Source: Acidobacteriaceae bacterium (lineage in GTDB: Bacteria; Acidobacteriota; Terriglobia; Terriglobales; Acidobacteriaceae). Taken from it: a stretch of 64,000 nt of DNA. This document shows positions 1 through 64,000 of this stretch, piece by piece. Where the stretch lies: contig PMYL01000015.1 of the NCBI GenBank assembly GCA_003170825.1, positions 74 through 64,073 on the forward strand, read 5' to 3'. Each line of letters opens with the position of its first letter. Position 1 is the stretch's first letter. A program made the position numbers and the translations under genes. The notes below the pieces were generated by a model. It made no database searches. It was not told the DNA's origin and saw only the letters and a list, made by a program, of their open reading frames with translations.

Positions 1-2613
1 CCACTGTTTCAGATTCGGTTCCTGGAGGGCGCGGAGTTCAATGCAGCCGTCGATGCGTTCGATGGCATGCTTGAGGGCCAGATCGGAGGCGGCCACTTTG
101 TGCGTGGAGAAGAAGTTCTTTACGCCTTCGCGGGCATCGGCGGAGCAGAACGCGCCTGTTGAGCCTACGACGATGGCGCCTATCTCGGTGGTGAACTGGG
201 CGTGGACCTTGTCCCAGTTGGTTTGGATGTACTTCCAGGCCTGGTCGCGGGTGGCGGGAATCTGGAGGGCGATGGCGAACTGGATGGCCGCGTCCTGATT
301 GCGGACCTTGCCGGAGGCTGCGTAGTCCAGGGAGCGTTGAACAAGGGCGGGATCTTCAAACTGGGCGAGCAGGCGAAGGGCGCCCTCCTGGAACTCGGGA
401 TTGGCCGAGGTCTCAAAGACGTGCTGCAACTGGTCAAAGAGAGCGGCGTCGCCGTTGCGGGCGGCGACGGCGAGGGCGGTCTGGCCGAGCGTGGGATCGA
501 CGGAGGCGGGATCGGCGAGAAAATTCTGCGCGATCTGGCGGGCCTGGGCGAGGACGGCGGGATCCTTGCCATAGTAGCCGAGGATGCCGAAGAGCTGGGC
601 GCGCAACTCGCGGGTGTTGGGCGAATCGGTCTCCGCGGGGGGGCCGAGTTTGGCGAACTGCGGCGCAAAGGTGGAGCGAACCCAGGCAGCGAGCGCGGCC
701 TTCTCTTCAGAAGTGGCGGCAACGCGTTCAAAGATCGCGCCGACGCTATGGTAGGCATCTTCGACGACATCAGCGTTAGGGTCTGCTTTGATGGCGCCCA
801 TGAGGTCGAGATAGTCGCCGACGGTGGCCTTGTTGGCGCGGACCTGAGCCCACTCGTCGCCGATCAGGCTGATGCGCTCGGTGGGAGTGAGGCTGGTTTC
901 CACGCCGGCCACGAGAGCCGCGTAGACGCTGGGCGGGTAGGCGCTGCGGTAATAGCCCTTGCCACCGGCATTGGCGAAGAAGAGGCCGGCGGCGGGCGCC
1001 TTCAATGTGGAATCGGCGGGGGTGAGGAGCTGACAGTCCTGGCCCTCAACTCCATTTTTGAAACAGACGGGGAGGGTCCATTTCTGGGCGGGGTCCGGCT
1101 CAATGCTGGGGCTGAGGAAGAAGCGCTTCTGCGCGACGGAAACTCGCCGCGGCGAGCCATTAGCCGGCTCGCCGAAGGTGAGGATGGGCGCGCCCGGCTG
1201 GGCCACCAGGCTCTCCATGATCTTGTCCACCGGCTTGTGGCTTGTCGCGGTCTGGGCGCCCCAGAAATCTTCCGCGGTGGCGTTCGCGTATTTGTGGGCG
1301 TCCAGGTAGTTGTGCACGCCCTGGCGGAAGGTCTCCTCGCCCAGATAGTTTTCAACGGTCAGCAACACGGCGGCAGCCTTGCCGTAGGCGATGCCGTCGA
1401 ACATCTGGCTGATCTCGTCGGGGGTGTCGGCCTTGGCGCGGATGGCGCGGGTGGTGGGCTGCGCGTCCAGATTCAGTGAGTCGTCCACGCCGGAGGCCAC
1501 CATCTGGTCGATATTCCACTCCGGATGCATGCGGGCCACCGCCTTGGTCTCCATCCAGGTGGCGAAGCCCTCGTTGAGCCAGATGTTGTCCCACCACTGC
1601 ATGGTCACCAGGTCGCCGAACCACTGGTGGGCCATTTCGTGGGCAATGACCAGGGCGACTTCCTTCTTTGAGCCAACCGAGGCTGTTTTGGGATCGATGA
1701 GCAGGTCGGTCTCGCGGTAAGTGATGGCGCCGAAGTTCTCCATGGCGCCGGCCTCGAAGTCGGGCAGGGCGATAAGGTCGAGCTTCTTGAGCGGGTAAGG
1801 AATGCCGAAGTAGGTGTTGTAGTAGTGGAGCACGTATTTGGCCACATCGACGCCGTAAGGCGTGAGGGCGACCTTGTCGGGAGTGGAGCAGACGCGGATG
1901 GCTACGCCGTCGGATTCGCCGGCGGTGCACTGGAAGTCGCCGACAAGGAAGGCGACGAGGTAGGTGGACATTTTGGGGGTGGTAAAGAATTTAAGGGTGT
2001 GCTTGCCCGCAATGGGACCGGGTGTGTCGGCTTCGATGGGGCTGTTGGAGATGGCGGTGTCGGCAGCGTCGACGACCAGTGAGACATCATAGGAGGCCTT
2101 GAAGGCCGGTTCGTCGAAGCAGGGGAAGGCGCGGCGGGCGTCGGTGGCCTCGAACTGCGTGACGGCGTAGTTGCGGCGGGCAGTTTTGGAGAGATAGAAG
2201 CCGCGAAGTTCGTTGTTGAGGATGCCGGTGTAGGCGATGGAGAGGGTTGCCTTGCCGGCGGGGAGCTTTTCCGGAAAGGTGAAGGTGGCCTGTTGCTTGT
2301 CTTTGTCGAGGGCGAAGGCGGCGGTTTGCTGCTTGCCGTTGGCGGAGACGGAGACGGATTGGAATGTGATCTCGGCGGCGTTGAGGGTGATATGGTCCAC
2401 CGGCTCGGCGAGGGTCACGTCGATGGTCTCGAAGCCGGAAAAAGTCGCGGCTTTGAGGTCGGGCGTGAGGGTGAGGGTATAGTGCTCGGGGCGGACGGTC
2501 GAAGGGAGGCGCTGGGCGTTTGCGGGGCGGACGGGGGCCAGGAAAAGACAAATCAGTGCGGCCGATGTTGCCAGAGCTACGCGAAACGATGGGGCGGAAC
2601 AACGAATAATCAT
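1..2613 (-). CDS. M1 family zinc aminopeptidase, secreted (3' end runs off the window)
   Basis: Manual translation from ATG 2613: signal peptide MIIRCSAPSFRVALATSAALICLFLAPVRPANA, then QFEATDARRAFPCFDEP, GAMENFG and HEMAHQWFGDLVTMQWWDNIWLNEG (GAMEN plus HEXXH-X18-E). It is absent from the ORF track because no stop lies in the window. Confidence 0.95.
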   Translation of the reverse strand, partial: MIIRCSAPSFRVALATSAALICLFLAPVRPANAQRLPSTVRPEHYTLTLTPDLKAATFSGFETIDVTLAEPVDHITLNAAEITFQSVSVSANGKQQTAAFALDKDKQQATFTFPEKLPAGKATLSIAYTGILNNELRGFYLSKTARRNYAVTQFEATDARRAFPCFDEPAFKASYDVSLVVDAADTAISNSPIEADTPGPIAGKHTLKFFTTPKMSTYLVAFLVGDFQCTAGESDGVAIRVCSTPDKVALTPYGVDVAKYVLHYYNTYFGIPYPLKKLDLIALPDFEAGAMENFGAITYRETDLLIDPKTASVGSKKEVALVIAHEMAHQWFGDLVTMQWWDNIWLNEGFATWMETKAVARMHPEWNIDQMVASGVDDSLNLDAQPTTRAIRAKADTPDEISQMFDGIAYGKAAAVLLTVENYLGEETFRQGVHNYLDAHKYANATAEDFWGAQTATSHKPVDKIMESLVAQPGAPILTFGEPANGSPRRVSVAQKRFFLSPSIEPDPAQKWTLPVCFKNGVEGQDCQLLTPADSTLKAPAAGLFFANAGGKGYYRSAYPPSVYAALVAGVETSLTPTERISLIGDEWAQVRANKATVGDYLDLMGAIKADPNADVVEDAYHSVGAIFERVAATSEEKAALAAWVRSTFAPQFAKLGPPAETDSPNTRELRAQLFGILGYYGKDPAVLAQARQIAQNFLADPASVDPTLGQTALAVAARNGDAALFDQLQHVFETSANPEFQEGALRLLAQFEDPALVQRSLDYAASGKVRNQDAAIQFAIALQIPATRDQAWKYIQTNWDKVHAQFTTEIGAIVVGSTGAFCSADAREGVKNFFSTHKVAASDLALKHAIERIDGCIELRALQEPNLKQW

Positions 2614-2636
2614 GGAAGCCTCGTGGGGTTGGGCGG

Positions 2637-3185
2637 TCATTGCGCCGCGGTCTTTTTCGGCAGCAGGGAGTCGAGCAGGAGGAGGCATGCGCCGGTGACG
2701 ATGGAGGAGTCGGCCAGGTTGAAGTCGGGCCAGTGGTAGGTGAAGATGTGGACTTCAATGAAGTCGACGACCGAGCCGTAGAGGATGCGGTCGTGGACGT
2801 TGCCGAGGGCTCCGGCAAAAATGAGGGCGAGGGCGACGGTGGTGAGGGTGAAGCGGTTGCCGAGGCGGACCATGGCAACGAGGACGATCAAGGCTGCCAG
2901 AAGCGAGAAGCCGATCAAGGCCCAGCGGACCGTGTGGGGCGAAGCGGAGTCGGCGAAGAGCGAGAAGGCCGCGCCCTCGTTGGTCCAATGGGTGATGCGC
3001 AGAACGCGGGGTATGACCGCGATGGCGCCACCCATGGGGATGCGGAGCGTTACCAAGGTCTTGGTCAGGCGGTCGGCAAGGATGACCAGCGCGGAGATGA
3101 GCAAAAGCCAGGGCAGGCGGCGACCACCCCACGGACGAAGACCTGTGCGTGGGGACCCCGGGCGGCGAGGGGCTGGAAAGCTCAC
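2637..3185 (-). CDS. lspA: Lipoprotein signal peptidase (signal peptidase II)
   Basis: Motifs DRLTK, NEGAAFS, GALGNVHDRILYGSVVDFI and FNLADSSI; directly downstream of ileS. Confidence 0.95.
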   Translation of the reverse strand: MSFPAPRRPGSPRTGLRPWGGRRLPWLLLISALVILADRLTKTLVTLRIPMGGAIAVIPRVLRITHWTNEGAAFSLFADSASPHTVRWALIGFSLLAALIVLVAMVRLGNRFTLTTVALALIFAGALGNVHDRILYGSVVDFIEVHIFTYHWPDFNLADSSIVTGACLLLLDSLLPKKTAAQ

Positions 3186-6148
3186 GAGGCGGCCTCCGGA
3201 GATTGCGGCTGTGGCGGGTCGATGCCCATTTCGGTGAGCGCGGATTGGCAGCGGGTGCAGACGTTCTGCCAGATGCCGTAGTTCGAGACTTCAGGCATGA
3301 AGTTCCAGCAGCGAGCGCACTTGTGGCCTGTTGCGGAGTATACGGCGAACGAGAGATAGTTCGACGTCGTCATTGTCTTGAAGAAGGGCTTTTCCTTCGC
3401 AGGAGCCCTGTATCCCGATTCCACCGCACCGTTGAGAACCAAAACCTTTGAAACATTGAGTAACTCCTTGAGTCCGTCCTCATGCTGTTTGAGGAGGCCG
3501 AAGATCTCTTCTTTCACAAGGAAATGGATCTCCGCTTCAAGAGACTTTCCGATCATCTTGTCTTGGCGGGCGTCTTCGAGGAGCCGAAGCGCCAGATCGC
3601 GAATATTGAGAAGGTCTTTCCACTCTTCGAGCAACGGCGCTGGATCTTCGGAGAAGATCTCAGCCGGGGCAGGGAATTGGGCGAGGTGGACGCTCGCTTC
3701 GCGGCCTTCGACGGCGGGGAGATAGTCCCAAACTTCGTCGGCGGTGAAGCTGAGGATGGGCGCGACGAGACGAACGAGGGTTTCGGTGATCTGCCAGAGC
3801 ACGGTTTGCGCCGAGCGGCGCTCGTGGCTTGTGGGCGCGAAGGTGTACATGCGGTCCTTGAGCACATCGAGATAGAAGGAACTCAGGTCCACGATGGCAA
3901 ACTCATTGACCGCGTGATAGACGCGATGAAACTCGAAGGCCGCGTACCAGCCAAGAATCTTTTCAGTCAGTTCACGTGTCCGGGCCAGCATATAACGGTC
4001 GAGCGGCAGAAGCTCCGCTTCTTTGATCCTGTCGCGGACGGGGTCAAAGCCGTTGAGATTGCCGAGCAGGAAGCGGAAGGTGTTGCGCAGCTTGCGATAG
4101 ATGTCGGCGCAGCGCTGCATTAAGTTTTCGCTGGCGGCCATGTCTTCGCGGAAATCGATAGAGGCGACCCAGAGGCGGACGATTTCGCCGCCAAGGCGGT
4201 TGGCGATATCGACGGGATCGACTCCGTTGCCGAGGGACTTGGACATGGCGCGGCCCTGCTCGTCGAGGGTCCAGCCGGCGGTGGCGACGTGGGAGTAGGG
4301 CGCGCGGCCGCGCAAGGCCACCGAGGTGAGCAGCGAGGAGTGGAACCAGCCGCGGTGCTGGTCGCCGCCTTCGAGGTACAGGACTTGTGTGCCTTCGTTC
4401 TTTTGGAAAGCGGTGTAGGGCGCCTTGAGGTCGGGGTCGGCTTCGCAGACGGCAAACCAACTCGTGCCGGAGTCGAACCAGACGTCGAGAATGTCGGTTT
4501 CCTTGCGGAACTCGGTGTTGCCGCAGTGGGAGCAGACGGTGTTGGGCGGAAGCAGGCCGGACGTGTCGATGGTGTGCCAGGCTTCGGCGCCTTCGCGGTC
4601 GAAGAGATCGACGATGGCGCGGTTGAGCGCCGGGTCGTTGATGGGCTGGTTGCATTTCTCGCAGAGGAAGACGGCGATGGGTACGCCCCAGATGCGCTGG
4701 CGGCTGATGCACCAGTCGGGGCGGGTGGCGATCATGTTGGTGATGCGCTCCTTGCCCCAGGCCGGGTCCCAGACCACCTTATCAATTTCTTCGATGGCCA
4801 ACTGGCGGAAGGTGGTTTCTGTGCCGTCGGCGCGTCGGACAGGGGTCTCGAGGCCGATGAACCACTGCTCGGTGGCGCGGAAGATGACCGGCTTGTGGCA
4901 GCGCCAGCAGTGCGGGTAAGAGTGTTGAAGATCGGAACAGGCCAGCAGCGCGCCGGACTCTTCGAGTATGGCGACGATGATGGGATTGGCGTCCCAGACC
5001 TTCTTGCCATCGAAGGCGGGCGGAGCGGTGTGGTCCCAGGCGCTCGGGTCGACGTGGATGTGGCCCGCGGCGTCCACGCGGCAGGTGGGGTCGAGGCCGT
5101 AACGGACGCCAGTGTAGAAGTCGTCCGCACCGTGGGCGGGGGCCGTGTGAACGGCTCCGGTGCCCTGGTCGGCGGTGACGTAGGTGGCCAGGACGCCGAG
5201 GATGCTGCGATCGAGGAAGGGATGGCTGAAGGTGACGCGGTCGAGCATGGCGCCTTTGAAGCGGGCGAGTTCGGTGGTTGGGCCTAACTGGCAGGCGGCA
5301 GCGACCGAGGCGGCCAGTTCAGCGGCGACGATGTAGACTGCCCCATCTTCCGCGACCAGCGCAACGTAGTCGAAGTCGGGATGAAAGGCTACGGCCAGGG
5401 ACGCGGGCAGGGTCCAGGGGGTGGTGGTCCAGATGATGGTGGAGACCTGCTTGCCGGCGAGGGCTGGGTGGATGGCCGCCTGGTCCGAGGTAAGGCGGTA
5501 GCGCACGTAGACCGAGGGGCTGGTGTGGTTCTCGTACTCGACCTCGGCCTCGGCCAGGGCGGTTCGGTCGTGGATGCACCAGTAGACCGGTTTAAGGCCG
5601 CGGTAGACGAAGCCTTTCTCGAGGAAGCCGTAAAAGGCTTCGAGGGAGCGGGCCTCGTAGTCGCGGGCCATGGTCTTGTAGGGTTTGTCCCAGCGGCCGA
5701 AGCAGCCGATGCGCTCGAACTGCGAGGTTTGCAGGTCAACGTACTTTTGCGCGTAGGCGCGGCAGGCTTCGAGGACGGCGGGGACAGGCATTTCGAGCTT
5801 CTTGCGGCCCAGATGCTCATCCACCTTGATCTCGATGGGCAGGCCGTGGCAGTCGTAGCCGGGGACGTAGGGAGCGTCGAAGCCGGCCATGGTTTTGGAC
5901 TTGACGACAAAATCCTTGAGGCCCTTGTTGAGGGCGTGGCCGAGGTGGATGGGGCCGTTGGCGTAAGGAGGGCCGTCGTGGAGAATATAGGAGGGACGGC
6001 CGCGGCCGGCTTTGCGCAGTTCTTCGTAAAGGCGGAGCGAGGCCCAGCGGGCCAGCCGAAGCGGTTCATTCTGTGGCAGATTGGCCTTCATCGGAAAGGC
6101 GGTCTGCGGCAAGGTAAGGGTCGCCTTCAACTCCGGCGCTGCGGGCAT
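3182..6148 (-). CDS. ileS: Isoleucine--tRNA ligase
   Basis: HDGPPYANGPIHLGH (HIGH), WTTTPWTLP, DWCISRQRIWG, AMSKS (KMSKS) and a C-terminal CARCW..C.RC zinc finger. Start taken at MPAAPELK; the ORF track extends to 6181. Confidence 0.97.
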   Translation of the reverse strand: MPAAPELKATLTLPQTAFPMKANLPQNEPLRLARWASLRLYEELRKAGRGRPSYILHDGPPYANGPIHLGHALNKGLKDFVVKSKTMAGFDAPYVPGYDCHGLPIEIKVDEHLGRKKLEMPVPAVLEACRAYAQKYVDLQTSQFERIGCFGRWDKPYKTMARDYEARSLEAFYGFLEKGFVYRGLKPVYWCIHDRTALAEAEVEYENHTSPSVYVRYRLTSDQAAIHPALAGKQVSTIIWTTTPWTLPASLAVAFHPDFDYVALVAEDGAVYIVAAELAASVAAACQLGPTTELARFKGAMLDRVTFSHPFLDRSILGVLATYVTADQGTGAVHTAPAHGADDFYTGVRYGLDPTCRVDAAGHIHVDPSAWDHTAPPAFDGKKVWDANPIIVAILEESGALLACSDLQHSYPHCWRCHKPVIFRATEQWFIGLETPVRRADGTETTFRQLAIEEIDKVVWDPAWGKERITNMIATRPDWCISRQRIWGVPIAVFLCEKCNQPINDPALNRAIVDLFDREGAEAWHTIDTSGLLPPNTVCSHCGNTEFRKETDILDVWFDSGTSWFAVCEADPDLKAPYTAFQKNEGTQVLYLEGGDQHRGWFHSSLLTSVALRGRAPYSHVATAGWTLDEQGRAMSKSLGNGVDPVDIANRLGGEIVRLWVASIDFREDMAASENLMQRCADIYRKLRNTFRFLLGNLNGFDPVRDRIKEAELLPLDRYMLARTRELTEKILGWYAAFEFHRVYHAVNEFAIVDLSSFYLDVLKDRMYTFAPTSHERRSAQTVLWQITETLVRLVAPILSFTADEVWDYLPAVEGREASVHLAQFPAPAEIFSEDPAPLLEEWKDLLNIRDLALRLLEDARQDKMIGKSLEAEIHFLVKEEIFGLLKQHEDGLKELLNVSKVLVLNGAVESGYRAPAKEKPFFKTMTTSNYLSFAVYSATGHKCARCWNFMPEVSNYGIWQNVCTRCQSALTEMGIDPPQPQSPEAAS

Positions 6149-6406
6149 CGTCACTCCCTGGGATGGTGCGAACTTGTTCATTGGTTAGTGTAAATGGCGC
6201 GGGGCGAGGAATTTTGCGTTACAACCGTGCGCGTTCCCCGTCTATTGTTTATGGGAGACCGGACCACAGTGGAATATGAGACCCTGGAGTTCGAGACCCT
6301 GACCGGCGAGACAGAGACGGGCGCAGTCGAGCATAATAGACAGATGGGCCGGGAAGCGGGAAATGTTCCGTCCGGGCGCCCAGAGGCCACAGAACCAGCC
6401 GCAACT

Positions 6407-7369
6407 ATGGCAAACGACCTGCTCATTCAGCCAGACACGGAATCCCAAGCCGCCGCGGTCATCGCGGACGGCTTCGAACTCGACCTCACCTTCGGGATTC
6501 CCATCGAGGAAAAGCCCATCTGGAGCGGGCTCTACGAGAGCATCCGCGACGTCTTTTTTCCGCCCAAGCTGCCGCCGCTGAAGTTGACCTCGACGCCGAT
6601 TCCGGTTCCGGACCGGATGGCGGTGAAGCCGAATCCTTGGGCGATCGGCATCTCCACCACTCTTAACGTGGCCATTCTGATTGTCGCTCTCATCTTTGGC
6701 GTGGCGAAGGTCGTCGATCAGGTCAAGAAGAACAACTTGGTCGTGACGCCGGTCGATTTGACGGAATTCAAGGCCCCCAAGAAAGATGTTGCCGCGGGCG
6801 GCGGCGGCGGAAGCCCGGACAAGATCGAAGCGATCAAGGGCAAAATCCCCCCGCGCGAGCAGCCTGCGGTGATCACTCCCAAGTTGGAGCCGCCGCTTCC
6901 CTCGATCGATGTGCAGAAGGACATTATCATTCCCGACAATCCGAACCTGCCGAATTTTGGCGTCTCGAACTCTGCCAACGTCAAGCTGGCTTCGGGCGGA
7001 ACCGGAACCGGCATGGGCCTGGGTTCAGGGCATGGAGATGGATACGGGCCGGGTTACGGCGGAAACATCGGTGGTGGTCTGGAGAGAATAGGCGGCCGGG
7101 TTTCGGTGCCCGTGGTTTTGTACGAGCCCGAGGCCGAGTTCTCCGACGAAGCGCGCCGGGCCAAGTACCAGGGAGTTTGCATCATCACGCTGATTGTGGA
7201 TAAGGATGGGAATCCGCAGAATCCGCATGTGACCCGCGCGCTGGGCATGGGGCTGGACGAGAAGGCCCTGGAAGCGGTCCGCAAGTACAAGTTCAAACCG
7301 GCGATGAAGGACGGCAAGACGCCGGTGTCGGTCATGCTTAGCATCGAGGTCAACTTCCGCATGTATTGA
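6407..7369 (+). CDS. Energy transducer TonB family protein
   Basis: One TM helix, a Pro/Gly-rich linker and a TonB C-terminal domain (PEAEFSDEARRAKYQG...ALEAVRKYKFKPAMKDGK.PVSV). Start at MANDLL is inferred; the ORF track begins at 6194. Confidence 0.88.
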   Translation: MANDLLIQPDTESQAAAVIADGFELDLTFGIPIEEKPIWSGLYESIRDVFFPPKLPPLKLTSTPIPVPDRMAVKPNPWAIGISTTLNVAILIVALIFGVAKVVDQVKKNNLVVTPVDLTEFKAPKKDVAAGGGGGSPDKIEAIKGKIPPREQPAVITPKLEPPLPSIDVQKDIIIPDNPNLPNFGVSNSANVKLASGGTGTGMGLGSGHGDGYGPGYGGNIGGGLERIGGRVSVPVVLYEPEAEFSDEARRAKYQGVCIITLIVDKDGNPQNPHVTRALGMGLDEKALEAVRKYKFKPAMKDGKTPVSVMLSIEVNFRMY

Positions 7370-7389
7370 AGGCGCGGGACGGTTGCGAC

Positions 7390-7427
7390 AAAGGGAGCGG
7401 AGCGCATGGGCGCTTCGCTTTTCTTTT
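7390..7427 (+). terminator. Probable intrinsic terminator after the TonB gene
   Basis: Stem gagcggagcgc-atgg-gcgcttcgctt followed by ttctttt. Confidence 0.65.
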
Positions 7428-7519
7428 GCGCGCAAGAACTCCCTGAAGCGATAACCCTGAAGGCAACGACGGCTCTGCTGTGGTAATCTTCGCTGTTCAG
7501 GAATAGGGAGGCAAGGGCG

Positions 7520-9775
7520 ATGAGGCTGCGGCGGTGGATGGGCGTGTTGGCGGGGTTGGCGATTGTGGCGGGGCTGGCGCGGGGGCTTCAAGCGCAGGCG
7601 GATTATCCGTTCCGGGACCCGAAGCTGGGCGACGACCAGCGGATTGCCGACCTGTTGGGCCGGCTGACGCTGGAAGAAAAAATTTTGCTGATGTCGGACC
7701 ACCCAAAGATTCCGCGGCTGGGGCTGGTTTTCTCCGGCCAGGTGGAGGGGTTGCACGGGCTTGCGCTGGGCGGGCCGGGCGGCTGGGGCGGCAGGGGCAG
7801 GACGCCGCTGCCGACGACGACGTTTCCGCAGGAAAAAGGGCTGGGCGCGACCTGGGACCCGGAACTCGTGAAAAAGATTGCCTCGGTGGAGGGCTACGAG
7901 GCGCGCTACGACTACCAGAATCCGGTCTACGACCGGGGCGGGGTGGTGGTGCGGGCGCCCAACGCCGATCTGAGCCGCGATCCGCGCTGGGGCCGGACCG
8001 AGGAGTCGTATGGCGAGGACCCGTTTCTGGTGGGGACGCTGACGGTGGCTTTCGCGCAGGGGTTGCAAGGGCCCGATCCGAAACACTGGCAGGCCGCCTC
8101 GCTGATGAAGCACTTTTTGGCCAATGAGAATGAGGATGGGCGCTCCTACACCTCGTCGGACTTCGATGAACGGCTGTTTCGCGAGTACTACTCGGCGCCT
8201 TTTCGCATGGGCTTCGAGGAGGGCGGCTCGCGGGCGGTGATGGCGGCGTACAACTCGTGGAACGGCACGCCCATGCTGATCCATCCGGTGCTGAAGGACG
8301 TGATGATCCGTGAGTGGGGCAACGATGGGCTGATCTGCTCGGACGGCGGCGCGCTGGGGCTGCTGATTACCGCTCACAAGAGCTTTGCCGACAAGGAGCA
8401 CGGCGTGGCGGCGGCGGTGAAGGCGGGCATCAACAACTTTCTCGATACCTATATCGACGACCTGCGCAAGGCGCTGAAGGACGGCCTGCTGACCGAGGCG
8501 GACATGGACGCCTCGCTGCACAATGAGCTGCGCGTCTTTCTGCGGCTTGGCGAGTTCGATGCGCCGGGAGTGGATCCTTACGGGGAGATCGGCCGGAATA
8601 CGATCGGGACCAAAGATGAGGCGGGGCCGCCGTGGGATCGGGATTCAAGCAAGGCGCTGGCGCGGCTGGCGACGGACGAGTCGGTGGTGCTATTGAAAAA
8701 CGAGGGCAATACGCTGCCGCTGGACCGCGCGAAGCTGAAGACCATTGCGGTGATCGGGCCGTGGGCGGACCAGGTGCTGCTGGATTGGTACAGCGGAACG
8801 CCGCCGTATGCGGTGAGTGCGCTGGAGGGGATTCGCGAAGGCGCCGGCAACCACCCCAACGACAAGGACCCGTCGTTGGGGACCCCGGACAGCGGCGTGA
8901 AGGTGCTGTTTGCCGACGGATCGGACCCCGCTGAGGCAGTGGCGCTGGCTCGCAAGGCGGACGTGGCGATTGTGGTGGTGGGCAATCATCCGGAGTGCAA
9001 TGCCGGCTGGGACCAGTGCCCGACTCCCTCGAACGGCAAGGAGGATGTGGACCGCAAGACCATCGTGCTGGAGCAGGAGGAGCTGGTGAAGCAGGTCTTT
9101 GCGGCCAATCCGAAGACGATCGAGGTGCTGCGGGCGAGCTTTCCGTATGCGATCGTCTGGAGCCAGCAGAATCTGCCGGCCATTGTGCACATCACGCACA
9201 ACAGCCAGGAAGAGGGCCACGGGCTGGCCGACGTGCTGTTTGGCGACTACTCGCCGGCCGGGCGGCTTACGCAGACTTGGCCCACGGGCGACGCGCAGTT
9301 GCTGCCCATTCTGGACTACAACCTGCTGCACGGAGAGACTTACCTCTACAGCAAGCAGAAGCCGCTTTACGCCTTCGGTTACGGGCTCAGCTACACGAGC
9401 TTTGCGTTTGAAGGGGTGAAACTGAGTGAGCCGAAGGTGACGGCCGAGGGCTCGGTTCAGGTGACGGTGAAGGTGAAGAACACGGGCAAGCGGGCTGGCG
9501 ATGAGGTGGTGCAGTTGTATGTGCAGCACCTGGGCTCGGCTGTGACGCGGCCACAGTTGGAATTGAAGGGATTCAAGCGGGTGCGGATCGAGGCAGGGGC
9601 GGAGCGGGATGTGACGCTGGAGCTGAAGCCGCGTGACCTGGCGTACTGGGACGCGGCGGGCCACGTCTGGCGGGTGGAAAAGGAACAGGTGCGTGTGCTG
9701 GCCGGCGGATCGAGCGACAAGTTGCCTGTTCAGGCCGTTTTGGCTGTCGATTCGAGCGGAGAGTTCAAACCATAG
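7520..9775 (+). CDS. Glycoside hydrolase family 3 (beta-glucosidase/xylosidase), secreted
   Basis: Signal peptide; RDPRWGRTEESYGEDP, MKHF, ICSDGGA (nucleophile region), LYAFGYGLSYTSF and a C-terminal Fn3-like domain. Confidence 0.93.
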   Translation: MRLRRWMGVLAGLAIVAGLARGLQAQADYPFRDPKLGDDQRIADLLGRLTLEEKILLMSDHPKIPRLGLVFSGQVEGLHGLALGGPGGWGGRGRTPLPTTTFPQEKGLGATWDPELVKKIASVEGYEARYDYQNPVYDRGGVVVRAPNADLSRDPRWGRTEESYGEDPFLVGTLTVAFAQGLQGPDPKHWQAASLMKHFLANENEDGRSYTSSDFDERLFREYYSAPFRMGFEEGGSRAVMAAYNSWNGTPMLIHPVLKDVMIREWGNDGLICSDGGALGLLITAHKSFADKEHGVAAAVKAGINNFLDTYIDDLRKALKDGLLTEADMDASLHNELRVFLRLGEFDAPGVDPYGEIGRNTIGTKDEAGPPWDRDSSKALARLATDESVVLLKNEGNTLPLDRAKLKTIAVIGPWADQVLLDWYSGTPPYAVSALEGIREGAGNHPNDKDPSLGTPDSGVKVLFADGSDPAEAVALARKADVAIVVVGNHPECNAGWDQCPTPSNGKEDVDRKTIVLEQEELVKQVFAANPKTIEVLRASFPYAIVWSQQNLPAIVHITHNSQEEGHGLADVLFGDYSPAGRLTQTWPTGDAQLLPILDYNLLHGETYLYSKQKPLYAFGYGLSYTSFAFEGVKLSEPKVTAEGSVQVTVKVKNTGKRAGDEVVQLYVQHLGSAVTRPQLELKGFKRVRIEAGAERDVTLELKPRDLAYWDAAGHVWRVEKEQVRVLAGGSSDKLPVQAVLAVDSSGEFKP

Positions 9776-9862
9776 AGAGTAAGGAGCTATGGTGGCAAGA
9801 ACGCACTGCGGTCTTTGCCGCGAGAGCTGGGGGTCCAGAAAGCTTGCAGAGTGAGGAAGGAA

Positions 9863-9939
9863 TGGTGCGCCCGGAGAGAGTCGAACTCCCGACCTACTGG
9901 TTCGTAGCCAGTCGCTCTATCCAGCTGAGCTACGGGCGC
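9863..9939 (-). tRNA. tRNA-Arg (ACG)
   Basis: Reverse complement GCGCCCGTAGCTCAGCTGGATAGAGCGACTGGCT-ACG-AACCAGTAGGTCGGGAGTTCGACTCTCTCCGGGCGCACCA: 77-nt cloverleaf with encoded CCA. Confidence 0.97.
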
Positions 9940-10027
9940 ACACGGTTAGTCGCCGCGGCGACCATAGACAGATTATCAGGGTTTTTCAGGCGGCGCAATT
10001 GGTCGAGGGCCTGTTCAAAGGCCCTGT

Positions 10028-10291
10028 TCAGGCTGCGGGGGCCGGTTCGGGGTCGGACTGTGGCGGGATCATAGGCAGTTCCTCGTCGATCTCAAGGCCG
10101 GTCTCGCGGACGAGCTTGGTGACGGCGGCGGCGGTGAGCCGGGTAGCGTCGTACTCGACGCGGAGGGTGCGGGCGGCGTGGTCGAAGCTGAGACGGCGGA
10201 TGCCGTAGACGTCCTTGGTGCTGGCCAGCGCCAAGGACGCCTGCTCAGTGGGCGGCGTGGTGTAGGACAAGAGAATTTCCACCGTGGTCAT
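10028..10291 (-). CDS. Small hypothetical protein with HMA/ferredoxin-like pattern, lacking CxxC
   Basis: 87-aa ORF from ATG 10291 (MTTVEILLSY...YGIRRLSFDHAARTLRVEYDATRLT); it is the C-terminal part of track ORF 10028..10639. Confidence 0.65.
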   Translation of the reverse strand: MTTVEILLSYTTPPTEQASLALASTKDVYGIRRLSFDHAARTLRVEYDATRLTAAAVTKLVRETGLEIDEELPMIPPQSDPEPAPAA

Positions 10292-10338
10292 AAGGGAATG
10301 ATAGCAAGGCGAGGGGCGCTGGAGTGCGATGCCACGCG

Positions 10339-10866
10339 CTACATGCTCTTGAGATAGGCGCGGATCTCGGGGTTGGACCAGTCCGGATCGCCGACGATCT
10401 TGCGGCGGATGACGCCTTGGCGGTCGATGATGTAGGTCTCGGGCCATCCCTCGGTGTGGTAAAGCCTGGCGGCGGACTGGCTGGGGTCGCGGACGGTGAT
10501 GAAGTCGACGTGCCGGCGGACGAGGAAGCGGCTGTATGCGTTGGGGTCGTCGTCGATGCTGACGGCGAGAATGGCCAGGTCGGGCCGGTCGTGGTGGAGT
10601 TCGACTAACCCCGGCATCTCCTGAACGCACGGTGGGCACCAGGTGGCCCAGAAGTTGAGCAAGACAACCTGGCCCCGGTAGCTGGCCAGATGGATGGTGG
10701 TTGCGCCGTCGGAGACGGTGAAGTCGGGGGCTACCTTGCCGGTTTGGGCAGGATGGGCGCCGCGATCGCAGGCGGAGACGAGGGCCAACGGCAGGAGCAG
10801 AGTGGATGTGAGTAAACGAGGAAACCGCACATCCTTATAATACGGAGCGAAAGGGCGGATCGTCAT
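10339..10866 (-). CDS. TlpA/ResA-like thiol-disulfide oxidoreductase (lipoprotein)
   Basis: LALVSAC lipobox-like segment, APDFT, LLNFWATWCPPC and PETYIIDRQG. Start uncertain (ATG 10866 or GTG ~10830). Confidence 0.9.
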   Translation of the reverse strand: MTIRPFAPYYKDVRFPRLLTSTLLLPLALVSACDRGAHPAQTGKVAPDFTVSDGATTIHLASYRGQVVLLNFWATWCPPCVQEMPGLVELHHDRPDLAILAVSIDDDPNAYSRFLVRRHVDFITVRDPSQSAARLYHTEGWPETYIIDRQGVIRRKIVGDPDWSNPEIRAYLKSM

Positions 10867-11038
10867 GGGGAAGGACAGGCCTGAGGCGAACGGGACGGCT
10901 GGGGGAAACAAGCCGGTTCTCCACCCCACTGACAAAGACCCGTCCGTGGGGACCCCGGTGCTGGGGCTCTCCGGCGAGCCGGGCGAGCAGGTTGTCCGCC
11001 GCTGCGGATCGGGACGGTCTGAGTGGGCCGCCGGGACG

Positions 11039-12103
11039 GTGTTCGACCAGCCGGAGCCGGAGGAGCTGATCGAGCTTACGGTGATCGTTCCGGCGCGGAA
11101 TGAGGAGGATTGCCTGGGCGCGTGCCTTCGGTCGCTGGTGAGCCAGTCGGAGGAGATCTTCGAGCTGGGCCGGGACTGGGAGCTGATTGTGGTGGACGAC
11201 CACTCGACGGACCGCACGGTTGAAATTGCGCGCGGCTTTGCCGGGGTTACGGTGATGCAAGCGGGCGAACTGGAGCCGGACTGGACGGGGAAGGCGAACG
11301 CCATCTGGACGGCGGTCCGAAAGGCGCGTGGGCGGTGGCTGCTGTTTACGGATGCCGATACGATTCACGAACAAGGAAATCTGCGCCGGGCCATCCATGA
11401 GGCGGCGCGGCACGAGGTGGGAATGCTGAGCTATTCGCCACGGCAGATGGTGAGCGGCTTGGCGCAGCGGTCGTTGATGCCACTTATCTTCTGCGAGCTG
11501 GCGCTGGCCTATCCGCCGGCAAAGGTCTCGGACCCGAACCAGCGGATCGCCGCGGCCAACGGACAGTTTCTGCTGGTGGAGCGGGAGGCTTACCGTCGGC
11601 TGGGCGGACACGCGAGCGTGGCGGAGAAGGTGCTGGAGGATGTGGAACTGGCCTTTCTGGCCAAGCGGCGCAGGGTGAGGCTGCGCTTCCGCTATGCGGA
11701 CGACGCGGTAGCCACGCGGATGTACCGGTCAACGGCAGCGATGATCGAGGGCTGGACCAAGAACCTGGCGCTGCTCTTTGATAACTGCCTGGCGCTGGCG
11801 GTGTGGCGGGCGCTGGATATCGTGCTGCTGGCGGGGTTGCCGGTGCTGACGGTGGAGCTTTGGAACGCTCGCTTTGCGGCGCATTCGTTGCAGTGGCTAG
11901 GCGCCGGGTGGGTGCTGGCGCTGTTGTGGGTGCGGACGCTGTTCCGGTTTTATGCGCGGGTGGCGAAGTCCAACTTTCCCTTTGTGGACTGCGCGCTCTC
12001 GCCGCTGGGACTGCCGTTGTTTGTGGCGTTGCTCTACCGGAGCTGGTTTCAGCATCGAATCCTGAAGCGGGTAAACTGGAAGGGCAGGAGCTACGCGGCG
12101 TAG
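11039..12103 (+). CDS. Membrane glycosyltransferase family 2
   Basis: VIVPARNEE, VVDDHSTD, WTGKANA, LFTDADT, NGQFLL, EDVEL and RMY...EGWTKN with C-terminal TM helices. GTG 11039 is the inferred start; the track starts at 10865, overlapping tlpA. Confidence 0.9.
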   Translation: MFDQPEPEELIELTVIVPARNEEDCLGACLRSLVSQSEEIFELGRDWELIVVDDHSTDRTVEIARGFAGVTVMQAGELEPDWTGKANAIWTAVRKARGRWLLFTDADTIHEQGNLRRAIHEAARHEVGMLSYSPRQMVSGLAQRSLMPLIFCELALAYPPAKVSDPNQRIAAANGQFLLVEREAYRRLGGHASVAEKVLEDVELAFLAKRRRVRLRFRYADDAVATRMYRSTAAMIEGWTKNLALLFDNCLALAVWRALDIVLLAGLPVLTVELWNARFAAHSLQWLGAGWVLALLWVRTLFRFYARVAKSNFPFVDCALSPLGLPLFVALLYRSWFQHRILKRVNWKGRSYAA

Positions 12104-12181
12104 GAGCATTTGCAGACCGAGGCCTGATTGGCAGCTCTTTTGAGGGGCTGAAATACGGGCAGTATCGTAGCGGAGGAGAGA

Positions 12182-12340
12182 ATGAGGAATAACAGATATG
12201 CCGAATCAGGTATCGGCTTCGGGAGCGCATTTGCTCTGGTTATTTCGTGGGCAAAGTGGCACTCGTTCTGGTGGGCATTGCTGCACGGAATTCTCGGCTG
12301 GGCCTATGTGTTCTACTACTTCGTCATCAAAAGATATTGA
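12182..12340 (+). CDS. 52-aa small membrane protein
   Basis: GGAGGAG RBS followed by MRNNRYAESGIGFGSAFALVISWAKWHSFWWALLHGILGWAYVFYYFVIKRY*; below the ORF-track length cutoff. Confidence 0.75.
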   Translation: MRNNRYAESGIGFGSAFALVISWAKWHSFWWALLHGILGWAYVFYYFVIKRY

Positions 12341-12400
12341 GTGGAGATGCACGTGCAGCCAAGGCGGGGTTTGCGGCATCTTTTCCAGTGAGGGGTCAAA

Positions 12401-12877
12401 ATGGTTTATTTAACGCGGCGGGCAATGTTTTCCGCTTCGCACTACTACTGGAACGAGGCCTGGTCGGCGGCCCAGAACGAGCAGGTCTTCGGGCGCTGCT
12501 CGAATCGCAACGGGCACGGGCACAATTACACGCTGGAGGTGACGGTGGCGGGCGAGCCCGACCCGGTGACCGGCTTTGTTGTGGATCTGAAGTGGCTGAA
12601 GGACGCGATGGAGCGAGAGGTGCTGGCCGCATGGGATCATCGCCACCTGAACCTGGAAGCGCCGGAGTTTGCCGAGCTGATTCCGACCACGGAGAACATT
12701 GCGATTGCGGCGTGGAATCGGCTGGAGCCGGCGGTGACGGCGGCTGCTAACGGGGATTCTCGCCGGGCGCGGTTGAGCCGGGTTCGCGTCTATGAAACGC
12801 CGGAGATTTTTGCCGAGTACCGGGGTCCCCACGGACAGGTCTTCGTCCGTGGGGTGGATTACCGGGGTGAGATGTGA
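12401..12877 (+). CDS. 6-pyruvoyl-tetrahydropterin synthase/QueD-fold protein (copy 1)
   Basis: FSASH, CSNRNGHGHNY, DHRHLN, PTTENIA and RVRVYET motifs. Confidence 0.9.
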   Translation: MVYLTRRAMFSASHYYWNEAWSAAQNEQVFGRCSNRNGHGHNYTLEVTVAGEPDPVTGFVVDLKWLKDAMEREVLAAWDHRHLNLEAPEFAELIPTTENIAIAAWNRLEPAVTAAANGDSRRARLSRVRVYETPEIFAEYRGPHGQVFVRGVDYRGEM

Positions 12878-13281
12878 GGGCATACTTTGGCCGCCGCTAT
12901 ATGTTGAGCGCCAGCCACCGGCTGCATACCGATGCGCTCTCGGCCGAGGAGAACCGGGCGGCGTATGGCAAGTGCAACAATCCGCAAGGCCACGGACATA
13001 ATTACGTGGTGGAGGTGCTGGTGGGCGGCACGGTGGACCCGGAGACCGGGATGGTGGTGAACATGGCGGCGCTGGATGAGGCGGTGCGCGGCAAAGTGAT
13101 GGAGCGATTTGACCACACCAACCTGAATCTGGACCCGCTGTTTGTGAATCGTGTGCCGACGACGGAGAATCTGTGTAAGGTGGTCTTCGGATTATTGAAG
13201 GACGCGCTGCCGACGGGTGAGCTGGAGCGAGTGCGCGTGGAAGAGACCGAGAACAATTTCTTTGAGTTCTACGGTGAGTGA
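12874..13281 (+). CDS. 6-pyruvoyl-tetrahydropterin synthase/QueD-fold protein (copy 2)
   Basis: LSASHRL, CNNPQGHGHNY, FDHTNLN, PTTENL and VRVEETENN; GTGA overlap with copy 1. Confidence 0.9.
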   Translation: MRAYFGRRYMLSASHRLHTDALSAEENRAAYGKCNNPQGHGHNYVVEVLVGGTVDPETGMVVNMAALDEAVRGKVMERFDHTNLNLDPLFVNRVPTTENLCKVVFGLLKDALPTGELERVRVEETENNFFEFYGE

Positions 13282-13325
13282 TTTTTGAGATTCGCGGAGT
13301 TGATGAGGGCTCCGGATTGAGGTTC

Positions 13326-13384
13326 GTGGTTTCCCACCCTAGCCGCAAAAATCCGCCGCGGCGGACGGCGAGGGTGGGGCACCC
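13326..13384. repeat. REP-like palindrome (cccaccct...agggtggggcaccc)
   Basis: Inverted arms cccaccct/agggtggg enclose the perfect palindrome tccgccgcggcgga; intergenic. Confidence 0.6.
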
Positions 13385-13408
13385 AGCGTTATGAGTGGAA
13401 GGACAAAC

Positions 13409-13466
13409 GCAGGTTCTTCGACTGCGCAAGTCGCGAAGGGCGCGACTTGCTCCGCTCAGAATGACA
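13409..13466. repeat. REP-like palindrome (ttcttcgactgc...ccgctcagaatgaca)
   Basis: Internal stem gcaagtcgcg/cgcgacttgc; adjacent to the previous element and upstream of folE. Confidence 0.55.
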
Positions 13467-13489
13467 ATCATGAAGCGAGGATGAGAAGC

Positions 13490-14110
13490 ATGGCGCAGCC
13501 GATTGCAGTGAGCAAGGCCGTTCGCGGGGCGGTTGGGATGGACGAAGGGCTGAGCGAGTTCAGCACCGAAGAGATGTATCGCGAGATTCTGCGCCGGTTA
13601 GGCGAGGACCCCAACCGCGAGGGCCTGCTGGCTACGCCGGGGCGCGTGGAGAAGTCGATGGCCTTTTTGACCAAGGGCTACGACGAGAACCCCACACGGA
13701 TTCTGCGCGGGGCGCTCTTCGACGAGGACTACGACGAGATGGTGATCGTGAAGGATATCGAGATGTTCTCGCTCTGCGAGCATCATATGCTCCCTTTCTT
13801 CGGAAAGGTGCATGTGGCCTATATCCCCAAAGGAAAAGTCATCGGGCTGAGCAAGATTCCCCGCCTTGTCGAGGTTTTTGCGCGGCGCCTTCAGGTGCAG
13901 GAGCGGCTGACGCGGCAGATTGCGGACGCGATTCAAAATGCTATAGAACCGCAGGGCGTGGGGGTGGTCGTCGAGGCACGGCACCTGTGCATGATGATGC
14001 GCGGCATCGAGAAGCAGCACTCCTCGACGGTGACTTCGGCCATGGTGGGCTGCTTCCGCCAGAAAGAAACGCGGTTGGAGTTCCTGTCGCTGGTGCGACA
14101 GCCGGACTAG
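13490..14110 (+). CDS. folE: GTP cyclohydrolase I
   Basis: [51 protein letters not shown] and HLCMMMRG. Start inferred from a GAGG RBS. Confidence 0.95.
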
Positions 14111-14154
14111 AGCGAGGATTGATTGGCTGCGGCGGGCGACCGGGAACCAATGCT

Positions 14155-15018
14155 TTATGCGGAATGTGAAAACGTTCTGGAGCTTCTTCCGTTTCCGGTC
14201 TGGATGTACGCGCTGAGATACCGTGTTCTCATCGCATGAGCCACGGCAAGCGCTTGATTGAACTTTTTCTTTCCAATCGCCTCGATCTTCTTCAGCGCCG
14301 CACGGTCATCCTGAGGGTCGAGCACTTTTTGAGCAATCTCCGCCAGTTGCTGCCAGTCGTGCCAATCGCCAATCCGATCCTTCACCGTGCCCAAGACATT
14401 CAAGAATTTTGGGTCCGCATCCTCGTCCAGTTGCAGGATGTAACGCAGCTCCTTGACCTTGAGGCGAAATGCATGGAGATTCTCCGCGTTCAACTCGGGC
14501 CAGCGGTTGAGCTCGGTCATGAGATTCAGCGCCGCATCCCCTTTGGGCCAGTTGCGGGCGACTTCGATCATTGCGCCGGGATTCTTTCCGTTCGACCTCT
14601 TTCCGAGTTGCCTGGAGAAGCGCTTCAGGGCGCTGCGAGCATCCTTCCGTTGCGCGGCAACCGTATCAAGGAGGCCGCGGGCGCACTCCATGCGCATGGC
14701 GCCCAAATGTTCGAGCAAGCGGGCCACAGAATTGTCAGAGTCGCCGCGATGATGGCTGGGGAGGGTCAGCGCGTTGCCGACCAGTACATCCATATCGCGC
14801 ACTTCGCCCGCCGCCTTGCGCACCGGCTTGATCGTCTTCAGCAGGCGGCGGGTCATTTTTTTGTGGCCGAGCATCAACGCGGCGACGACCGCTTCAAGAC
14901 GGCGCGCACGCGTCCGCAGATGGTGGACGTCTTCTGCTGGAGGGTCCTTGGGCAGGATCTTCAACGATTTGCGCAATTTGCGAACCGGTTTCTGGACGTT
15001 GCCGAGTTCGATTTCCAT
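14155..15018 (-). CDS. CHAD domain protein
   Basis: DVHHLRTRARRLEA, VRDMDV, LHAFRLKVKELRY and IGDWHDW are characteristic CHAD motifs. Confidence 0.88.
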   Translation of the reverse strand: MEIELGNVQKPVRKLRKSLKILPKDPPAEDVHHLRTRARRLEAVVAALMLGHKKMTRRLLKTIKPVRKAAGEVRDMDVLVGNALTLPSHHRGDSDNSVARLLEHLGAMRMECARGLLDTVAAQRKDARSALKRFSRQLGKRSNGKNPGAMIEVARNWPKGDAALNLMTELNRWPELNAENLHAFRLKVKELRYILQLDEDADPKFLNVLGTVKDRIGDWHDWQQLAEIAQKVLDPQDDRAALKKIEAIGKKKFNQALAVAHAMRTRYLSAYIQTGNGRSSRTFSHSA

Positions 15019-15152
15019 AATTCATAAGATGAAGAGGCTCACGCCGGGGTTGGCAAGGGCTCGACGGCAAATAGGGTGCGGCGCGACCGTGGGTGGGCGG
15101 CCGATGGCGCGGTGGTGCAACGCACCACGCGAAAATGCTCTAGAGTGGTTAG

Positions 15153-16046
15153 GTGAATGGGCTTCTGGTGGTGGACAAGCCGGGCGGCATGACCAGCCAC
15201 GACGTGGTGGGACGGCTGCGCAGGATTACCGGCGAGCGCTCCATCGGCCATTTGGGCACGCTGGACCCGATGGCGACCGGCGTGTTGCCGCTGCTGCTGG
15301 GCAAGTTCACGCGGCTGGCGCAGTACTTTTCGTCCGCGGAGAAGAGCTATGCCGGGGCGATCCGCTTCGGATTTTCGACAGACACGTATGACGCCGAGGG
15401 CGAGCCGGAGGGGCCGGACGCGAAACCGGCGCTGACGCTGGACCAGGTGCGCGCGGCGGCAGGGCGGTTCCACGGTGAGATGGAGCAGATGCCGCCGCCT
15501 TACTCCGCAAAAAAGATTGAGGGCACGAGGGCTTACAAGCTGGCCCGCGAGGGCAAGCCGGTGGAACTGAAGGCGGCGAAGGTCCGTATTGCCAGCTTTG
15601 AGATTACCGGGCTGGGAAGTGCGGGGCTGGAGGGCGCAGAGGCCAGTTTCACGATGAGCATCAGCGCAGGGGGGTACGTGCGGTCTGTGGCTCACCAACT
15701 GGGCCAGGACCTGGGCTGCGGGGCGCATTTGAGCCGGCTGCGGCGGACACAGGCGGGGGTGTTTACGATCAGCGAGGCGCACACGCTGGCGGAACTGGAA
15801 TCGCTGGCCGGAGATGTGGAGGCGCTGGAGGAGTTGTGCGTGCATCCGCGCAGCCTGTTGCCGGAGATGCCGTCTGTGACCGGGGACGCGATGGCGCTGG
15901 GGCGGCTGCGCAACGGCGCGCAGGCCAATCTGCCGGAGTTCTCGCAGGCGTCGCTGGTGAAAGTGTTTGCCGGGCAGCGGGAGTTGGCGGGGATTGCGAA
16001 GCGAGTGGCGGGAACGCTGTTTCAGCCGGTGGTGGTGATGGGGTGA
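15153..16046 (+). CDS. truB: tRNA pseudouridine(55) synthase
   Basis: VDKPGGMTSHDVV, GHLGTLDPMATGVL, QMPPPYSAKK and SAGGYVRS...LRRT. Confidence 0.96.
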   Translation: MNGLLVVDKPGGMTSHDVVGRLRRITGERSIGHLGTLDPMATGVLPLLLGKFTRLAQYFSSAEKSYAGAIRFGFSTDTYDAEGEPEGPDAKPALTLDQVRAAAGRFHGEMEQMPPPYSAKKIEGTRAYKLAREGKPVELKAAKVRIASFEITGLGSAGLEGAEASFTMSISAGGYVRSVAHQLGQDLGCGAHLSRLRRTQAGVFTISEAHTLAELESLAGDVEALEELCVHPRSLLPEMPSVTGDAMALGRLRNGAQANLPEFSQASLVKVFAGQRELAGIAKRVAGTLFQPVVVMG

Positions 16047-16054
16047 AGCAGGGG

Positions 16055-16696
16055 TCACTGGCTTTTGTGCAGAAGGGGTTTGAGGACGGGGAACAGGGTG
16101 TCGGCGATGATCTCTGAGCCTTTGGCGGTGGGATGGATGCCGTCTGCCTGAATTGCGCCGGGGACATGGACCAGGTTTTTATAGAGCATGGGCACGAAGG
16201 CTGCGTGGTGTTGGGCGGCAATGTCGCGGAAGACCTGCTCGAAGGATTGGATATAGTCCTTGCCGTAGTTTGGGGGCAGAGTAATGCCGGCGAGCAGGAT
16301 TTTGATGTGCGCGCTTTCGAGCGCGGTCAGCACCTGGTCGAGGTTGCGGCGGGTCTGGTCGGGGGGCAGGCCGCGAAGGCCGTCGTTGCCGCCGAACTCG
16401 ACGATGACGATTTCCGGGTGCAGGAGCAGAATGGAACGGAGATTGGCGACGGCGTCCTTGGTGGTGGCGCCGCTCGTGCCCTGGTTCGAGACTTTGTAGC
16501 GGTAGCCGCGGGCGTCGAGTTTCTGTTGCAGGAAGTCGGGATAGGACTCGCCGGTCCGGAGGCCGTAGCCGGCGGTGATGCTGTCGCCATAGCAGACCAG
16601 GACGGGCCGGCCGGCGGCCCGCGTTTGCGCAATCAAGGCAGGGCCGGCCAGAAGAATCAGCCAAAGCGAAACGATAAACCTGCGGCGAACGTCCAC
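16055..16696 (-). CDS. Arylesterase / acyl-CoA thioesterase I (SGNH/GDSL, TesA-like)
   Basis: C-terminal ~214 codons of track ORF 16055..19156: GDSITAGYG, GTSGATT, EFGGNDGLRG and DGIHP; divergent from ybbA-like ABC genes as in E. coli tesA-ybbAP. Confidence 0.9.
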   Translation of the reverse strand: MDVRRRFIVSLWLILLAGPALIAQTRAAGRPVLVCYGDSITAGYGLRTGESYPDFLQQKLDARGYRYKVSNQGTSGATTKDAVANLRSILLLHPEIVIVEFGGNDGLRGLPPDQTRRNLDQVLTALESAHIKILLAGITLPPNYGKDYIQSFEQVFRDIAAQHHAAFVPMLYKNLVHVPGAIQADGIHPTAKGSEIIADTLFPVLKPLLHKSQ

Positions 16697-16752
16697 AGGA
16701 ACAGTGTAGCGAAGAGCAGGGATCAGGACGAAGGCGTTCGGGAGGATGGCGA

Positions 16753-17496
16753 GTGATCGAGGTTCGGGACGCGAAGAAGTGGATACAGAACGGCGCGCGG
16801 CGGGTGGAGATTCTGAAGGGGATTTCTCTCGTGATTCCGGCGGGGCAGTTTGTGGCCATTGTGGGGGCGAGCGGGAGCGGGAAGAGCACGTTGCTGGGCC
16901 TGCTGGCGGGCCTCGATACGCCGAGTTCGGGCGAGATCTGGCTGGATGGGGCGCCGATTCACAATCTGGCCGAGGCGGAACTGGCCGCGGTGCGGGGCAA
17001 GAAGATCGGGTTTGTTTTCCAGTCCTATCAACTGATCGAGACGCTGACGGCTCTTGAAAACGTCTTGCTGCCGTATGAGCTGAACGTGGAGGGCAGCGGG
17101 CTGAAGCAGGCGCGGCGGCTGCTGGACGAGGTTGGGCTGACCGAGCGCATGGACCACTACCCGGTGCAGCTCTCGGGCGGCGAACAGCAGCGTGTGGCGC
17201 TGGCGCGGGCCTTCGTGGTCGAGCCGCCGATTGTGATGGCCGATGAGCCGACGGGGAATCTGGACTCGGCGAACGGGCGGCTGGTGCTGGACCTGCTGCT
17301 GGAGCGGAATAAGAAGTCAGGGACGACGCTGGTGCTGGTGACGCACGACCCGGAAGTGGCGAGCAGGGCGGATCGCAAGATCGTTTTGCGGGATGGAATG
17401 GTGGTGGAAGATAGCTTGCCGTTCGCGGGGCCGTTGACGGGGGCGGATGCGATTGCGGCTGCTGGGCCGGGTGTGGGGTTGGGGCAGAATGGCTAA
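16753..17496 (+). CDS. ABC transporter ATP-binding protein (YbbA/LolD-like)
   Basis: GASGSGKS Walker A, LSGGEQQRVALARA, DEPTGNLD and VTHD. Confidence 0.93.
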   Translation: MIEVRDAKKWIQNGARRVEILKGISLVIPAGQFVAIVGASGSGKSTLLGLLAGLDTPSSGEIWLDGAPIHNLAEAELAAVRGKKIGFVFQSYQLIETLTALENVLLPYELNVEGSGLKQARRLLDEVGLTERMDHYPVQLSGGEQQRVALARAFVVEPPIVMADEPTGNLDSANGRLVLDLLLERNKKSGTTLVLVTHDPEVASRADRKIVLRDGMVVEDSLPFAGPLTGADAIAAAGPGVGLGQNG

Positions 17497-20065
17497 GCAG
17501 GCATTGAGCTGGAAGCGAGCTGGGGCCATCGGCTGGCGTGACTTGAAGTCCGCGCCGGGGAAGTTTGGCTTTGTGGTGCTGTCGGTGGCGGTGGGGGTTG
17601 CTGCGCTGGTGGGGGTGCGGGGGTTCAGCGAGAGCTTCCGGCGTACTTTGAGTACGGAAGCGCGGTCGCTGATGGCCGGGGACCTGAGCGCGCGCATCTT
17701 TCACGAGCCGACGGACGAGGAAAAGGGAAAGATTGCGGTTATTGAGCGGCAGGGAACTGGCGGAATTCGTTCGACGTGGGTGACGGAAACCATTTCCATG
17801 GCTTCCGTGCCGCCGGACCCGGTGCCGCTGCTGGTTTCGCTCAAGGCCGTGGACCCAGGCGAGTATCCCTACTACGGCACGGCGGAACTGGAGCCGGGTC
17901 GCCGCGGCGACAGCCTGAAGCAGGCTCTGGAGGGCGACTCGGCGGTGGTGGCGGAGGAGTTTCTGATTCGCCTGAATGCGCAGGTGGGCCAGACGCTGCG
18001 GCTGGGCGGCAGGAACTTCAGGATTGCGGCGGTGCTGAGGCAGGAGCCGGATCGCATCAGCGCCGGAGCGGGACTGGGGCCGCGAGTGATGATCTCGCAG
18101 GCGGCGCTGGCACGCACCGGACTCCTGGCGCCGGGAAGCCGGGCCAGTGAGAGGCTGCTGATGAAGCTGCCGCCGCAAGCCGACCCCGTGACGCTGCGCA
18201 AGCAGGTGGAGGCGGCGCTGCCGGACGCGCAGGTGATGGACTTCCGCGAGGGCAATCCGGCGCTGAGCCAGGGGCTGGATAACGCGACTGCGATCCTGAG
18301 CCTGATCTGCCTGGTGGCCATGGTGCTGGGGGCGATCGGCGTGGCGATGGCGATGCATGCGCATCTGGAGCAACGGATGGACATGCTGGCCATTCTGAAG
18401 GCCGTGGGCGCGGGATCGGCTGATTTGCTGCGCATCTTTCTGTTGCAGACGCTGGGGCTGGGGCTGGCCGGAGGTGTGTTGGGCGTGGCTGCCGGGGTGG
18501 GCGTGATGGCCGCGCTGCCGGCGGTATTCGGCAAGCTGCTCCCGGTTCATGCGGCGCTTGAATTTCCCTGGCGGTCGATCGCAGCCGGGATGGGAACGGG
18601 GCTGCTGACGACGCTGCTGTTCTGTTTGCCGCCGCTGTTGGACGTGCGGAATGTCAGGCCGGTGCTGGTGTTGCGGCGGCTGGTGGAGCATGGGCCCGAG
18701 GGCATTGGCGGATGGTTTGCGCGCTGGTGGGCGCGGCGGTTGCAACTGGGGATTTCCGTGGCGGTGGTGCTGGCTCTGGGCGGAATCGCGTGGGCGCTGT
18801 CGGACTCGGCCAAGGTGGGCACGTGGTTTGCTGTGTTGTTTGCGATTGCGCTGGTGGTTCTGCTGGTGCTGGCGGCGGTGGCGTTGTGGACGCTGCGCTT
18901 TCTGCTGAACCGAGTACGGCTGCGGTTGCCGTCGTTCCTGCGGCATGGGCTGGCCAACCTTTACCGGCCGGGTAACCAGTCGGCGGCGGTGCTGGCGGCG
19001 CTGGGGACAGGCGTGATGCTGATCCTGGCGGTCTACCTGATGCAGGCGGCGCTGGTGAGGGATATTCGCGAGACGGCCTCGCCTAAGCTGCCCAATATTT
19101 TCCTGGTGGATGTGAGCACGGATGAGGTTGCGGGGGTGAAGGATTTCTTTCAGCACCAGGCGGGGGTGAGCCAGGCGCTGGATCTGATGCCGGTGGTGAC
19201 GGGGCGGTTTCTATCGCTCAACGGCAAGCCGGTGGAGCAGCTCAAGGAGCAGCATTTTCCGCGGCGGATGCTGCAAAACGCCGAATTGAGCTGGGCGGAT
19301 GCGCCTCCGGCGGGCGACAAGGTGACGCAGGGCAAGTGGTGGACGGATGGGGGCGCGGCTGAGTTGGCCGTTGGCGAAGGCGTGGCCCAGCGGCTGCACC
19401 TGGGCGTGGGCTCGGCGGTGGAGTTGGAGACGGGCGGAACAGTGCGGGCGCTGAAGGTTGCCGCGATTTATCGAGCGGACGGGCAGCACTTGGGCATGCG
19501 CGTTTCGTTTGTGCTGCCGTCAGGGCAGCTCAAGGACCAGGCGGCGACGTGGTACGGCGGGGCGCACATCGATCCGAAACAGGTGGCGGCAATGGAGCGG
19601 GCGCTGTTTGTAGCCTATCCCTCGATCACGGTCATCAACCTTGCCGATGTGCTGGAGCGGATTGAGAGCGTGGTCGATCAGATTACGTTTGTGGTGCGAT
19701 TCCTGGCGGGGTTCTCGATCTTTGCGGGGTTGATGATTCTGGCCTCGAGCATTGCCGGCACACGCTTCCGGCGGATGCGGGAGGCGGTGGTGCTGAAGAC
19801 GCTGGGGGCTACGCGAATGCGCATCGTCCGCACCTTCAGCGTCGAGTTCAGCGTCCTCGGCCTGCTGGCCGGCTCGGTCGGCGTCATCTTCGCCAATCTG
19901 CTCACGCGGGTGCTGCTGCACAAGCTGGAAGTGGGGTTTCACATCGAGTGGCGCGCCACCTTGATTGCACTCGTCGGCACGGCGCTTCTGGCCACGGCCA
20001 CCGGCTGGATCGCCAGCTACCGCATCCTCGGCCTGCGCCCGCTGGAAGTGCTGCGCGAGGAATAA
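17489..20065 (+). CDS. ABC transporter permease, FtsX/YbbP-like
   Basis: Two FtsX-type halves (LKAVGA; LKTLGATR), MAGDL and PNIFLVDV motifs. Confidence 0.9.
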   Translation: MAKQALSWKRAGAIGWRDLKSAPGKFGFVVLSVAVGVAALVGVRGFSESFRRTLSTEARSLMAGDLSARIFHEPTDEEKGKIAVIERQGTGGIRSTWVTETISMASVPPDPVPLLVSLKAVDPGEYPYYGTAELEPGRRGDSLKQALEGDSAVVAEEFLIRLNAQVGQTLRLGGRNFRIAAVLRQEPDRISAGAGLGPRVMISQAALARTGLLAPGSRASERLLMKLPPQADPVTLRKQVEAALPDAQVMDFREGNPALSQGLDNATAILSLICLVAMVLGAIGVAMAMHAHLEQRMDMLAILKAVGAGSADLLRIFLLQTLGLGLAGGVLGVAAGVGVMAALPAVFGKLLPVHAALEFPWRSIAAGMGTGLLTTLLFCLPPLLDVRNVRPVLVLRRLVEHGPEGIGGWFARWWARRLQLGISVAVVLALGGIAWALSDSAKVGTWFAVLFAIALVVLLVLAAVALWTLRFLLNRVRLRLPSFLRHGLANLYRPGNQSAAVLAALGTGVMLILAVYLMQAALVRDIRETASPKLPNIFLVDVSTDEVAGVKDFFQHQAGVSQALDLMPVVTGRFLSLNGKPVEQLKEQHFPRRMLQNAELSWADAPPAGDKVTQGKWWTDGGAAELAVGEGVAQRLHLGVGSAVELETGGTVRALKVAAIYRADGQHLGMRVSFVLPSGQLKDQAATWYGGAHIDPKQVAAMERALFVAYPSITVINLADVLERIESVVDQITFVVRFLAGFSIFAGLMILASSIAGTRFRRMREAVVLKTLGATRMRIVRTFSVEFSVLGLLAGSVGVIFANLLTRVLLHKLEVGFHIEWRATLIALVGTALLATATGWIASYRILGLRPLEVLREE

Positions 20066-20330
20066 AACTCGCCGCTTATCGTTGCGCCGACATCTAGGTC
20101 CACGCTATGGTCCATCCATTGCTGAACAATAGAGCCTGAATGAATAGGGGCAAAGCTTTTCATGGCTCAGGATGATTCATCGGGGCTGATGATCGGGCCA
20201 CCTGCCAAAGCTTTTCATGATACATTTGATTCTTCGGAGCTGATGAGAGGGCGAACTGGCCCATGACACAAGGTACCGTTCTAGCCCTCCCATTTCTACA
20301 TCATCTTTAACGCTCGAAAGGCGTTGACGT

Positions 20331-21011
20331 ATGACATTTCAGGTTGCACTGGTTGGAACCGACGGCGTGCTTATTGCTAGCGACAGAAGAAGTATCTACT
20401 TTTCCTATGAGAGCGACGATGATCCTTGCGCGTCTTCCCAACCAAGCGAGGTTTGCAAAATAGTGCGCTCCGAGTCCGATGAGGTTGTCTGTGCTTTCGC
20501 TGGAAGTCCCTATTCCAGTTCTATTGCAAAAGCTATCGTAGACTCTGCCGAATTCCTGAATGCTAGGACCGACAGCGACCGCGAAGTCGTTATCAAATCA
20601 ATCCTCGGGAAACAGGGGAAAGGGCCGCAACAACGGGACGAAATCATAATCGTCCGCAAAATGGATCTAGGGCACGTCGTTGTTCTATCTCGCAAGGGAT
20701 ATAGTGATCCTACATTCACCGAATGCACTACGCAGATTTGCATGGGGAATAACATGATTCCGGCGCGTTTCATCCCGCGACACTTTTGGAGAAAGCGTCC
20801 AATTGCAGAGTTGGAGCCTCTCGCTCTGCTTACTCTTTCATGCGCGGTGTGGGAAGAGAAATCAATGATCGGTGGGGGGTTTGACTTCTTATTTATCACC
20901 GCAGATGGATTCAAGCCTTGCCATTACGACGAAGACGATCCCAGAATTGAACAGGCGAGAAAATCGTTTGAGAAAGCCGCACAACCAATGATTTGTACTA
21001 GCAATTCTTGA
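20331..21011 (+). CDS. Proteasome beta/HslV-like Ntn-hydrolase fold protein (standalone)
   Basis: After Met removal: Thr1, Asp17 (DGVLIASDRR), CKIV, CAFAG and a C-terminal IGGGFDFLFITADG; AT-richer than its flanks. Confidence 0.65.
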   Translation: MTFQVALVGTDGVLIASDRRSIYFSYESDDDPCASSQPSEVCKIVRSESDEVVCAFAGSPYSSSIAKAIVDSAEFLNARTDSDREVVIKSILGKQGKGPQQRDEIIIVRKMDLGHVVVLSRKGYSDPTFTECTTQICMGNNMIPARFIPRHFWRKRPIAELEPLALLTLSCAVWEEKSMIGGGFDFLFITADGFKPCHYDEDDPRIEQARKSFEKAAQPMICTSNS

Positions 21012-21069
21012 ATCGTCCAGATGTGATCCGTGACGCCCGATTCCATCGCGGGAGTGACGGCCGAGGCAT

Positions 21070-22071
21070 TCATTTTGAAACAGTGTGTTCCGCAAACCAC
21101 TTGCTCGCGCGCGCCTGTGCCTGCGACAGATCAGCGGGCGTCAGGTGAGATGCTGCCTGGTCCCGAGACTTTGTTGCCTTTTCCAAAACAGGAGCGTCGA
21201 GCTTCCCCGAAGCAGCTAAGTCAAGCCAGAAATACGATTCCGCAAAGTCTTGGGGCACGCCTTGGCCCAGAAAGCAAATAAGGCCGAGATAGTATTGCGC
21301 GCCTGCGTCACCCTGTTCGGCCGCTTTCCGGGTCCAGTTTGCAGCCTGCACATCATCTTGCAGGACACCCTTGCCAGTGGAGTACAGAATGCCAAGTCTG
21401 CTTTGAGCGTCTGCGTATCCCTGCTCGGCAGCTTTCCGATACCATGTGGCAGCCAGTGTATAGTCTTGCGGCATTCCTTGGCCGATCTCATAGAGGTTGC
21501 CCAAGTGGAATTCGGCATCTGCAAGCCCCTGGTCAGCCGCCTTGCGATACCAAAATGCGGCTTGTGTCCAATCTGGCGGCAAGCGCCCGTCACCAAGGTA
21601 ATACTCTCCCAAGAGAAACTGCGCATTTGCGTAACCTTGGTCAGCCGCCTTGCGATACCAGACCACAGCTTGTCCATCGTCGCGCGTGACTCCCTGACCA
21701 TTGACGTAGAGGGAGCCAAGGTTCGATTCCGCCCCTGCAAGTCCTTGCTCGGCAGCTTTGCGATACCACATGGCAGCTTTGAAGTAATCCTGCTGCACAC
21801 CCCGGCCAAGATCGTATGCAATCCCAAGGTTCAATTGCGCTGGTGCCAAACCCCGCTCTGCTGCTTTTTGGAACCAGAAGACGGCCTTCGTGTGGTTTTG
21901 CGGTACACCATCGCCACGGTCATAGGCCACACCAAGGTCGAATTGCGAAAGTACATCTCCAGCCTGAGCCTTGGATTGCAACGCTTTGACGGTACTCTGC
22001 GCCGCTGCGACAGCGGTCAATATCGCGCCGACCACCGCGAGCTGCGCAAGAAACAACAATCTCCGTCTCAT
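21070..22071 (-). CDS. Secreted Sel1-repeat (TPR-like) protein
   Basis: Signal peptide MRRRLLFLAQLAVVGAILTAVAAA followed by seven A(E/D)QG..AQ..LG..Y..G.G...D...A..WYRKA repeats. Confidence 0.92.
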   Translation of the reverse strand: MRRRLLFLAQLAVVGAILTAVAAAQSTVKALQSKAQAGDVLSQFDLGVAYDRGDGVPQNHTKAVFWFQKAAERGLAPAQLNLGIAYDLGRGVQQDYFKAAMWYRKAAEQGLAGAESNLGSLYVNGQGVTRDDGQAVVWYRKAADQGYANAQFLLGEYYLGDGRLPPDWTQAAFWYRKAADQGLADAEFHLGNLYEIGQGMPQDYTLAATWYRKAAEQGYADAQSRLGILYSTGKGVLQDDVQAANWTRKAAEQGDAGAQYYLGLICFLGQGVPQDFAESYFWLDLAASGKLDAPVLEKATKSRDQAASHLTPADLSQAQARASKWFAEHTVSK

Positions 22072-22155
22072 AACTGTCACCATTCCTCGCCTACCAGTAT
22101 ATGCGCGGCTCTGGCAGGTAGGTGGCCCTGATCTCAAACATTGTTTTATCAAATT

Positions 22156-22200
22156 GAGGGTACACCAGGTCCCTCGCCTTTGGGGACCGGGGGCACCCTC
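22156..22200. repeat. REP-like palindrome
   Basis: gagggt..ccaggtccc-tcgccttt-ggggaccgggggcaccctc inverted repeat. Confidence 0.5.
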
Positions 22201-22530
22201 AGATTTATTGAATAGTAAAAGTCAACAGACCGGGGCCACCCGCCTTGTGAGAAACTGGAAGAGCAGACAAAATCTCCCAGAAATCTCCGCTCGCGCAGCA
22301 GAACCCAGGCGAGATTGAGGAACAGTTCCATTCTCAGCCCCGGTTCTATACCAGGGATGTTGTATGTCAGTGAAAAAGGGCACGATGTGCTTTATATTGC
22401 ACGCGAGTCAACGAGCATCGTGCAAGGAGTTTCCAAAGGTTTGATAAGCGATTGCTTTGGCACAAGCTTCGGCTCCAGCGCAACGTCGTAGCGGTCTGGG
22501 CAGGGAGGCTTTTTGCGGTTACGGGAGGGT

Positions 22531-22559
22531 TTGACCGGGGCGGGGAATCCCCTTATGAT
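22531..22559 (+). promoter_or_regulatory. Sigma70-type promoter upstream of tRNA-Gln
   Basis: TTGACC-N17-TATGAT. Confidence 0.65.
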
Positions 22560-22642
22560 GAACAGGTTGGCTTTTGGTGTCCGGCGCCCTGCCGCGGCCC
22601 AGGCCGATCCGGCTGCAAGTTGGCCGCGCAGTTCGCGCTTGC

Positions 22643-22716
22643 TGCCCCCTCGTTCAATGGTAGGACAGCTGCCTCTGGAGCAGCCTATCGGGGTTCGAAT
22701 CCCTGGGGGGCAGCCA
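22643..22716 (+). tRNA. tRNA-Gln (CTG)
   Basis: TGCCCCCTCGTTCAATGGTAGGACAGCTGCCT-CTG-GAGCAGCCTATCGGGGTTCGAATCCCTGGGGGGCAGCCA: 74 nt, U1-A72 pair and encoded CCA. Confidence 0.96.
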
Positions 22717-22744
22717 AAATTCCGTGATAAATCCTTCAGGTTCC

Positions 22745-24190
22745 TTAGGCCAACGCGTGATGGCGCTGCGCCAGGGGTTCCGCCTTTGCGGCCAGGTAGC
22801 TGTCAATGGCAGCGGCGGCCTTGCGGCCTTCCGAGATGGCCCAGACCACCAGCGACTGGCCGCGGCGCATATCGCCAGCGGCAAAGATGCCGTCGACGGA
22901 GGTCATGTAGCCGTCCTTTGTAGCGACGTTGCCGCGGTTGTCGAGGGCGAGGCCCAACTGCTCGATCATGCCCGAGCGGATGGGGCCGAGGAAGCCCATG
23001 GCGAGCAGGACCAGATCGACGTCGAGGGTGAACTCGGAACCGGGAATGGGCTCGAAGGACGGAGGCGGGCCTACGCGCACCAGGTGCAACTGCTTGACGT
23101 TGCCGTTTTCGTCGCCGGTGAACTTCACGCTATTGACGCTCCAGTCGCGGATGCCGCCCTCTTCATGGGAGCTTTCAGTGCGCAACTGCAAGGGCCACAG
23201 CGGCCAGGGGGTGGAGGCGGCGCGCTGTTCGGGCGGCCTGGGCATGATCTCGAACTGGTGAACGCTCAAGGGGCGCTGACGGAGGCTGGTGCCCAGGCAG
23301 TCGGCGCCGGTGTCGCCGCCGCCGATGATGACCACGCGCTTGCCCTCGGCGAGAATGGCGATGGAGGGATCGACCAGATCGCCTTCGCAGCGGCGGTTCT
23401 GCTGGGGCAGGAACTCCATGGCGAAGTGGATTCCGTTGAGTTCGCGGCCGGGGATGTTGAGGTTGCGGGGCTGCTCGGAGCCGCCGCAGAGCAGGATGGC
23501 GTCATAGTGTCCGGTGAGAGTATCCACCGAGACGTTGACGCCTACATTCGAATTGGTGACAAAGGTGACGCCCTCGGCGCGCATCTGCTCAATGCGGCGG
23601 TCGAGGACGCGCTTTTCGAGTTTGAAGTTGGGAATGCCGTAGCGCAACAGGCCGCCGATGCGGTCGTTTTTCTCATAGACGGTGACGGAGTGGCCGGCGC
23701 GGCGCAACTGCTGCGCGGCGGCCAGGCCCGCGGGCCCGCTGCCCACCACGGCCACGCGCTTGCCGGTGTTGTGCTCTGGCGGCTCGGGATGAATCCAGCC
23801 TTCCTCCCAGGCGCGCTCGACGATGCTGCGCTCGATGAGCTTGATGGAGACGGCGGGCTGGCTGATGGCGAGCACGCAGGCGGCCTCGCAGGGCGCGGGA
23901 CAGATGCGGCCGGTGAACTCCGGAAAGTTATTGGTGGAGTGGAGGCGGCGGATCGCGGCTTCCCAACGTCCGTTATAGACCAGGTCGTTCCAGTCGGGAA
24001 TCAGATTGTTGACCGGACAGCCGGTGTGGCAGAAGGGCACGCCGCAATCCATGCAGCGGGCGCCCTGCTCGCGCTGTTTCTCTTCACCGAAGGGCTCGTA
24101 GATTTCAAACCAGTCCTGAAGCCGCTCCTTGACCTTGCGGCGGGCGGGTTGTTCGCGCTCAATTTCCAGGAATCCTGTCACCTTACCCAT
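22745..24190 (-). CDS. gltD: Glutamate synthase small subunit
   Basis: [51 protein letters not shown] and [15 protein letters not shown]. Confidence 0.96.
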
Positions 24191-27100
24191 GCTGCACCTC
24201 GGCTGCCGCCGCCACGGGCGACGAAGTTGTTGGGGGCGTGTAAACCGCTTCGACGCGCTCAATGCCCAGGACGCGCTTGTACTCGTGCGGGAAGACCTTG
24301 ATGAAGCGCGGCTGCGCGCCGGCCCAATGCTCCAGAATCCAGGCGGCGCGCGGGCTGCCGGTCAGGTCGCGATGGCGTTCCAGCAGGCCGCGCACCTCGG
24401 CCACGTCCGCATCGGAGATCAGAGGCTCCAGATCGACGCTGGTCTTGTTGCAGCGGCGCGCGGTGAAGTCGCCCTGCTCGTCGTAGACAAAGGCGCGTCC
24501 GCCGTTCATGCCGGCGGCGAAGTTGCGTCCGGTCTTTCCGATCACGACCACCGTGCCGTTGGTCATGTACTCGCAGCCGTGGTCGCCCACGCCCTCGACC
24601 ACCGCGATGGCGCCGGAGTTGCGCACGGCGAAGCGCTCACCGGCGATGCCGTTCAGGAAGGCTTCGCCGCTGGTTGCGCCGTAGAGCACGACGTTGCCCA
24701 CCAGGATGCTCTCTTCGGGCAGGAAGCTCGAGGTTTTGGGCGGATAGGCGATGATGCGCCCGCCGGAGAGTCCCTTGCCCAGATAATCGTTGGAGTCGCC
24801 TTCGAGTTCCAGCGTGACGCCGTTGGGAACGAATGCGCCGAAGCTCTGGCCGGCCGAGCCGGTGAATTTGAAATGAATCGTGCCGTCCGGCAATCCGGCC
24901 GATCCGTAGCGGAGGGCGATCTGGCCGCCCAGCATGGCGCCCACGGTGCGATGCACGTTGCGTATGGCGAAGCTGGCAGTGACCGGCGACTTCGATTCAA
25001 GGGCAGGCGCGGCCTTTTCGATGAGGGCGTGATCAAGCGCCGCATTGAGTCCGTGATCCTGCGCCTGCACCTTGCGGCGCGCCACGCGCGAAGGCACAGT
25101 GGGCGCATAAAGGATCGAGGAGAGATCGATGCCCTTGGCCTTCCAGTGGGTGTCGGCGATGGCGGCGTCGATCTTGTCCACGCGGCCCACCATCTCATCG
25201 AAGGTGCGGAAGCCCAGCCTGGCCATCAGCTGGCGGACCTGCTCGGCGATGAAGAAGAAGAAGTTGACCACGTGCTCGGGCTGTCCCTTGAAGCGCGCGC
25301 GCAACACCGGGTCCTGCGTGGCGATGCCCACCGAGCAGGTGTTCAGGTGGCACTTGCGCATCATGATGCAGCCCATGCTGATCAGAGGCGCAGTGGAGAA
25401 GCCGAACTGCTCGGCGCCCAGGAGGGCTGCGATGACCACGTCGCGGCCGGTCTGGAGTTTGCCGTCGGTCTGCACCTTGATGCGCCCGCGCAGGTCGTTG
25501 AGCAGCAGCACCTGTTGCGTCTCGGCCAGTCCCAACTCCCACGGCAGCCCGGCGTGCTTGATGGAGCTGAGCGGCGATGCGCCGGTGCCGCCGCTGTCGC
25601 CGGAGATGAGCACCACATCGGCATGCGCCTTGCTGACGCCCGCGGCCACCGTGCCCACGCCCACCTCGGAGACCAGCTTGACGGCGATGCGGGCCTTGGG
25701 ATTGACGTTCTTCAAGTCGTGGATGAGTTGCGCCAGGTCTTCGATGGAGTAGATGTCGTGGTGCGGCGGGGGCGAGATGAGGGCCACGCCGGGAATCGAG
25801 TGGCGCGTCCGGGCGATAATCTCATCCACCTTGTGGCCGGGCAATTGCCCGCCCTCGCCGGGCTTTGCGCCCTGCGCCATCTTGATCTGCAACTCGTCGG
25901 CGTTGACCAGATAATTGGTAGTCACGCCGAAGCGGCCGCTGGCCACCTGCTTGACGGCGCTGCGGCGCAGATCGCCGTTGGGGTCGCGCTGGAAACGCTC
26001 TTCGTCCTCGCCGCCCTCGCCGGTGTTGGACATGCCGCCGATGCGGTTCATGGCGATGGCCAGCGTCTCGTGCGCCTCTTTGCTGATGGAGCCAAAGCTC
26101 ATGGCGCCGGTGCTGAAGCGCTTGACGATCTCCTTGGCCGGCTCCACTTTATCAATCGGCAGCGGCTTGTCGGAGTACTTGAGCTGGAGCAGGCCGCGCA
26201 GGGTACAGAGATGGCGGTTCTGATCGTCGAGCAGATCGGTGTACTCCTGGAAGGTGGCCGGGTTGTTCTGCCGAACGGCTTGCTGCAGCTTGCTGATGGT
26301 GTCTGGATTCTGCATATGATACTCGCCGCCCAGACGGAACTGATATTGGCCGCCGACGACCAGCTCGGTTTCAGACTCAGTGAGCGGCTCGAAGGCGTAC
26401 TGGTGCTTGAGCAGCGCCTCGCGCGCCAGCACGTCCAGGCCGACGCCCTCGATGCGCGAAGCGGTGCCGGAGAAGTAGCCGTCAACCAGCGATTGATTCA
26501 GGCCCACGGCCTCGAAGACCTGCGCGCCGCGATAGCTTTGCAGCGTGCTGATGCCCATCTTCGAGAAGGTCTTGAGCAGGCCCTTGTTGATGGCCTTGAT
26601 GAAGTTCTTTTCCGCATGGTTGGCGGTGACGTTGTGAGGCAGGAGGCCAAGCCGCTTCAGGTCGTGGATGGTCTCGATGGCCAGATAAGGATTGATGGCG
26701 CTGGCGCCATAGCCGATGAGCAGGGCGAAGTGCATGACCTCGCGCGGCTCTCCGCTCTCGATAATGAGAGCAACCTGGGTGCGGGTCTTGTCGCGGACCA
26801 GACGGTTATGCACGGCAGCCATGGCCAGCAGGCTGGGAATGGGCGCATAGGTCGCATCCACGCCGCGGTCGGAGAGGATCAGCAGCGTGTAGCCGGACTC
26901 CACCGCGTGAGCGGCGCGATTGCTCAGATCTTCGAGCGCGTGCTTCAGGCCATGCTCACCGTCTGCTGCGCGGAAAAGAGTCTGCAGCGTAGTGGCCAGC
27001 AGGTCGCCGGAGGAGACGCGGCGCAGCTTTTCCAGATCGCGGTTGGTCAGGATGGGATGGGGCAGCTTGAGCGTGTGGCAGTTGTCCGGCTGCTCGTCCA

Positions 27101-28787
27101 GAATGTTGCGCTCTGTGCCGATATAGCTGATCAGCGACATCACCAGCTCTTCGCGGATGGGATCGATGGGCGGGTTGGTGACCTGAGCAAAGAGCTGCTT
27201 GAAGTAGCTGAACAAGGACTGCGGACGGTCGGAGAGACAGGCCAGCGGCACATCGGTTCCCATGGAGCCAATCGGTTCCTCGCCCTTTGCGCCCATCGGC
27301 CCCAACAAGATTCTCAAGTCTTCTTCGCTGTAGCCGTAGGCCCTCTGGCGTCGCAGCAGGGTCTCGGGATTGGACGCGATGATACGCGAGGGCTCAGGCA
27401 ACTGATCGAGGGTGATCTGCTGTTCCTTCAGCCAGGTTGCGTAAGGCTGGCGCGCGGCCAACTGCTTCTTGATTTCGGCGTCGGAGATGATGCGCTGTTG
27501 GACGGTATCGACCAGGAACATGCGGCCCGGCTGCAGGCGGCCCTTCTTGCGCACGTCTTCGGGCGGCACTTCGAGGACGCCGGCCTCGGAGGCCAGCACG
27601 ACCAGATCGTCCTTGGTGACGACGTAGCGGCCGGGACGCAGGCCGTTGCGGTCCAGCGTAGCGCCGATGACGCGGCCGTCGGTGAAGGCTATGGCCGCCG
27701 GTCCGTCCCAGGGCTCCATCAGCGAGGCGTGGTATTCGTAGAAGGCGCGCTTGTCCTCGTCCATATCCGGGTTTCCAGCCCAGGCCTCGGGAATCAGCAT
27801 GGCCATCACGTGGGGCAGCGAACGTCCCGACTGAAAGAGGAACTCCACGGCGTTGTCGATGGAAGCCGAGTCGCTGCCGCCGGGGGTGATGACCGGATAC
27901 AGCTTGTCAATCTGGCCGTCGTAAAGCGGGCTCTCCAGGATCGACTGGCGGGCGTTCATCCAACTGACGTTGCCCCGGATGGTGTTGATTTCGCCGTTGT
28001 GCGCGACGTAGCGGTAGGGGTGAGCCAGTTTCCAACTGGGAAAAGTATTGGTGGAGAAGCGCTGGTGCACCAGGCAGAGGGCGCTTGTGACCAGGGGATT
28101 GGCCAGCTCGAAGTAGAACTTTTCAATCTGCGGAGCCAGCATCAGGCCCTTGTAGACGATGGTGCGACAGGAGAACGAGGGGATGTAGAACATTTCCTTG
28201 TCTTCGATCTCGGAAGCGGCAATCTCATTCTCGACGCGGCGGCGGACCCTGTAGAGCAGGCGCTCGAAACTGTCCTCGTCCAACCCGGCCTGATCCAATC
28301 CCTGGGGCCGGCTTACGAACAACTGCTCGATGTAGGGCTGCGAGGCGCGGGCTTCGCGGCCGACCGCGTCGCCGTTGACCGGCGTATCGCGCCAGCCGAG
28401 CACGGTCAGTCCCTCCTCCTGTGCAATGCGCTCAAGGATGCCCTCGCACTGCAAGCGGACATGCTTTTCCACGGGCAGAAAGCACATGGCCACACCGTAG
28501 GCGCCAGGCGCAGGCAACTGCATTCCCAGTTCGCCGCATTGGCGCGCAAAAAAGGCGTGCGGAATCTGAATCAGGATGCCTGCGCCGTCACCGGTCTCCG
28601 GATCGCACCCGCAGGCGCCGCGATGGGTGAGGTTGATGAGCACCTCGAGGCCCTTGCGGATAATCTCATGGCTTTTTTCGCCCTTAATGCTGGCGACCAG
28701 TCCCATGCCGCAGGCATCGTGCTCATTCCGTGGATGATAGAGGCCCTGCGGTTGTGGAGTGCGGAGACGGCGGTCCGATGTATGCAT
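24183..28787 (-). CDS. gltB: Glutamate synthase large subunit
   Basis: HDACG N-terminal Cys, [34 protein letters not shown] and [12 protein letters not shown]. Start inferred at MHTSDRR. Confidence 0.97.
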
Positions 28788-29334
28788 GGCAACCTCTTCG
28801 ATGAAGCTTTTTTGGTGCAGTATGCATTGCCTGGCCCGAAAGACACCACCTCGCGACGATGCCTGTGAGGGAAATCGTCCTGGTCTTTCCTGAATAGGCA
28901 TGCCGGAGCAGGCCTGGCCACGTGTGGGACTAAGCTGACTTCTTTAATATAACGAAAATTTCGCTTTTCGGCAGAACTTCCTTTCGTGGCGCCGTTCGAA
29001 TGGGCATGCCGATTGCTGTGGAGAACGCAATCGTCTCCGACAAGGATCGCGGCGGCGCCGCTCCGCGGGATGCGGAGGTCTTCCCGTGAGTGGAGGGCGC
29101 GCTGGACAAGCCGGGAGACCGGTTGCTCTTGCTGAACGCTCGTCCACAGTTCCTGTCAGCAGGAGATCGTCAATGCGGTGGCGCGCACCTGGCGCAGTGG
29201 CAGTGCAGTGGCCGCGGTAAGGGACTGCTGAATTTCCGCAAGTACTGAGAGGGCGATGGTTTCGGGCAGGCCGGCACAGGTGGCGACGAGGCAGTCGGCA
29301 AAGCTGCCGTTGATGGGCTGGCCGGTGAGTTGGT

Positions 29335-30048
29335 TCAGTTCGCTTTCCTGAAGTCGAAGACAGCGAGGTTCATTTGGCCTTCGGTGAGGATGTGGACGGT
29401 GAGGACGGTTTTGCCGGCGGGAAGGCGGAGTTTGGCGATGGCGGGGGCGACGTTCCAATGATGCCACTGGCGCCAGGGGAGGGGATCGGCGGCATCGAAG
29501 GTTGAGACGATGGTGAGTGGGCCGGTGGCGGGTTCTCCGTTGACGTCGAGGGAGATGGTTCCGCCGCGGTTGGAGGTGTAGAGCAGATCGGCCGAGTACT
29601 CGCCGGCTTCGGCTACCTGAACGGTGACGTTGAACCACTCGCCGGGGGCGGTCCAACCGACGTAGAGGAGGTTTGCGGGGGGCACGACCCGGTCGTAGGG
29701 GTTGTCGTCGACTTTGGGGTCGAGGTTGAACTTGGTGTAGGAGGTGCTGACGCCCTCGTTCATGCGGAACTCGTTCAGATAGGTTCCGTTGGCGGGGTTG
29801 AGTGCGCCGCTGCCGTGATTTTTGGCGTCGGCGTAGTGATAAGCGACGCCTTCGCCGCCCAGGTCGTAGTAGGCGCATAGGACCTTGCCGGGAATCGCCT
29901 GGGCACCGCTTTGATAGCGGCTGTCGTGGTAGGGGGTTCCTTTGTAGTGTGCCAGGAAGTCGGCCTTCGAGGCGCAGAGGGCGGTGGCGGCGAAGAGCAC
30001 GGCGAGGATGGGCAAGGGAAAAGAAGAGCGGACGACGGATTTTTTCAC
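29335..30048 (-). CDS. Secreted carbohydrate-binding (CBM6/CBM35-like) protein
   Basis: Signal peptide; IPGKV..YDLGGEGVAYH, VGWTAPGEWFNVTV and a jelly-roll-like C-terminus. Confidence 0.7.
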   Translation of the reverse strand: MKKSVVRSSFPLPILAVLFAATALCASKADFLAHYKGTPYHDSRYQSGAQAIPGKVLCAYYDLGGEGVAYHYADAKNHGSGALNPANGTYLNEFRMNEGVSTSYTKFNLDPKVDDNPYDRVVPPANLLYVGWTAPGEWFNVTVQVAEAGEYSADLLYTSNRGGTISLDVNGEPATGPLTIVSTFDAADPLPWRQWHHWNVAPAIAKLRLPAGKTVLTVHILTEGQMNLAVFDFRKAN

Positions 30049-30062
30049 GGAGTGGCGCCTCG

Positions 30063-30111
30063 GCTTACGGCTTACAGCTTACAGCTTTCAGCTATCAGTT
30101 GTCAGTGGTCG
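30063..30111. repeat. Degenerate heptamer tandem repeat
   Basis: gcttacg gcttaca gcttaca gctttca gctatca gttgtca gtggtcg. Confidence 0.7.
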
Positions 30112-30161
30112 GCAAGCCGTCAAGCCGGCGCGTCGGGACCTGGGCCAGCCGCCTTCCCGTC

Positions 30162-31178
30162 CTAAACAATGTTGTAGGTACTTGAAAGCTGCCCGGACAG
30201 GATATGGAGGTTTTCAGGAGCGTAGTTCGAGGCTGGAGTCTGGCACCGTTGCTGGACACTGGCGTATAGCGAGGAGCCCGCGATGATGTTGCGGGGGTGC
30301 GGAAAGAGGCGATATAGCCCCGTCAGGGAGTTATGGAGGGTTGCCAGGGCGTCGGCAAGCTGGGGCTGGGGCGGAAATGCGCCCGGGTTGAACTGCAGGC
30401 CGCAGTTCTGTGCGTAGTCTGCCATCCAGTGCAGAGTGATGTTGGAGAGCGCGCATCCACCTTGATCGGGAGGGTATGCGCCACCGCCCACGTCGCAATG
30501 GACGCCGGAGAACCACACCTGCGTGAGGGATTGTCCGGGCGCCGTGGCAGGGGTCCAGAGAGTGGGTTGGAACTGGAGTCTATGTTCATCGATGGACAGC
30601 GCCTGAACGGCGTTCAGGACGTCCGGGTGCAGGCCGGTATCGAGGAAGCCGTATTGGACAACATCGATTCCGCCGAAGATGGCGGGAATCCCCAGGGAGC
30701 CGACGGTATCCCAGACCCCAAGCAGCTGAATCTTGGCGTTATCCATTTGATAGGTTTCGTTCAGGGTGTCGAGGAGCATCTGGCGCTGGGAGACATTGCG
30801 ATAGGCCTCGAATGCCATATCGAGGCATTGGGGATCGTTCTGGTTCACAGTGGGGAGCCCGGCAACGGCAATCATGCCCGCCAGGCTGCGGGCGGTGTAG
30901 GCTCCGCGGCTGAAGCCGAAGATGAAGATCCGGTCGCCGGGGAGATATTGAGCGGCTATGTCGATATAGCCCCGCTTGATCTTTCGAAAGAGCCCGTCTC
31001 CCAAAGCGCCGCCGAGGAGATCGCTGATCGGATCCCCATCCGTGCCGACGCCCGGGTCGTAGGAGGTCAATTGGACGCCGTCGATGTTGGAGGCCGCGGA
31101 GTACAGCTTGACGACATTTGAGTTATTGGATGGCTCGTCCCAGGTTCCGTCGGCAAAGAAAGCGATGTTCTTGGGCAT
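30162..31178 (-). CDS. DUF2235 alpha/beta-hydrolase (Tle1-like phospholipase domain)
   Basis: FADGTWD, SNVVKLY, YDPGVGT, FGFSRGAYTAR, GVWDTVGS and WFSGVHCDVGG. Confidence 0.88.
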   Translation of the reverse strand: MPKNIAFFADGTWDEPSNNSNVVKLYSAASNIDGVQLTSYDPGVGTDGDPISDLLGGALGDGLFRKIKRGYIDIAAQYLPGDRIFIFGFSRGAYTARSLAGMIAVAGLPTVNQNDPQCLDMAFEAYRNVSQRQMLLDTLNETYQMDNAKIQLLGVWDTVGSLGIPAIFGGIDVVQYGFLDTGLHPDVLNAVQALSIDEHRLQFQPTLWTPATAPGQSLTQVWFSGVHCDVGGGAYPPDQGGCALSNITLHWMADYAQNCGLQFNPGAFPPQPQLADALATLHNSLTGLYRLFPHPRNIIAGSSLYASVQQRCQTPASNYAPENLHILSGQLSSTYNIV

Positions 31179-31348
31179 GGATTCTCCTTTTCAGCAGCTC
31201 ACGTTTAGCGGTTCGATGCTTGGAGCCCGGATTGGAGAAAGAGTATGTCCACGGCGGGGGGTGAGTCAATTGGGAAAAATCGCCTGGCAGGCGGGGCGCT
31301 GGCGGGCAGCTACTCCTGTAAAGTTGGGAGAAGCACCTCGTATTTTTC

Positions 31349-33544
31349 GTGCCAGTTCCTCACGCCTCAGGCGCTCTTCTTTTGACGATTCCTTCCAATT
31401 CGGATGTGCTGGCTGGGTTGCTGCGCTCGGTCTTCGGGTTTGCGCGGTTTCGGGTGGGGCAGGAGGCGGTTTGCCGTGCGGCGATCAAGGGGCGGGACTT
31501 GCTGCTGGTGATGCCGACGGGGGCAGGGAAGAGCCTGTGCTACCAGTTGCCGGCGATTGCGCGGGGCGGGACGGCGCTGGTGATTTCGCCGCTGATTGCG
31601 CTGATGGAGGACCAGGCGGCGAAGCTGGCTGCGCTGGGACTGCGGGTGGCGCGGATTCATTCGGGGCTGGAGCGTGGCGTGGCGCGTCAGGCTTGCGCGG
31701 ATTATTTGAACGGGAGCTTGCAGTTCCTGTTCATTGCGCCGGAACGGCTGCGGGTGCCGGGGTTTGCCCAGATGCTGGCCAAGCGGAAGCTGGCGCTGAT
31801 TGCGATCGATGAGGCGCATTGCATCTCGCAGTGGGGGCACGACTTCAGGCCCGACTACCGGATGCTGGGGCAATACCTGCCGGGGCTGCGGGCGGGGGCA
31901 GATGCGGCGCCGGTGTTGGCGCTGACGGCTACGGCGACGCCGACGGTGCAGGCGGACATTCTGGCGCAACTGGGGATGGTGGAGCCGGTGAAGTTCATTC
32001 ACGGGTTTCGGCGGGAAAACCTGGCCATTGAGGTGGTGGAGGTTCCGGTGCCGGAGCGGGCGGGGGCGATTGCGCGTCTGCTGGCGGAGCCGGGGCGGCG
32101 GCCGGCGATTGTGTATGCGACTTCAAGGAAGAATGCCGAACGGCTGGCGGAAGAGTTGTCGGATACGGCGTGGGGGCGGCGGATTGCGGCAGCAGCGTAC
32201 CACGCGGGGCTGGATGCTGAGACGCGGGAGCGGGTGCAGACGGGGTTCCAGGCGGGCGAGCTGGAGGTGGTGGTGGCGACGATCGCGTTTGGGATGGGGA
32301 TCGACAAGGCGGATATACGGACGGTGATCCATGCGGGGCTGCCGGCGACGCTGGAGGGCTATTACCAGGAGATTGGGCGGGCGGGGCGGGACGGCGGGAT
32401 GAGCCGGACCTATCTGATGCACAGCTATGCCGACCAGAGGACGCACGACTTCTTTTTGAATCGGGATTATCCGCCGGTTGGGCAACTGATGGAGGTGTTC
32501 AAGGCGCTGAGGGAGGAGGCGCAGCCCGTGGAGGAGTTGCGGGTGGGATCGCGACTGGGCGAGGAGGAGTTCGACAAGGCGCTGGAGAAGCTGGAGATCC
32601 ACGGCGGGGCGCGAATGGACTTTGGCTCGCCGCGGCGAGTAACGGTGGGCGGGACGGGCTGGAAGAAGACGTATGCGGTGCAGGCGCAGTACCGGGCGGA
32701 ACAGTTTGAGAAGGTGCTGCGGTTTACCACACAGAACGAGTGCCGGATGGCGGCGCTGGTGCGGCACTTTGGGGATGTGGAGGATGCGAGCCGGCCGTGC
32801 GGGGTTTGCGATGTGTGCGATCCGGCGGGGGCGGTGCTGCGGCTGTTTCGGCGGGCGGCGGCGGCGGAGCGGGAGCTGGCGCGGGCGATTGTGGAGGAGC
32901 TGCGCGGGGTGGCTTACAAGGCGGCGGGGACGCTGCAACGGAGTCTCGGCGGGGCGGCGAGGATGAGCCGGGGCGAGTTCGATGGGCTGCTGGGGGCGAT
33001 GGCGCAGGCGGGGCTGATCGAGATGGAAGAGGCGGAGTACGAGAAGGATGGGGAGGTCAGGCGGTTCCGCAAGGTGCGGCTGACGGATGCGGGACGGGAG
33101 ATGCGGGCGGGGAACCCGGTGGAGCTGCTGATCAGCGACGGGATTGTGGAGGAGTTTAGCGGGCGGGTTGAGGCTGCGGGGCGGGCGAAGAAGGGGAAGG
33201 CGGCTGCGGGCAAGGAGGCAACGAAGCCGGGATTGGCCGGGGCGGGTAAGGCTGGGACGGCGAAGGCGGAGACTGCGGCGGCGGCGCGGCTGCCGGCGGA
33301 GGGTGAGGCGCTGGCGGCGCGGATCAGGGAGTGGCGTGGGGCGGAGGCGAAACGGCTGAGGGTTCCGGCGTATGTGGTGATGCACGACCGGACGGTGACG
33401 GCGCTGGCGCAGACGCGGCCGCGGAGTCCGAAGGAGTTGCTGGCGATCGATGGCATTGGGCCGGCCAAGGTGGAGAAGTTTGGCGAGGCGATTCTGGGGC
33501 TTTGCGCGGGTGGGCCGGGTGAGGGGATGCAAGGTTGGCCATGA
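31349..33544 (+). CDS. RecQ-family ATP-dependent DNA helicase with HRDC domain
   Basis: MPTGAGKSLCYQ, IDEAHCISQWGHDFRPDY, ATIAFGMGIDK, YYQEIGRAGRDG, a CRM..CGVCDVC zinc site and a C-terminal HRDC (VPAYVVMHDRT). Confidence 0.93.
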   Translation: MPVPHASGALLLTIPSNSDVLAGLLRSVFGFARFRVGQEAVCRAAIKGRDLLLVMPTGAGKSLCYQLPAIARGGTALVISPLIALMEDQAAKLAALGLRVARIHSGLERGVARQACADYLNGSLQFLFIAPERLRVPGFAQMLAKRKLALIAIDEAHCISQWGHDFRPDYRMLGQYLPGLRAGADAAPVLALTATATPTVQADILAQLGMVEPVKFIHGFRRENLAIEVVEVPVPERAGAIARLLAEPGRRPAIVYATSRKNAERLAEELSDTAWGRRIAAAAYHAGLDAETRERVQTGFQAGELEVVVATIAFGMGIDKADIRTVIHAGLPATLEGYYQEIGRAGRDGGMSRTYLMHSYADQRTHDFFLNRDYPPVGQLMEVFKALREEAQPVEELRVGSRLGEEEFDKALEKLEIHGGARMDFGSPRRVTVGGTGWKKTYAVQAQYRAEQFEKVLRFTTQNECRMAALVRHFGDVEDASRPCGVCDVCDPAGAVLRLFRRAAAAERELARAIVEELRGVAYKAAGTLQRSLGGAARMSRGEFDGLLGAMAQAGLIEMEEAEYEKDGEVRRFRKVRLTDAGREMRAGNPVELLISDGIVEEFSGRVEAAGRAKKGKAAAGKEATKPGLAGAGKAGTAKAETAAAARLPAEGEALAARIREWRGAEAKRLRVPAYVVMHDRTVTALAQTRPRSPKELLAIDGIGPAKVEKFGEAILGLCAGGPGEGMQGWP

Positions 33545-33770
33545 GGGTTTTCGATACCGCGGAAATTCCCGGGATCGCAGTCCAGGAAACTCGCGCGACC
33601 ACCATCAACGTTACATTGAAGCTTGGGAAGGCCTCCGAATCCGTTGAGGTTACGGCTAATCCCATGCTCAACGCGACCGACGGCTATACGCTGAACTCCG
33701 CGCAGATTGAGCTTACCCCTCTGGCCACCGGCAGCTTTACCCAGCATGCTGTGCTTTCGCCGGGCGTGGC
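33541..33770 (+). pseudogene. Remnant of a TonB-dependent receptor (carboxypeptidase-regulatory-like N-terminal region)
   Basis: IAVQETRATTINVTLKLGKASESVEVTANPMLNATDGYTLNSAQIELTPLATGSFTQHAVLSPGV resembles acidobacterial TBDR N-termini; it has no signal peptide and no barrel. Confidence 0.6.
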
Positions 33771-33957
33771 AAAGGCGAAGCTGAGCAGGCCTGGCCGGCT
33801 CAACTGGAGCGCCAGCCACTCCAGCAGCGAGATGCGATGCGGAGCTCTTATTTCCAAGGCGTGCTCGACCCTGGTTTTAACGGGCAATCCGGAAGTATGC
33901 ACCGACAGCCTGGACTTGCACCGATCGACCAGTACCGAACCCAGACGAGCAGAGCGC

Positions 33958-35154
33958 TCATCGGAAGAAGCTGAAGCCTTTTTTCTTTTCCGGGTATACG
34001 CTCAGGCCGCAAGCTGTGCCGGCCATTTTACGGATCATGAGTGAAATGGGCGAGTCCTGGAGCGCGAGCGGGGTAGCAGTGTCCTGCATCTGCCGGACCG
34101 TGGCGTAATCGTTGGGAATCTTCCACTGGACGGGCCTGGAGAGCGCCTTCGCAACTTGCTCATCATTGATTCCCATAGAGCCTGGCTTATACCGGTTGAG
34201 CACGATTTCGAGGTTGGGGCCACCTGTGGTGAAGTACTGGCCTATCAGGCGATTTGCATTGCGCAGTTCGGGAATGCTGACCTGCGTGACCAGATAGATG
34301 GTGGAAGCCTGGTTGAGGAGAGCCGTGCCGGTTGGATCAAGCCTGGATCCCGCATCGACTACCACGTTATCGAAGTCCTTGCGGGCGACGGCCAGCAGCT
34401 TGTCAATGGCTTCGTGCGAGGCCTCGACGAGGAGGAATTTGCCTGGGGCCGCGAGTACCCACAACCCCGAACTATGCCTGACGAGCAGTCCGGAGAGGAA
34501 ATTCGAGTCGAGGCGGGCAGTATCCTCAAGAGCGTTGACAGTCGAGTATTCAGAGGTGATCCCGAGGTTGAGGGCCGCGTCTCCAAGGGGGAGATTGAGA
34601 TCGATCAAGAGGGTGTTCTGGGCGAGGTCATGGGCCAGCGATACGGCGAAATTGCAGGCGACGGTGGTGACGCCGGAGCCGCCCTTGGCGCCGAGAAACA
34701 CGAACAACCTGCCGGTTGCTTTCCTGGAGGGGATCGTTGCCGGACGGCGGACCGAAACCCGCACCAGAGCTTCGGCCATGGCGCCGGGAGCGCAGGGCAG
34801 AGTGAGAAACTCGCGAGCGCCCGCTTGCATGCAGCGGATCAGCAGTTCCGGAGCGGCATGAGCCGAATAGACGATCACGGTTGCCGAGTCATGGGCACAG
34901 ATGCTCCCCACCAGATCGAGGGCGCATTCCGGGTCACTGTCCAGGTCAATGAGGACGACGTCGTAATTCTGCTCCAGCATCTTCTGCAAATAATCGTGGC
35001 CGTGAGGGTAGGAAGAAAACTCCTGGATCGCGCCAGCCTGGCAGCCGGCAATCTCGCCGGCTACCGTCTTGCGGCGCCGGTCTTCCGGGCCGACGATCGC
35101 GATGGACAAGACGCTGGCGCTAAGTGCATCGGGAATCTGGATAGAGGCTGACAT
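33958..35154 (-). CDS. cpaE: CpaE/TadZ-like pilus assembly ATPase (receiver-like + MinD-like), paralog 1
   Basis: Receiver-like N-terminus (DVVLIDLDSDPE, CMQAGAREFL), deviant Walker A GAKGGSGVTT, LIDLNLPLGDAAL, IPELRNA and KIPNDY. Confidence 0.85.
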   Translation of the reverse strand: MSASIQIPDALSASVLSIAIVGPEDRRRKTVAGEIAGCQAGAIQEFSSYPHGHDYLQKMLEQNYDVVLIDLDSDPECALDLVGSICAHDSATVIVYSAHAAPELLIRCMQAGAREFLTLPCAPGAMAEALVRVSVRRPATIPSRKATGRLFVFLGAKGGSGVTTVACNFAVSLAHDLAQNTLLIDLNLPLGDAALNLGITSEYSTVNALEDTARLDSNFLSGLLVRHSSGLWVLAAPGKFLLVEASHEAIDKLLAVARKDFDNVVVDAGSRLDPTGTALLNQASTIYLVTQVSIPELRNANRLIGQYFTTGGPNLEIVLNRYKPGSMGINDEQVAKALSRPVQWKIPNDYATVRQMQDTATPLALQDSPISLMIRKMAGTACGLSVYPEKKKGFSFFR

Positions 35155-35532
35155 GACGAAACTTCTTCTCCAAGCTGCGTGCAACACTCCCGCGGGCTAC
35201 CGCGATTGTTCAACTGTGTGAACCTATTATAAAACAAATCAAAAACTGCTCAGTAGGGTTATCGGCAGCAGGGAAGCCGACATTAGAATTCTTTGAGACG
35301 CGGCTCATCGCATAACCTCCGCCTCGTCATTAAGAACTTTAGAAACAATTGGTTACGATACTTACCATTCTGTCACGACGGAGGTCGCGGGTTGGAGCGC
35401 TGTCGTCCCCGCCCTACATCCCAATGGGCCTGGCGGGGACGGCGACGAGAGGGACAGTTACCCATGGGCGCAATTAGAGCGGAACCAGAGTAAACGTGTC
35501 ATTGCAGAGAGTTTTCTGGGTGGCTTTTGCTT

Positions 35533-35578
35533 CCACCCCTGCGACGAAGACCCCGCCGCGGCGGGCTGGGGACCCCGG
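35533..35578. repeat. HPTD..GTP-family palindromic repeat, long-loop variant
   Basis: ccacccctgcgacgaagaccccgccgcggcgggctggggaccccgg. Confidence 0.6.
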
Positions 35579-35757
35579 TTGAGGAAAAACCACTTGGCAA
35601 TGTTACTTTCGTGGTACATCAATGCTGGTTCCGTTGTAGCCCGGAATTCCACGGATTGTGCGTTCTCATAGCGCCTTGTCAACGTACGGCCCTTGTGACG
35701 CCAGGAACTCACGGGCGGCCATTCAGATTCGAGAGTCTCGTGTGGTACATTTGCGCC

Positions 35758-36660
35758 ATGATCATCAAAAGTTTGGCGATGGTCGCGGTACTGTTGGCTA
35801 TGACGCAGGCGCCCGTGCCAGTTTCCGGGCAGGCAGCCGGTCATGCCGGCGCCGATCGGCAGACTCCGCCCTCTTTGACTCCTTCCAATGCCGCCCCGCA
35901 AAGCACAGGCAACCCAGCCGCCAAAGGCGATTGCAATGGTTTTCCCTGCGACACGCAGCAGCCTCACGTCGTCGTTACTCTTCCGGCTCCAACGCCGCAA
36001 CCCTGGCTCTTGCGCGATCGAATCGCATGGGGGGCAAACCTGCTGCTGGCCGTTGTGGGATACGTCGGCATCATGCTGGCCGTCTCCACGCTGAAAAAGA
36101 TCGACCGCCAGACACGCTTCGCAGAAGCCGCCGCGGAAACAGCCTCCAATAGCGCTCAGGCCGCATTGTTGCATGCTCAAGCCATCATCGATTCAGAAAG
36201 GCCCTGGCTCGTGATTACGGTCGAGCCAGCCCTGAACACTGAGAACAGTTTCACCGTTATGGCCACGAACCGTGGCCGTTCCCCTGCCCTAATCGTCGGC
36301 ACTCTGGAGCAGATCATGATTGCAATCGATGAAGTCCAGCTCCCCAATACCCCTCAGTATGAGGACAGGGAACCGAAAGCCCCGCTTGTTCCCATCATTC
36401 TGCTTCCGGGTGAATCCACGGCCATCAAGCCATTCAACCGGGATGATCTGAAAGGGATTTGCGAATCCGAGGCAGAACTGAAGCGCGTGGAAAACTGGCA
36501 GGAAAAGGTCTTTATATACGGAAAGCTTATCTACCGGGATTTGATTGCGCCTGGGGACAAGCAAATCCATGAAACGAACTGGTTTTGCTGGTACATCCAC
36601 GGACGGCAGAAGAGCGGTTTGGTCATTGCCGGACCGCCTGCATACAACGTGCACACTTAG
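35758..36660 (+). CDS. Hypothetical membrane protein
   Basis: Signal-like N-terminus MIIKSLAMVAVLLAM, a TM helix, then ERPWLVI...NRGRSPA; start inferred. Confidence 0.65.
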   Translation: MIIKSLAMVAVLLAMTQAPVPVSGQAAGHAGADRQTPPSLTPSNAAPQSTGNPAAKGDCNGFPCDTQQPHVVVTLPAPTPQPWLLRDRIAWGANLLLAVVGYVGIMLAVSTLKKIDRQTRFAEAAAETASNSAQAALLHAQAIIDSERPWLVITVEPALNTENSFTVMATNRGRSPALIVGTLEQIMIAIDEVQLPNTPQYEDREPKAPLVPIILLPGESTAIKPFNRDDLKGICESEAELKRVENWQEKVFIYGKLIYRDLIAPGDKQIHETNWFCWYIHGRQKSGLVIAGPPAYNVHT

Positions 36661-36732
36661 AACGCGCAAAGGAGAGGGAAGCACGCCCAACGGAGAATGC
36701 CGGACGACCGCGCCGGATCGACGACTCTTCTT

Positions 36733-38205
36733 CTATTCTTCTGCCCGGCTTCCGGGCGCAGTTCGCATCAGTATCACGGAGTTGTTGTCAGAATAGACGA
36801 TCTTCCACTCATGCAAGAGCGGCAAGACGCGAGCCATGGGGGATTGGCGGGCCAAGAGGCAAAAATTGATCCTGTACTTCTGAAGGAGCGCATTCGGGTC
36901 GCTCTGCAGCATCGCCCAGTTTCCGAATTCGCCGAGGAAACCCGACCATTCGTAAACGTCGGTTCGACCGTCCATCATGACCGGGTATTCCGGCGCCGCC
37001 CAGATTAGGTAGCCTCCAAATGAATAGTCGTTCAACATGGGCCCGGAAAGATGATTGGCTTTGATGAATTCCACCGCCTTAACAGGGCTTTGATCCTCGA
37101 CCTGTTTTTCCAGGTTTTGCCGGCTCGGAAAGGCCAAGAGCGCTACCAGCATCGAAAGTCCAATGAACGCCGCATTTGGCCAGATGCGATCCTCTTCGGC
37201 CTTGTAACCGTCCCACGAAGTTGAGAGCTGACGCGACAGAACAGGCGCGGCCAATATGCCGAAGACAGCCAGCATGCGCAGATGGCTGGCAGCCAGCCAT
37301 GTGCCAAGCGCCAGGAGAAGCAACTCATCCCAAAACAACTCGGTTCGACGCACGACCACCAGTAGAAAGCAGCATAGAAGAACGACCAACAGTCCAACTC
37401 CGCGCGCGTCACTCAACTGCAGCGGCGCCCACTCCTCCACGTTGCCGAGAAGGATATGCATATTCAGCATGGTGTCGAAGGGGTAGAGGATTTGCTTGAT
37501 GCCGACCGGATTGAGGAACAACGCCGCAACCGAGAGGATCATCGCCAGCATAAACATCCCGCGGCAGCGCGGATCCCAGCGTTGCGATACCAGGGAACCC
37601 ATCTGAAAGCTGAAAAGGGAAGTGAAAAGAAAGACTCCCGCCAGGGCAATCCCGAGAATGAAAGACCCGTGGCAGTTAATCCAGACTGCGAACAGTATCG
37701 GCAGCCAGAAAAACCAGCGGGGATTGCGAGTGCGTCCGAGGCGGATCAGCACGAGTTCCGCGATCAACAAGAGGTAGGCAATCATCTGCGGCCGAATCGC
37801 AAAGCCGATGGTGGCAAAGAACCAAATGGCCATGGCCCCCACGAAAGCCACTTTGGCATTTCCCGAGTAAAGCGAACAAAGACCATACCCGGCGACGAGA
37901 AGAGCTCCGGTGAAGAGGCATAACCAGAGCATCAGGCCAGAAAGGCCGCCCCATTTGCAGGCGCCGTAAATGGCTACCTGCGCGAGCCATTCCTGCGGTA
38001 TCAAGGCCTGGTGGTTGCTTGTATAGGAAAAGAGATCTGCAAGAGGAATGGCATGGGTCGTCCAGATGATCTCACCTGTCTTGAGGTGCCACCACAGATC
38101 CGGGTCGTCGAAACGCGACCGTACCGTCAGCACAGCGAGCACGACCAGAACGCTGGCCAGCATTACCGGGAACGAGAAGATCCTTCGTAGAATTCGAATG
38201 GGCAC
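36733..38205 (-). CDS. Multi-pass membrane protein, GT-C-like (DPDLWWHL family), paralog 1
   Basis: DDPDLWWHLKTG, D.FSYT, EWL, IRPQ, WINCHGSF, EEWAP and DGRTDVY; clearly paralogous to 58768..60303. Confidence 0.8.
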   Translation of the reverse strand: MPIRILRRIFSFPVMLASVLVVLAVLTVRSRFDDPDLWWHLKTGEIIWTTHAIPLADLFSYTSNHQALIPQEWLAQVAIYGACKWGGLSGLMLWLCLFTGALLVAGYGLCSLYSGNAKVAFVGAMAIWFFATIGFAIRPQMIAYLLLIAELVLIRLGRTRNPRWFFWLPILFAVWINCHGSFILGIALAGVFLFTSLFSFQMGSLVSQRWDPRCRGMFMLAMILSVAALFLNPVGIKQILYPFDTMLNMHILLGNVEEWAPLQLSDARGVGLLVVLLCCFLLVVVRRTELFWDELLLLALGTWLAASHLRMLAVFGILAAPVLSRQLSTSWDGYKAEEDRIWPNAAFIGLSMLVALLAFPSRQNLEKQVEDQSPVKAVEFIKANHLSGPMLNDYSFGGYLIWAAPEYPVMMDGRTDVYEWSGFLGEFGNWAMLQSDPNALLQKYRINFCLLARQSPMARVLPLLHEWKIVYSDNNSVILMRTAPGSRAEE

Positions 38206-38242
38206 AGAATAGCCTTGTTCCCGGCACCCAGGGATGCTGTGC

Positions 38243-39658
38243 TCAGGCAGTCACCGACTGCCGGAGGTCCTGCTCGACGAAAAGCGGGTCGGGTTCGGTA
38301 AGCCTGATCAAGCGATGCAAATAGGCCCGGGAGATGCATAGGCTGCGGGCAGCCAGCGTCTTATTCCCATTGTGCTCACGAACGGCTGCAACGGCCAGTT
38401 TGATCTTATAGTCGCGAAGCTGCCGTTCAAAAGAGCCTGCGGGATTGTAATCGCCGATGTCAACAATATCGCCGGCGTCGGCAACATCGTCGTCCGGGGC
38501 GTTCAGAGTCACATCTTCCGCACGGATGCTCTGTCCGGTGGCGAGGATAATGGCCCTCTGCATCGCGTTTTCCAGTTCGCGCACATTGCCGGGCCAGGGG
38601 TAACTCTGGAGCAGGGCCAGCGCGTCCGGCTCAATATCCTCCATCGGCTTTTGAAAGACCTTCGAGTAGTGCCGCAGAAAATGCATCGCAATCGCAGGGA
38701 TGTCTTCCGGATGCTCCTGGAGCGCCGGTGTTTCAATCTGCATGACGTTAATGCGGTAGAAGAGATCCTGGCGGAATTTTCCTTCGGCCACCAATTTGGC
38801 CAGGTCCTGGTGAGTGGCGAAGATCAGGCGTGCCCTCAAGGGGATGAGCCGGTTGCTGCCCAGACGGCTGAATTCCATCTGCTGCAGCGCGCGCAGGAGC
38901 TTGACCTGCGTAAACAGGCTCAGGTCCCCGATCTCATCGAGGAAAAGCGTGCCGTCGCCGGCCTTCTCGAAATAGCCTTCACGCATCCCTACCGTGCCGG
39001 TGAATGCGCCCTTTTCATGCCCGAACAGTTCGGCCTCGATCAGAGTTTCAGGGATGGCGCCGCAGGAAACAGCCACGAACGGACGGTCGGAGCGGGAACC
39101 CAGATTGTGAATGGCGCGGGCGATCAATTCTTTGCCGGTGCCACTTTCGCCGGTGATGAGCACCGTGGCATTGAGATTGGTTACGCGGCGGACGAGCTGA
39201 TAGACCCGCTGCATGAGTGAGCTAGAGCCGATCAACTGGTCGCAACTGGCTGGCTCCTCGAGTTGATGCTGCACACCCTGAAGTTGTTGCTTCAGCAAGG
39301 AGTTCTCGAACGCCCGGATGAGCATGGTCTTGAGATCGCGAATGGAGGGCGGTCTGCGGCAGTATCCGAAGGCTCCCGTCTTAACGAGTTCGAAAGCGGT
39401 CGAGCGCAGGCCATCATCGGCCATGACCACCGAGGGCACATTCGATGCGATCAAGCGCCGGGAAAACTCAAGGCGCTCCTGCAACGAATCATGATTCGAA
39501 TTCAACTCAAGAATCACGACATCGCAGCCCCCGGCCGACACAAGGTTGCTCATCCCTTCCTCATCCGACTCCGACAGAACCTGGAATTCCTTCCCGAGGA
39601 CAGAAGAAAGAAGAGGGTGCAGCGCGCGATCTTCCGAATACAATCCGACTTTAATCAT
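38243..39658 (-). CDS. Sigma54-dependent transcriptional activator (atypical receiver + AAA+ + HTH)
   Basis: GESGTGKE, ELFGHEKGAFTG, LFLDEIG, DLFYRINV, WPGNVRELEN and a C-terminal Fis-type HTH. Confidence 0.92.
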   Translation of the reverse strand: MIKVGLYSEDRALHPLLSSVLGKEFQVLSESDEEGMSNLVSAGGCDVVILELNSNHDSLQERLEFSRRLIASNVPSVVMADDGLRSTAFELVKTGAFGYCRRPPSIRDLKTMLIRAFENSLLKQQLQGVQHQLEEPASCDQLIGSSSLMQRVYQLVRRVTNLNATVLITGESGTGKELIARAIHNLGSRSDRPFVAVSCGAIPETLIEAELFGHEKGAFTGTVGMREGYFEKAGDGTLFLDEIGDLSLFTQVKLLRALQQMEFSRLGSNRLIPLRARLIFATHQDLAKLVAEGKFRQDLFYRINVMQIETPALQEHPEDIPAIAMHFLRHYSKVFQKPMEDIEPDALALLQSYPWPGNVRELENAMQRAIILATGQSIRAEDVTLNAPDDDVADAGDIVDIGDYNPAGSFERQLRDYKIKLAVAAVREHNGNKTLAARSLCISRAYLHRLIRLTEPDPLFVEQDLRQSVTA

Positions 39659-39761
39659 GATTGGGCGGCCTCTCTCACTTTCCGTAACCACGCCGCCTCA
39701 AGGGCGAAGCGGAAACTTGTCAACATCCTCATCATCAAGAATCCGATACATCGCTCACAAT

Positions 39762-39776
39762 GCCTGTTTCGTGCCA
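39762..39776 (-). promoter_or_regulatory. Possible sigma54 promoter of the activator gene
   Basis: Minus strand TGGCAC-GAAAC-AGGC (GG-N10-GC), ~100 bp upstream of the start; the -12 box is non-canonical. Confidence 0.35.
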
Positions 39777-40308
39777 GTCAAGTGCAACGTTGGTAGCACA
39801 TTTGAGGTGGCGGCGGGTAACAAACCTCGCTTGGCGACCGAACATCGCCTGGCGAAGCCCACTACACGGCGTCCCCCGGTTGGGAACAAGCCTTAAAGCG
39901 CAACGTAAATGCTCGCCTAAATGCTTTTTGATCCGTGCAAATAATGGTAGTGACCGGGTTGGAGCCACGTCAATGCCACCTTGGTAACAAAACTTCAAAG
40001 AACTGAGAAAGCAAACGCCTGGGACAGAGGAGGGAAGTGGATGGGGTAGTGAGATCTCCCGAAAGCAGTCCAATTCAGCACAGGCCGATTCGGCATGATT
40101 AGAAGTTAACGTATTCATTTGCATTAGTTTACGAAGAATGCAACTGGCAGGAACCGCAGTACGATCCCAATTGGCCGAACAGTTTTATATCTGTGTCAAT
40201 ACAACTCTTGCGCACCGCTACTATTACTAAGGTAACGTTTCTTTAGTTACTAGCAATTTGGATTCTTCGTGGATTCGCGCCGGTTTTCATGCGGTCGATG
40301 GCGCCAAT

Positions 40309-40323
40309 TGGCACGTCAATTGC
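40309..40323 (+). promoter_or_regulatory. Sigma54 (-24/-12) promoter facing the tad operon
   Basis: Exact consensus TGGCAC-GTCAA-TTGC. Confidence 0.8.
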
Positions 40324-40457
40324 GAAATATAGGCGAGGCTCTAGGCAAAAAGCTGGCGTTGCCTCTTCTGGCTCTCAGGGTTGCCGTCTATTGCTTTGCG
40401 TCTCGAAGCCGCGATCTCTACGGCATCGATCCGTAAACCTCACCCTGGCAATCAGTT

Positions 40458-40856
40458 GATTCGCCCCTTGCGTCCATCACCGCCACCGGCCCGGTTATTT
40501 CTTTAGCGAATCCGACGCTGCACCTCCCACGCCCCGCGCTGGCGGCCCCTGGAGGGTGTATACGCCCTGCTTCACTCCGGGAAACCGCCCGTAAACATCC
40601 GTGTACACCGGACGGGGACAGCACGCCGTAAACTGCCCAAATTGAGGCAGTTTGGGGCCTCCGGCGATTTGGTCTGACAATTGCTATAAAGATCGAGTCC
40701 CCTAAATTCTAGGGGGGAAGGAGCATGGGTATGCACTCGTTCGCCTGGTGGCCAACGCTCATCGTACTAGCCGTGGCGACCTTCACGGATCTGCGCAGCC
40801 GCCGCATCCCAAACTGGCTGGTGCTTCCTTTCCTTCTGGCGGGAATTGCGGTTTCC
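40458..40856 (+). repeat. ~400-bp duplicated block (upstream region + 5' end of prepilin peptidase), copy 1
   Basis: Aligns nearly base-for-base with 49861..50252. Confidence 0.93.
40670..40684 (+). promoter_or_regulatory. Sigma54-like promoter of cpaA
   Basis: TGGTCT-GACAA-TTGC (GG-N10-GC); the same spacing is kept in copy 2 (TGGCTG-GACAA-TTGC). Confidence 0.55.
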
Positions 40857-41273
40857 CCTTGGCGTCAGAACTGGCCCGGCATCGGTCGTGGCTTGGGCTG
40901 GCACGGCATCGGCCAAAGCTTGGCCGGTCTGGGACTTGGCATCCTGATCTACGGTTTTTTGTTCTGGATGGGCGGCATGGGGGCAGGGGACGTGAAGCTG
41001 TGTGCCGCGATCGGGGCCTGGATTGGCCCGGGTCAATTGTTGATCGCATTGGTCATCGCCGGCATGGCCGGGGGAATCATGGTTCTGTGCTGGGCCGCCT
41101 TTGGCGGATTTTTCAAGGAACTGTTTACGGGCGCGGGCGATCTGGTATTCGGTTGGAAGGAGCGCGGATTGCAACGCGATCCGGATCTGGTTTTGACCAA
41201 TCCCCTGAAACGCAAAATGCCCTACGCTCCGGCCATCGCCATTGGAACACTGATTTCCTTTTTTTCTCATTGA
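40725..41273 (+). CDS. cpaA: Prepilin peptidase CpaA/TadV (A24 family)
   Basis: FTDLRSRRIPNWL, GGMGAGDVKL and MPYAPAIAIG; AAGGAG RBS. Confidence 0.92.
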   Translation: MGMHSFAWWPTLIVLAVATFTDLRSRRIPNWLVLPFLLAGIAVSPWRQNWPGIGRGLGWHGIGQSLAGLGLGILIYGFLFWMGGMGAGDVKLCAAIGAWIGPGQLLIALVIAGMAGGIMVLCWAAFGGFFKELFTGAGDLVFGWKERGLQRDPDLVLTNPLKRKMPYAPAIAIGTLISFFSH

Positions 41274-41396
41274 GGCCGGAACAGGGACTATGATCGTCTG
41301 GAAGACGGCCAATGGGACCACCAGTAAATTCAGACCAATGGCGTGAATTTGGAACGCCGATTCTTTTTTTTCTCATTGACGACCGGAACGAGGACT

Positions 41397-44300
41397 ATGA
41401 TGAATTATCAATCTCAGGTTAACCCGCAAGGCCAGTTCCATGCAGCAGGGAGGACCAATTCCGTGAATACAGACTCTTCCCAATATCTCGATGCCCAATT
41501 TCCCGACTCCTTTGGCGCCGCTCGTCTATCGATTGCGGTGATCGGCCCTGACGAAAGTCTCCGCAACGCGGTAGCGAAGGCTTTTGCCGAATGCCAGCAA
41601 GGGGGCGATGTCCGGGAATTCGCATCCTACCCGCCCGGCCTGGACGATGTGCCAAGGTTGCTCGAGCAGCGTTACGACGTTATCGTCATCGATCTGGACA
41701 GCAATCCCGAATACGCCCTTGAACTGGTGGAGAGCATCGGCGCCAACGGCGTAGCGACCGTGATGGTCTATTCGGCGAAGGCCGATCCGGACCTGCTGGT
41801 ACGCTGCATGCGAGCGGGCGCTCGCGAGTTTCTGACTCAGCCCTTCGCCCTAAACACCATGGCCGAGGCCATGGTCCGGGCAGCGGCCCGCCGTCCGGCA
41901 AATCACCCCCTGAAGAAGGCAGGCGGCAGGTTGCTCGTATTTTTCGGCGCCAAGGGCGGCGCCGGTGTCACCACCATCGCCTGCAATTTTGCGGTAGCGC
42001 TGGCTCAGGACCCTTCCCAAAGCACCCTGTTGCTCGATCTCGATCTGCCGCTGGGAGACGCCGCGCTCAACCTCGGGCTGGTCGCGGAATACTCGACAGT
42101 CAACGCTCTTCAGGAGTCCGGCCGGCTGGATTCGAGTTTTCTCTCCAAGCTTCTGATCAAGCATAGTTCGGGGCTATACGTGCTCGCGGCTCCGGGTAAA
42201 TTGCCGCAGTACCAGGCCTCCGATGAGTCCATCGACAGGCTGCTGACAGTTGCGCGCCAGGACTTCGATAACGTGGTGATCGATATGGGATCGAGGCTTG
42301 ATTTAATGGGTACGGCTCTCTTCAAAGAAGCGAAGACGATCTACCTGGTAACACAGGCCGGCATCCCCGAACTGCGCAACTCAAATCGCCTGATCAGCCA
42401 GTTCTTCAGCGCGGGCGACCCCAAACTCGAAATCGTGATCAACCGATATCAGCTTCGCGCCCTGGGAGTGGATGACGAACATATTACGAAGGCTCTCACC
42501 AGGCCGGCGCAGTGGAAAATTCCCAACGATTATGACGCTGTGCGGCAGATGCAGAACACCGCTACCCCGCTGGTGCTGGAAGATTCGCCCATTTCACGGC
42601 TGATCCGGGAGATGGCCGGCTCCGTTACCGGGCAGCCCGTACCCCAGGGAAAAAAGAAAGGTTTCAGTTTTAGAAGTCTTGGCAGGAAGAGCGCCGCCGC
42701 CGAGGAGCCGCTGAGCATTACACCACGATCGACACCTGGACCGGTTCACGGCGGCGCCACGCTAGGCGCGACTCAACCTGACGCCAGGGCGAACACCCCG
42801 GAACCGTTGGTCCATACTCCTCCCGCGGGCACGGTGCCTTCGTCTGGACCGCGGACGTTCTTAAGTACATCCACGCCAACGGAGACCGCAGACCGCGCTG
42901 ACCGCGCGGACACGAAGCAGGAGGCATTGCCAAGCGGCAGCACCCCCAATCGGCAGAGCGAACCTGCAACGCGCATTTACAAAGGCGTTACCTATGTAAA
43001 GGGAGCGGACGGCCAATGGCACCAGCAGGCAACTGAGACCCATGTCGTGACTCAGGAGACGCCGACCATCGCATGGTCGACGCCCGATCCGATTACCTAC
43101 GGCACCGCGCTCAGCGACACTCAGCTCAATGCCACGGCATCGGTTGAGGGAAAATTCGTCTACGCTCCTGCCGTAGGGTACGTGTTCCCGGCGGGAACGC
43201 ATACGCTCTGGGTAATCTTCACTCCGGCGGACACTACGAAGTACACCACGGCACAGGCCGACGCGTCGCTCGCTGTCACCAAGGCGACGCCGACCGTCAC
43301 ATGGCCGAAGCCCTTTTCGATTCCTTACGGCACCGCGCTCAGCGCCACGCAGCTCAATGCCAGGGCATCGGTTCCGGGAACATTCGCCTACACTCCCGCC
43401 GCAGGCACCGTGCTTACAGCAGGGATCCAGACGCTCTCGGCAACCTTCACTCCGGCGGTCGCCACGAACTACACCCCGGCGGAAGCCGAAGCGCAGCTCA
43501 CTGTCACCAAGTCGGCGCCGGCCATCACATGGCCGACGCCCGCTCCGATTGCCTACGGCACTGCGCTCAGCGACGCTCAGCTCAATGCCACGGCATCGGT
43601 TGAGGGAAGATTCGTCTACATTCCCGCCGCAGGCGCCGTGCTCGCGGCGGGAACGCATACGCCCTCGGTAACCTTCACTCCGGCGGACGCCACGAACCAC
43701 ACCACGGCACAGGCCGCCGTGTCGCTCACTGTCACCAAGGCGACGCCGACCATTACATGGCCGACGCCCGATCCGATTGCCTACGGCACCGCGCTCAGCG
43801 CCACTCAGCTCAATGCCAGGGCATCGGTTGAGGGAAGATTCGCCTACACTCCCGCCGCAGGCGCCGTGCTTACAGCGGGAACACAGACGCTTACGGCAAC
43901 CTTCACTCCGACGGACGCCGCGGACTGCACCACGGCGCAGGCCGCCGTGTCGCTCACTGTCACCAAGGCGACGCCAACCATTATCGCGTGGCCGACACCC
44001 CATGACATTTCCTACGGCTCCGCGCTCAGCGCCGCTCAGCTCAATGCCACAGCGCCGGTTCCGGGAACGTTCGCCTACACGCCCGCCGCAGGCGATGTGC
44101 TCGCGGCGGGAACGCATACGCTCTCGGTAACCTTTACTCCAGCGGACTCCAACCTCCCCACGGCGCAGGGCACCGTGTCGCTCACTGTCACCAAGGCGAC
44201 GCCAACCATCACGTGGCCGACACCCCATGACATTTCCTACGGCACAGCGCTCAGCGCCGCGCAGCTCAATGTCACGGCATCGATTCCGGGAACGTTCGCC

Positions 44301-44879
44301 TACACTCCCGCCGCAGGCGACGTGCTTACAGCGGGAACACAAATGCTCTCGGCAACCTTCACTCCGACGGACACCACGAAGTACACCACGGCGGAGGCCG
44401 CCGTGTCGCTCACTGTCACCAAGGCGACGCCGACCATCACATGGCTGACGCCCGATCCGATTGCCTACGGCTCCGCGCTCAGCGCCGCTCAGCTCAATGC
44501 CAGGGCATCGGTTCCGGGAACATTCGCCTACACTCCCGCCGCAGGCACCGTGCTTACAGCGGGAACGCAGACGCTCTCGGCTACCTTCAATCCGACGGAC
44601 ACCGCGGACTACACGACGGCGCAAGCCACTGTGTCGCTTGTGGTGGATGAGTTGCCCAACCTCGCTTCGGTCACGCTGGCAGCGGTCGATGCGGATGCTG
44701 AAGATCTATTTCAGCCGTTTCAGACCGATGGCGACAATAAGAGAGGTCAGAAGAGCAGGATCGAGAGCAAGACCCCACAAAGCGGCAAAACCCCCAACCA
44801 GCAGGGCGAACCTGAAACGCGCGCTTACAAAGGCGCTACGTATGTGAAAGGAGCCGATGGCCAATGGCACCTACAGTAA
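41397..44879 (+). CDS. CpaE/TadZ-like ATPase fused to seven Ig-like (MBG-type) repeats
   Basis: N-terminal ~430 aa is paralogous to 33958..35154 (GAKGGAGVTT, IPELRNS, KIPNDY), followed by seven ~76-aa TKATPTITW..YGTALS..QLNA repeats in one open frame. Confidence 0.88.
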   Translation: MMNYQSQVNPQGQFHAAGRTNSVNTDSSQYLDAQFPDSFGAARLSIAVIGPDESLRNAVAKAFAECQQGGDVREFASYPPGLDDVPRLLEQRYDVIVIDLDSNPEYALELVESIGANGVATVMVYSAKADPDLLVRCMRAGAREFLTQPFALNTMAEAMVRAAARRPANHPLKKAGGRLLVFFGAKGGAGVTTIACNFAVALAQDPSQSTLLLDLDLPLGDAALNLGLVAEYSTVNALQESGRLDSSFLSKLLIKHSSGLYVLAAPGKLPQYQASDESIDRLLTVARQDFDNVVIDMGSRLDLMGTALFKEAKTIYLVTQAGIPELRNSNRLISQFFSAGDPKLEIVINRYQLRALGVDDEHITKALTRPAQWKIPNDYDAVRQMQNTATPLVLEDSPISRLIREMAGSVTGQPVPQGKKKGFSFRSLGRKSAAAEEPLSITPRSTPGPVHGGATLGATQPDARANTPEPLVHTPPAGTVPSSGPRTFLSTSTPTETADRADRADTKQEALPSGSTPNRQSEPATRIYKGVTYVKGADGQWHQQATETHVVTQETPTIAWSTPDPITYGTALSDTQLNATASVEGKFVYAPAVGYVFPAGTHTLWVIFTPADTTKYTTAQADASLAVTKATPTVTWPKPFSIPYGTALSATQLNARASVPGTFAYTPAAGTVLTAGIQTLSATFTPAVATNYTPAEAEAQLTVTKSAPAITWPTPAPIAYGTALSDAQLNATASVEGRFVYIPAAGAVLAAGTHTPSVTFTPADATNHTTAQAAVSLTVTKATPTITWPTPDPIAYGTALSATQLNARASVEGRFAYTPAAGAVLTAGTQTLTATFTPTDAADCTTAQAAVSLTVTKATPTIIAWPTPHDISYGSALSAAQLNATAPVPGTFAYTPAAGDVLAAGTHTLSVTFTPADSNLPTAQGTVSLTVTKATPTITWPTPHDISYGTALSAAQLNVTASIPGTFAYTPAAGDVLTAGTQMLSATFTPTDTTKYTTAEAAVSLTVTKATPTITWLTPDPIAYGSALSAAQLNARASVPGTFAYTPAAGTVLTAGTQTLSATFNPTDTADYTTAQATVSLVVDELPNLASVTLAAVDADAEDLFQPFQTDGDNKRGQKSRIESKTPQSGKTPNQQGEPETRAYKGATYVKGADGQWHLQ
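43053..44645 (+). repeat. Seven tandem ~228-bp coding repeats (Ig-like domains)
   Basis: Recurrent tacggcaccgcgctcagcg...cagctcaatgcca...cactcccgccgcagg units. Confidence 0.93.
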
Positions 44880-45877
44880 AAATAGAGGGGAAGCAACCCG
44901 CGACACTCCCCGCGGATTTCGGTGCGTGGGATAGTGGAGAACATCCCGAGACACTACCTGACAACTTCGACGACTTCGATGCTGTCCCGAAGCCGCCTAC
45001 GAAGCCTACGAAGCCTACGAAGCCTGCGACGGCGCAAGCCACCGTGTCGCATGTTGTGGAAGGTCAGAAACGCAGGGTCGAGGGCAGGATCGAGGGCAAG
45101 AGCGAGGGCAAGATCGAGGGCAGGAGCGAGGGCAAGAGCGAGGGCAAGAGCAAGAATAAGATGATGGTGACGTTTGTCTCCATCGGTGCGGTTCTGCTCA
45201 TCCTCATCCCGCTGGGCTATTTTAAGTTGCTGCCCAAGCTGGCCAAGCAGGGGCAGTCGGTAGTGCCGCAGCCGACGACGACGTCGCTGACGCCGACGCA
45301 GACGACGTCGCTGACGCCGACGACCAAGCCGAAGCCGGCGCCGACGCCGCTGACGGAGACGCCGGAGGCAGTACCCACGCCTCGCGTGCAGTCGGAGATG
45401 ATGAACAATCAGCTGAATGCGCCCACGCGGATTTCGCACGATATTAAGACGATGTCCGAGAAGGACGCGCCGCCCTCATCGGGCTTTGGCGCGACCGGCA
45501 TGGAAGGCCTGAGCGGCAATTCGGGCGGCGCGGTTGGCAGCGTATTCAGTGGAAAGACCGGGCCTAGGGTGACGGCGGAGGTTTCCAAGGCGCTCAACGT
45601 TTCCGGCGGCGTCATGGCGGGCAGGGTGATTGCGAAAACTTCGCCTGTTTATCCGCCCCTCGCCCGTACTGCGCGCGTAGCCGGCACGGTGGTTTTGCAT
45701 GCCACCATTTCCAAGGCGGGGACGATCGCAAATGTCAACGTAGTGAGTGGGCCGGCCATGTTGCGCCAGGCCGCTCTCGATGCCGTGAAGACCTGGCGCT
45801 ACAGGCCCTACCTGCTCAACAACGAGCCCGTGGAAGTGGAGACCACGGTGAATGTGATTTTCGCCTTGGGTGGATGA
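44864..45877 (+). CDS. TonB family protein within the tad operon
   Basis: One TM helix, Pro/Thr-rich linker and a TonB C-terminal domain (PVYPPLARTARVAGTVVLHATI..AALDAVKTWRYRPYLLNNEPVEVETTVNVIF). Confidence 0.85.
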   Translation: MAPTVKIEGKQPATLPADFGAWDSGEHPETLPDNFDDFDAVPKPPTKPTKPTKPATAQATVSHVVEGQKRRVEGRIEGKSEGKIEGRSEGKSEGKSKNKMMVTFVSIGAVLLILIPLGYFKLLPKLAKQGQSVVPQPTTTSLTPTQTTSLTPTTKPKPAPTPLTETPEAVPTPRVQSEMMNNQLNAPTRISHDIKTMSEKDAPPSSGFGATGMEGLSGNSGGAVGSVFSGKTGPRVTAEVSKALNVSGGVMAGRVIAKTSPVYPPLARTARVAGTVVLHATISKAGTIANVNVVSGPAMLRQAALDAVKTWRYRPYLLNNEPVEVETTVNVIFALGG

Positions 45878-45972
45878 CGAACTTTCTGCCTCCTTCCCGC
45901 TTTTTTGTGAAAGGGGCTGCTTTTCAAAACGATGGCCGCGGACGAGGATAATCTCCCGACGGAAGGCAGAAT

Positions 45973-47253
<1,281 letters not shown>

Positions 47254-47281
47254 GTAGAAAGGGGAAGGGGGATCAATAGAT

Positions 47282-48256
47282 ATGGGACCGATCATGATTG
47301 TGGTATTCCTGGGCGTGTTCGCGTTCGTCGCTCTTCTGATGGTCGCCAGCGGGGCTGGCGCCGCTGAGCAGGCCAAACATGTTCTCGCTTCGCTGGACTC
47401 GGCCCTGGCCACCGAAAGCGCGGAAGCGCGCGATCAAATCCTCAATCTTCGCAAGAGCGATTCGTTCAGCGCCATCCCCTGGCTCAATCTAAGGCTGCGG
47501 AAGCTCCAACTGGGGCCGCTGCTGCACAACCTGCTGAGTCAGGCAAATCTCAAGTGGACCGCGGGAGGCATGCTTGCCATGTCCGCGGTCGGCTTTATAT
47601 TCTCGGCCTATCTGGTTTACTGGTACTTCGGCAGATCCATACTCCTGGCTCTTATTGCCGGGTTGCTGCTGGGCTTCGCGCCTTTGGGCTGGGCGCTCCA
47701 TAAGCGAAGTAAACGCTTCAACAAGTTTCAGGAGGGGTTGCCGGAAGCGCTCGATCTGATGGTAAGCGCCCTCCGCGCCGGGCATAGTCTCATCGCCGCA
47801 ATGGGTTTAGTGGCTCGTGAGTGCAGCGACCCGGTCGGCCCCGAATTCAAGGCATGTTTCGAGGAGCAGAACTACGGCCTTGAACTGAAGACGGCTATCG
47901 ACAACATGATCAACCGCGTTCCGCTGCAAGATCTCAGAATTGTCTCAACCGCGATCATGATCCAAAAAGAGAGCGGAGGAAACCTTGCCGAGGTGCTCGA
48001 CAAGACCGCTCATGTAATTCGGGAGCGGTTCCGGCTGAAGCGGCAGGTCGGGGTCCACACAGCTCAGGGGCGCTTGACAGGGTGGGTCCTCACCCTTCTC
48101 CCTATCGTACTGGGAGTCGCTCTATACTTCGTCAACCCCACAATGATGAGCATTTTGTGGACGAATCCGATCGGCATCAAGCTCCTCTGGATAGCTAGCA
48201 TCATGATCGTGATTGGCGGTTTGATCATTCGCAAAATTGTCAACATAGATATTTGA
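47282..48256 (+). CDS. tadB: Flp pilus assembly protein TadB
   Basis: LPEALDLMVSALRAGHSL, IQKESGGNLAEVL and TAQGRLTG. Confidence 0.93.
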   Translation: MGPIMIVVFLGVFAFVALLMVASGAGAAEQAKHVLASLDSALATESAEARDQILNLRKSDSFSAIPWLNLRLRKLQLGPLLHNLLSQANLKWTAGGMLAMSAVGFIFSAYLVYWYFGRSILLALIAGLLLGFAPLGWALHKRSKRFNKFQEGLPEALDLMVSALRAGHSLIAAMGLVARECSDPVGPEFKACFEEQNYGLELKTAIDNMINRVPLQDLRIVSTAIMIQKESGGNLAEVLDKTAHVIRERFRLKRQVGVHTAQGRLTGWVLTLLPIVLGVALYFVNPTMMSILWTNPIGIKLLWIASIMIVIGGLIIRKIVNIDI

Positions 48257-48265
48257 AGGGGACTT

Positions 48266-49180
48266 ATGGGATTTGCGATTTCTGCTTTTGTTGTCGTTTT
48301 TCTGTTGATCGCGAGCGGTGGACTGCTGCTGTTCTATCGCGAAGCGATGCTTCAGCGGATCTCCGAGGTGATCAACCCGCAGGCCAAGCAGCAGCGGACC
48401 CTGTTGAGCACCATCCAACAGACAGGGCTTTCCATTAGCGGCGTGGTGGAACACTTCGAGAATATCCTGCCGAAAAGCCAGGCGGAAGTCTCCGTGGTCA
48501 AGCAGCGCCTCATCCGCGCCGGCTATCGCCGGGACACTGCGATCAAGATATTCTATGGCTCCAAGGTATTGGTTCCCCTGCTGCTCTGCGTTGTGGCTGG
48601 GGTCAGCGGACTCGGGAACATTGGCGGGTTTTTCGTGTATATCGCAGCCCTGGGTTTTGGATTCCTGGCGCCGGATTTCTGGCTGGGGCGGCGGATTACC
48701 GTCCGCCAACGCCGTATTCGGCGCGGCCTTCCAGACGCGCTTGATCTTCTTGTCATCTGCATCGAGGCCGGACTGAGCCTGGACCAGGGGACGGCACGCA
48801 CCGCGCAGGAATTGAGCAAAGCGCAGCCGGAGTTGAGCGATGAATTGACCATCGTCGTGCTGGAGCAACGCGCCGGACGGCCTCGTGCCGATACCTGGAA
48901 ACATTGGGCGGACCGCACCGGCGTGGATGCTGTGCGCAATCTCGTCTCCATGCTGGTTCAATCGGAACAGTTTGGAACCAGCATCGCCAAGACATTACGC
49001 GTTCATTCCGACACCCTCAGGACCCAGCGTGTGCAGCATGTGGAGGAGATGGCGGCGAAGAGCACCATCAAGCTGATCTTCCCGCTTGTTCTTTTCATCT
49101 TTCCCGCGCTTTTCGTGGTTGTTATGGGTCCTGCGGTCATCATGATCATCGAATCGTTCAAATCGTCGTTTGGCAATTGA
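48266..49180 (+). CDS. tadC: Flp pilus assembly protein TadC
   Basis: LPDALDLLVICIEAGLSLD, QSEQFGTSI and KLIFPLVLFIFPALFVV. Confidence 0.93.
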   Translation: MGFAISAFVVVFLLIASGGLLLFYREAMLQRISEVINPQAKQQRTLLSTIQQTGLSISGVVEHFENILPKSQAEVSVVKQRLIRAGYRRDTAIKIFYGSKVLVPLLLCVVAGVSGLGNIGGFFVYIAALGFGFLAPDFWLGRRITVRQRRIRRGLPDALDLLVICIEAGLSLDQGTARTAQELSKAQPELSDELTIVVLEQRAGRPRADTWKHWADRTGVDAVRNLVSMLVQSEQFGTSIAKTLRVHSDTLRTQRVQHVEEMAAKSTIKLIFPLVLFIFPALFVVVMGPAVIMIIESFKSSFGN

Positions 49181-49197
49181 AGGAAGGAGGAATCTAT

Positions 49198-49293
49198 ATG
49201 GACAGTACCATGATTATCCGGATTGTCTGCGGCGTGCTTTTTGTCGCCGTCTTGATCGTTTTGATTCAGCGGCGCCGCACACGGGTCAAGTAG
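49198..49293 (+). CDS. 31-aa single-TM micropeptide with basic tail, copy 1
   Basis: AAGGAGG RBS followed by MDSTMIIRIVCGVLFVAVLIVLIQRRRTRVK*. Confidence 0.8.
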   Translation: MDSTMIIRIVCGVLFVAVLIVLIQRRRTRVK

Positions 49294-49463
49294 CACGGAT
49301 TGCGCGGGAAGACCGGGCGGCGCAGTGGAATTGCGCGAACTCCGCCGGCCGGCTCCGCAGCCCTGCTGCATGGGGACCTCGCCGTTTTGGCGCTGGGCGT
49401 CGCCCGCGTCCTAGTCCGATTGGGAACATATGAAGCAGGCAGTTGAGAGAAAGGGGAATTGTT

Positions 49464-49559
49464 ATGAACAGTGTCACGATTATTCAGGTTGTCGCTGGCG
49501 TGCTCTTTGTCGTCGTCTTGATCATCCTGATTCAGCGCCGCCGCACACGGGTCAAGTAG
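49464..49559 (+). CDS. 31-aa single-TM micropeptide with basic tail, copy 2
   Basis: AAAGGGG RBS followed by MNSVTIIQVVAGVLFVVVLIILIQRRRTRVK*; same length and tail as copy 1. Confidence 0.8.
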   Translation: MNSVTIIQVVAGVLFVVVLIILIQRRRTRVK

Positions 49560-49860
49560 CGCGGTTTCACAGATGAGCTAGTGGCATCGTGCAACTGGAC
49601 GAACTCCGCTGGCCAACTCGATATTCCTGCTGGCCGGGCGCCTCGCCACTGAGACGATGAGAGTCTATGTGTCCTGTTGCGGCGGCGAGAGAGGAGGCGT
49701 GTGCCCTTGCACGGTACTCCGTGCAGGCTCTACTCCGCGCCAGGCCAAGCAGTTCATGTTCGCGACCCGGCGATTGCAGAGAAAGGACCTTGAATTGCGG
49801 AGAAAGGATCTTGAAGGGGCTCGCCTGGATACGCGCGGCAGAAGAGGTAAAGTCTTCATT

Positions 49861-50252
49861 TTGCGTCCATCAGCGCCACCGGCCCGATCATTTTTTTAGC
49901 GAATCCGACGCTGCACCTCCCAGGCCCCGCGCTGGCGGCGCCTGGGGGATGTATACGCCACGCTTCACTGCGGGAAACCGCCCGTAAACGTCCGTGTACA
50001 CCGGCCGGGGACAGCACGCCGTAAACAGCCCAAATTGAGGCTGTTTGGGCCTCCGGCGATTTGGCTGGACAATTGCTAGCTCTAGGATAACAACTCCCCT
50101 AAATCCTAGGGGAAGGAGCATGGGTATGCACTCGTTCGCCTGGTGGTCAACGCTCATCGCACTCGCCGTGGCGACCTTGACGGATCTGCGCAGCCGTAGC
50201 ATCCCCAAACTGGCTGGTGCTCCCTTTCCTTCTGGCGGGAATCGTCGTTTCC
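49861..50252 (+). repeat. ~400-bp duplicated block, copy 2
   Basis: Aligns with 40458..40856. Confidence 0.93.
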
Positions 50253-50284
50253 GGTTGGATCCATGGGTGGCGAGGTTGAGTTAG
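50120..50284 (+). pseudogene. Truncated, frameshifted prepilin peptidase (cpaA) copy
   Basis: MGMHSFAWWSTLIALAVATLTDLRSRSIP matches cpaA. An extra C (atccccaaac versus atcccaaac) shifts the frame and homology ends at ~50252. Confidence 0.88.
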
Positions 50285-50343
50285 CAATGGTGACTACGGA
50301 ACAACGCCCGGTTGCCGGGTACTCGCCGAGGGCGGGAGGTTAC

Positions 50344-51366
50344 ATGGAAGCACAACAGAAACTTTGCGCGTACAACCAAACTCGCGAGTGCTTTCTCGGC
50401 TTGGAGGTCGCTGCCGCGGATGTCCCGTATGCGAACCTCAAGGAGCTGATTGCAGGGCTCGCGCTCCAGTCCGGCGAGGGCCTCTGGATATCGCCGTTCA
50501 GAGGAATCCCCGATTCGGGCGTGTTTGCCCCGCTCGATCTGGTCTATCTGGACGAGGAATGCCGAGTCATCGACCTGGTCGAGTCTTTCCCGACATTTCG
50601 TGTCACCCCTTTGAGTCCGCAGGCGGCAAGCGTCCTGGCGCTGCCAACTCACTCGATCTATTCGTCGCAGACCCAACAGGGCGATCAACTGATGCTGTGC
50701 GCGGCCGAGGAGATGGAGCGCCGCCTGGAGGGGTTATCCAGCGCCGGCATTGCCGGCGCCGTGCAAGGCGCCGTTCTCTTGCGGGAGAAGCCGCTTTGGA
50801 GCGGCGGTCCTGGCCTGCTGCAATTGAACGGCCACCCCAATCACCCCAATACTGATGATGAACAAGATGATCAACAGGAAAGCCCACAAACCGAGCAGAC
50901 ACATGAGATGGGCCTGCTCGAACCGGGGACGGAGGAATTCAAGCCGCCGAAGAGTTGGTTGAATCGCTGGTGGTCGCCGGATCCGAGAAAGGCGCCGGAG
51001 ATGAGGAAGGCGCCACGGGCGCAGACGCCCGGCCTGGCTGCTTATTACTGGACCGGCGCCGCTCCGGATGCGCGCAACATCAAGGACATCAGTTCGACCG
51101 GATTGTACGTGGTGACCGAGGAACGTTGGTACCCCGGCACCCTGATCCTGATGACCCTGCAAAAGACGAACGGCGGGGATAAAAGCACTGAACATGCGAT
51201 CTCTGTGCATTCAAGGGCCGTCCGGTGGGGCAAGGATGGCGTGGGCCTACAGTTTGTCCTGAAGAATTCCGAGCCTCCAGACCCATCGAAGGGCTCCCAG
51301 GTAGACGCGGCGAGTAAAAAGGAACTCGAAAAATTCCTGAAGCAGCTCCGGAAGGGCAAAGGCTAG
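50344..51366 (+). CDS. DUF192-like domain fused to a C-terminal PilZ domain
   Basis: N-terminus GEGLWISP..PLDLVYLD..SVLAL resembles the DUF192 at 58117; C-terminus RKAPR...KDISSTGLY...AVRWGKDGVGLQF fits PilZ (RxxxR, DxSxxG). GGAGG RBS before ATG 50344. Confidence 0.78.
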   Translation: MEAQQKLCAYNQTRECFLGLEVAAADVPYANLKELIAGLALQSGEGLWISPFRGIPDSGVFAPLDLVYLDEECRVIDLVESFPTFRVTPLSPQAASVLALPTHSIYSSQTQQGDQLMLCAAEEMERRLEGLSSAGIAGAVQGAVLLREKPLWSGGPGLLQLNGHPNHPNTDDEQDDQQESPQTEQTHEMGLLEPGTEEFKPPKSWLNRWWSPDPRKAPEMRKAPRAQTPGLAAYYWTGAAPDARNIKDISSTGLYVVTEERWYPGTLILMTLQKTNGGDKSTEHAISVHSRAVRWGKDGVGLQFVLKNSEPPDPSKGSQVDAASKKELEKFLKQLRKGKG

Positions 51367-51383
51367 GCGCTCCTTCGGATGCC

Positions 51384-51412
51384 TTGCAAGTTCGCATGTT
51401 TTTTGCTATAAT
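51384..51412 (+). promoter_or_regulatory. Sigma70-type promoter upstream of tadE-tadG
   Basis: TTGCAA-N17-TATAAT with a TG extended -10. Confidence 0.7.
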
Positions 51413-51464
51413 CGGCATTTGTTGAGCCGGGTTTTTACGGTCAACAGAGCCGGAAGGGAGAGCG

Positions 51465-52067
51465 ATGAAAAACCCAAACGGCCTGCGCGGTCAAGCCATG
51501 GTGATCATGCGCGGTTTGAAGCGCGCCGCGGTGTCAAAGAGTGAACATGCAGAGGCCCGGTTCCCGGGCGGCCGGCTTCGCGCCCTGCGTCATTCCGGCG
51601 AAGAGGGACAATCGGCGGTTGAGTTCGCCTTGATGTTGCCGATGATGATGGTGATCATCACGGGCATATTGATCTTCGGTATCTACGAGATGCAAATACT
51701 GGCCCTGGTCGAAGGCGTGTCCAACGCCGGGCGGGTTCTTGCGGTCAGCGGGGGGCAGGTTTTGGATCCGTGCGCCACGGGAGTAACGGCGGTCACAGGT
51801 GCCGCGGCGGTGCTTAATTCGGCGAACCTCACGTACATTTTTACCTTCAACCCAGTCGCTGGCAATCTTCCCGCCAACAACCATTCGTACCCTCAAGCGT
51901 CGTGCCTCAGCTCCAATATCACCTCCCCGCCGTCAAGTTATATGATGACGGGTGGAACCGTCACGGTGCAGGCAACCTTTAATGCTTGTAGTCTCCAGTT
52001 CTACGGCAACAACCTTGCACCTGGCGGCTGTTCAATTACTCAGTCAATCACGGAGGTAGTCCAATGA
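51465..52067 (+). CDS. tadE: TadE-like pseudopilin
   Basis: EEGQSAVEFALMLP prepilin cleavage motif (G/Q..E+5) followed by a hydrophobic helix. Confidence 0.88.
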   Translation: MKNPNGLRGQAMVIMRGLKRAAVSKSEHAEARFPGGRLRALRHSGEEGQSAVEFALMLPMMMVIITGILIFGIYEMQILALVEGVSNAGRVLAVSGGQVLDPCATGVTAVTGAAAVLNSANLTYIFTFNPVAGNLPANNHSYPQASCLSSNITSPPSSYMMTGGTVTVQATFNACSLQFYGNNLAPGGCSITQSITEVVQ

Positions 52068-53620
52068 AGCACAGCAGCGAGTCTTTTCTGCGCCGTGCAC
52101 TCAAGTGCCAGAGCGGGCAGGCGTACATATCCCTGATTCTCATTATTCCCTTGATTTTAGGCGTGGGCGGATTGTCAGTGGACGTCGGCCACGCCTACGC
52201 ATGCTATCGCCAACTGCAGGCTTCCACCGATGCGGCTGCGCTGGCCGCAGGCCTGGGCCTGCCCAGTGGTGCCACAGTAGCGGAAAGCGATGCGACAGCG
52301 TTGAGCTCTGTATCCGGAAACGACAACGCCTTTGCCAGCTTGAATACCCCCTCCGCCTATACCGGCGCGCACTTATCATTCCAGCCGTATTGCGTGTCGA
52401 CCGTGCCGGGCGTGCCGCCGTGTGGCGGCTCCCTTACCTACAATGCCATCCGGGTGACGCAGTCCGTCACCGTGCCCACGTACTTCATCCGTGCTCTAGA
52501 AGTCATCGGCATCCAATCTGCCCAGTCCATCACGCTCAACGCCCAGGCAACCGCGGTCGTGACCGGTGGGGCGAGAGAACCAGACAGCGTCGCGATCATC
52601 TTCGACACAACCAGTTCGATGACGAGCACCGACGGCGGCGCCAACTGCACCGGCTCAAAGGAGCAATGTTCACTGGCAGGCGCTCAGATTATGATGTCCG
52701 AATTCTCGCCCTGCACATGGGGCGAGACCAACTGCGGCGCGGCTACCAACGGACTCGTCACCAACTCATTCGATGAGATCAGCTTCTTTACGTTTCCCGC
52801 GCAGAGTCCTGGCACTCAGGCGACCAAAGACTATGTCTGCCCCTCGGGGGTCCCCACTGAAATTGCATACCCCGATTCGACGACTTATACATCTTCGCCT
52901 CTCACCGCGCCTCTGACTTCGACTAAGCTGGCTTATCTGGTGAGCCGCTATCAGGTTGTGCCCCTATCCAGCGATTACCGCGTCAGCGACGGCACCATCG
53001 CGCCGAGCCCGTTGAACCTCAGTTCCAACATCGTGAAGGCGGTCGGGGGGAACAGCTATTGGGGGGGGACCACCAATAGTTGTAACGGCATGCAGGCCAA
53101 TGGCGGCGAGGGAACCTACTATGCGGGAGCAATCTATACGGCGAATCAGTATCTCATGGCCAATACGAGGGCGAACACCAATAACATCATCATCCTCTTC
53201 AGCGATGGCGATGCGGAGGGGTCAGGCACCGGGAATATCTCCACTTTTAGTGGCGGAACGCTGAATACGTCGTCGCCCTACAATTACCCTTCGGCCAAGG
53301 CCGAGTGCAATCAGGCGGTCGCAACGGCCGCGGCAGCCAAGGCCAACGGCACGGAAATCTTCGTGGTGGGCTACGGCGTGGCATCCGGAGGATGCGGCGA
53401 CACCGGGGAAAGCTCAGGAACCACCGCATGCTCCACGCTGAAGGCGATTGCCTCCCCCGACACGAAGACGCCGCATTTCTATGAGGACTCGTCGAGTACA
53501 CCCTGCGCCGGTGCTACAACGGTCTTAATGAACGGAAAGACCAACACCATTTCCGGAATCTTCTCACAGATCGTTAACTATTTATCGAAACCGAAGTTGG
53601 TTCTCAACGGCGCAGCATAG
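52064..53620 (+). CDS. tadG: TadG-like pilus-associated protein with VWA-like domain
   Basis: SGQAYISL..LGVGGLSVDVGHAY...LQASTDAAALAA Tad N-terminus; IIFDTTSSM and LFSDGDA MIDAS-like motifs. Confidence 0.82.
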   Translation: MKHSSESFLRRALKCQSGQAYISLILIIPLILGVGGLSVDVGHAYACYRQLQASTDAAALAAGLGLPSGATVAESDATALSSVSGNDNAFASLNTPSAYTGAHLSFQPYCVSTVPGVPPCGGSLTYNAIRVTQSVTVPTYFIRALEVIGIQSAQSITLNAQATAVVTGGAREPDSVAIIFDTTSSMTSTDGGANCTGSKEQCSLAGAQIMMSEFSPCTWGETNCGAATNGLVTNSFDEISFFTFPAQSPGTQATKDYVCPSGVPTEIAYPDSTTYTSSPLTAPLTSTKLAYLVSRYQVVPLSSDYRVSDGTIAPSPLNLSSNIVKAVGGNSYWGGTTNSCNGMQANGGEGTYYAGAIYTANQYLMANTRANTNNIIILFSDGDAEGSGTGNISTFSGGTLNTSSPYNYPSAKAECNQAVATAAAAKANGTEIFVVGYGVASGGCGDTGESSGTTACSTLKAIASPDTKTPHFYEDSSSTPCAGATTVLMNGKTNTISGIFSQIVNYLSKPKLVLNGAA

Positions 53621-53648
53621 CCGTCCGCAGGAGAATCAAGTTCCGCTA

Positions 53649-53687
53649 CCCGGCGAGTCCGTCCATTGGACTCGCCGGGAGTTTTTT
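53649..53687 (+). terminator. Intrinsic terminator after tadG
   Basis: 12-bp perfect stem cccggcgagtcc/ggactcgccggg followed by agtttttt. Confidence 0.85.
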
Positions 53688-55131
53688 ATTCGTCCTCTTC
53701 CGGAACAATCAGCAGCACTTCCACCTTGACATTTTGCCCATTCTGCGTGGCGGGCCTGAATTGCCACTGTGCGAGCGCGTCCAGGACGAACTTCGCCTGC
53801 GGGAAGTCGGGCGGGAAGACGATGGCCAGCGCCTCGAAGCGGCCGGCCTGATTCAGAAACCCGTGAACCATGAGGGCATCGGCGTTCCATTCGCCGGGAG
53901 CAAGATTGGGGCGCACGATGTTATACGGCCAGGGCGCATCCAGGCGAGCGATGTTGCCCGCCTCCGCCGCATCGGCGGAACGCGGGACAGAGTACTGGAG
54001 AATCCAGCTCTTGGCCAGGCCGAGGTGCAGATAAACGGTGTAGGCCAGCCTGCCGCTCCATAGCCCGGCCGTCTCAGGATACTTGTCTTCCAGCGAGACG
54101 CCCACCACAACCGACCCGAACTGGCCGTCTTTCGCCAGCGTAATATGGGAGGTCGAAGGCCGGTTACCGGAGCCGGAACCGGAGCCGGAGCCTGCTTCAG
54201 CCTTCTGGGCAGGCCCGGTTTTCGCTCCACCTCCGGCCCGATCGCCAGTGCTCCCTCCGGATGCCGGCTGGTCTTTCGAATCGCCCGCAGCCTGTCCCGC
54301 TCCCGTTCCGCCGGCCTTGCTGGCCGGATTGCCGTTCCCCGGCCGCGAAGAGTCCTTACCCTGTCCCTGCGCCAGCGCCCCTGGCGAATTTGCGGCAGCC
54401 GTCGCGTTTGCGGGCGGTAGAAAGACGGTTCCCGCGGTCATATGAAGATCGGAGAGCGACACAACGGCGGTGGGAGTTGACTGCGCGGACGACACCGAGG
54501 TGGTTTCCGGAATCTTCTGCGGCAAATCAGGCCCGTGAACCACCATTGGCGAGGTTGTGCTGGGGAGGATCGGCAGTTTCTGCGCGGTCAGGCCGGTGGC
54601 TGATATGCGAACGTCAGCCAGGTTGACTTCCTGATTGGGTGCCTCAAACTTGGGCAGCACTGAGGCGGCCATGGGTGTTTCCGGTGGGGGCGGAACGATC
54701 GCTTTGGGCGGCGTCTTCTCCGGCTGCCAAAGCACGACGGTCGGGACCGGGGTTTTCAGGAGGAGTTTCACGTTGGGCTGCACCTTCGGCTGCACCAGCG
54801 TCTGGAGTCCCTCCGGCGCTTGCGCAGTCTGCCGCAGAACCGCTAATGGGCTCCCGCCGGGTAAAGGCTTGTGCGCGACGTTCCGGGGGCCAGGAGACTT
54901 AATAGCGCTGGCGGTAGCCCGCCGCATCTCCTCGTCCGGGGCGTTCAGGTCCAGATGCCGCAGTTCATATCGCGCGGTGAGAACCCGGTTGTTCAACACC
55001 GGGGGGCTCAGTATCCCGAGAACTACCACAATCAGGGCAATATGCGCCAGAATCGAGACCGCAAAGGAAGATGACCGCCGGCTCAGATCCGGTCGCTCGG
55101 AAAAGAGCGTTATCGTGCGGGAAGACCTCAT
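53686..55131 (-). CDS. Hypothetical single-TM Pro/Gly-rich protein with TonB-C-like terminus
   Basis: SILAHIALIVVVLG TM helix, long Pro-rich linker and C-terminal ALAQWQFRPATQNGQNVKVEVLLIVP. Confidence 0.75.
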   Translation of the reverse strand: MRSSRTITLFSERPDLSRRSSSFAVSILAHIALIVVVLGILSPPVLNNRVLTARYELRHLDLNAPDEEMRRATASAIKSPGPRNVAHKPLPGGSPLAVLRQTAQAPEGLQTLVQPKVQPNVKLLLKTPVPTVVLWQPEKTPPKAIVPPPPETPMAASVLPKFEAPNQEVNLADVRISATGLTAQKLPILPSTTSPMVVHGPDLPQKIPETTSVSSAQSTPTAVVSLSDLHMTAGTVFLPPANATAAANSPGALAQGQGKDSSRPGNGNPASKAGGTGAGQAAGDSKDQPASGGSTGDRAGGGAKTGPAQKAEAGSGSGSGSGNRPSTSHITLAKDGQFGSVVVGVSLEDKYPETAGLWSGRLAYTVYLHLGLAKSWILQYSVPRSADAAEAGNIARLDAPWPYNIVRPNLAPGEWNADALMVHGFLNQAGRFEALAIVFPPDFPQAKFVLDALAQWQFRPATQNGQNVKVEVLLIVPEEDE

Positions 55132-55523
55132 GACCGGATGAACTCCCTCCCTCGCGCCGGATGGTCCTTCTTTACTTTACAGGGTTGGTCACATTTTATA
55201 CACTCTGAGGTGAGCCGGACAGTGAAAGATGCCATGTCCCCCTTTGGTAATCATTTGTGCTGTCTTTCGGGATCGGTTGCGGCAGGGATGCCCCATGACT
55301 TTCTTGATGCCCCAACTTCATACCACTGCCGTTTCGACTGAATTTAGTTGGCATCAGGGGAAAAGAGTGTACACTGATCACACGCTTGAACTTGTCTGAC
55401 TTTCTGTCACCGCCATCCCCAGGGTTTGGCGCGAAATCGAAACTCGTTTCCTTGGGCACAGCAATTGACCCAAGGGACAGCAAGGCGGAGCTGGCGGGGT
55501 AGCCGGCTCACACAGGTTTCCAA

Positions 55524-56396
55524 ATGAACCGAAGACTACTGACGATCCTTCTCCTCGCTTTCGTGATTGCCGGCGTATGCGCCTTTCTGGTCTATCGCAT
55601 GGTAGGCATCCGCTTGTCGGCGGCACAACCGTCAGCAACCATACACGTGGTTGCCGCAAACGCGGACATCAAACTCGGAGCCGTTCTGAACGCCGGCAAC
55701 CTGACGACTATCGAGATCGCGGGGGCGCTTCCCAAAGGCGCTATTCTCGAGAAAGACAAGATCAATGCCATTGGCCGGGGCGTCCTCTCGGACCTCTATC
55801 AGGGCGAGCCCATTCTGGAGAGCCGCCTGGCCGCCCCCGGCTCCGGCGGCGGGTTGGCAGCTACCATTCCCGAGGGCATGAGAGCGGCCGCTATCAGGGT
55901 CGATGATGTGGTGGGCGTGGCGGGGTTTGTCACTCCCGGAATGCGCGTGGACGTTCTTATCGCGGGGCTCCCTCCCGGCAATGCTTCCAACAACGCCCAG
56001 ATCGCCGATCAAGGCACTCTGGTGAAGACGCTGCTTCAGAACATCCAGGTCTTGTCGGCCGGCCAGGATATTCAAAAGGATGCTGAAGGCAAGCCGCATC
56101 CGGTCCAGGTAGTCAACCTGTTGGTGACCCCGGAACAGGCCGAGACCCTGAGCCTGGCCAGCAATCAGACAAGGATCCAACTGGTGCTGCGGAACCCGTT
56201 GGATACAAAGATTGGCGTGGTTCCAGTCACGGCCATGGCCAACCTCTTTACGGATCAGGCTCCCGCCCCGGTAAAAGCGCGGCCTGCCGCAAAGGCCGTT
56301 TTCAAAGCCGCACCACCTCCGGCCTTTACCATCGAGGTAATCAACGGGTCGAAACGGAGCGAGAAACAATTTAGTACTCCCGAGGGACAGAAGTGA
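55524..56396 (+). CDS. cpaB: Flp pilus assembly protein CpaB/RcpC
   Basis: VVAANADI..G (SAF), IPEGMRA..RVDDVVGVAGFVTPGMRVDVL, LQNIQVLSAGQ and LVLRNPLD. Confidence 0.93.
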   Translation: MNRRLLTILLLAFVIAGVCAFLVYRMVGIRLSAAQPSATIHVVAANADIKLGAVLNAGNLTTIEIAGALPKGAILEKDKINAIGRGVLSDLYQGEPILESRLAAPGSGGGLAATIPEGMRAAAIRVDDVVGVAGFVTPGMRVDVLIAGLPPGNASNNAQIADQGTLVKTLLQNIQVLSAGQDIQKDAEGKPHPVQVVNLLVTPEQAETLSLASNQTRIQLVLRNPLDTKIGVVPVTAMANLFTDQAPAPVKARPAAKAVFKAAPPPAFTIEVINGSKRSEKQFSTPEGQK

Positions 56397-57946
56397 GAGC
56401 AAAGGCTGGAAAACCCATCGCATGTATTGGCGCATTGTTTTTTGTCCTGTGCGCCGAGCCGGGCCTGCAGGCTCAGAGTTCACCATCTCTTTCCCAACCC
56501 GCCGGGGCCTCGATTCAAGACTCCGCGAATGAACTCTCCGTCGCTGTGGGCAAGACCGTATTGGTCGACACTGCGCGGCCGATAGCGCGGGTCGCCCTCG
56601 GCCTGGCGGAAGTGGCCGATGCCGAACCGACCAGCCCAACCGAGATCATGGTGACTGGCAAAACCCCTGGGGAAACCAGTCTGATTATCTGGGATACCCG
56701 CGGCGGCCGGCAGTTCTTCAACGTGACGGTGCGCGCCAGCTCGGCTGTATCGAACGACAACCTGGACGCGATCCGCCGCGAGATCAGAACGGAGCTTCCC
56801 GGCGAACCCGTGAAGGTCAGCACCGAGAACGGCATCATCTTCCTGCGCGGCACGGTCAAGAACCTCAACAGCTCCGATCGCGCGGTCAAGATTGCCTCCA
56901 CTGGCGGTAAGGTCGTCAACCTGCTCAACGTCAATGTGCCACCCCCAGACCCGCAGATTCTCCTCAAGGTGCGTTTTGCCAGTGTCGACCTCAGCAAGGA
57001 GCAACAGCTCGGCATCAATTTTTACAGTTCCGGCTTTGGAAACACGATTGCCGGAATTTCAACCGGACAGTTCTCTCCGCCATCGCCGACCCTCACAACA
57101 CCCTCCACGGTGAATCAAACTAGTAATCTGAACCTCTTTGCTTTCTTGCCCGGCCTGAATCTGGGCGCAACCCTCGAGGCCCTGCAACAAAAAGGCATCA
57201 CCGAGGTTCTGGCTGAGCCCAACATCCTGGCGTCGAACGGCAAACAGGCCAGCTTTCTGGCCGGCGGAGAATATCCCTTTCCAATGGTTCAGGGCGGCTC
57301 GGGCGGTGCGGGAGCGTCGGTTACGATCATGTTCAAGGAATATGGAGTTCGCCTGAACTTCATCGCCACCGTAACTCCCCGCGGAACGATCCGCCTCCAA
57401 GTGGCCCCGGAAGTCAGTTCGCTAGACTTTACCCAGGGAATTGAGATCTCGGGATTTGATGTCCCCTCCATTAACACCCGGAGAATGAAGACCGAGGTCG
57501 AATTGGCTGACGGTCAAAGCTTTGGGATCGGTGGACTGTTGGACAACCGCGACACCGAAACCTTCATGAAGATCCCGTTCCTGGGAGACATTCCAATTCT
57601 GGGCAAGCTTTTCCAGTCGATGCAAAAGACCAAGACAAAGACGGAACTCATCGTGATTGTGACGCCGGAGATTGTGGCTCCCATTGAGGCCGGGGCGCCC
57701 TTGCCTGAGCTGAAGTATCCCGGGAAGTTCCTGCCGCCCAACTCCGGCATACCCATGAATACTCCGGACGCCAAGACGGCTGCTAACACGCTACCCCCAG
57801 TACCGCCAACCATGCCCGTGGAGAAATTGATTGACAGTATGAAGCCGGAGCAGCCGCTGATGGTCGAAGGAGGCAGCGCGACTTTTGGTGGCGGCGGCTC
57901 GACGAGCGGCACTGCCGCACCTGCTTCCACGCCCGTGCCTTACTGA
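56393..57946 (+). CDS. cpaC: Flp pilus secretin CpaC/RcpA
   Basis: T2SS-T3SS_pil_N-like and BON-like N-terminus; QILLKVRFASV, LAEPNI..SFLAGGEYP, FKEYGVRL and IPFLGDIPILGKLF..TELIVIVTP. Confidence 0.93.
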   Translation: MRAKAGKPIACIGALFFVLCAEPGLQAQSSPSLSQPAGASIQDSANELSVAVGKTVLVDTARPIARVALGLAEVADAEPTSPTEIMVTGKTPGETSLIIWDTRGGRQFFNVTVRASSAVSNDNLDAIRREIRTELPGEPVKVSTENGIIFLRGTVKNLNSSDRAVKIASTGGKVVNLLNVNVPPPDPQILLKVRFASVDLSKEQQLGINFYSSGFGNTIAGISTGQFSPPSPTLTTPSTVNQTSNLNLFAFLPGLNLGATLEALQQKGITEVLAEPNILASNGKQASFLAGGEYPFPMVQGGSGGAGASVTIMFKEYGVRLNFIATVTPRGTIRLQVAPEVSSLDFTQGIEISGFDVPSINTRRMKTEVELADGQSFGIGGLLDNRDTETFMKIPFLGDIPILGKLFQSMQKTKTKTELIVIVTPEIVAPIEAGAPLPELKYPGKFLPPNSGIPMNTPDAKTAANTLPPVPPTMPVEKLIDSMKPEQPLMVEGGSATFGGGGSTSGTAAPASTPVPY

Positions 57947-58116
57947 GGTTCCCGGCTGCCCATCCAGGCAGCCGGAGCCCTTGCAGAAGGACGGTTCTCC
58001 CATTCTGGCCCTGGCTTGAAGGGCGCGGCGAATCGCGCCCATCAGGGGTATGAAAGTTGAAGCGCAGTCCGCGCAGGGTGCGGCTACAGACAGGCGAAAG
58101 GTTCTGAGTCAACCGG

Positions 58117-58581
58117 ATGAATCCGCCACGCTGGAACTTTTGGGGGCTGCGAGGCTGGCTTATTCAACGCCGCCGGGGAGTCCCCGATAACCGCCTGCAT
58201 GTCTCAAACCTAACTCGCCACACTATACTTGCCACCTGCATGGAAGTCGCCGACAGTGGTCCGAAGCGCAACAAGGGGCTGCTGGGCCGCAAAGGGCTCG
58301 GCCCCGGAGAGGGTCTGTGGATAGTCCCCTGTGAAGCCGTTCACACTTTCTGCATGCAATTCCCCATCGACCTTGTCTATCTGGACCGCAACAACCGAAT
58401 CAAGAAACTGAGGAGCGACGTGCCTCCGTGGCGGCTGTCGGCCTGTTTCTCCGCGCACTCGGTGCTCGAGCTTGCCTCAGGCACGATTCGCAACACGCAG
58501 ACACAACCGGGAGACGCGCTCGAATTCTCGTCTGCACCTTCGACGAGTGACGACTTCGGCGGCTCTTCCGCTCCCGCTTGA
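58117..58581 (+). CDS. DUF192 family protein
   Basis: VADS...KGLLGR..L..GEGLWIVPCEAVHTFCMQFPIDLVYLD...SVLEL. Confidence 0.88.
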   Translation: MNPPRWNFWGLRGWLIQRRRGVPDNRLHVSNLTRHTILATCMEVADSGPKRNKGLLGRKGLGPGEGLWIVPCEAVHTFCMQFPIDLVYLDRNNRIKKLRSDVPPWRLSACFSAHSVLELASGTIRNTQTQPGDALEFSSAPSTSDDFGGSSAPA

Positions 58582-58767
58582 TGGGTTGCGGATAGCCCCC
58601 TATTCAGGGCAGCGTCATAAGTTCAGTTCACCTGTGCATGGGCAGATCTACAGCAGCTTCACTTCTGAAGCATACAAACGCCAGGCTATAGCTGGGTCGT
58701 GGGTCAGCTCAAAGAAAGGCTGGGTAGCCGTGACCTCTTCAGCTCCTCTCGTTTACACTAGGAACAC

Positions 58768-60303
58768 ATGATCTGCAAAGGGCACATAAGCGAGACGAGA
58801 CCGGGCCAGTCCATGCGGCCTAACGTCTTGTCGGGCCTGCGCAGTTGCTTGTTGGGCCTGTTCAGCTTTCCTGCCATGCTTATAACCGGGCTACTCGTCT
58901 CGCCGTTCCTCGCCTCGCTCGATCGGCGGCAGGGCGACGCAGTTCTTCAAGATCCGGATATTTGGTGGCACCTGCGCAATGCCGAAGTCCTGCTTTCGAC
59001 GCATCGCTTCATCCGCGAGGATATTTACTCTTTCACGACCCACGGCCAGCCATGGATCGACCACGAATGGTTAGCCGAAATCCCTTATTACATTGGTTTC
59101 CGGCTGTTGGGAGAGCGCGGCGTATTCCTGGTGATGCTCGCTGCGGTCGAGTTGGTGATTGCCGGAATACTCTTGCTTTGCTATCGCCGCACGGGAGACC
59201 CGAAGGCTGCTGTCCTGGCCACTTTGATTGCAGTGTTCTTTGCATCCATCAGCTTCGGTCCTCGAACCCTTCTCTTTGGTTGGCTCTGCTTCATTGCCGA
59301 AATGCTCCTCCTCGAAGCCTTCCGCAAGGGCCGCGACCACATCTGGTGGCTAGCGCCGCTCTTTGCCTTTTGGATCAATCTGCACGGCTCGTGGATGATC
59401 GGCCTCGCGTTCTTTCTACTCTTCGTCGCATCTGGCCTAATGCAAGGCTCATGGGGCAGCATTGAGGCTGTTCGCTGGACGCCGCTTCAATTGCGCAAAC
59501 TGTTCGTAGTGGGAGCGGCAAGTCTGGCGATGCTCTTTGCCAATCCTTACGGCTGGCGGCTGGTCACATATCCATTCGACATGATCTTCCGGCAGCGACA
59601 GATGGTCTTCCTCACCGAGGAGTGGCACAGCATCAACTTCCAAGGTTTCTACGGCACGCTGCTATTTATCGTGCTTGCCTTGATGCTAGTGCTCACGCTG
59701 GTGCGACGGCGCCGGTGGCCGCTGCATGATCTGCTTTTCGCGTTGCTCGCCATCTATGCCGCGCTCACGCACGTGCGATTTCTGTTTCTGACTGGCATCG
59801 TCGTGTGCCCCATTCTCTCAGAGGAACTGGCCGGCGCGCTCTTCGCACCCTACGACCGCGAGCGCGACAAGCCCTTGCTGAATGCCGCGCTCATGGCAGT
59901 TTTTTGCGTCTTCGCCGTCCGCCACATACCTACCTCAGCCACGTTGCGAGCTGCTGCAGTGCAATGCTTTCCTTCAGCAGCATTGTCCGAGCTGAACCGT
60001 TGCTGTAAGCAAGGACATCTGTTCAACCTATTCGAATGGGGCGGCTACCTGATTTGGAACGCGCACGATACTCCCGTTTTCCTTGACAGCCGTGCAGACA
60101 TCTTCGAGTACCACGGTATACTTGCCGATTACGTAAAGGCCACCACGATGAACGACTCGCTCGCGATTTTCGATCGCTACCGGATTGACAGCGTGCTGGA
60201 ACCACCGACTTCCGCGATTGTTTATCTGCTGAAACACACGCCCGGCTGGCGGGTGCAATACGAAGACGCGACAGCGGCCCTACTGGTCCGCACCATGCCC
60301 TAG
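58768..60303 (+). CDS. Multi-pass membrane protein, GT-C-like (DPDIWWHL family), paralog 2
   Basis: DPDIWWHLRNAE, DIYSFT, HEWLAE, GPRT, WINLHGSW, EEWHS and DSRADIF. Confidence 0.8.
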   Translation: MICKGHISETRPGQSMRPNVLSGLRSCLLGLFSFPAMLITGLLVSPFLASLDRRQGDAVLQDPDIWWHLRNAEVLLSTHRFIREDIYSFTTHGQPWIDHEWLAEIPYYIGFRLLGERGVFLVMLAAVELVIAGILLLCYRRTGDPKAAVLATLIAVFFASISFGPRTLLFGWLCFIAEMLLLEAFRKGRDHIWWLAPLFAFWINLHGSWMIGLAFFLLFVASGLMQGSWGSIEAVRWTPLQLRKLFVVGAASLAMLFANPYGWRLVTYPFDMIFRQRQMVFLTEEWHSINFQGFYGTLLFIVLALMLVLTLVRRRRWPLHDLLFALLAIYAALTHVRFLFLTGIVVCPILSEELAGALFAPYDRERDKPLLNAALMAVFCVFAVRHIPTSATLRAAAVQCFPSAALSELNRCCKQGHLFNLFEWGGYLIWNAHDTPVFLDSRADIFEYHGILADYVKATTMNDSLAIFDRYRIDSVLEPPTSAIVYLLKHTPGWRVQYEDATAALLVRTMP

Positions 60304-60373
60304 ACTCGGCCGGAGAGTGCATGCCTAGATTTGTGACTTTGCCCTTGGAGATGGCCCATATAAATCATTGCCC

Positions 60374-60542
60374 TCAAAGCTGACCATCCACTGGCTCACC
60401 GGCAAAGGCGCATGCAAACAGATACCGTAAAAGCCACGCGGGCGCAGTCCAAAGAGTCCAAAGATAGGCGGCTGAGGGTACCCAGATGTTGCAGATAAGT
60501 GCGATCTCGATCAGTGCGCACATAAACGCAAGAGCCGCCAAA
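60374..60542 (-). pseudogene. Orphan C-terminal tail of a third GT87-like gene
   Basis: LAALAFMCALIEIALI...SAAYLWTLWTAPAWLLRYLFA aligns with the C-termini of both neighbouring GT87 genes. Confidence 0.7.
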
Positions 60543-60989
60543 GGCATAGATCGGCCCACACGCCGGCAAAACAGCATACAGGATCGGCCCGGCAACTAAT
60601 TCGGCAACATAAGCCAGCACCACCGACCCGCGAAGATTCCTGTATCGAGTCACCAGGAACCAGCAGATCATCATGGGAACCATCAACTGATAGACCACGA
60701 CGAGCGGAAGCCGGCAGACACCTTGCAATGGACGCGCGATCGAGGCAGCCGAGACGCCTAGCGACTCATCCATCTGGAAGAGAACGTAATCGTATTTCCA
60801 GGGAAGCCGACTACCTTCTCTTGACATGACGACAGTCAAAAGAAAACCGAAAAAGAGGTTCAACGTGAGAACGAATACGAGCATGGGACGAGTCTTGTCT
60901 CTTTCGTCCCTGAGCATCCAGATCACAGACAACAGGAAGGCCGACAGCCCGATGATGGCGGGGTTTAACAGTAGCGCAAGCAGGTGCAT
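60540..60989 (-). pseudogene. 5' half of a PAP2_3/IPC-synthase-like membrane phosphatase or phosphotransferase, truncated
   Basis: KYDYVLFQMDESLG, VYQLM and ILYAVLPACGPIYAF are present; the PSLH and HY..D catalytic segments are absent; the track ORF runs to 60396 through unrelated sequence. Confidence 0.65.
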
Positions 60990-61167
60990 TTCCGAGTCCA
61001 GCCGATCGTCCGTAAGGTATCGTTTACCGGCGGAAGTGTCAGTGTAACGCAGCGGACAACCGATATGTACCACCGCATTCGAGCATCAGGAAAGGTGAGA
61101 AACGCTCTTCGCATCAGTTTTGTTGCGCCGAAGGCGGGGCGCGCTATCTATGGGAGTTAACAGTCTT

Positions 61168-62334
61168 CTACAGCGGTTCCGCAATCTCCGCGGCTCCGCT
61201 ACAAGCTCCCTTCACTCGCATGCCCTTGTTTCCGGTTGCGTAGAGGTACCAGGCAAGCCAAGCGGGTACGGTCCACAAGTAGAACACGGAGGTCATCGGA
61301 ATCTCTGCGAACACCTCGATCATTGCGACTCCGGCAATGAATCCGAACGGCAGAAGCGAGCGCCCGGAGTCGTCGGCCCGATAGATTCCAGCCAGAACGG
61401 CCGGAAGCAGCATAGCTTCATCGGTGAGCAGGGCATAAGGCGCGCACAGCACCGAGACGAGGAGCAGCAACAAGCCTTGATCCATCCAGCTCCAGCGGCT
61501 GCGCCGCGTCCAGAAGTACCAGAGCGCCCAGCCGCAGCCGGCGGCTTGGGGAAGGAATTGCAGCCAAACGGCATCCCTATGCACGAGCAGACGGAAGAAT
61601 TCGCTCAGTGTGGGCACAATCTCATCCATAATTCCCGACGTACTCATCATCTGCGAGTATTGTGACCAGGCATGGCGATCGAAGCAGAACACAAGCGTGC
61701 AACTGGCGAGCAGCGCAACGGAGAATCCAGCAAGGATGCGGTACGCCTTCTGGACTATAACCCATAGGAGCAGCACGATGGCGAACGGCAGGAACAGGTG
61801 CGGCTTCACGGCGCAGAGCAGCAGAGCTGCACCGGCAAGGAAGGGCCGCGACTTGTGGAAGTAAAGAAAAAGTACTACGCCGAGAAGCAGAAAGATGCCA
61901 AGCTGCCCGGCCATCAGGCACTCCATGAGGGGCGCGAAGCAGTAACCGAGCAGGTGTAGCCTGTTGTCCGGGCGCCCATGCATGGTCCAAAGCATCCGGA
62001 TCGATGCCACGAGACTGGCAAGGAGAGCTATCAACCAGAGGATGAGTCCAGTATTCGGGCTGACGAAGCCGAGTGGCAATGTCAGGAAGAGGGCCAGCGG
62101 CGGGTTGCGCATGATGAGGCGATAGCTCAGATCGTATCCGGCCACACGCTCCAACGACTGTACGGCCGCGCCATCGTAGGGATCTGCGCCGTGAACGAGC
62201 TGCTGTCCGGCAGCCCAATAGGAGATGAAATCCCGCTGCCCGGCGTTGTTATTGTTGACGATGAGGACAAGAATTCCGATCCCTGCGGCTGCCAGGCCAA
62301 GAGCGGCAACGATGCGCCAAGGACTTGTTTTCAT
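61168..62334 (-). CDS. Glycosyltransferase family 87 (DUF2029)-like membrane protein
   Basis: RDFISYWAAGQQL..GADPYD, MRNPP, GQLG, KPHLFLP and D..LLLPA; start inferred at MKTSPW. Confidence 0.85.
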   Translation of the reverse strand: MKTSPWRIVAALGLAAAGIGILVLIVNNNNAGQRDFISYWAAGQQLVHGADPYDGAAVQSLERVAGYDLSYRLIMRNPPLALFLTLPLGFVSPNTGLILWLIALLASLVASIRMLWTMHGRPDNRLHLLGYCFAPLMECLMAGQLGIFLLLGVVLFLYFHKSRPFLAGAALLLCAVKPHLFLPFAIVLLLWVIVQKAYRILAGFSVALLASCTLVFCFDRHAWSQYSQMMSTSGIMDEIVPTLSEFFRLLVHRDAVWLQFLPQAAGCGWALWYFWTRRSRWSWMDQGLLLLLVSVLCAPYALLTDEAMLLPAVLAGIYRADDSGRSLLPFGFIAGVAMIEVFAEIPMTSVFYLWTVPAWLAWYLYATGNKGMRVKGACSGAAEIAEPL

Positions 62335-62533
62335 TGGCCGGCTCCGATCCTGGCGCCGAGGGCGCTCCAGGCTTCCTGTGGCTGAAGCAGGACCAAAGGC
62401 GACAGATCCATTCTGGCGAGGAAGTGTTTCACTGCTAACACTGTAGACGAAAGCGGGGCGATGATTCAACGCTGTCGTGGATCCGGCGGCGCCCATCGGC
62501 TGGCAGATTGCCATAGGAGCCGCTAGTCTGCAA

Positions 62534-63733
62534 TCACTGCGTGCCGCGAATTCCCTCCGCTTGTGTTCCCTTGATTCCGGTTGCGCAGAGATACCACGCA
62601 AGCCATGCGGGCGTCGTCCAAAGATAGAGGGTTGAGGATATGTTAATGCCGCCGATGAGTTCGACCTCGATCAGGACACTGGCAAAGGCGAGAACTACCA
62701 ACAAGGTCTTGGAGCGGGTAAGATATGCGCCTTGTAACAGGGCCGGTACCGCCAGACCATCATCGTAAACCCAGGAATATGGCGCCGTGACGAGCGAAAC
62801 GACCATCAGCAGGCTGCCGTTTTTCATCCAGTCCCACGCGTGGCGGCGGGGCCAGAAATAGCCCAGCGCCCAGGCGCAGCCCAAGGCGGCCGGTATGTAT
62901 TGGAGCCACATCGTCTGCGGGCTCAGCCAAAGGCGAAGCCTGACGCTCAGGCACGGGACAAGTTCCTTCTCGATTCCGGGGGCGCGCATCATCTGTGTGT
63001 ACTGGATCCACGCCGTCGGGTCAAGCCAATATACGACCGCGCAGCTCGCCGCCATGGCCACCGCTGCGCCGGCCAGGAGCTTATAGCTCCCGGAGACGAG
63101 CACCCACGCCAGCAGCACGACGCCGAAAGCCAGAAACAGGTGAGGCTTCAGCGCGCAGAGCCATAGGGACATTCCGGCCAGAAATGGGCGCGTGCGATGC
63201 AGGCGCAGAAACAGGACGAACCCCAGCAGCGCGAAGAGAGAAGTCTGCCCCATCATCATGCAGATCAGGGCCGGTGCGAACGAAAGCCCGAGCCAGTGAA
63301 GGCGATTCATGGGGCGGCCATGCATGAGCCAGAGCATGCGGACCGAGACCGCCAGGCACGCGAGCAGGACCAGCGACCACAGAAGCGCTCCAAGCCGTAC
63401 TCCAACGAGCCCGAGCGGAAGCGCAAGTGGCAGACCCCAGGGCGGGTTCCTCATGAAGAAGCCACCGTCCCGAACGGGAAGCCCCGCGGAGCGCTCGATT
63501 CGCATCATGGCGTCCCCGTCATAGGGATTGGCGTGGTGGACGAGCTGCTGGCCGGTGGCCCAAAAGACGACGAAATCGCGCCCGCCTGCAATGTTGCCCG
63601 CCAGCGGCACAACGCAGAGGAACAGGGTGGTGAGCGCGAGCGCCAACCCACTCACGACTGCAATCGAGAGTTCTGCGATGTTGGGGGCTGCCTTCGCCGC
63701 GGGAATATCCGTCCTGCTCGCCATAAACGACAT
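62534..63733 (-). CDS. Glycosyltransferase family 87 (DUF2029)-like membrane protein
   Basis: RDFVVFWATGQQL..ANPYD, MRNPP, GQTS, KPHLFL and PYSWVYDD; tandem paralog of 61168..62334. Confidence 0.85.
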   Translation of the reverse strand: MSFMASRTDIPAAKAAPNIAELSIAVVSGLALALTTLFLCVVPLAGNIAGGRDFVVFWATGQQLVHHANPYDGDAMMRIERSAGLPVRDGGFFMRNPPWGLPLALPLGLVGVRLGALLWSLVLLACLAVSVRMLWLMHGRPMNRLHWLGLSFAPALICMMMGQTSLFALLGFVLFLRLHRTRPFLAGMSLWLCALKPHLFLAFGVVLLAWVLVSGSYKLLAGAAVAMAASCAVVYWLDPTAWIQYTQMMRAPGIEKELVPCLSVRLRLWLSPQTMWLQYIPAALGCAWALGYFWPRRHAWDWMKNGSLLMVVSLVTAPYSWVYDDGLAVPALLQGAYLTRSKTLLVVLAFASVLIEVELIGGINISSTLYLWTTPAWLAWYLCATGIKGTQAEGIRGTQ

Positions 63734-64000
63734 TCTATCCTGCCGCGGGACCGGGTTCCCTCGCGGGTTCAACTTCTTCCGGGGGGCGAGGGCGGTCATG
63801 GAGGCTGGCCTTGCCTTCAGGACGATTTGGCTCTGCCTCTCTGCGATCAGGAGGATCGCCAGTGGACTCCAAGCCATCGTTCGAATGACCACGGGGACGG
63901 AAAACCCTGCTTCAAAGCCGCTGCTTTCCCCTGCCGCCTGTACGACCTGCGCCGCTCCGCTCCCGATCCGATACCAGCCCGCCACATTCCTGGTAATACA

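Follow-up and report, generated by a model that had tools for sequence, protein, structure and literature searches.

Several described classes of small bacterial repeats combine hairpins, high copy number and mobility. Repetitive extragenic palindromes (REPs and REPINs) are imperfect, GC-rich palindromes of 20-40 bp that occur in high copy, mostly outside genes, and are enriched downstream of them. Their hallmark is a conserved unpaired tetranucleotide, GTAG or CGTC, at the foot of the hairpin, and they are occasionally found in genes, including uvrA and aminoacyl-tRNA synthetase genes, as well as nested in palindromes (PMC3733652). Rickettsia palindromic elements (RPEs) are about 100-150 bp long, sit in frame in functional genes, where they add 30-50 residues that orthologues do not have, and also have intergenic copies. 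Bacterial MITEs (Correia/NEMIS, RUP, ERIC, Nezha) are dispersed, non-autonomous elements of usually 70-300 bp, with two transposase-binding terminal repeats, short target-site duplications, strain-polymorphic insertions and, at times, in-frame intragenic copies. Finally, IS200/IS605 elements and their gene-less derivatives (PATEs) have subterminal hairpins that are recognized by structure, with distinct left and right hairpins, and insert 3′ of a fixed tetra- or pentanucleotide with no target duplication; a replication strand bias has been reported for IS200/IS605 elements, whose orientation follows the lagging-strand template.

Here, a 64,000-nt stretch of Acidobacteriaceae DNA (the window) carries a 38-bp repeat, E, with the layout CCACCCC-stem-8 nt loop-stem-ACCCCGG and a 10-bp stem. 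Overall, the evidence indicates that E is probably a hairpin element confined to Acidobacteriaceae, non-autonomous and either mobile now or mobile until recently. The window contains five copies, four canonical and one degenerate, and the coordinates and strands given for them by the initial annotation were all confirmed. In particular, a covariance model trained on 65 variants of the family and run over the whole window with its filters off returned five copies and no others below E = 1e-5, with scores of 60-67 bits for the four canonical copies and 28.6 bits for copy 5; the sequence GGGGACCCCGG occurs exactly five times in the window, always at these sites; and a 37-nt pattern of E had no matches in 100 shuffles, so the recurrence is not due to chance. 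Copy 1 (3124..3161, + strand, 60.9 bits) has one stem mismatch and is flanked by a 7-nt direct repeat, GCGGCGA, at 3117-3123 and 3162-3168. Copy 2 (8851..8888, +, 62.1 bits) forms a perfect hairpin with an AAC/GTT stem variant, which is a compensatory change. Copy 3 (10921..10958, +, 60.5 bits) has one stem mismatch and the flanks TTCT/TGCT, while copy 4 (12820..12857, −, 67.1 bits) is identical to the family consensus and has the flanks TAAT/TACT, both pairs matching at 3 of 4 positions. Copy 5 (35533..35578, +) is intergenic. Its 3′ arm and loop are rearranged, with the arm replaced or interrupted by the palindrome CCGCCGCGGCGG, and it folds no better than shuffled sequence. It is nested at the center of a second hairpin repeat, GGGTGGCTTTTGCTTC...TTGAGGAAAAACCAC (about 35519-35600), that occurs both with and without E in other genomes.

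Across the family, the stem complementarity of E is kept by compensatory changes. The variable stem triplet has eight Watson-Crick variants and is perfectly paired in 106 of 132 instances; two stem pairs covary, and the covariation score (0.208, versus 0.062 for shuffled sequences) was reached in none of 500 shuffles. The predicted DNA hairpin has a folding energy of −12.8 kcal/mol (z = −3.9). Its inverted repeat is subterminal and asymmetric, leaving 3 nt outside it at one end and 7 nt at the other, and the hairpin's feet, CCA at the 5′ side and ACCCCGG at the 3′ side, are present in all 65 variants. The initial annotation had proposed a conserved hairpin with covarying stems, and E is indeed a genuine dispersed palindromic family with real covariation, though the single stem mismatches in copies 1 and 3 had gone unmentioned. 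Further, the orientation of E is concordant with the local GC skew, a proxy for replication direction, at 93 of 118 loci (Fisher p = 3e-10), and the ratio rises to 44:3 where |skew| is at least 0.1. This effect is independent of gene strand and becomes stronger when skew is measured over a larger scale. Such a replication-strand bias would fit some mechanism that acts on a single-stranded hairpin.

Comparisons with orthologues show that the four canonical copies add residues to real proteins: 15 in LspA, 14 in GH3, 14 in PTPS, and an addition at the N-terminus of GT2. Copy 1 is inside the 5′ coding part of lspA (signal peptidase II; 2637..3185, −), where its minus-strand reading is PGSPRTGLRPWG. 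The protein has 182 aa, compared to 167 aa in orthologues, and Pfam PF01252 covers residues 30-174; alignment to the L119 and L120 orthologues shows the additional 15 aa to be RRPGSPRTGLRPWGG. The GTG start codon of lspA overlaps the ileS stop codon (GTGA), as it also does in L119. Copy 2 is located in the C-terminal domain of a GH3 beta-glucosidase (7520..9775, +; PF00933, PF01915 and PF14310), where it is read as HPNDKDPSLGTP at residues 444-457 and belongs to an insertion of exactly 42 bp and 14 aa (about 8848-8889) that lengthens the protein to 751 aa, compared to 737 aa in its closest homologues. At the DNA level, L117/L118 show a 42-bp gap and L119/L120 a filled site; the insertion is present in 6 of 119 orthologues and requires 6 Fitch changes on their tree. 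Metatranscriptome contigs contain E inside GH3 transcripts, and E is therefore transcribed. Copy 4 falls in the C-terminal tail of PTPS, the first of two tandem genes (12401-12877), where it is read as (R)GPHGQVFVRGV. Here too, the copy belongs to an insertion of exactly 42 bp and 14 aa (about 12818-12859), with a 42-bp gap in L117/L118, a filled site in L079, and protein alignments of 160 columns with the insertion versus 146 without it. The initial annotation's placement of these three copies inside open reading frames, adding in-frame peptides, thus holds against the orthologues of lspA, GH3 and PTPS; it had named orthologues that carry the peptide without the repeat as counter-evidence, and the alignments show the opposite, as those lacking the DNA repeat also lack the peptide.

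Copy 3 also falls in an open reading frame: a GT2 glycosyltransferase gene (10865-12103) carries it in an N-terminal extension, with the reading HPTDKDPSVGTP. Conservation extends to the ATG at 10865 and the sequence downstream of it. L117/L118 have the filled site, and L079 lacks a 132-bp in-frame segment that includes E.

Beyond the window, the family is large. E was found in at least 116 genomic stretches, and the covariance model matched 141 times in 761 kb and 32 times in another 166 kb; these counts include orthologous copies and copies spread within composites, which are not independent of each other, and the loci were gathered by a pattern with 27 of its 37 positions fixed, which under-samples the family's diversity. 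Among the matches listed, E is limited to Acidobacteriaceae MAGs from peat soil, mostly Terracidiphilus, and all host labels but one read Acidobacteriaceae, Terracidiphilus, Silvibacterium or Acidobacteriota MAGs. The further copies that the initial annotation had called for are thus plentiful in related genomes. No match to E was found in Rfam or elsewhere. Gene calling, which relied partly on a home-made gene caller, placed 75 of 132 copies (57%) in intergenic regions and 22 more upstream of the best start codon, and the intergenic share is put at about 60-75%; coding copies do exist, as had been anticipated, and the majority are intergenic. The density of E is highest in convergent spacers (0.49 per kb), compared to 0.25 per kb in tandem and 0.14 per kb in divergent ones. 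Many copies sit within other palindromic repeats: inverted repeats of at least 7 nt are present in the flanks of 24% of copies versus 6% of shuffled flank pairs, and the E subfamily tracks the class of its host repeat. Copies occur singly or in direct tandem arrays, whose period is 42 bp and whose spacer is a constant 4 nt (L021, L044, L060, L100, L107 and L110).

Nine more Pfam-confirmed genes outside the window contain an in-frame E, and the E-bearing genes include those for GH67, UvrA (twice), ValRS, an ABC exporter, YidC, YjeF, GluRS and MatE. All six frames of the consensus are free of stop codons. Because E and a 4-nt duplication together add 42 bp, insertion into a gene adds 14 residues and keeps the frame, which lets copies persist in surface-tolerant parts of housekeeping proteins. 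The initial annotation had singled out the peptide HPTDxDxSVGTP, which is one of six readings; the copies in the window's lspA and PTPS genes use two other frames. There is next to no chance that this motif is selected at the protein level, with the DNA similarity secondary. That frame is open in three of the window's copies. The proposal is refuted by the 57% of copies that gene calling places between genes and by coding copies that are read in all six frames and both orientations, with s0, a0 and a2 dominating across the family. Moreover, the DNA identity far exceeds what 12 residues need, synonymous positions are conserved, and the proteins that bear E are unrelated.

The flanks of E suggest how it enters a site. 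Direct repeats of 4 nt are exact at 19 of 111 single copies, compared to 1.2 expected, and match with one mismatch at 31 of 111, compared to 8.5 expected; the exact duplications have 14 different sequences. Repeats of 7 nt flank window copy 1 and L018, a 5-nt repeat flanks L016, and about half of single copies have no recognizable direct repeat. Filled and empty versions of a host repeat (L040 and L052) show the event: the empty site reads GAGACCT followed by GGGG, and the filled site GAG-ACCT-C-E37-ACCT-GGGG. The filled/empty difference is E plus the duplicated target, usually 42 bp and at times 43 or 45 bp, with indels at orthologous sites of 42 bp in GH3, 42 bp in PTPS and 45 bp in lspA; the GH3 junction matches no simple duplication model. 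Exact 42-bp presence and absence of E distinguishes close relatives, and exact losses also occur. For example, L117/118 is the closest relative of the window, yet it lacks two copies that the window shares with more distant relatives. Positions in the flanks and in E show no guide-like covariation, and their associations follow the host repeat class.

Duplication-like 4-nt repeats far above chance, and filled/empty pairs that differ by E and the duplication, would also be produced if E were an extremely small MITE, cut and pasted by a DDE transposase that a resident insertion sequence supplies and that cuts its target with a 4-bp stagger. Insertion into REP loops with 3-4 bp duplications is known for members of the IS3 family, IS1397 among them. 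Such an origin is nevertheless unlikely, as the inverted repeat of E is subterminal and asymmetric, covarying stem positions are unexpected for two protein-binding ends, the duplication length varies (4, 5 or 7 nt), no larger, IS-sized element bounded by halves of E is present in about 1 Mb of sampled DNA, and E has a strong replication-strand bias of a kind seldom seen in DDE elements. Tn7 is a DDE element that has one.

The varying length of the flanking repeats could instead point to spread with no dedicated enzyme, by replication template switching or by microhomology-mediated copying of existing copies, with hairpin-stimulated slippage generating exact losses and tandem arrays. The repeats are pyrimidine-rich and alike between sites (NYYT), some targets resemble the ends of E (such as TACCGGGGT at the PTPS site), the spacer in tandem arrays is a constant 4 nt, exact 42-bp losses do occur, and the strand bias is linked to replication. 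We regard this as very improbable, because it poorly explains why near-identical copies are scattered by the hundreds over unrelated sites in about 100 species, and it leaves the conservation of the unpaired loop and tail unexplained.

That conservation is pronounced. Orthologous copies of E differ at 3 of 152 nt, versus 168 of 1566 nt in their flanks (p = 1e-4), an approximately five-fold lower divergence than in the adjacent coding DNA that extends to the loop and tail, with high divergence right up to the element's edge. From this slow divergence we infer that the sequence or structure of E is constrained or homogenized, and it could mean that E has a host function rather than spreading selfishly. 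E might then serve its host mainly by binding a protein, by acting as a signal related to the nucleoid or to replication, or by stabilizing RNA as a hairpin, and its presence within genes would be incidental. The scarcity of decayed copies (120 of 141 model matches exceed 55 bits), the enrichment 3′ of genes, and an orientation tied to the replication strand, like that of some chromosome-organizing motifs, would agree with such a role. We consider it quite improbable as the main explanation, in view of same-site gains and losses between close relatives with no visible consequence, orthologous copies that are decaying (such as P0052 and P0106), and arbitrary positions within enzymes and other repeats. 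A host use is compatible with E being a mobile element, and the two are not exclusive.

The initial annotation had suggested mobilization by a RAYT/IS200-type transposase, and an ordinary REP or REPIN moved by a RAYT (a Y1 HUH tyrosine transposase) would share much with E: its size, its imperfect GC-rich hairpin, its mainly extragenic location with enrichment downstream of genes, a structure kept by covariation as structure-specific recognition would predict, and a strand bias resembling IS200/IS605 reports. These bacteria are also rich in RAYT genes, with 1610 homologues at E <= 1e-10, many of which have a Terracidiphilus label, and REPs within genes and palindromes have precedent (PMC3733652). 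However, the five RAYT loci sampled, all from one RAYT clade (L074, L121/122, L124 and L126), have another palindrome, GGCACGACTNNAGTCGTGCC, on either side, and no E lies within 700 bp of any of them. E has no GTAG or CGTC foot, with CGTC/GACG confined, in some variants, to the junction of loop and stem; it occurs as singlets or direct 42-bp arrays, inverted doublets not being seen; and its flanking 4-nt direct repeats are not a product of Y1 transposition. The suggestion is thus not supported, and a RAYT-driven origin is rather unlikely.

E is thus best described as a non-autonomous hairpin element, dispersed at unrelated sites over many species, with no linked transposase or other partner gene found. 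Its movement or copying would take place at the replication fork while it is single-stranded and folded, with the sense strand (CCACCCC...) on the G-rich strand, presumably the lagging-strand template. It would insert preferentially 3′ of genes and in other hairpin repeats, at their loops or 3′ arms, with integration at a 4-nt staggered target, and a part of the copies may have spread passively as passengers of other repeats. We know of no mechanism that combines a target duplication from staggered double-strand cuts with a single-strand hairpin intermediate, and at least one of these two proposed steps may therefore be wrong.

E resembles known small bacterial repeats, and its combination of features is present in no known family. 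Like REPs and REPINs, it is a short, high-copy, mostly extragenic palindrome whose structure is conserved by compensatory changes and whose copies persist at orthologous sites; in contrast to them, it has no GTAG/CGTC tag, forms 42-bp direct arrays rather than inverted pairs (REPIN/BIME), and has a flanking 4-nt direct repeat, and the RAYT genes seen in these bacteria flank another palindrome. The likeness to RPEs drawn by the initial annotation is a fair description, considering the in-frame peptides absent from orthologues and the additional intergenic copies. E is much shorter, however, adding 14 residues with 38 bp, and its hosts are free-living peat Acidobacteriaceae, of another phylum and lifestyle than Rickettsia. 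Its short target duplication and replication-strand bias are, to our knowledge, both undescribed for RPEs. Like MITEs, E is dispersed, non-autonomous and polymorphic between strains and has some in-frame copies within genes, with a duplication of predominantly 4 nt and rarely 5 or 7 nt; it differs in its far smaller size, its single subterminal hairpin, and the lack of a parent insertion sequence in the roughly 1 Mb sampled. With IS200/IS605 elements and PATEs, E shares a subterminal hairpin and a replication-biased orientation, and it departs from them in that its hairpin is single, its flanking 4-mers vary and its target is duplicated.

E is present in the window at the five positions given by the initial annotation: copy 1 at 3124-3161, copy 2 at 8851-8888, copy 3 at 10921-10958, copy 4 at 12820-12857 on the minus strand, and copy 5, a degenerate long-loop form, at 35533-35578. 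The 38-bp consensus of this hairpin repeat (CCACCCCACGGACGAAGACCTGTCCGTGGGGACCCCGG) is laid out as a 3-nt foot, a 10-bp stem, an 8-nt loop, the return stem and a 7-nt tail, and the window has exactly five matches to the 11-mer GGGGACCCCGG, all of them at E sites. A covariance model of 65 family variants, run on all 64 kb with filters off, assigns 60-67 bits to four copies and 28.6 bits to the long-loop one, and detects no further copy in the window with an E-value below 1e-5. Copy 4 has the consensus sequence, copy 2 is a compensated stem variant, copies 1 and 3 carry a single stem mismatch each, and copy 5 is rearranged, with a fold no better than that of shuffled sequences. Rfam searches of the window returned tRNAs and chance matches only, with no match at E sites either at gathering thresholds across the whole window or at E-values <= 5 over 2500-13500.

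The claim that copies lie within open reading frames was tested against orthologues, not by ORF length, and holds for four of the five copies (GH3, PTPS, LspA and GT2); copy 5 is intergenic. Relatives whose GH3, PTPS or LspA genes are without E are also without the added peptide. In particular, the GH3 gene hosting copy 2 (7520-9775; Pfam) encodes 751 aa, compared to 737 aa in its closest relatives (93-94% identity), which lack exactly NHPNDKDPSLGTPD; at the DNA level, there is a clean 42-bp gap in the orthologous regions L117/L118, and the same E variant is present in L119/L120. No simple duplication model fits the GH3 junction. Comparison with PDB sequences places the insertion within a segment that is variable among solved GH3 enzymes, and an AlphaFold2 model (17-sequence alignment) was unusable, with a mean pLDDT of 39.7. 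Of two tandem PTPS genes, the first ends in EYRG-PHGQVFVRGVDYRG-EM in the window and in the orthologous region L079 versus EYRG-EA in L117/L118, a 42-bp difference. These two PTPS/QueD-type genes (12401-13281) overlap at stop and start (ATGTGA at 12872-12877), and copy 4 is found at their junction, inside the tail of the first. LspA has 182 aa here versus 167 aa in L119/L120; the extra residues in the window protein (RRPGSPRTGLRPWGG) are E read from the other strand together with a 7-nt duplication (GCGGCGA, 3117-3123 and 3162-3168); the lspA GTG start overlaps the ileS stop in both the window and L119. Copy 3 lies 19 codons past a conserved ATG of the GT2 gene and is shared with L117/L118. 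The L079 GT2 gene lacks a 132-bp (44-codon) in-frame N-terminal segment that includes E (window 10899-11031 versus L079:479-481) and is bounded by the direct repeat CGGGACGG; as read from the alignment, this gap is a larger in-frame deletion and not an exact loss of E.

The GH3 and PTPS copies are absent in L117/L118 (about 92% DNA identity to the window), though common to the window and more distant genomes (L079, L119 and L120; 86-89% identity). The simplest reading would be two exact 42-bp losses in the L117/L118 lineage; otherwise, the same rare variant would have been gained repeatedly at one nucleotide and in one orientation. Across GH3 orthologues, the insertion is found in only 6 of 119, scattered, with six Fitch parsimony changes on a neighbour-joining tree. 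Contigs from public runs contained no 42-bp-less allele at the GH3 site, which is uninformative on polymorphism because contigs drop rare variants. Over four orthologous filled sites, 3 of 152 E positions differ, versus 168 of 1566 in the 200-nt flanks (p = 1e-4), and the high divergence reaches right to the edge of E.

Separately, the window contains a tRNA-Arg (9863-9939, minus strand) directly after GH3. In L120, a roughly 8-kb island (L120:12600-21900, compared to window 9776-10030) lies between GH3 and tRNA-Arg(ACG); it carries a tyrosine integrase, a HigB-like toxin/HTH pair and a DUF3854/AAA_25 gene, and looks like a tRNA-targeted integrative element.

A family scan with one genome per species and a 37-nt pattern, which fixes 27 positions, yielded at least 116 stretches. 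Among the matches listed, all but one are from Acidobacteriaceae MAGs from peat and soil, mostly Terracidiphilus. The sole non-acidobacterial label among them belongs to an 'uncultured Gammaproteobacteria' MAG (L007, CAWEZY010000004.1); its bin label or contig assignment is probably wrong, because the stretch also carries CCCAGGTCTC-type acidobacterial repeats. Only 5 matches were found in 2.9 million viral contigs, and phages are therefore no obvious vehicle. The covariance model counts 141 copies in 761 kb of family loci, 120 of them above 55 bits, and decayed copies are therefore rare. The 141-copy count applies to the 8-kb blocks that make up the family loci, some of which are orthologous or composite copies and so non-independent; E would be present at roughly one copy per 10-50 kb.

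Genes were called with a periodic Markov model trained on long ORFs of the same DNA, which set the true ileS and GH3 frames apart by hundreds of log-odds units; the calls are approximate except where Pfam-checked. Insertion into genes, which the initial annotation had read from the window, extends across the family: by these calls, 34 of 132 instances are inside genes, 75 are intergenic and 22 are upstream of the best start. Pfam-confirmed hosts include a GH67 alpha-glucuronidase, UvrA (two sites), ValRS, YidC, YjeF, GluRS, MatE and an ABC exporter with two tandem copies. The E consensus is stop-free in every one of its six frames. Coding copies are read in all six, mainly as HPTDEDLSVGTP, PGSPRTGLRPWG and GVPTDRSSSVGW, which rules out a protein-level motif. 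Per kb of spacer, E occurs at 0.49 between convergent, 0.25 between tandem and 0.14 between divergent genes; a transcription-linked orientation was not significant in tandem spacers (18 opposite versus 10 co-oriented). One rival explanation, that E is a signal selected by its host, is compatible with its being a mobile element.

Many copies sit centrally in unrelated palindromic repeat families, at least seven of which were recognised, and flank inverted repeats of at least 7 nt accompany 24% of copies versus 6% of shuffled flank pairs. For example, neighbouring host repeats in the related stretches L040/L052 read ...CGAGACCTGGGGCACCC when empty and ...CGAGACCT-C-[E37]-ACCT-GGGGCACCC when filled, a net gain of 42 bp with ACCT duplicated. 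Among 111 single copies, the tetranucleotide that precedes the leading C is repeated after E without change in 19 (shuffled pairings predict 1.2) and with one mismatch in a further 31 (8.5 predicted); duplications of 7 or 5 nt are rare, and about half of the copies have no recognisable duplication. In tandem arrays, E recurs every 42 bp, always with 4 nt between the copies. The frame-preserving length is a property of the element (38+4), not a product of in-gene selection only. Cases with a 7-nt duplication add 45 bp, also a multiple of three, and the 5-nt cases are in non-coding hosts. The duplications and the filled and empty pairs show that E has been copied into its targets. In two copies, a second small palindrome or foreign sequence replaces part of the loop and 3' arm (CCGCCGCGGCGG at window 35552-35566 and CCCGGCTCTTCGAGCCACCCG at L037:7618-7668, in a related genome); E can therefore itself be the target of nested insertion or rearrangement.

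Eight Watson-Crick versions of the variable stem triplet are represented, with 106 of 132 instances pairing perfectly. The stem covariation score is 0.208 versus 0.062 in shuffles (0 of 500 as high), with the information coming from this triplet only and the other stem positions fixed by the search pattern. At 93 of 118 loci, the strand that carries E in the sense orientation is the G-rich one (Fisher p = 3e-10), and orientation at |skew| >= 0.1 is concordant at 44 loci versus 3; the association strengthens with larger skew scale and persists for non-coding skew. At 53 of 66 discordant loci, orientation tracks skew, not gene strand, and the overall split is 62:13 for intergenic copies and 22:12 inside genes. 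In the window, four of the five copies are on the strand with a skew of +0.16 to +0.24. Because the leading strand is generally G-rich, we infer that the E sense strand is on the lagging-strand template, with GC skew serving as a proxy for replication direction where origins are unmapped. Together, the stem covariation and strand bias point to a folded single strand being recognised during replication.

The window itself has two compositional parts. Positions 1-36000 have a GC skew of +0.16 to +0.24 whatever the gene strand, and a GC content of about 0.62-0.65. Positions 36000-64000 have a skew of about 0, a GC content of about 0.58-0.60, zero E copies and a Tad/Flp-type pilus cluster (CpaF-like ATPase, secretin with pilus-N and BON domains, CpaE-like response regulator/ATPase and sigma-54 activator); this part may have been acquired horizontally as an island, or may reflect a join made in assembly.

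A guide sequence in E that covaries with the flanking 4-mer was not found, as associations were dispersed over many flank positions; the guide reading was dropped because the tendency of E subfamilies to move together with certain host repeats explains these associations. In particular, ATC stems are found in the RAYT-associated palindrome, ACA stems in a terminator-like hairpin and the ACG-stem subfamily in the CCCAGGTCTC host repeat family. Some copies have therefore spread as passengers.

It had also been proposed that a RAYT, a Y1-type transposase associated with REP elements, may mobilise E. With IS200 TnpA and E. coli RayT sequences as tblastn queries, serving as a lead only, one RAYT was identified in about 1 Mb (L074:4982-5540; Pfam Y1_Tnp, HVH and YIENNP motifs), whose homologues gave four further loci (L121/L122:530-1113, L124:774-1353 and L126:616-1477), with Y1_Tnp, PNHVHILM and YIENNPVKAG motifs across the set. 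All five, from a single RAYT clade, are bracketed by GGCACGACTNNAGTCGTGCC and none by E, which argues against the RAYT-REP explanation. As for a MITE driven by a DDE transposase, no larger element bounded by E half-sites was found in about 1 Mb, only decayed full-length copies. The 20-nt palindrome GGCACGACT[GT][AT]AGTCGTGCC brackets the Y1_Tnp gene on both sides; it is dispersed (22 copies in sampled loci), sometimes hosts E insertions, and with Y1_Tnp is a bona fide REP-RAYT system of Terracidiphilus-like bacteria.

Overall, we read E as a non-autonomous hairpin element that is, or recently was, mobile. Rival accounts would make E a REP moved by a RAYT, a MITE driven by a DDE transposase, a signal under host selection or a product of template switching with no dedicated enzyme. 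On our reading, its length and stop-free sequence account for the survival of copies in coding DNA, and exact loss accounts for the patchy distribution and few decayed copies; palindromes are known to be lost when their hairpin stimulates slippage between the duplicated 4-mers. A more specific proposal, which we consider unlikely, is that E is an undescribed kind of mobile element: a 38-nt hairpin, homogeneous across species, that would integrate as a folded single strand at the replication fork and leave a 4-nt duplication. Its mobilising enzyme would be something other than the local RAYT or a classical IS transposase, and its 42-bp length and stop-free frames would be shaped by element-level selection for reversible colonisation of coding DNA by exact gains and losses.

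At least six further palindromic repeat families occur in the family-scan genomes, often clustered and translatable as recurrent peptides in called ORFs: CCCAGGTCTCAAAATCGAGACCTGGGGCACCC; TTCCCACCCTTCGCG...CGCGAAGGATGGGGCACCC; GGTGGCTTTTTCTTGAGGAAAAAGCCAC; GCAGGTCCTTCGACTCCG...CGCTCAGGATGACA; CTACAGCCGGTCAGGAGACCGGCGCTACA; and CCCTGATGGTCGCGTCGACTT. Example loci are L040:276-420; L052:2607-2960; L056:1190-1290; L048:5587-5620; L061:4827-4870 and 7290-7360; and L027/L029/L064.

Acidobacteriaceae dominate acidic peat and forest soils, and their genomes are almost all MAGs. E fragments short-read assemblies of such MAGs: in four peat metagenome runs (X1, X5, X12 and X17), E word depth at the GH3 site is 25-30x that of the flanks, and assembly unitigs stop at or inside copy 2. 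Metatranscriptome contigs carry E within GH3. E also creates spurious or extended ORFs and adds 14-residue peptides to UvrA, ValRS, GluRS, YidC, LspA and glycoside hydrolases; together with the assembly breaks, annotation, protein family alignments and strain typing are therefore affected. Moreover, because the same 14 residues enter many folds in three main reading frames, these insertions are natural experiments on the insertion tolerance of proteins.

No description of the E family was found in the searchable literature on the E peptides, its DNA core or acidobacterial REPs. Compared to REPs and REPINs, E is without the GTAG/CGTC tag, doublets and RAYT linkage, and has a duplication. As a MITE, it is atypical in its size and single subterminal hairpin, with no parent IS found; as an IS200/IS605 derivative, it is atypical in that its target is variable and duplicated. 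None of the REP/RAYT, MITE and IS200/IS605 models explains why hairpin covariation, strand bias, 4-nt duplication, exact reversibility and slow divergence occur together, which makes E a tractable system in which to study the movement and persistence of very small repeats. Di Nocera et al. (PMC3733652) catalogued intragenic REPs, including those in uvrA and tRNA synthetase genes, and noted REPs nested in palindromes; E works like both these intragenic REPs and the Rickettsia palindromic elements. Membership in the latter fails on the size and lineage of E, and what stands of the initial annotation's comparison with them is the in-gene behaviour, which is alike.

What the first reader, a model, noticed from the sequence alone, without database searches (positions are those of the whole stretch)
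41397..44879. Cytoplasmic CpaE ATPase fused to seven adhesin-type Ig-like repeats
Seen: one uninterrupted frame with receiver-like and MinD-like domains, a Pro/Thr linker and seven ~76-aa beta-rich repeats; there is no signal peptide or TM segment. Established: CpaE/TadZ is a cytoplasmic polar-localisation factor, while such TPTITW..YGTALS..QLNA repeats normally occur in secreted surface proteins. This is a topological paradox. Inference: a cytoplasmic ruler or scaffold, a Tad-exported adhesin, or a processed polyprotein.
Basis: partly seen in the sequence, partly recalled or inferred. Interest (0 to 1): 0.72.

Follow-up and report, generated by a model that had tools for sequence, protein, structure and literature searches.

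The report
Pilus ATPase with cytoplasmic Ig-repeat arm
A pilus-positioning ATPase (CpaE/TadZ) in peat-soil Acidobacteria really does carry seven Ig-like repeats, and comparison with relatives indicates the repeats sit inside the cell as an arm that probably links the pilus machine to a TonB-like membrane protein encoded by the next gene.

Summary
Window 41397-44879 is one open 1160-aa frame: CpaE/TadZ core, disordered linker, seven 76-aa Ig-like repeats, and no signal peptide or TM segment. It is not an assembly artefact. Contigs from four independent metagenome runs and from metatranscriptomes span both junctions, and about 45 Terracidiphilus/Acidobacteriaceae genome loci encode the same architecture in the same Tad locus.

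A novel ~25-aa three-stranded mini-domain ('KG motif', ETRxYKGATYVKGADGQWHLQ) flanks the Ig array. The extension was only ever seen together with a downstream, overlapping gene for a TonB-like bitopic protein whose cytoplasmic N-terminus carries an invariant TLPADFxEWD motif; the four plain-CpaE loci examined lack both.

Natural single-chain relatives settle the topology. One is CpaE ATPase-Ig x~14-single TM-TonB_C, and another family is REC-KG-LPxDF-TM-TonB_C, so the Ig array lies on the ATPase (cytoplasmic) side. A PP2C phosphatase family uses the same Ig-KG module and partner.

Best reading: a cytoplasmic Ig arm that tethers the membrane-bound CpaE ring to a trans-envelope TonB-like protein. 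KG-LPxDF binding and the physiological role are inferred. I rate it a new variant of a known kind, with moderately high interest.

The parts
41397..44879 (+). Whole ORF, 1160 aa: CpaE/TadZ core, linker, KG1, seven Ig repeats, linker, KG2, stop
   Evidence: Open frame. Junctions confirmed in DNA and RNA contigs. About 45 full-length orthologues.
41529..41891 (+). Receiver-like (REC) domain, aa ~45-165
   Evidence: Pfam Response_reg at aa 50-158. AlphaFold2 alternating strand/helix fold. Foldseek match to the two-domain protein 3fkq.
41922..42641 (+). MinD/ParA-type ATPase domain, aa ~176-415, Walker A variant GAKGGAGVTT
   Evidence: Pfam AAA_31/CbiA and NCBIfam MinD/CpaE hits. Foldseek 3ea0 TMt 0.85, plus MinD and FlhG. 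dN/dS 0.15.
42651..42689 (+). KKKGFSFRSLGRK (aa 419-431): retained C-terminal motif of plain CpaE, resembling the MinD membrane-targeting sequence
   Evidence: 85 of 104 plain orthologues have a KKKGFxLF-type motif within ~15 residues of their C-terminus. E. coli MinD's membrane-targeting sequence is KGFLKRLFGG (PMC5471200). Caulobacter CpaE is membrane-bound through a C-terminal amphipathic helix (PMC13170226). AlphaFold2 does not model a helix here.
42690..42956 (+). Disordered Pro/Thr/Ser/Ala-rich linker, aa 432-520
   Evidence: pLDDT below 30. dN/dS 0.5-0.8.
42957..43034 (+). KG motif copy 1 (EPATRIYKGVTYVKGADGQWHQQ), aa ~521-546
   Evidence: Internal duplicate of the C-terminal motif. Three short beta strands at 525-543. 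Present in orthologues, sometimes doubled.
43050..44648 (+). Seven tandem 76-aa Ig-like (HYDIN/ASH-type) repeats, aa 552-1084
   Evidence: Tandem Repeats Finder 228 bp x 7.0. Pfam Ig_CFAP65_4th 5e-19. AlphaFold2 pLDDT 80-90. dN/dS 0.30-0.54.
44649..44804 (+). Post-array segment beginning VVDELPNLASV, then disordered, aa 1085-1136
   Evidence: The 'VEGLPNxxSL' cap is shared by CpaE and PP2C fusions. pLDDT below 50.
44805..44876 (+). KG motif copy 2 at the extreme C-terminus (EPETRAYKGATYVKGADGQWHLQ)
   Evidence: Three-stranded mini-sheet, pLDDT ~80 with an alignment and 84-87 without one. dN/dS 0.12-0.29. C-terminal in nearly all orthologues.
44864..45877 (+). Partner gene, 337 aa: TonB-like bitopic protein that overlaps the fusion's stop by 16 nt. 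Cytoplasmic N-region with LPADFGAWD (44906-44932) and LPDNFDDFD (44954-44980), TM at ~45161-45223, Pro/Thr spacer, TonB_C at 45641-45868
   Evidence: Pfam TonB_C 2e-18. TM hydropathy 2.41, with the motif invariant at 54 loci. Absent from the four plain-CpaE loci examined. Start ATG lies in the Q-W codons of KG2.
40725..41273 (+). Prepilin peptidase (CpaA, Peptidase_A24), directly upstream
   Evidence: Pfam 5e-20. Syntenic in the related loci.
45973..49180 (+). CpaF/TadA ATPase (45973-47253), TadB (47282-48256) and TadC (48266-49180)
   Evidence: Pfam T2SSE and T2SSF. Syntenic.
51465..57946 (+). Rest of the Tad cluster: TadE (51465-52067), TadG/VWA (52064-53620), RcpC/CpaB (55524-56396), secretin CpaC/RcpA (56393-57946)
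   Evidence: Pfam hits.

Best explanation
This is a genuine, conserved variant of the Tad-pilus organiser CpaE/TadZ. Its whole polypeptide, including the Ig array, stays in the cytoplasm.

Shown:
- The core is an orthologue (70-85% identity) of ordinary 430-aa CpaE proteins and keeps their terminal KKKGFxF motif.
- A cassette is added after that motif: disordered linker, KG mini-domain, 7-13 Ig-like domains, linker and a C-terminal KG mini-domain.
- The cassette also brings a second, translationally coupled gene. It encodes a bitopic protein with a cytoplasmic N-terminus carrying TLPADFxEWD, one TM, a Pro-rich spacer and a periplasmic TonB_C domain.
- The extension and the partner gene were only ever seen together.

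Inferred:
- CpaE forms a membrane-bound ring of dimers around the CpaF motor, as reported for Caulobacter. If so, each subunit projects a roughly 25-30 nm Ig arm under the inner membrane (my estimate from typical Ig-domain length).
- The KG mini-domain docks onto the LPxDFxWD motif of the TonB-like protein.
- The TonB-like protein reaches across the periplasm to the secretin or the cell wall. This would tether or brace the cytoplasmic part of the Tad machine to the envelope and may cluster machines, because both partners are multivalent.
For: - Real and expressed: identical DNA contigs from 4 runs and RNA contigs span both junctions.
- Conserved: 74 KG-bearing loci, nearly all in Terracidiphilus/Acidobacteriaceae. 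About 45 are full-length ORFs of 1108-1680 aa with 6-13 Ig repeats and a terminal KG, in the order peptidase, fusion, TonB-like, CpaF, TadB, TadC.
- Selection: dN/dS is 0.15 for the core, 0.30-0.54 for the Ig array and 0.12-0.29 for KG2.
- Cassette behaviour: the four plain-CpaE loci examined have the same gene order but no TonB-like gene.
- Cytoplasmic topology: P0258 has the ATPase at 30-236, ~14 Ig repeats, one TM at 1372-1403 and TonB_C at 1530-1604 in a single ORF. P0143 is Ig-TM-TonB_C. Leaderless PP2C-Ig x7-KG proteins exist.
- KG-LPxDF link, gene position: LP.[DN]F..[WF][DE] occurs 75 times in 1.83 million six-frame residues, and 71 of those lie directly after a KG-ORF end. The motif is present in the downstream gene at all 54 loci where it could be extracted.
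- KG-LPxDF link, other contexts: the PP2C-Ig-KG gene is followed by an overlapping LPGDFVEWDE-TM gene. Three distinct clusters (P0312, P0341, P0367) have KG and LPxDF about 10 residues apart in one chain before TM-TonB_C.
- KG is an autonomous fold: a three-stranded sheet at pLDDT 84-87 even without an alignment.
- Ring geometry and membrane helix of CpaE: PMC13170226.
- A TonB-like factor that binds a secretin has a precedent in ExeB (PMC4098917).
Against: - No direct evidence of KG-LPxDF binding. The only co-fold I could run (single sequence) gave pLDDT ~55 for the LPADF segment and no docking.
- Co-occurrence and gene fusion could reflect shared regulation or common descent rather than physical contact.
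- Hydropathy alone does not exclude unconventional export.
- The charge distribution around the partner's TM, judged by eye from the sequences, looks ambiguous. Topology therefore rests on homology to TonB and on the need for ATP by the ATPase.
- The partner lacks the TonB TM histidine, and no exbBD genes are in the locus. Its periplasmic target is unknown.
- AlphaFold2 does not model KKKGFSF as a helix.
- A second paralogue type has internal KG motifs and no partner gene downstream.
- The key single-chain relatives (P0258, P0312) lie outside Tad loci.
Confidence: 0.55

Rival explanations
1. The Ig array is cytoplasmic and functional, but it works independently of the TonB-like protein. For example, it could be a spacer, ruler or steric fence around the motor, or a scaffold whose KG motifs bind some other partner such as a polar landmark, the nucleoid or another Tad component. 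On this view the TonB-like gene is merely co-transcribed.
For: - KG motifs also occur internally and in proteins with no LPxDF partner nearby: the second paralogue type and P0336, P0382, P0387, P0265.
- Some of those paralogues end in a Lys/Ala/Pro-rich tail resembling histone H1, which hints at nucleic-acid or polyanion binding.
- P0258 links Ig to TonB_C with no KG at all.
Against: - The extension and the partner gene were only ever seen together.
- The same pairing recurs with PP2C.
- KG and LPxDF are adjacent in single-chain relatives.
- The start codon of the partner gene is embedded in KG2.
Confidence: 0.25
2. The Ig array is exported as an adhesin, either by the Tad machine or another leaderless route, or it is released from CpaE by proteolysis (a polyprotein).
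For: The same repeat type is abundant in proteins with signal peptides or lipoboxes (P0196, P0218, P0240). Its structural neighbours are surface Ig arrays such as S-layer protein and RTX adhesin repeats.
Against: - No signal peptide, TM or recognisable C-terminal sorting domain.
- In P0258 and P0143 the array precedes the only TM of a TonB-type protein.
- The array is fused to leaderless cytoplasmic enzymes of two unrelated families.
- The motif next to it in the partner protein lies on the N-terminal side of the TM.
Confidence: 0.07
3. The extension is a selectively neutral or decaying repeat insertion without function, or the fusion is an assembly or sequencing artefact.
For: - Repeats fragment short-read assemblies, and many database homologues are truncated at contig ends.
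- Linkers evolve nearly neutrally.
- Some relatives are frameshifted or degenerate (L075, P0065, P0091).
Against: - Both junctions are identical in independent DNA and RNA contigs.
- About 45 intact orthologous ORFs exist across species-level genomes, some on megabase-scale contigs.
- dN/dS is 0.3 on the array and 0.1-0.3 on KG2.
Confidence: 0.03

Closest known systems
CpaE/TadZ of Tad (type IVc) pilus systems (Caulobacter CpaE; Eubacterium rectale two-domain protein, PDB 3fkq)
   Same: Receiver-like domain plus MinD/ParA-type ATPase with a deviant Walker A. Encoded between the prepilin peptidase and CpaF. 70-85% identical to plain 430-aa CpaE orthologues. Keeps the basic-aromatic C-terminal motif.
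   Different: A 730-aa C-terminal extension (linker, KG, seven Ig repeats, KG) and an obligatory TonB-like partner gene. Neither was mentioned in the CpaE/TadZ papers found with the searches run here.
TadZA fusion ATPase of Bdellovibrio bacteriovorus (bioRxiv 10.64898/2026.07.08.737194)
   Same: A precedent that TadZ can be fused to another Tad-related module and then links the machine to another cellular system, in that case the polarity hub RomR.
   Different: There TadZ is fused to the TadA motor. Here CpaF stays separate, and the fusion partner is a non-enzymatic Ig array with short docking motifs.
GspA/GspB (ExeA/ExeB) assembly factors of type II secretion
   Same: A cytoplasmic-side ATPase works with a bitopic, Pro-rich, TonB-like protein whose periplasmic domain contacts the secretin (PMC4098917; PMC9239104). 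This is the closest functional analogy for 'ATPase plus TonB-like partner next to a secretin system'.
   Different: From memory, ExeA is an AAA+ protein with a peptidoglycan-binding domain, not a MinD-like ATPase. No GspB (T2SSB) Pfam match was found for the partner here. There is no Ig array or KG/LPxDF motif in GspAB. This is an analogy only.
TonB energy transducers
   Same: The partner has an N-in type architecture: one TM, a Pro/Thr-rich spacer and a C-terminal TonB_C domain (Pfam 2e-18).
   Different: It has a ~95-aa cytoplasmic N-extension carrying LPxDF motifs. Its TM has no histidine. No exbB/exbD genes were seen in the locus.
HYDIN/CFAP65/ASH-type Ig arrays of eukaryotic cilia, and bacterial surface Ig arrays (RTX adhesin extenders, S-layer proteins)
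   Same: Same Pfam clan hits and structural neighbours. Like HYDIN, this array would be intracellular.
   Different: In bacteria this repeat type is otherwise seen mainly in secreted proteins. No paper describing a cytoplasmic tandem array of seven or more such domains in bacteria was found.
MinD C-terminal membrane-targeting sequence
   Same: Plain orthologues end in KKKGF(S/K/N)LFG, compared with KGFLKRLFGG in E. coli MinD.
   Different: In the fusion the motif is internal (aa 419-431) and AlphaFold2 does not model it as a helix. Membrane binding is untested.

Membership tests
CpaE/TadZ (Tad pilus ParA/MinD-family organiser) | N-terminal receiver-like domain | tested here: met
   Pfam Response_reg at aa 50-158, 30.3 bits against a cut-off of 30.2. 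AlphaFold2 fold. Foldseek hit to 3fkq. Whether the domain is 'atypical' (not phosphorylated) was not tested.
CpaE/TadZ (Tad pilus ParA/MinD-family organiser) | [quoted passage not shown] | tested here: met
   GAKGGAGVTT at aa ~185-194. Pfam AAA_31/CbiA. Foldseek 3ea0 TMt 0.85, MinD 0.81. NCBIfam CpaE/MinD models match but score below their equivalog cut-offs.
CpaE/TadZ (Tad pilus ParA/MinD-family organiser) | Encoded in a Tad locus next to the prepilin peptidase and CpaF/TadA, and orthologous to recognised CpaE | tested here: met
   Neighbours identified. 70-85% identity to proteins that JGI names 'pilus assembly protein CpaE'.
CpaE/TadZ (Tad pilus ParA/MinD-family organiser) | ATP-dependent dimerisation, ring around CpaF, role in localising the machine | not testable with these tools
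   Known for Caulobacter (PMC13170226). Needs experiments here.
Secreted Ig-repeat adhesins / surface proteins | Export signal: N-terminal signal peptide or lipobox, or a recognised C-terminal sorting or secretion domain | tested here: not met
   Polar N-terminus, maximum hydropathy 1.43. No Pfam family in the C-terminal 75 aa even at E<=10. Secreted carriers of the same repeat do have leaders.
Secreted Ig-repeat adhesins / surface proteins | Tandem Ig-like beta-sandwich repeats | tested here: met
TonB family (for the partner gene 44864-45877) | C-terminal TonB_C domain preceded by a Pro-rich spacer and one TM | tested here: met
   Pfam TonB_C 2e-18 at aa 260-335. TM at aa ~100-120 with hydropathy 2.41. 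Sequence.
TonB family (for the partner gene 44864-45877) | TM helix with the conserved Ser/His pair, and coupling to ExbB/ExbD | tested here: not met
   The TM, MMVTFVSIGAVLLILIPLGYF, has no histidine. No ExbB/ExbD (MotA/TolQ) family was seen among the locus genes scanned. The rest of the genome is unseen.
GspA/GspB (ExeAB) secretin-assembly factors | GspB/T2SSB family domain in the bitopic partner; AAA+ ATPase with a peptidoglycan-binding domain in the other | tested here: not met
   Pfam finds only TonB_C in the partner and only MinD-type and REC domains in the ATPase. Resemblance is functional only.
WW / MORN / other known small beta-hairpin domains (for the KG motif) | Significant match by sequence profile or by structure | tested here: not met
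   No Pfam family at E<=10. Best Foldseek PDB match has E = 0.22.

The most novel reading that the evidence does not exclude
The KG mini-domain and the TLPxDFxWD peptide are a previously unrecognised cognate docking pair, derived from one chain that was split by gene fission. Together with a cytoplasmic Ig arm they form a portable tether that attaches cytoplasmic enzymes (the CpaE ring of the Tad motor, a PP2C phosphatase) to a TonB-like trans-envelope protein. For the Tad machine this would mean up to twelve ~25-30 nm 'outriggers' per motor, bracing it to the secretin or cell wall or clustering machines. No type IV filament system is known to have such an architecture.
Probability: 0.35. Interest if true: 0.78.

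Novelty: new variant of a known kind. Interest (0 to 1): 0.62.

Why it matters
[quoted passage not shown] How the cytoplasmic CpaE/TadZ ring is coupled to the rest of the envelope is still being worked out.
- This clade has added a long Ig arm and a TonB-like partner to CpaE. That offers a natural experiment on motor anchoring and positioning.
- It shows that an 'adhesin-type' Ig repeat can be used inside a bacterial cell. This cautions against inferring localisation from repeat type alone.
- It defines two new short sequence elements (the KG mini-domain and the LPxDFxWD motif) with a directly testable pairing.
- The organisms are abundant peat and permafrost Acidobacteria, and the gene is detected in metatranscriptomes from such soils.

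Tried and rejected
1. Mis-assembly, frameshift or stop between the parts: rejected by identical DNA and RNA contigs and by about 45 intact orthologues.
2. Programmed -1 frameshifting to fuse the protein to the TonB-like gene, which lies in the -1 frame with a 16-22 nt overlap: no in-frame X XXY YYZ heptamer in 58 loci. Instead there is a Shine-Dalgarno-like AAGGGAG, and the ATG sits inside the Q-W codons, which indicates translational coupling.
3. KG as a WW, MORN or other known domain: no Pfam hit at E<=10 and no significant Foldseek hit.
4. Sequence search of the Ig array against PDB chains: no hit at E<=0.01.
The single-sequence version ran but was inconclusive.
6. Profile search with the 45-aa LPxDF N-terminus against the 5.8-billion protein set: only 9 short fragments, uninformative.
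7. Repeat-by-repeat orthology: the diagonal is only weakly dominant against P0189, and within-protein identity (59-82%) is often higher than between orthologues. This suggests some homogenisation and was not used as evidence.
8. Correlation between the number of KG copies and the number of LPxDF copies: no simple positive relation on inspection.


Full report
**1. Observation.** Window 41397-44879 (+) is a single open frame of 1160 codons.
- Pfam finds a receiver domain (aa 50-158), a MinD/ParA-type ATPase (AAA_31/CbiA, aa 179-320) and repeated HYDIN/CFAP65/ASH-type Ig hits in the C-terminal half. NCBIfam MinD and CpaE models match but score below their equivalog cut-offs.
- Tandem Repeats Finder reports 7.0 copies of a 228-bp unit at 43054-44638, with 83% matches. 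The seven 76-aa units start at aa 552-1008.
- No 19-residue window exceeds Kyte-Doolittle 1.43 and the N-terminus is polar.
- AlphaFold2, run with a 53-sequence alignment, gives a folded core (45-415), a disordered linker (416-522), seven beta-sandwiches (553-1084, pLDDT 80-90), a second disordered stretch (1086-1138) and two small three-stranded sheets at 525-543 and 1141-1159.
- Foldseek matches the N-terminus to ParA/MinD ATPases (3ea0, TMt 0.85) and to 3fkq, the Eubacterium rectale two-domain protein. I recall 3fkq being the published TadZ structure, but I did not verify that here. The array matches generic multi-Ig proteins.

**2. Not an artefact.**
- At least 20 peat-metagenome runs hold the junction region.
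- Contigs from four of them cover 42366-43149 (ATPase end, linker, first repeat) and 44531-45300 (last repeat, stop, next gene) without a single difference.
- Metatranscriptome contigs cover 42493-43149 and 44531-45411, so the gene appears to be transcribed in situ. DNA carry-over in those libraries cannot be excluded.
- The interior of the array breaks into short contigs, as expected for repeats. The exact count of seven rests on the window assembly and on equal-length orthologues.

**3.
- A ~25-aa motif, (E)PETRxYKGATYVKGADGQWHLQ, which I call KG, occurs just before the first Ig repeat and again as the last residues of the protein.
- The core's C-terminal motif is retained. 85 of 104 plain 400-440-aa orthologues have a KKKGFxLF-type motif within about 15 residues of their C-terminus. 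That motif resembles the E. coli MinD membrane-targeting sequence KGFLKRLFGG (PMC5471200).
- The window protein keeps KKKGFSFRSLGRK at aa 419-431, and the extension begins directly after it.
- In Caulobacter, CpaE is modelled as six dimers around the CpaF hexamer, held at the inner membrane by a C-terminal amphipathic helix (PMC13170226).

The ORF sits in a complete Tad cluster:

| Gene | Window coordinates |
|---|---|
| Prepilin peptidase | 40725-41273 |
| The CpaE-Ig fusion | 41397-44879 |
| TonB_C protein | 44864-45877 |
| CpaF | 45973-47253 |
| TadB | 47282-48256 |
| TadC | 48266-49180 |
| TadE | 51465-52067 |
| TadG | 52064-53620 |
| RcpC/CpaB | 55524-56396 |
| Secretin | 56393-57946 |

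The TonB_C gene overlaps the fusion's stop by 16 nt. Its product has a ~95-aa N-terminal region with LPADFGAWD and LPDNFDDFD, one strong TM (hydropathy 2.41), a Pro/Thr spacer and TonB_C.

**5. Family.**
- Homologues of the N-terminal 440 aa are mostly plain 402-441-aa CpaE proteins at 70-85% identity. About a tenth are longer, and the longer ones carry the same linker, KG and Ig repeats, cut at contig ends.
- A scan of 185,579 species-representative genomes with the KG profile returned 74 loci, nearly all Terracidiphilus/Acidobacteriaceae MAGs.
- Almost every KG-bearing ORF is CpaE + KG (one or two copies) + 6-13 Ig repeats (mostly 8) + terminal KG. About 45 are complete ORFs of 1108-1680 aa, some on megabase-scale contigs.
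- The gene order peptidase, fusion, TonB-like, CpaF, TadB, TadC is conserved.
- At all 54 loci where the downstream gene could be extracted, it starts 16-22 nt before the fusion's stop and opens with M(V/A)PPEE...TLPADFxEWD.
- The four plain-CpaE loci examined have the same surrounding genes, but CpaF follows CpaE directly.
- So the extension and the TonB-like gene were only ever seen together, as a single cassette.

**6. Selection.** Against orthologues at 58-84% identity in the array, dN/dS is 0.15 for the core, 0.30-0.54 for the Ig array, 0.12-0.29 for KG2 and 0.5-1 for the linkers. KG2 overlaps the next gene's start, which also constrains it.

**7. Topology.**
- But P0258 is one intact 1606-aa ORF: CpaE ATPase (aa 30-236), the EKKKAFSLRNLGK motif, ~14 Ig repeats, a single TM (1372-1403, hydropathy 2.48), a Pro-rich spacer and TonB_C (1530-1604).
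- Its frameshifted twin L075/P0143 comes from another sample.
- With one TM, the ATPase and the Ig array are on the same side of the membrane. An ATP-dependent MinD-type ATPase and a periplasmic TonB_C domain fix that side as the cytoplasm.
- Independently, leaderless PP2C phosphatases carry Ig x7, the same 'VEGLPNVASL' cap and a terminal KG (P0232, P0233, P0236).

**8. The KG-LPxDF link.**
- The pattern LP.[DN]F..[WF][DE] occurs 75 times in 1.83 million six-frame residues of all the DNA held. 71 of these lie directly after a KG-ORF end. Of the other four, one follows the PP2C-Ig-KG gene, two are inside the P0091 fusion, and one lies on the minus strand of L030 with no KG ORF beside it.
- The PP2C-Ig-KG gene is followed by an overlapping gene that begins ...LPETLPGDFVEWDE and then has a TM.
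- An exhaustive search of 1.84 billion representatives found 132 KG-bearing clusters, mostly CpaE-Ig fusions or fragments.
- Three distinct clusters (P0312, P0341, P0367) encode a CpaE-type REC domain, a linker, KG, then TLPxDFxW(D/E) about 10 residues later, then TM and TonB_C, all in one chain. They sit in a conserved context outside any Tad locus.
- So KG and LPxDF are neighbours in single-chain relatives, exactly where the window's two genes abut.
- In the window family the partner's ATG lies in the invariant Q-W codons of KG2, with a Shine-Dalgarno-like AAGGGAG in the K-G-A codons. There is no slippery heptamer in any of 58 loci. This indicates translational coupling, not frameshifting.
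- KG folds as a three-stranded sheet at pLDDT 84-87 even without an alignment, but the single-sequence co-fold shows no confident docking.
- KG has no Pfam or PDB relative.

**9. Mechanism.**

Shown:
- a conserved, transcribed CpaE variant;
- a cytoplasmic placement of the Ig array, by gene-fusion logic;
- strict pairing with a TonB-like bitopic partner.

Inferred:
- The CpaE core binds the membrane and rings CpaF as in Caulobacter.
- Each subunit projects an Ig arm of seven domains. From typical Ig-domain lengths of about 3.5-4 nm, I estimate roughly 25-30 nm.
- KG docks on the partner's LPxDFxWD motif.
- The partner's TonB_C domain contacts the secretin or the cell wall. This parallels ExeB, which is TonB-like and Pro-rich and binds the secretin ExeD (PMC4098917).
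- Because both partners are multivalent (2-3 KG copies, 1-2 LPxDF copies), a lattice that clusters or braces machines is conceivable.

**10. Comparison and novelty.**
- The core passes the sequence and context tests for CpaE/TadZ.
- The partner is TonB-like but lacks the TM histidine, and no exbBD genes are in the locus.
- Membership of GspAB fails, so that comparison is only an analogy.
- TadZ fusions have a precedent in TadZA of Bdellovibrio.
- Searches of the held literature found nothing on a CpaE-Ig fusion, a TonB-like Tad component, or cytoplasmic tandem Ig arrays in bacteria.
- Source databases name these proteins only 'CpaE family ATPase', 'AAA family ATPase' or 'hypothetical protein'.
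- I rate it a new variant of a known kind.

**11. Limits.**
- All evidence is comparative or predicted. No binding, localisation or phenotype data exist.
- Nearly all genomes are MAGs.
- The co-fold test that would matter most, with a paired alignment, could not be run.

Noticed in passing
window 33958-35187 (-): A second, plain CpaE-like gene of 409 aa. It is 62% identical to the fusion's core and ends right at KKKGFSF. Plain and extended CpaE therefore coexist in one genome, about 6 kb apart on opposite strands, and mixed rings are conceivable.
   Followed up: partly
L006, L009, L013, L031, L035, L036, L041, L042, L070, L072: A second paralogue type in the same genomes: CpaE, KG, 2-5 Ig repeats, then a partial duplicate of the CpaE C-terminal half with its linker and KG. 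Some end in a long Lys/Ala/Pro-rich tail resembling histone H1. There is no TonB-like or CpaF gene downstream.
   Followed up: partly
L076 6001-9110 (P0236); also P0232, P0233, P0235: PP2C phosphatase fused to about 7 Ig repeats, the 'VEGLPNVASL' cap and a C-terminal KG motif. It is followed by an overlapping gene that starts ...LPETLPGDFVEWDE and then has a TM. The Ig-KG and LPxDF-TM pair is therefore reused outside Tad loci.
   Followed up: partly
L083 2336-4381 (P0341), L084 7001-8596 (P0312), P0367: A single-chain family: CpaE-type REC, KG, LPxDFxW(D/E), TM, TonB_C, with no ATPase and no Ig. In both loci examined (P0341, P0312) it sits beside DHDPS and acetyltransferase genes; P0367's context was not examined.
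   Followed up: partly
L082 2717-7537 (P0258); L075 5247-10462: A CpaE ATPase, ~14 Ig repeats, TM and TonB_C in one 1606-aa ORF with no KG motif, next to enolase and outside any Tad locus. The copy on the 618-kb contig (L075) is broken by several frameshifts, probably assembly errors.
   Followed up: yes
P0336, P0382, P0387 (C-terminal KG); P0265, P0266 (3-5 KG copies): The KG motif also ends several Gln-rich proteins with no Pfam match, and it is repeated inside two other proteins of unknown function. It is therefore an autonomous mini-domain found beyond CpaE.
   Followed up: no
window 44841-44879: The TonB-like gene's ATG lies inside the invariant Gln-Trp codons (CAA TGG) of KG2, with a Shine-Dalgarno-like AAGGGAG in the Lys-Gly-Ala codons in most of the 58 loci examined (AAAGGAG in the window). 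The same nucleotides thus encode a protein motif and a translation-initiation region.
   Followed up: yes
window 44995-45029, 45079-45151, 45276: Short tandem repeats (9 bp x 3.9; 12 bp x 6, encoding EGKS-type repeats) in the cytoplasmic N-region of the TonB-like protein. There is also a 24-bp insertion polymorphism at 45276, in its Pro/Thr spacer, present in two of the four runs.
   Followed up: no
window 53686-55131 (-) and 50263-51366 (+): Two genes without clear families inside the Tad cluster. The 481-aa protein has a weak C-terminal TonB_C hit (E = 0.021). The 367-aa protein has weak PilZ and DUF192 hits.
   Followed up: no
window 44649-44690 and the equivalent position in P0176, P0177, P0189, P0233, P0259: The segment just after the last Ig repeat (VVDELPNLASV, VEGLPNFESL, VEGLPDFDSL) is conserved in both CpaE and PP2C fusions. 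It loosely resembles the partner's LPxDF motif, so it could be an internal pseudo-ligand for KG. This is speculation.
   Followed up: no
L040 (labelled Methanosarcinaceae archaeon) and L074 (labelled Alphaproteobacteria): Contigs carrying Terracidiphilus-type Ig-KG and TonB-like genes are binned into unrelated MAGs. This is probably binning contamination.
   Followed up: no
window 1-34000 versus 34000-64000: GC skew is strongly positive (+0.12 to +0.30, apart from a dip between about 20 and 28 kb) and GC content is 0.59-0.66 (apart from 0.53 at 20-22 kb) over the first ~34 kb. Skew is near zero and GC content is 0.56-0.62 afterwards. A Tle1-like T6SS phospholipase gene (30162-31178, -) and recQ (31349-33544) lie near the change.
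   Followed up: no

Follow-up and report, generated by a model that had tools for sequence, protein, structure and literature searches.

Tandem 31-residue membrane peptides encoded directly downstream of tadC: probably a small, previously undescribed component of the Tad pilus machine in soil and peat Acidobacteria

Several membrane complexes contain single-helix micro-proteins of approximately 30-50 amino acids as subunits. Examples are KdpF in KdpABC, AcrZ with AcrB, and CydX in cytochrome bd. They are encoded in or near the operons of their partners, their helices are conserved for specific intramembrane contacts, and annotation often misses such genes. To our knowledge, none of these has been described in a machine for type IV filaments. 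The Acidobacteria are a dominant and poorly studied soil phylum. DUF192 is a domain whose structures have been solved, with no known function. The most complete in situ model of a Tad machine includes no micro-protein (PMC13170226). In Firmicutes (Bulleidia extructa), a functionally uncharacterised DUF192 protein consistently accompanies Tad genes (PMC12786226).

The window, that is, the whole stretch of DNA that was analysed, is 64,000 nucleotides long and comes from an Acidobacteriaceae genome. Two short peptide genes lie in it directly 3' of tadC, inside a complete Tad/Flp pilus gene cluster. The features of this region are as follows (coordinates in the window).

38243-39691, minus strand: sigma-54-dependent NtrC-type regulator (Pfam/NCBIfam scans)
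40725-41273: prepilin peptidase (Pfam/NCBIfam scans)
41343-44879: giant TadZ/CpaE-like protein (Pfam/NCBIfam scans)
44864-45877: TonB_C protein (Pfam/NCBIfam scans)
45973-47253: CpaF/TadA (Pfam/NCBIfam scans)
47282-48256, plus strand: tadB, platform protein paralogous to TadC (Pfam T2SSF; five predicted transmembrane helices)
48266-49180, plus strand: tadC, inner-membrane platform protein of 304 aa (Pfam T2SSF, E 1e-16; four predicted transmembrane helices)
49182-49190, plus strand: Shine-Dalgarno box of peptide gene 1, GGAAGGAGG, 7 nt 5' of ATG1
49198-49293, plus strand: peptide gene 1 (ORF1), 31 aa, MDSTMIIRIVCGVLFVAVLIVLIQRRRTRVK (sequence read and ORF list)
49294-49449, plus strand: non-coding spacer 1, part of the duplicated unit
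49450-49458, plus strand: Shine-Dalgarno-like site of peptide gene 2, AAAGGGGAA, 7 nt 5' of ATG2
49464-49559, plus strand: peptide gene 2 (ORF2), paralogue of gene 1, 31 aa, MNSVTIIQVVAGVLFVVVLIILIQRRRTRVK
49560-49860, plus strand: non-coding spacer 2, with weak similarity to spacer 1 over the initial ~150 nt
50263-51366, plus strand: DUF192-PilZ-like partner, 367 aa (sub-threshold Pfam DUF192 and PilZ)
51465-52067: TadE-like gene (Pfam/NCBIfam scans)
52064-53620: TadG-like gene with a VWA domain (Pfam/NCBIfam scans)
between the TadG-like gene and CpaB: a gene on the minus strand
55524-56396: CpaB (Pfam/NCBIfam scans)
56393-57946: secretin (Pfam/NCBIfam scans)

Matches to the sigma-54 promoter pattern show no enrichment across the window (40 versus 35.7 expected), and just one of them is plausibly placed.

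The start codon of the first peptide gene is situated 17 nt past the tadC stop codon (49178-49180). The two genes belong to a direct repeat with a period of 266 nt: positions 49172-49301 and 49438-49567, covering the Shine-Dalgarno box and the ORF, are approximately 80% identical, and the similarity is weaker downstream. The encoded peptides have the same tail, QRRRTRVK, and are 74% identical overall. Eight codons differ non-synonymously, all of them conservatively, and four synonymously, including a CGG/CGC pair in the tail. The sequence-only reading had described two 31-aa ORFs with Shine-Dalgarno boxes and a common basic tail within a duplicated unit of about 266 bp, and the sequence, the ORF list and the alignment agree with this description. 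The synonymous tail differences and conservative transmembrane substitutions that it had reported are likewise seen in the codon-level comparison of the two ORFs.

Pfam-A, NCBIfam r20 and Rfam 15 contain no family that either peptide matches above threshold. A word-indexed homologue search, with both peptides concatenated as the query, against 5.8 billion sequences produced more than 120 clusters (90% identity) at E < 1e-3. All of them share a 31-aa core with the consensus MD(S/N/T)(T/V)(T/M)II(R/Q)(I/V)VAGVLFV(I/V)VL(V/I)(V/I)LIQRRRTRVK. Residues preceding this core in the database proteins are not conserved and resemble translated ribosome-binding sites. The first position of the core is methionine in 114 of 119 matches, and a stop codon immediately follows position 31 in 117 of 119. 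An index-free profile search over 1.84 billion representatives (50% identity) yielded 547 of them with E <= 1e-3, of which 121 reach E <= 1e-10; gene calling gave many a length of exactly 31 aa. The relatives bear the public name "hypothetical protein" or evident misassignments (SecG, ParE, permease). The literature searched contained no description of the micro-protein.

A scan of one genome per GTDB species revealed 311 stretches encoding a relative. The best 80 of these come almost exclusively from metagenome-assembled genomes (MAGs) of Acidobacteriaceae or Terracidiphilus from peat, bog and soil. Together with the window they form a set of 81 loci, which was rescanned with an HMM. The set contains 133 copies of the peptide gene, every one exactly 31 aa long and on the tadC strand. 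There is one copy in 36 loci, two in 38 and three in 7, with tandem copies spaced by 180-273 nt. Since it recurs 133 times in 81 loci, the 31-aa ORF is well beyond chance. The peptides thus constitute a large, unannotated, protein-coding family of fixed length. The sequence-only reading had looked for its test to homologues across Acidobacteriota and to their linkage with tad; the homologues exist in the numbers given above (547 representatives, 311 GTDB stretches), and the linkage is invariant.

The gene order common to the 81 loci, established by tblastn with the proteins of the window, is prepilin peptidase, TadZ, CpaF, TadB, TadC, one or more peptide genes, and the orthologue of the 367-aa protein. 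The latter is often followed by TadE and TadG, and then by CpaB and the secretin. In most loci the gap between the tadC stop codon and the first ATG is 14-45 nt. GGAGG or AAGGGAG precedes the first peptide copy in every locus examined. The next gene begins 180-700 nt past the peptide ORFs, the distance varying between loci. In three more distant loci (L084-L086) the order is secretin-TadZ-CpaF-TadB-TadC, then two 31-aa ORFs and a standalone DUF192 gene (121 aa); a further locus (L088) has TadC, the peptide and DUF192 (124 aa), and in L087 a DUF192 fragment comes after the peptide. In one rearranged locus (on the contig carrying P0191) tadC is not adjacent, and the peptide is still accompanied by CpaF, DUF192 and an FHA protein. 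Overall, the peptide occupies the same position in all of approximately 95 loci examined, representing at least five lineages. The second invariant neighbour, the DUF192-PilZ gene directly downstream, was absent from the sequence-only reading.

In three proteobacterial tad loci there is no room for a peptide gene after tadC. Thus the module is lineage-restricted. Apparent fusions of TadC with the peptide were called in four cases (P0082, P0109, P0215, P0226). Their contigs have broken TadC frames and belong to frameshift-prone long-read MAGs, so the fusions are probably artefacts and provide no Rosetta-stone support. In L032 the TadC match ends at residue 254, and three further cases (P0162, P0205, P0233) are out-of-frame overlaps with tadC.

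The amino acid sequence of the peptide is under strong purifying selection. The pooled pN/pS value over 129 unique coding sequences is 0.21 (Nei-Gojobori). In the same sequences mean dN is 0.13 and mean dS is 1.11, which is near saturation, giving a ratio of 0.12. The mean entropies of codon positions 1, 2 and 3 are 0.47, 0.22 and 1.25 bits. The invariant residues are encoded by diverse codons: all six are used for L22, CAG and CAA for Q24, and CGC, CGT, CGG and CGA for R25-R27. Within loci, paralogue pairs differ synonymously in 524 codons and non-synonymously in 239; in six pairs the two proteins are the same, although as many as 17 of 30 codons differ synonymously. The dN/dS ratio of about 0.12 and the freely varying third codon positions answer the question of purifying selection, on which the sequence-only reading had made its proposal depend. 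G12 is retained in 127 of 129 copies. In the Acidobacteriaceae clade lysine never replaces arginine at R25-R27 (0 of 129 unique copies), and this specificity suggests that the tail is more than a topogenic signal.

The region is also transcribed in nature. It is present at 99% or more of sampled words in twenty peat and permafrost metagenomes, and in five metatranscriptomes the peptide region is at 100%. Contigs of four peat and permafrost metatranscriptomes were placed on positions 40000-58000. They cover the whole tad cluster with very uneven depth (e.g. 3.7-14 over 53823-55024). This unevenness speaks against simple carry-over of DNA, although some of it may have occurred. The bin containing the peptides (49015-49615) has depths of 271, 155, 27 and 59 in the four runs, versus 49-90, 49-90, 1-9 and 28-59 in the tadB and tadC bins, contig depth being a rough and poor measure of expression. 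It exceeds every other bin of the operon in three runs and is nearly level with the neighbouring tadC bin in the fourth. Individual RNA contigs extend from tadC into the peptide genes (X28, 48148-50140; X26, 48759-49827; X27, 48997-49556). Hence the peptide genes are co-transcribed with tadC in peat metatranscriptomes. Codon statistics and the conserved Shine-Dalgarno sites point to translation of the peptide. Altogether, we are highly confident that this is a real, translated, Tad-associated micro-protein.

A DUF192 or DUF192-PilZ gene follows the peptide in every locus examined. The 367-aa protein of the window consists of a DUF192-like N-terminal domain (residues 60-143, E 0.006), an acidic linker and a PilZ domain (residues 272-336, E 0.002), both domain matches being below the Pfam threshold. 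It has neither a transmembrane helix nor a signal peptide, and a PDB sequence search with it returned nothing meaningful. PilZ is matched in 15 of 16 long orthologues (15 of the 18 proteins scanned; best E 7.5e-7), and DUF192 in 12 of 18, including both standalone forms (best E 7.5e-19). The N-terminal domain is 33% identical to the standalone DUF192 protein of L084 over 107 aa (tblastn). The standalone proteins also have no signal peptide and no transmembrane segment. The PilZ domain of the window has the motifs RxxxR (RKAPR) and DxSxxG (DISSTG), and the corresponding c-di-GMP motifs (R)RxxxR and D(I/V)SxxG are retained in 66 of 67 orthologues. Judging from these motifs, the DUF192-PilZ protein is likely a c-di-GMP receptor. 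The orthologues are acidic overall (median charge -8). The peptide tail has five basic residues in loci with DUF192-linker-PilZ and three or four in loci with bare DUF192; this correspondence involves few lineages and is only a lead.

The peptide is predicted to form one transmembrane helix at residues ~5-23 (mean Kyte-Doolittle hydropathy 3.11). The N-terminal loop contains no lysine or arginine and one aspartate, and five of the last eight residues are lysine or arginine. By the positive-inside rule, the acidic N-terminus (MD..) would be periplasmic and the arginine-rich tail cytoplasmic. According to hydropathy and loop charges, TadC has four helices and ends five residues past the last one, on the periplasmic side, which is where the peptide is predicted to begin. 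In TadB, helix four is followed by a 12-residue periplasmic loop and then by a fifth helix (TM5), which returns to the cytoplasm and ends with RK. The latter helix resembles the peptide: both run out-to-in, from a basic residue on the periplasmic side through 15-16 hydrophobic residues to a basic cytoplasmic end. The layouts are IGIK-LLWIASIMIVIGGLII-RK in TadB TM5 and MIIR-IVCGVLFVAVLIVLI-QRRR in the peptide. However, no homology between them was detected when hhalign was run against TadB and TadC profiles (best E 0.17 and 0.14, with other helices aligned), and TadB and TadC of Azospirillum, Rhizobium and Ralstonia show the same asymmetry of five versus four helices. Thus the similarity is only topological. 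Origin of the peptide by fission of a fifth TadC helix is ruled out by the same two observations.

The helix is conserved at large evolutionary distances. CpaF of L084 is 57% identical to that of the window, TadC 44% and TadB 38%; for CpaF this divergence is about that of the Alphaproteobacteria (52-54%). The L084 peptide keeps 16 of the first 23 residues (70%), MDTAVIIRIVAGVLFVVVLGVII. Its helix is therefore better conserved than CpaF, TadC and TadB, which points to a specific intramembrane contact. The tails in this lineage are only generically basic (ARRKTNNA or SRRKAKNA).

The reading that we prefer is that the peptide would be an accessory inner-membrane subunit at the TadB/TadC platform, with its arginine tail engaging the DUF192-PilZ protein; from the conservation, topology and gene order we put its probability at roughly 0.55. 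Firstly, the helix would pack specifically against the platform, most likely beside the last helix of TadC, in the position that TM5 holds in TadB. A helix missing from TadC is not implied, as TadC lacks a fifth helix in Proteobacteria too and so nothing is actually missing. Secondly, the acidic DUF192-PilZ protein, or possibly CpaF or TadZ, may dock on the tail in the cytoplasm. Finally, the micro-protein may in this way couple pilus assembly or retraction to the DUF192-PilZ regulator. The sequence-only reading had suggested a new component or regulator of the Tad machine. A new small Tad-linked protein is what the invariant linkage, purifying selection, in situ transcription and absence from curated families argue for; between a structural component and a regulator, neither is favoured.

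A more elaborate version of the accessory-subunit reading is that the peptide and the DUF192-PilZ protein together form a c-di-GMP-responsive Tad switch. In such a switch the helix would be integral to the platform and would gate extension versus retraction, and the RRRTR segment, with its RxxxR spacing, would join PilZ in binding c-di-GMP or the motor. We regard this version as speculative.

The main alternative is a peptide that does no more than anchor the soluble DUF192(-PilZ) regulator at the inner membrane by its basic tail, as a tether or receptor, and makes no specific contact with TadB or TadC. The DUF192 gene is next to the peptide in every locus, and the pair is retained in the rearranged locus, in which it does not adjoin tadC. 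The partner is an acidic protein of the cytoplasm, and the tail differs in the lineages whose partner has no PilZ domain. However, a pure anchor needs no transmembrane helix better conserved than TadC or CpaF, and in nearly all loci the peptide gene remains closely joined to tadC. Thus a simple tether seems rather unlikely.

It is very improbable that the peptide is an atypical pilin or a pseudopilin-like substrate of the Tad system. The flp gene does occupy this position in some tad operons, the peptide genes are small, hydrophobic, tandem and strongly expressed genes of a tad operon, and a regular-expression scan found no Flp-type ORF in the 64-kb window. However, as the sequence-only reading had correctly observed, there is no prepilin G/xxxxE(Y) site: the sole glycine, G12, is followed by VLFV(I/A), with no glutamate at +5. 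The predicted N-out/C-in topology is opposite to that of prepilins. Moreover, 9 of 80 related loci that contain the peptide also have canonical Flp genes (EEGQDLVEYALVVALIAFG) in tandem behind the secretin.

A type I toxin-like or otherwise membrane-active peptide, included in the operon by chance, would be similar in its size and its single transmembrane helix with a charged C-terminus, as known from TisB, Ldr and Fst. This is unlikely, given the strong Shine-Dalgarno box, the sense operonic position, the fixed place in approximately 95 loci, the tandem copies and the high level of RNA in situ. In addition, no promoter-like site was found on either strand in positions 48800-50400.

The position of the small ORFs upstream of the DUF192-PilZ, tadE and tadG genes might also suggest a cis-regulatory element controlling the latter, either a leader peptide (upstream ORF) or an RNA structure. 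This explanation has little to recommend it, since third codon positions are free while the amino acids are fixed. The spacers vary in length and are essentially unalignable between loci (two weak blastn matches among 133 downstream regions), they fold no better than shuffled sequence (z = +0.96 for spacer 1 and -0.53 for spacer 2), they contain no terminator after the peptide ORFs, and Rfam gives no match. Hence the conserved object is the Shine-Dalgarno box with the 96-nt ORF, and not an RNA or DNA element. Further, a 31-aa chain would still be in the ribosome tunnel at termination and so could hardly sense membrane insertion.

The least probable candidate is a stand-alone sorting-signal mimic: a decoy or acceptor of membrane transferases (GT-C type), as the sequence-only reading had proposed, or of exosortase- or sortase-like enzymes. 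The helix with an arginine cluster has the right architecture and the best NCBIfam match of the peptide is PVV-CTERM (E 0.08), but the score of 12.7 bits is far under the cutoff of 27, PEP, LPXTG and GlyGly motifs are absent, as is a cargo, and the conserved neighbours are TadC and DUF192, with no exosortase or sortase conserved within +/-8 kb and no transferase conserved beside the peptide. The lack of an upstream sorting motif and of cargo had itself been observed in that reading, and it holds, the peptide being a complete 31-aa gene with its own Shine-Dalgarno box and ATG.

The Tad pilus machine of soil and peat Acidobacteria probably includes this peptide as a small component not described before. 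Its conservation, tighter than that of the motor ATPase at equal evolutionary distance, its high transcription in peat and its invariant neighbour, a likely c-di-GMP receptor, point to an unrecognised accessory and regulatory module of the Tad system in this phylum. The family also illustrates the cost of missing or mis-starting genes of 31 codons in annotation. For DUF192, the linkage with the peptide and Tad provides a concrete, testable context.

Among known systems, the peptide is similar to KdpF, AcrZ and CydX in being shorter than 50 aa, having a single transmembrane helix and being encoded with the genes of a complex. It differs from them in having no sequence relation to them, in its one to three tandem copies, in the arginine-specific tail and in the paired DUF192(-PilZ) gene. 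With Flp/Tad prepilins it shares small size, hydrophobicity, tandem duplication and high transcription within tad loci, whereas it has no leader and no G/xxxxEY site, and its predicted topology is opposite. The order of a hydrophobic helix and an Arg/Lys cluster is the same as in the tails of PEP-CTERM, LPXTG and PVV-CTERM proteins; however, the peptide has no signature motif or cargo domain, has its own Shine-Dalgarno box and ATG, and has no sorting enzyme among its conserved neighbours. In the Firmicutes tad loci with DUF192 no micro-protein is reported (PMC12786226). In the loci studied here DUF192 always stands after the peptide, in many cases with a fused PilZ domain. Micro-proteins that assist membrane machines are a known kind of object; new are the type IV filament setting, the pairing with DUF192-PilZ and the tandem copies.

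The gap at the DUF192-PilZ gene (50263-51366, + strand) is 703 nt in the window, which is unusually long, as the gap at other loci is about 200-400 nt. The difference is caused by a segmental duplicate inserted between the second gene of the 31-aa peptide and the DUF192-PilZ gene.

49861-50258 versus 40468-40862: segmental duplication, about 395 bp, about 92% identity
50062-50077, with an equivalent site near 40669: -24/-12-like element TGGCTGGACAATTGCT, GG and GC at the correct spacing

The duplicated region comprises the upstream region of the prepilin-peptidase gene, its Shine-Dalgarno box and the first approximately 46 codons. With its ATG at 50120, the duplicated beginning of the peptidase gene is a pseudogene fragment, since a 1-nt insertion shifts the frame after about 29 codons and translation would stop after 54 codons. 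The duplication junction is spanned by metatranscriptomic RNA contigs (X28, 48148-50140).

The -24/-12-like element lies about 45-55 nt 5' of the peptidase ATG and of the ATG in the duplicated copy, and adjoins the divergent gene for a sigma-54-dependent NtrC-type activator (38243-39691, - strand). As a candidate sigma-54 site it is only a lead, as the -24/-12 pattern is not enriched across the whole window (40 matches versus 35.7 expected).

A longer form of the peptide, of 54-56 aa, was observed at the related loci L081-L083 (family member P0230), and also in family members P0184, P0216 and P0229. It lacks the Met with which the peptide usually starts, and instead has a conserved N-terminal extension that includes an acidic loop and a further hydrophobic segment, the second of the protein (...NVAxxLxxYxWDGDADKNT-IIRIV...). 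The synteny of these loci is otherwise identical.

A genuine fusion of TadC and the peptide, if found, would be strong evidence of contact between the two proteins. In four family members (P0082 at locus L032, P0109, P0215 and P0226) the gene calls join the C-terminal end of TadC to the peptide in a single reading frame. These calls were rejected as natural fusions: they look like indel artefacts, as they come from long-read MAGs in which the tadC frame is broken.

One related locus, L056 (CAWAVJ010000031.1), carries the label "uncultured Alphaproteobacteria bacterium". Its tblastn coordinates and identities are the same as those of L059, and it also closely resembles the other Acidobacteriaceae loci (e.g. 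L062, L064). The record was thus probably mislabelled or misbinned.

Canonical Flp pilin genes, in one to three copies, were found at L006, L010, L019, L032, L045, L048, L050, L071 and L078. They lie at the limit of the sequence covered for each locus: in eight loci at approximately 15000-16000, about 7 kb downstream of the peptide and just after the secretin gene, the exception being L019, where they are upstream (approximately 1020-1120). The 64-kb window contains no canonical Flp pilin gene, and thus the pilin gene of this genome must be located elsewhere.

Further genes in the Tad cluster of the window are as follows.

53686-55131, - strand: conserved gene, 481 aa, flanked by tadG and cpaB and encoded on the strand opposite to theirs
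41343-44879: giant TadZ/CpaE-like gene, 1178 aa, REC-like and AAA_31 domains followed by tandem repeats
43011-44678: repeats of the TadZ/CpaE-like gene, seven tandem units of 228 nt (76 aa) each
44864-45877: gene for a TonB_C-domain protein, between tadZ and cpaF

Apart from a stretch at its C-terminus that weakly resembles TonB_C (E 0.02), the 481-aa protein matches no family, and the RNA depth over its gene is far below that of the neighbours.

The TonB_C gene contains a 12-nt tandem repeat in seven copies (45060-45174). RNA contigs in two runs skip 170 nt of this gene region (45214-45385), which suggests strain length variation there. Among the related loci this gene is present only in L005 and L017, the same subset that has the TadZ extension. 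In most related loci TadZ is about 440 aa long, and the repeat extension is common only to the window, L005 and L017. The 76-aa repeats of the window TadZ match Ig-like domains of the CFAP65/HYDIN/ASH type.
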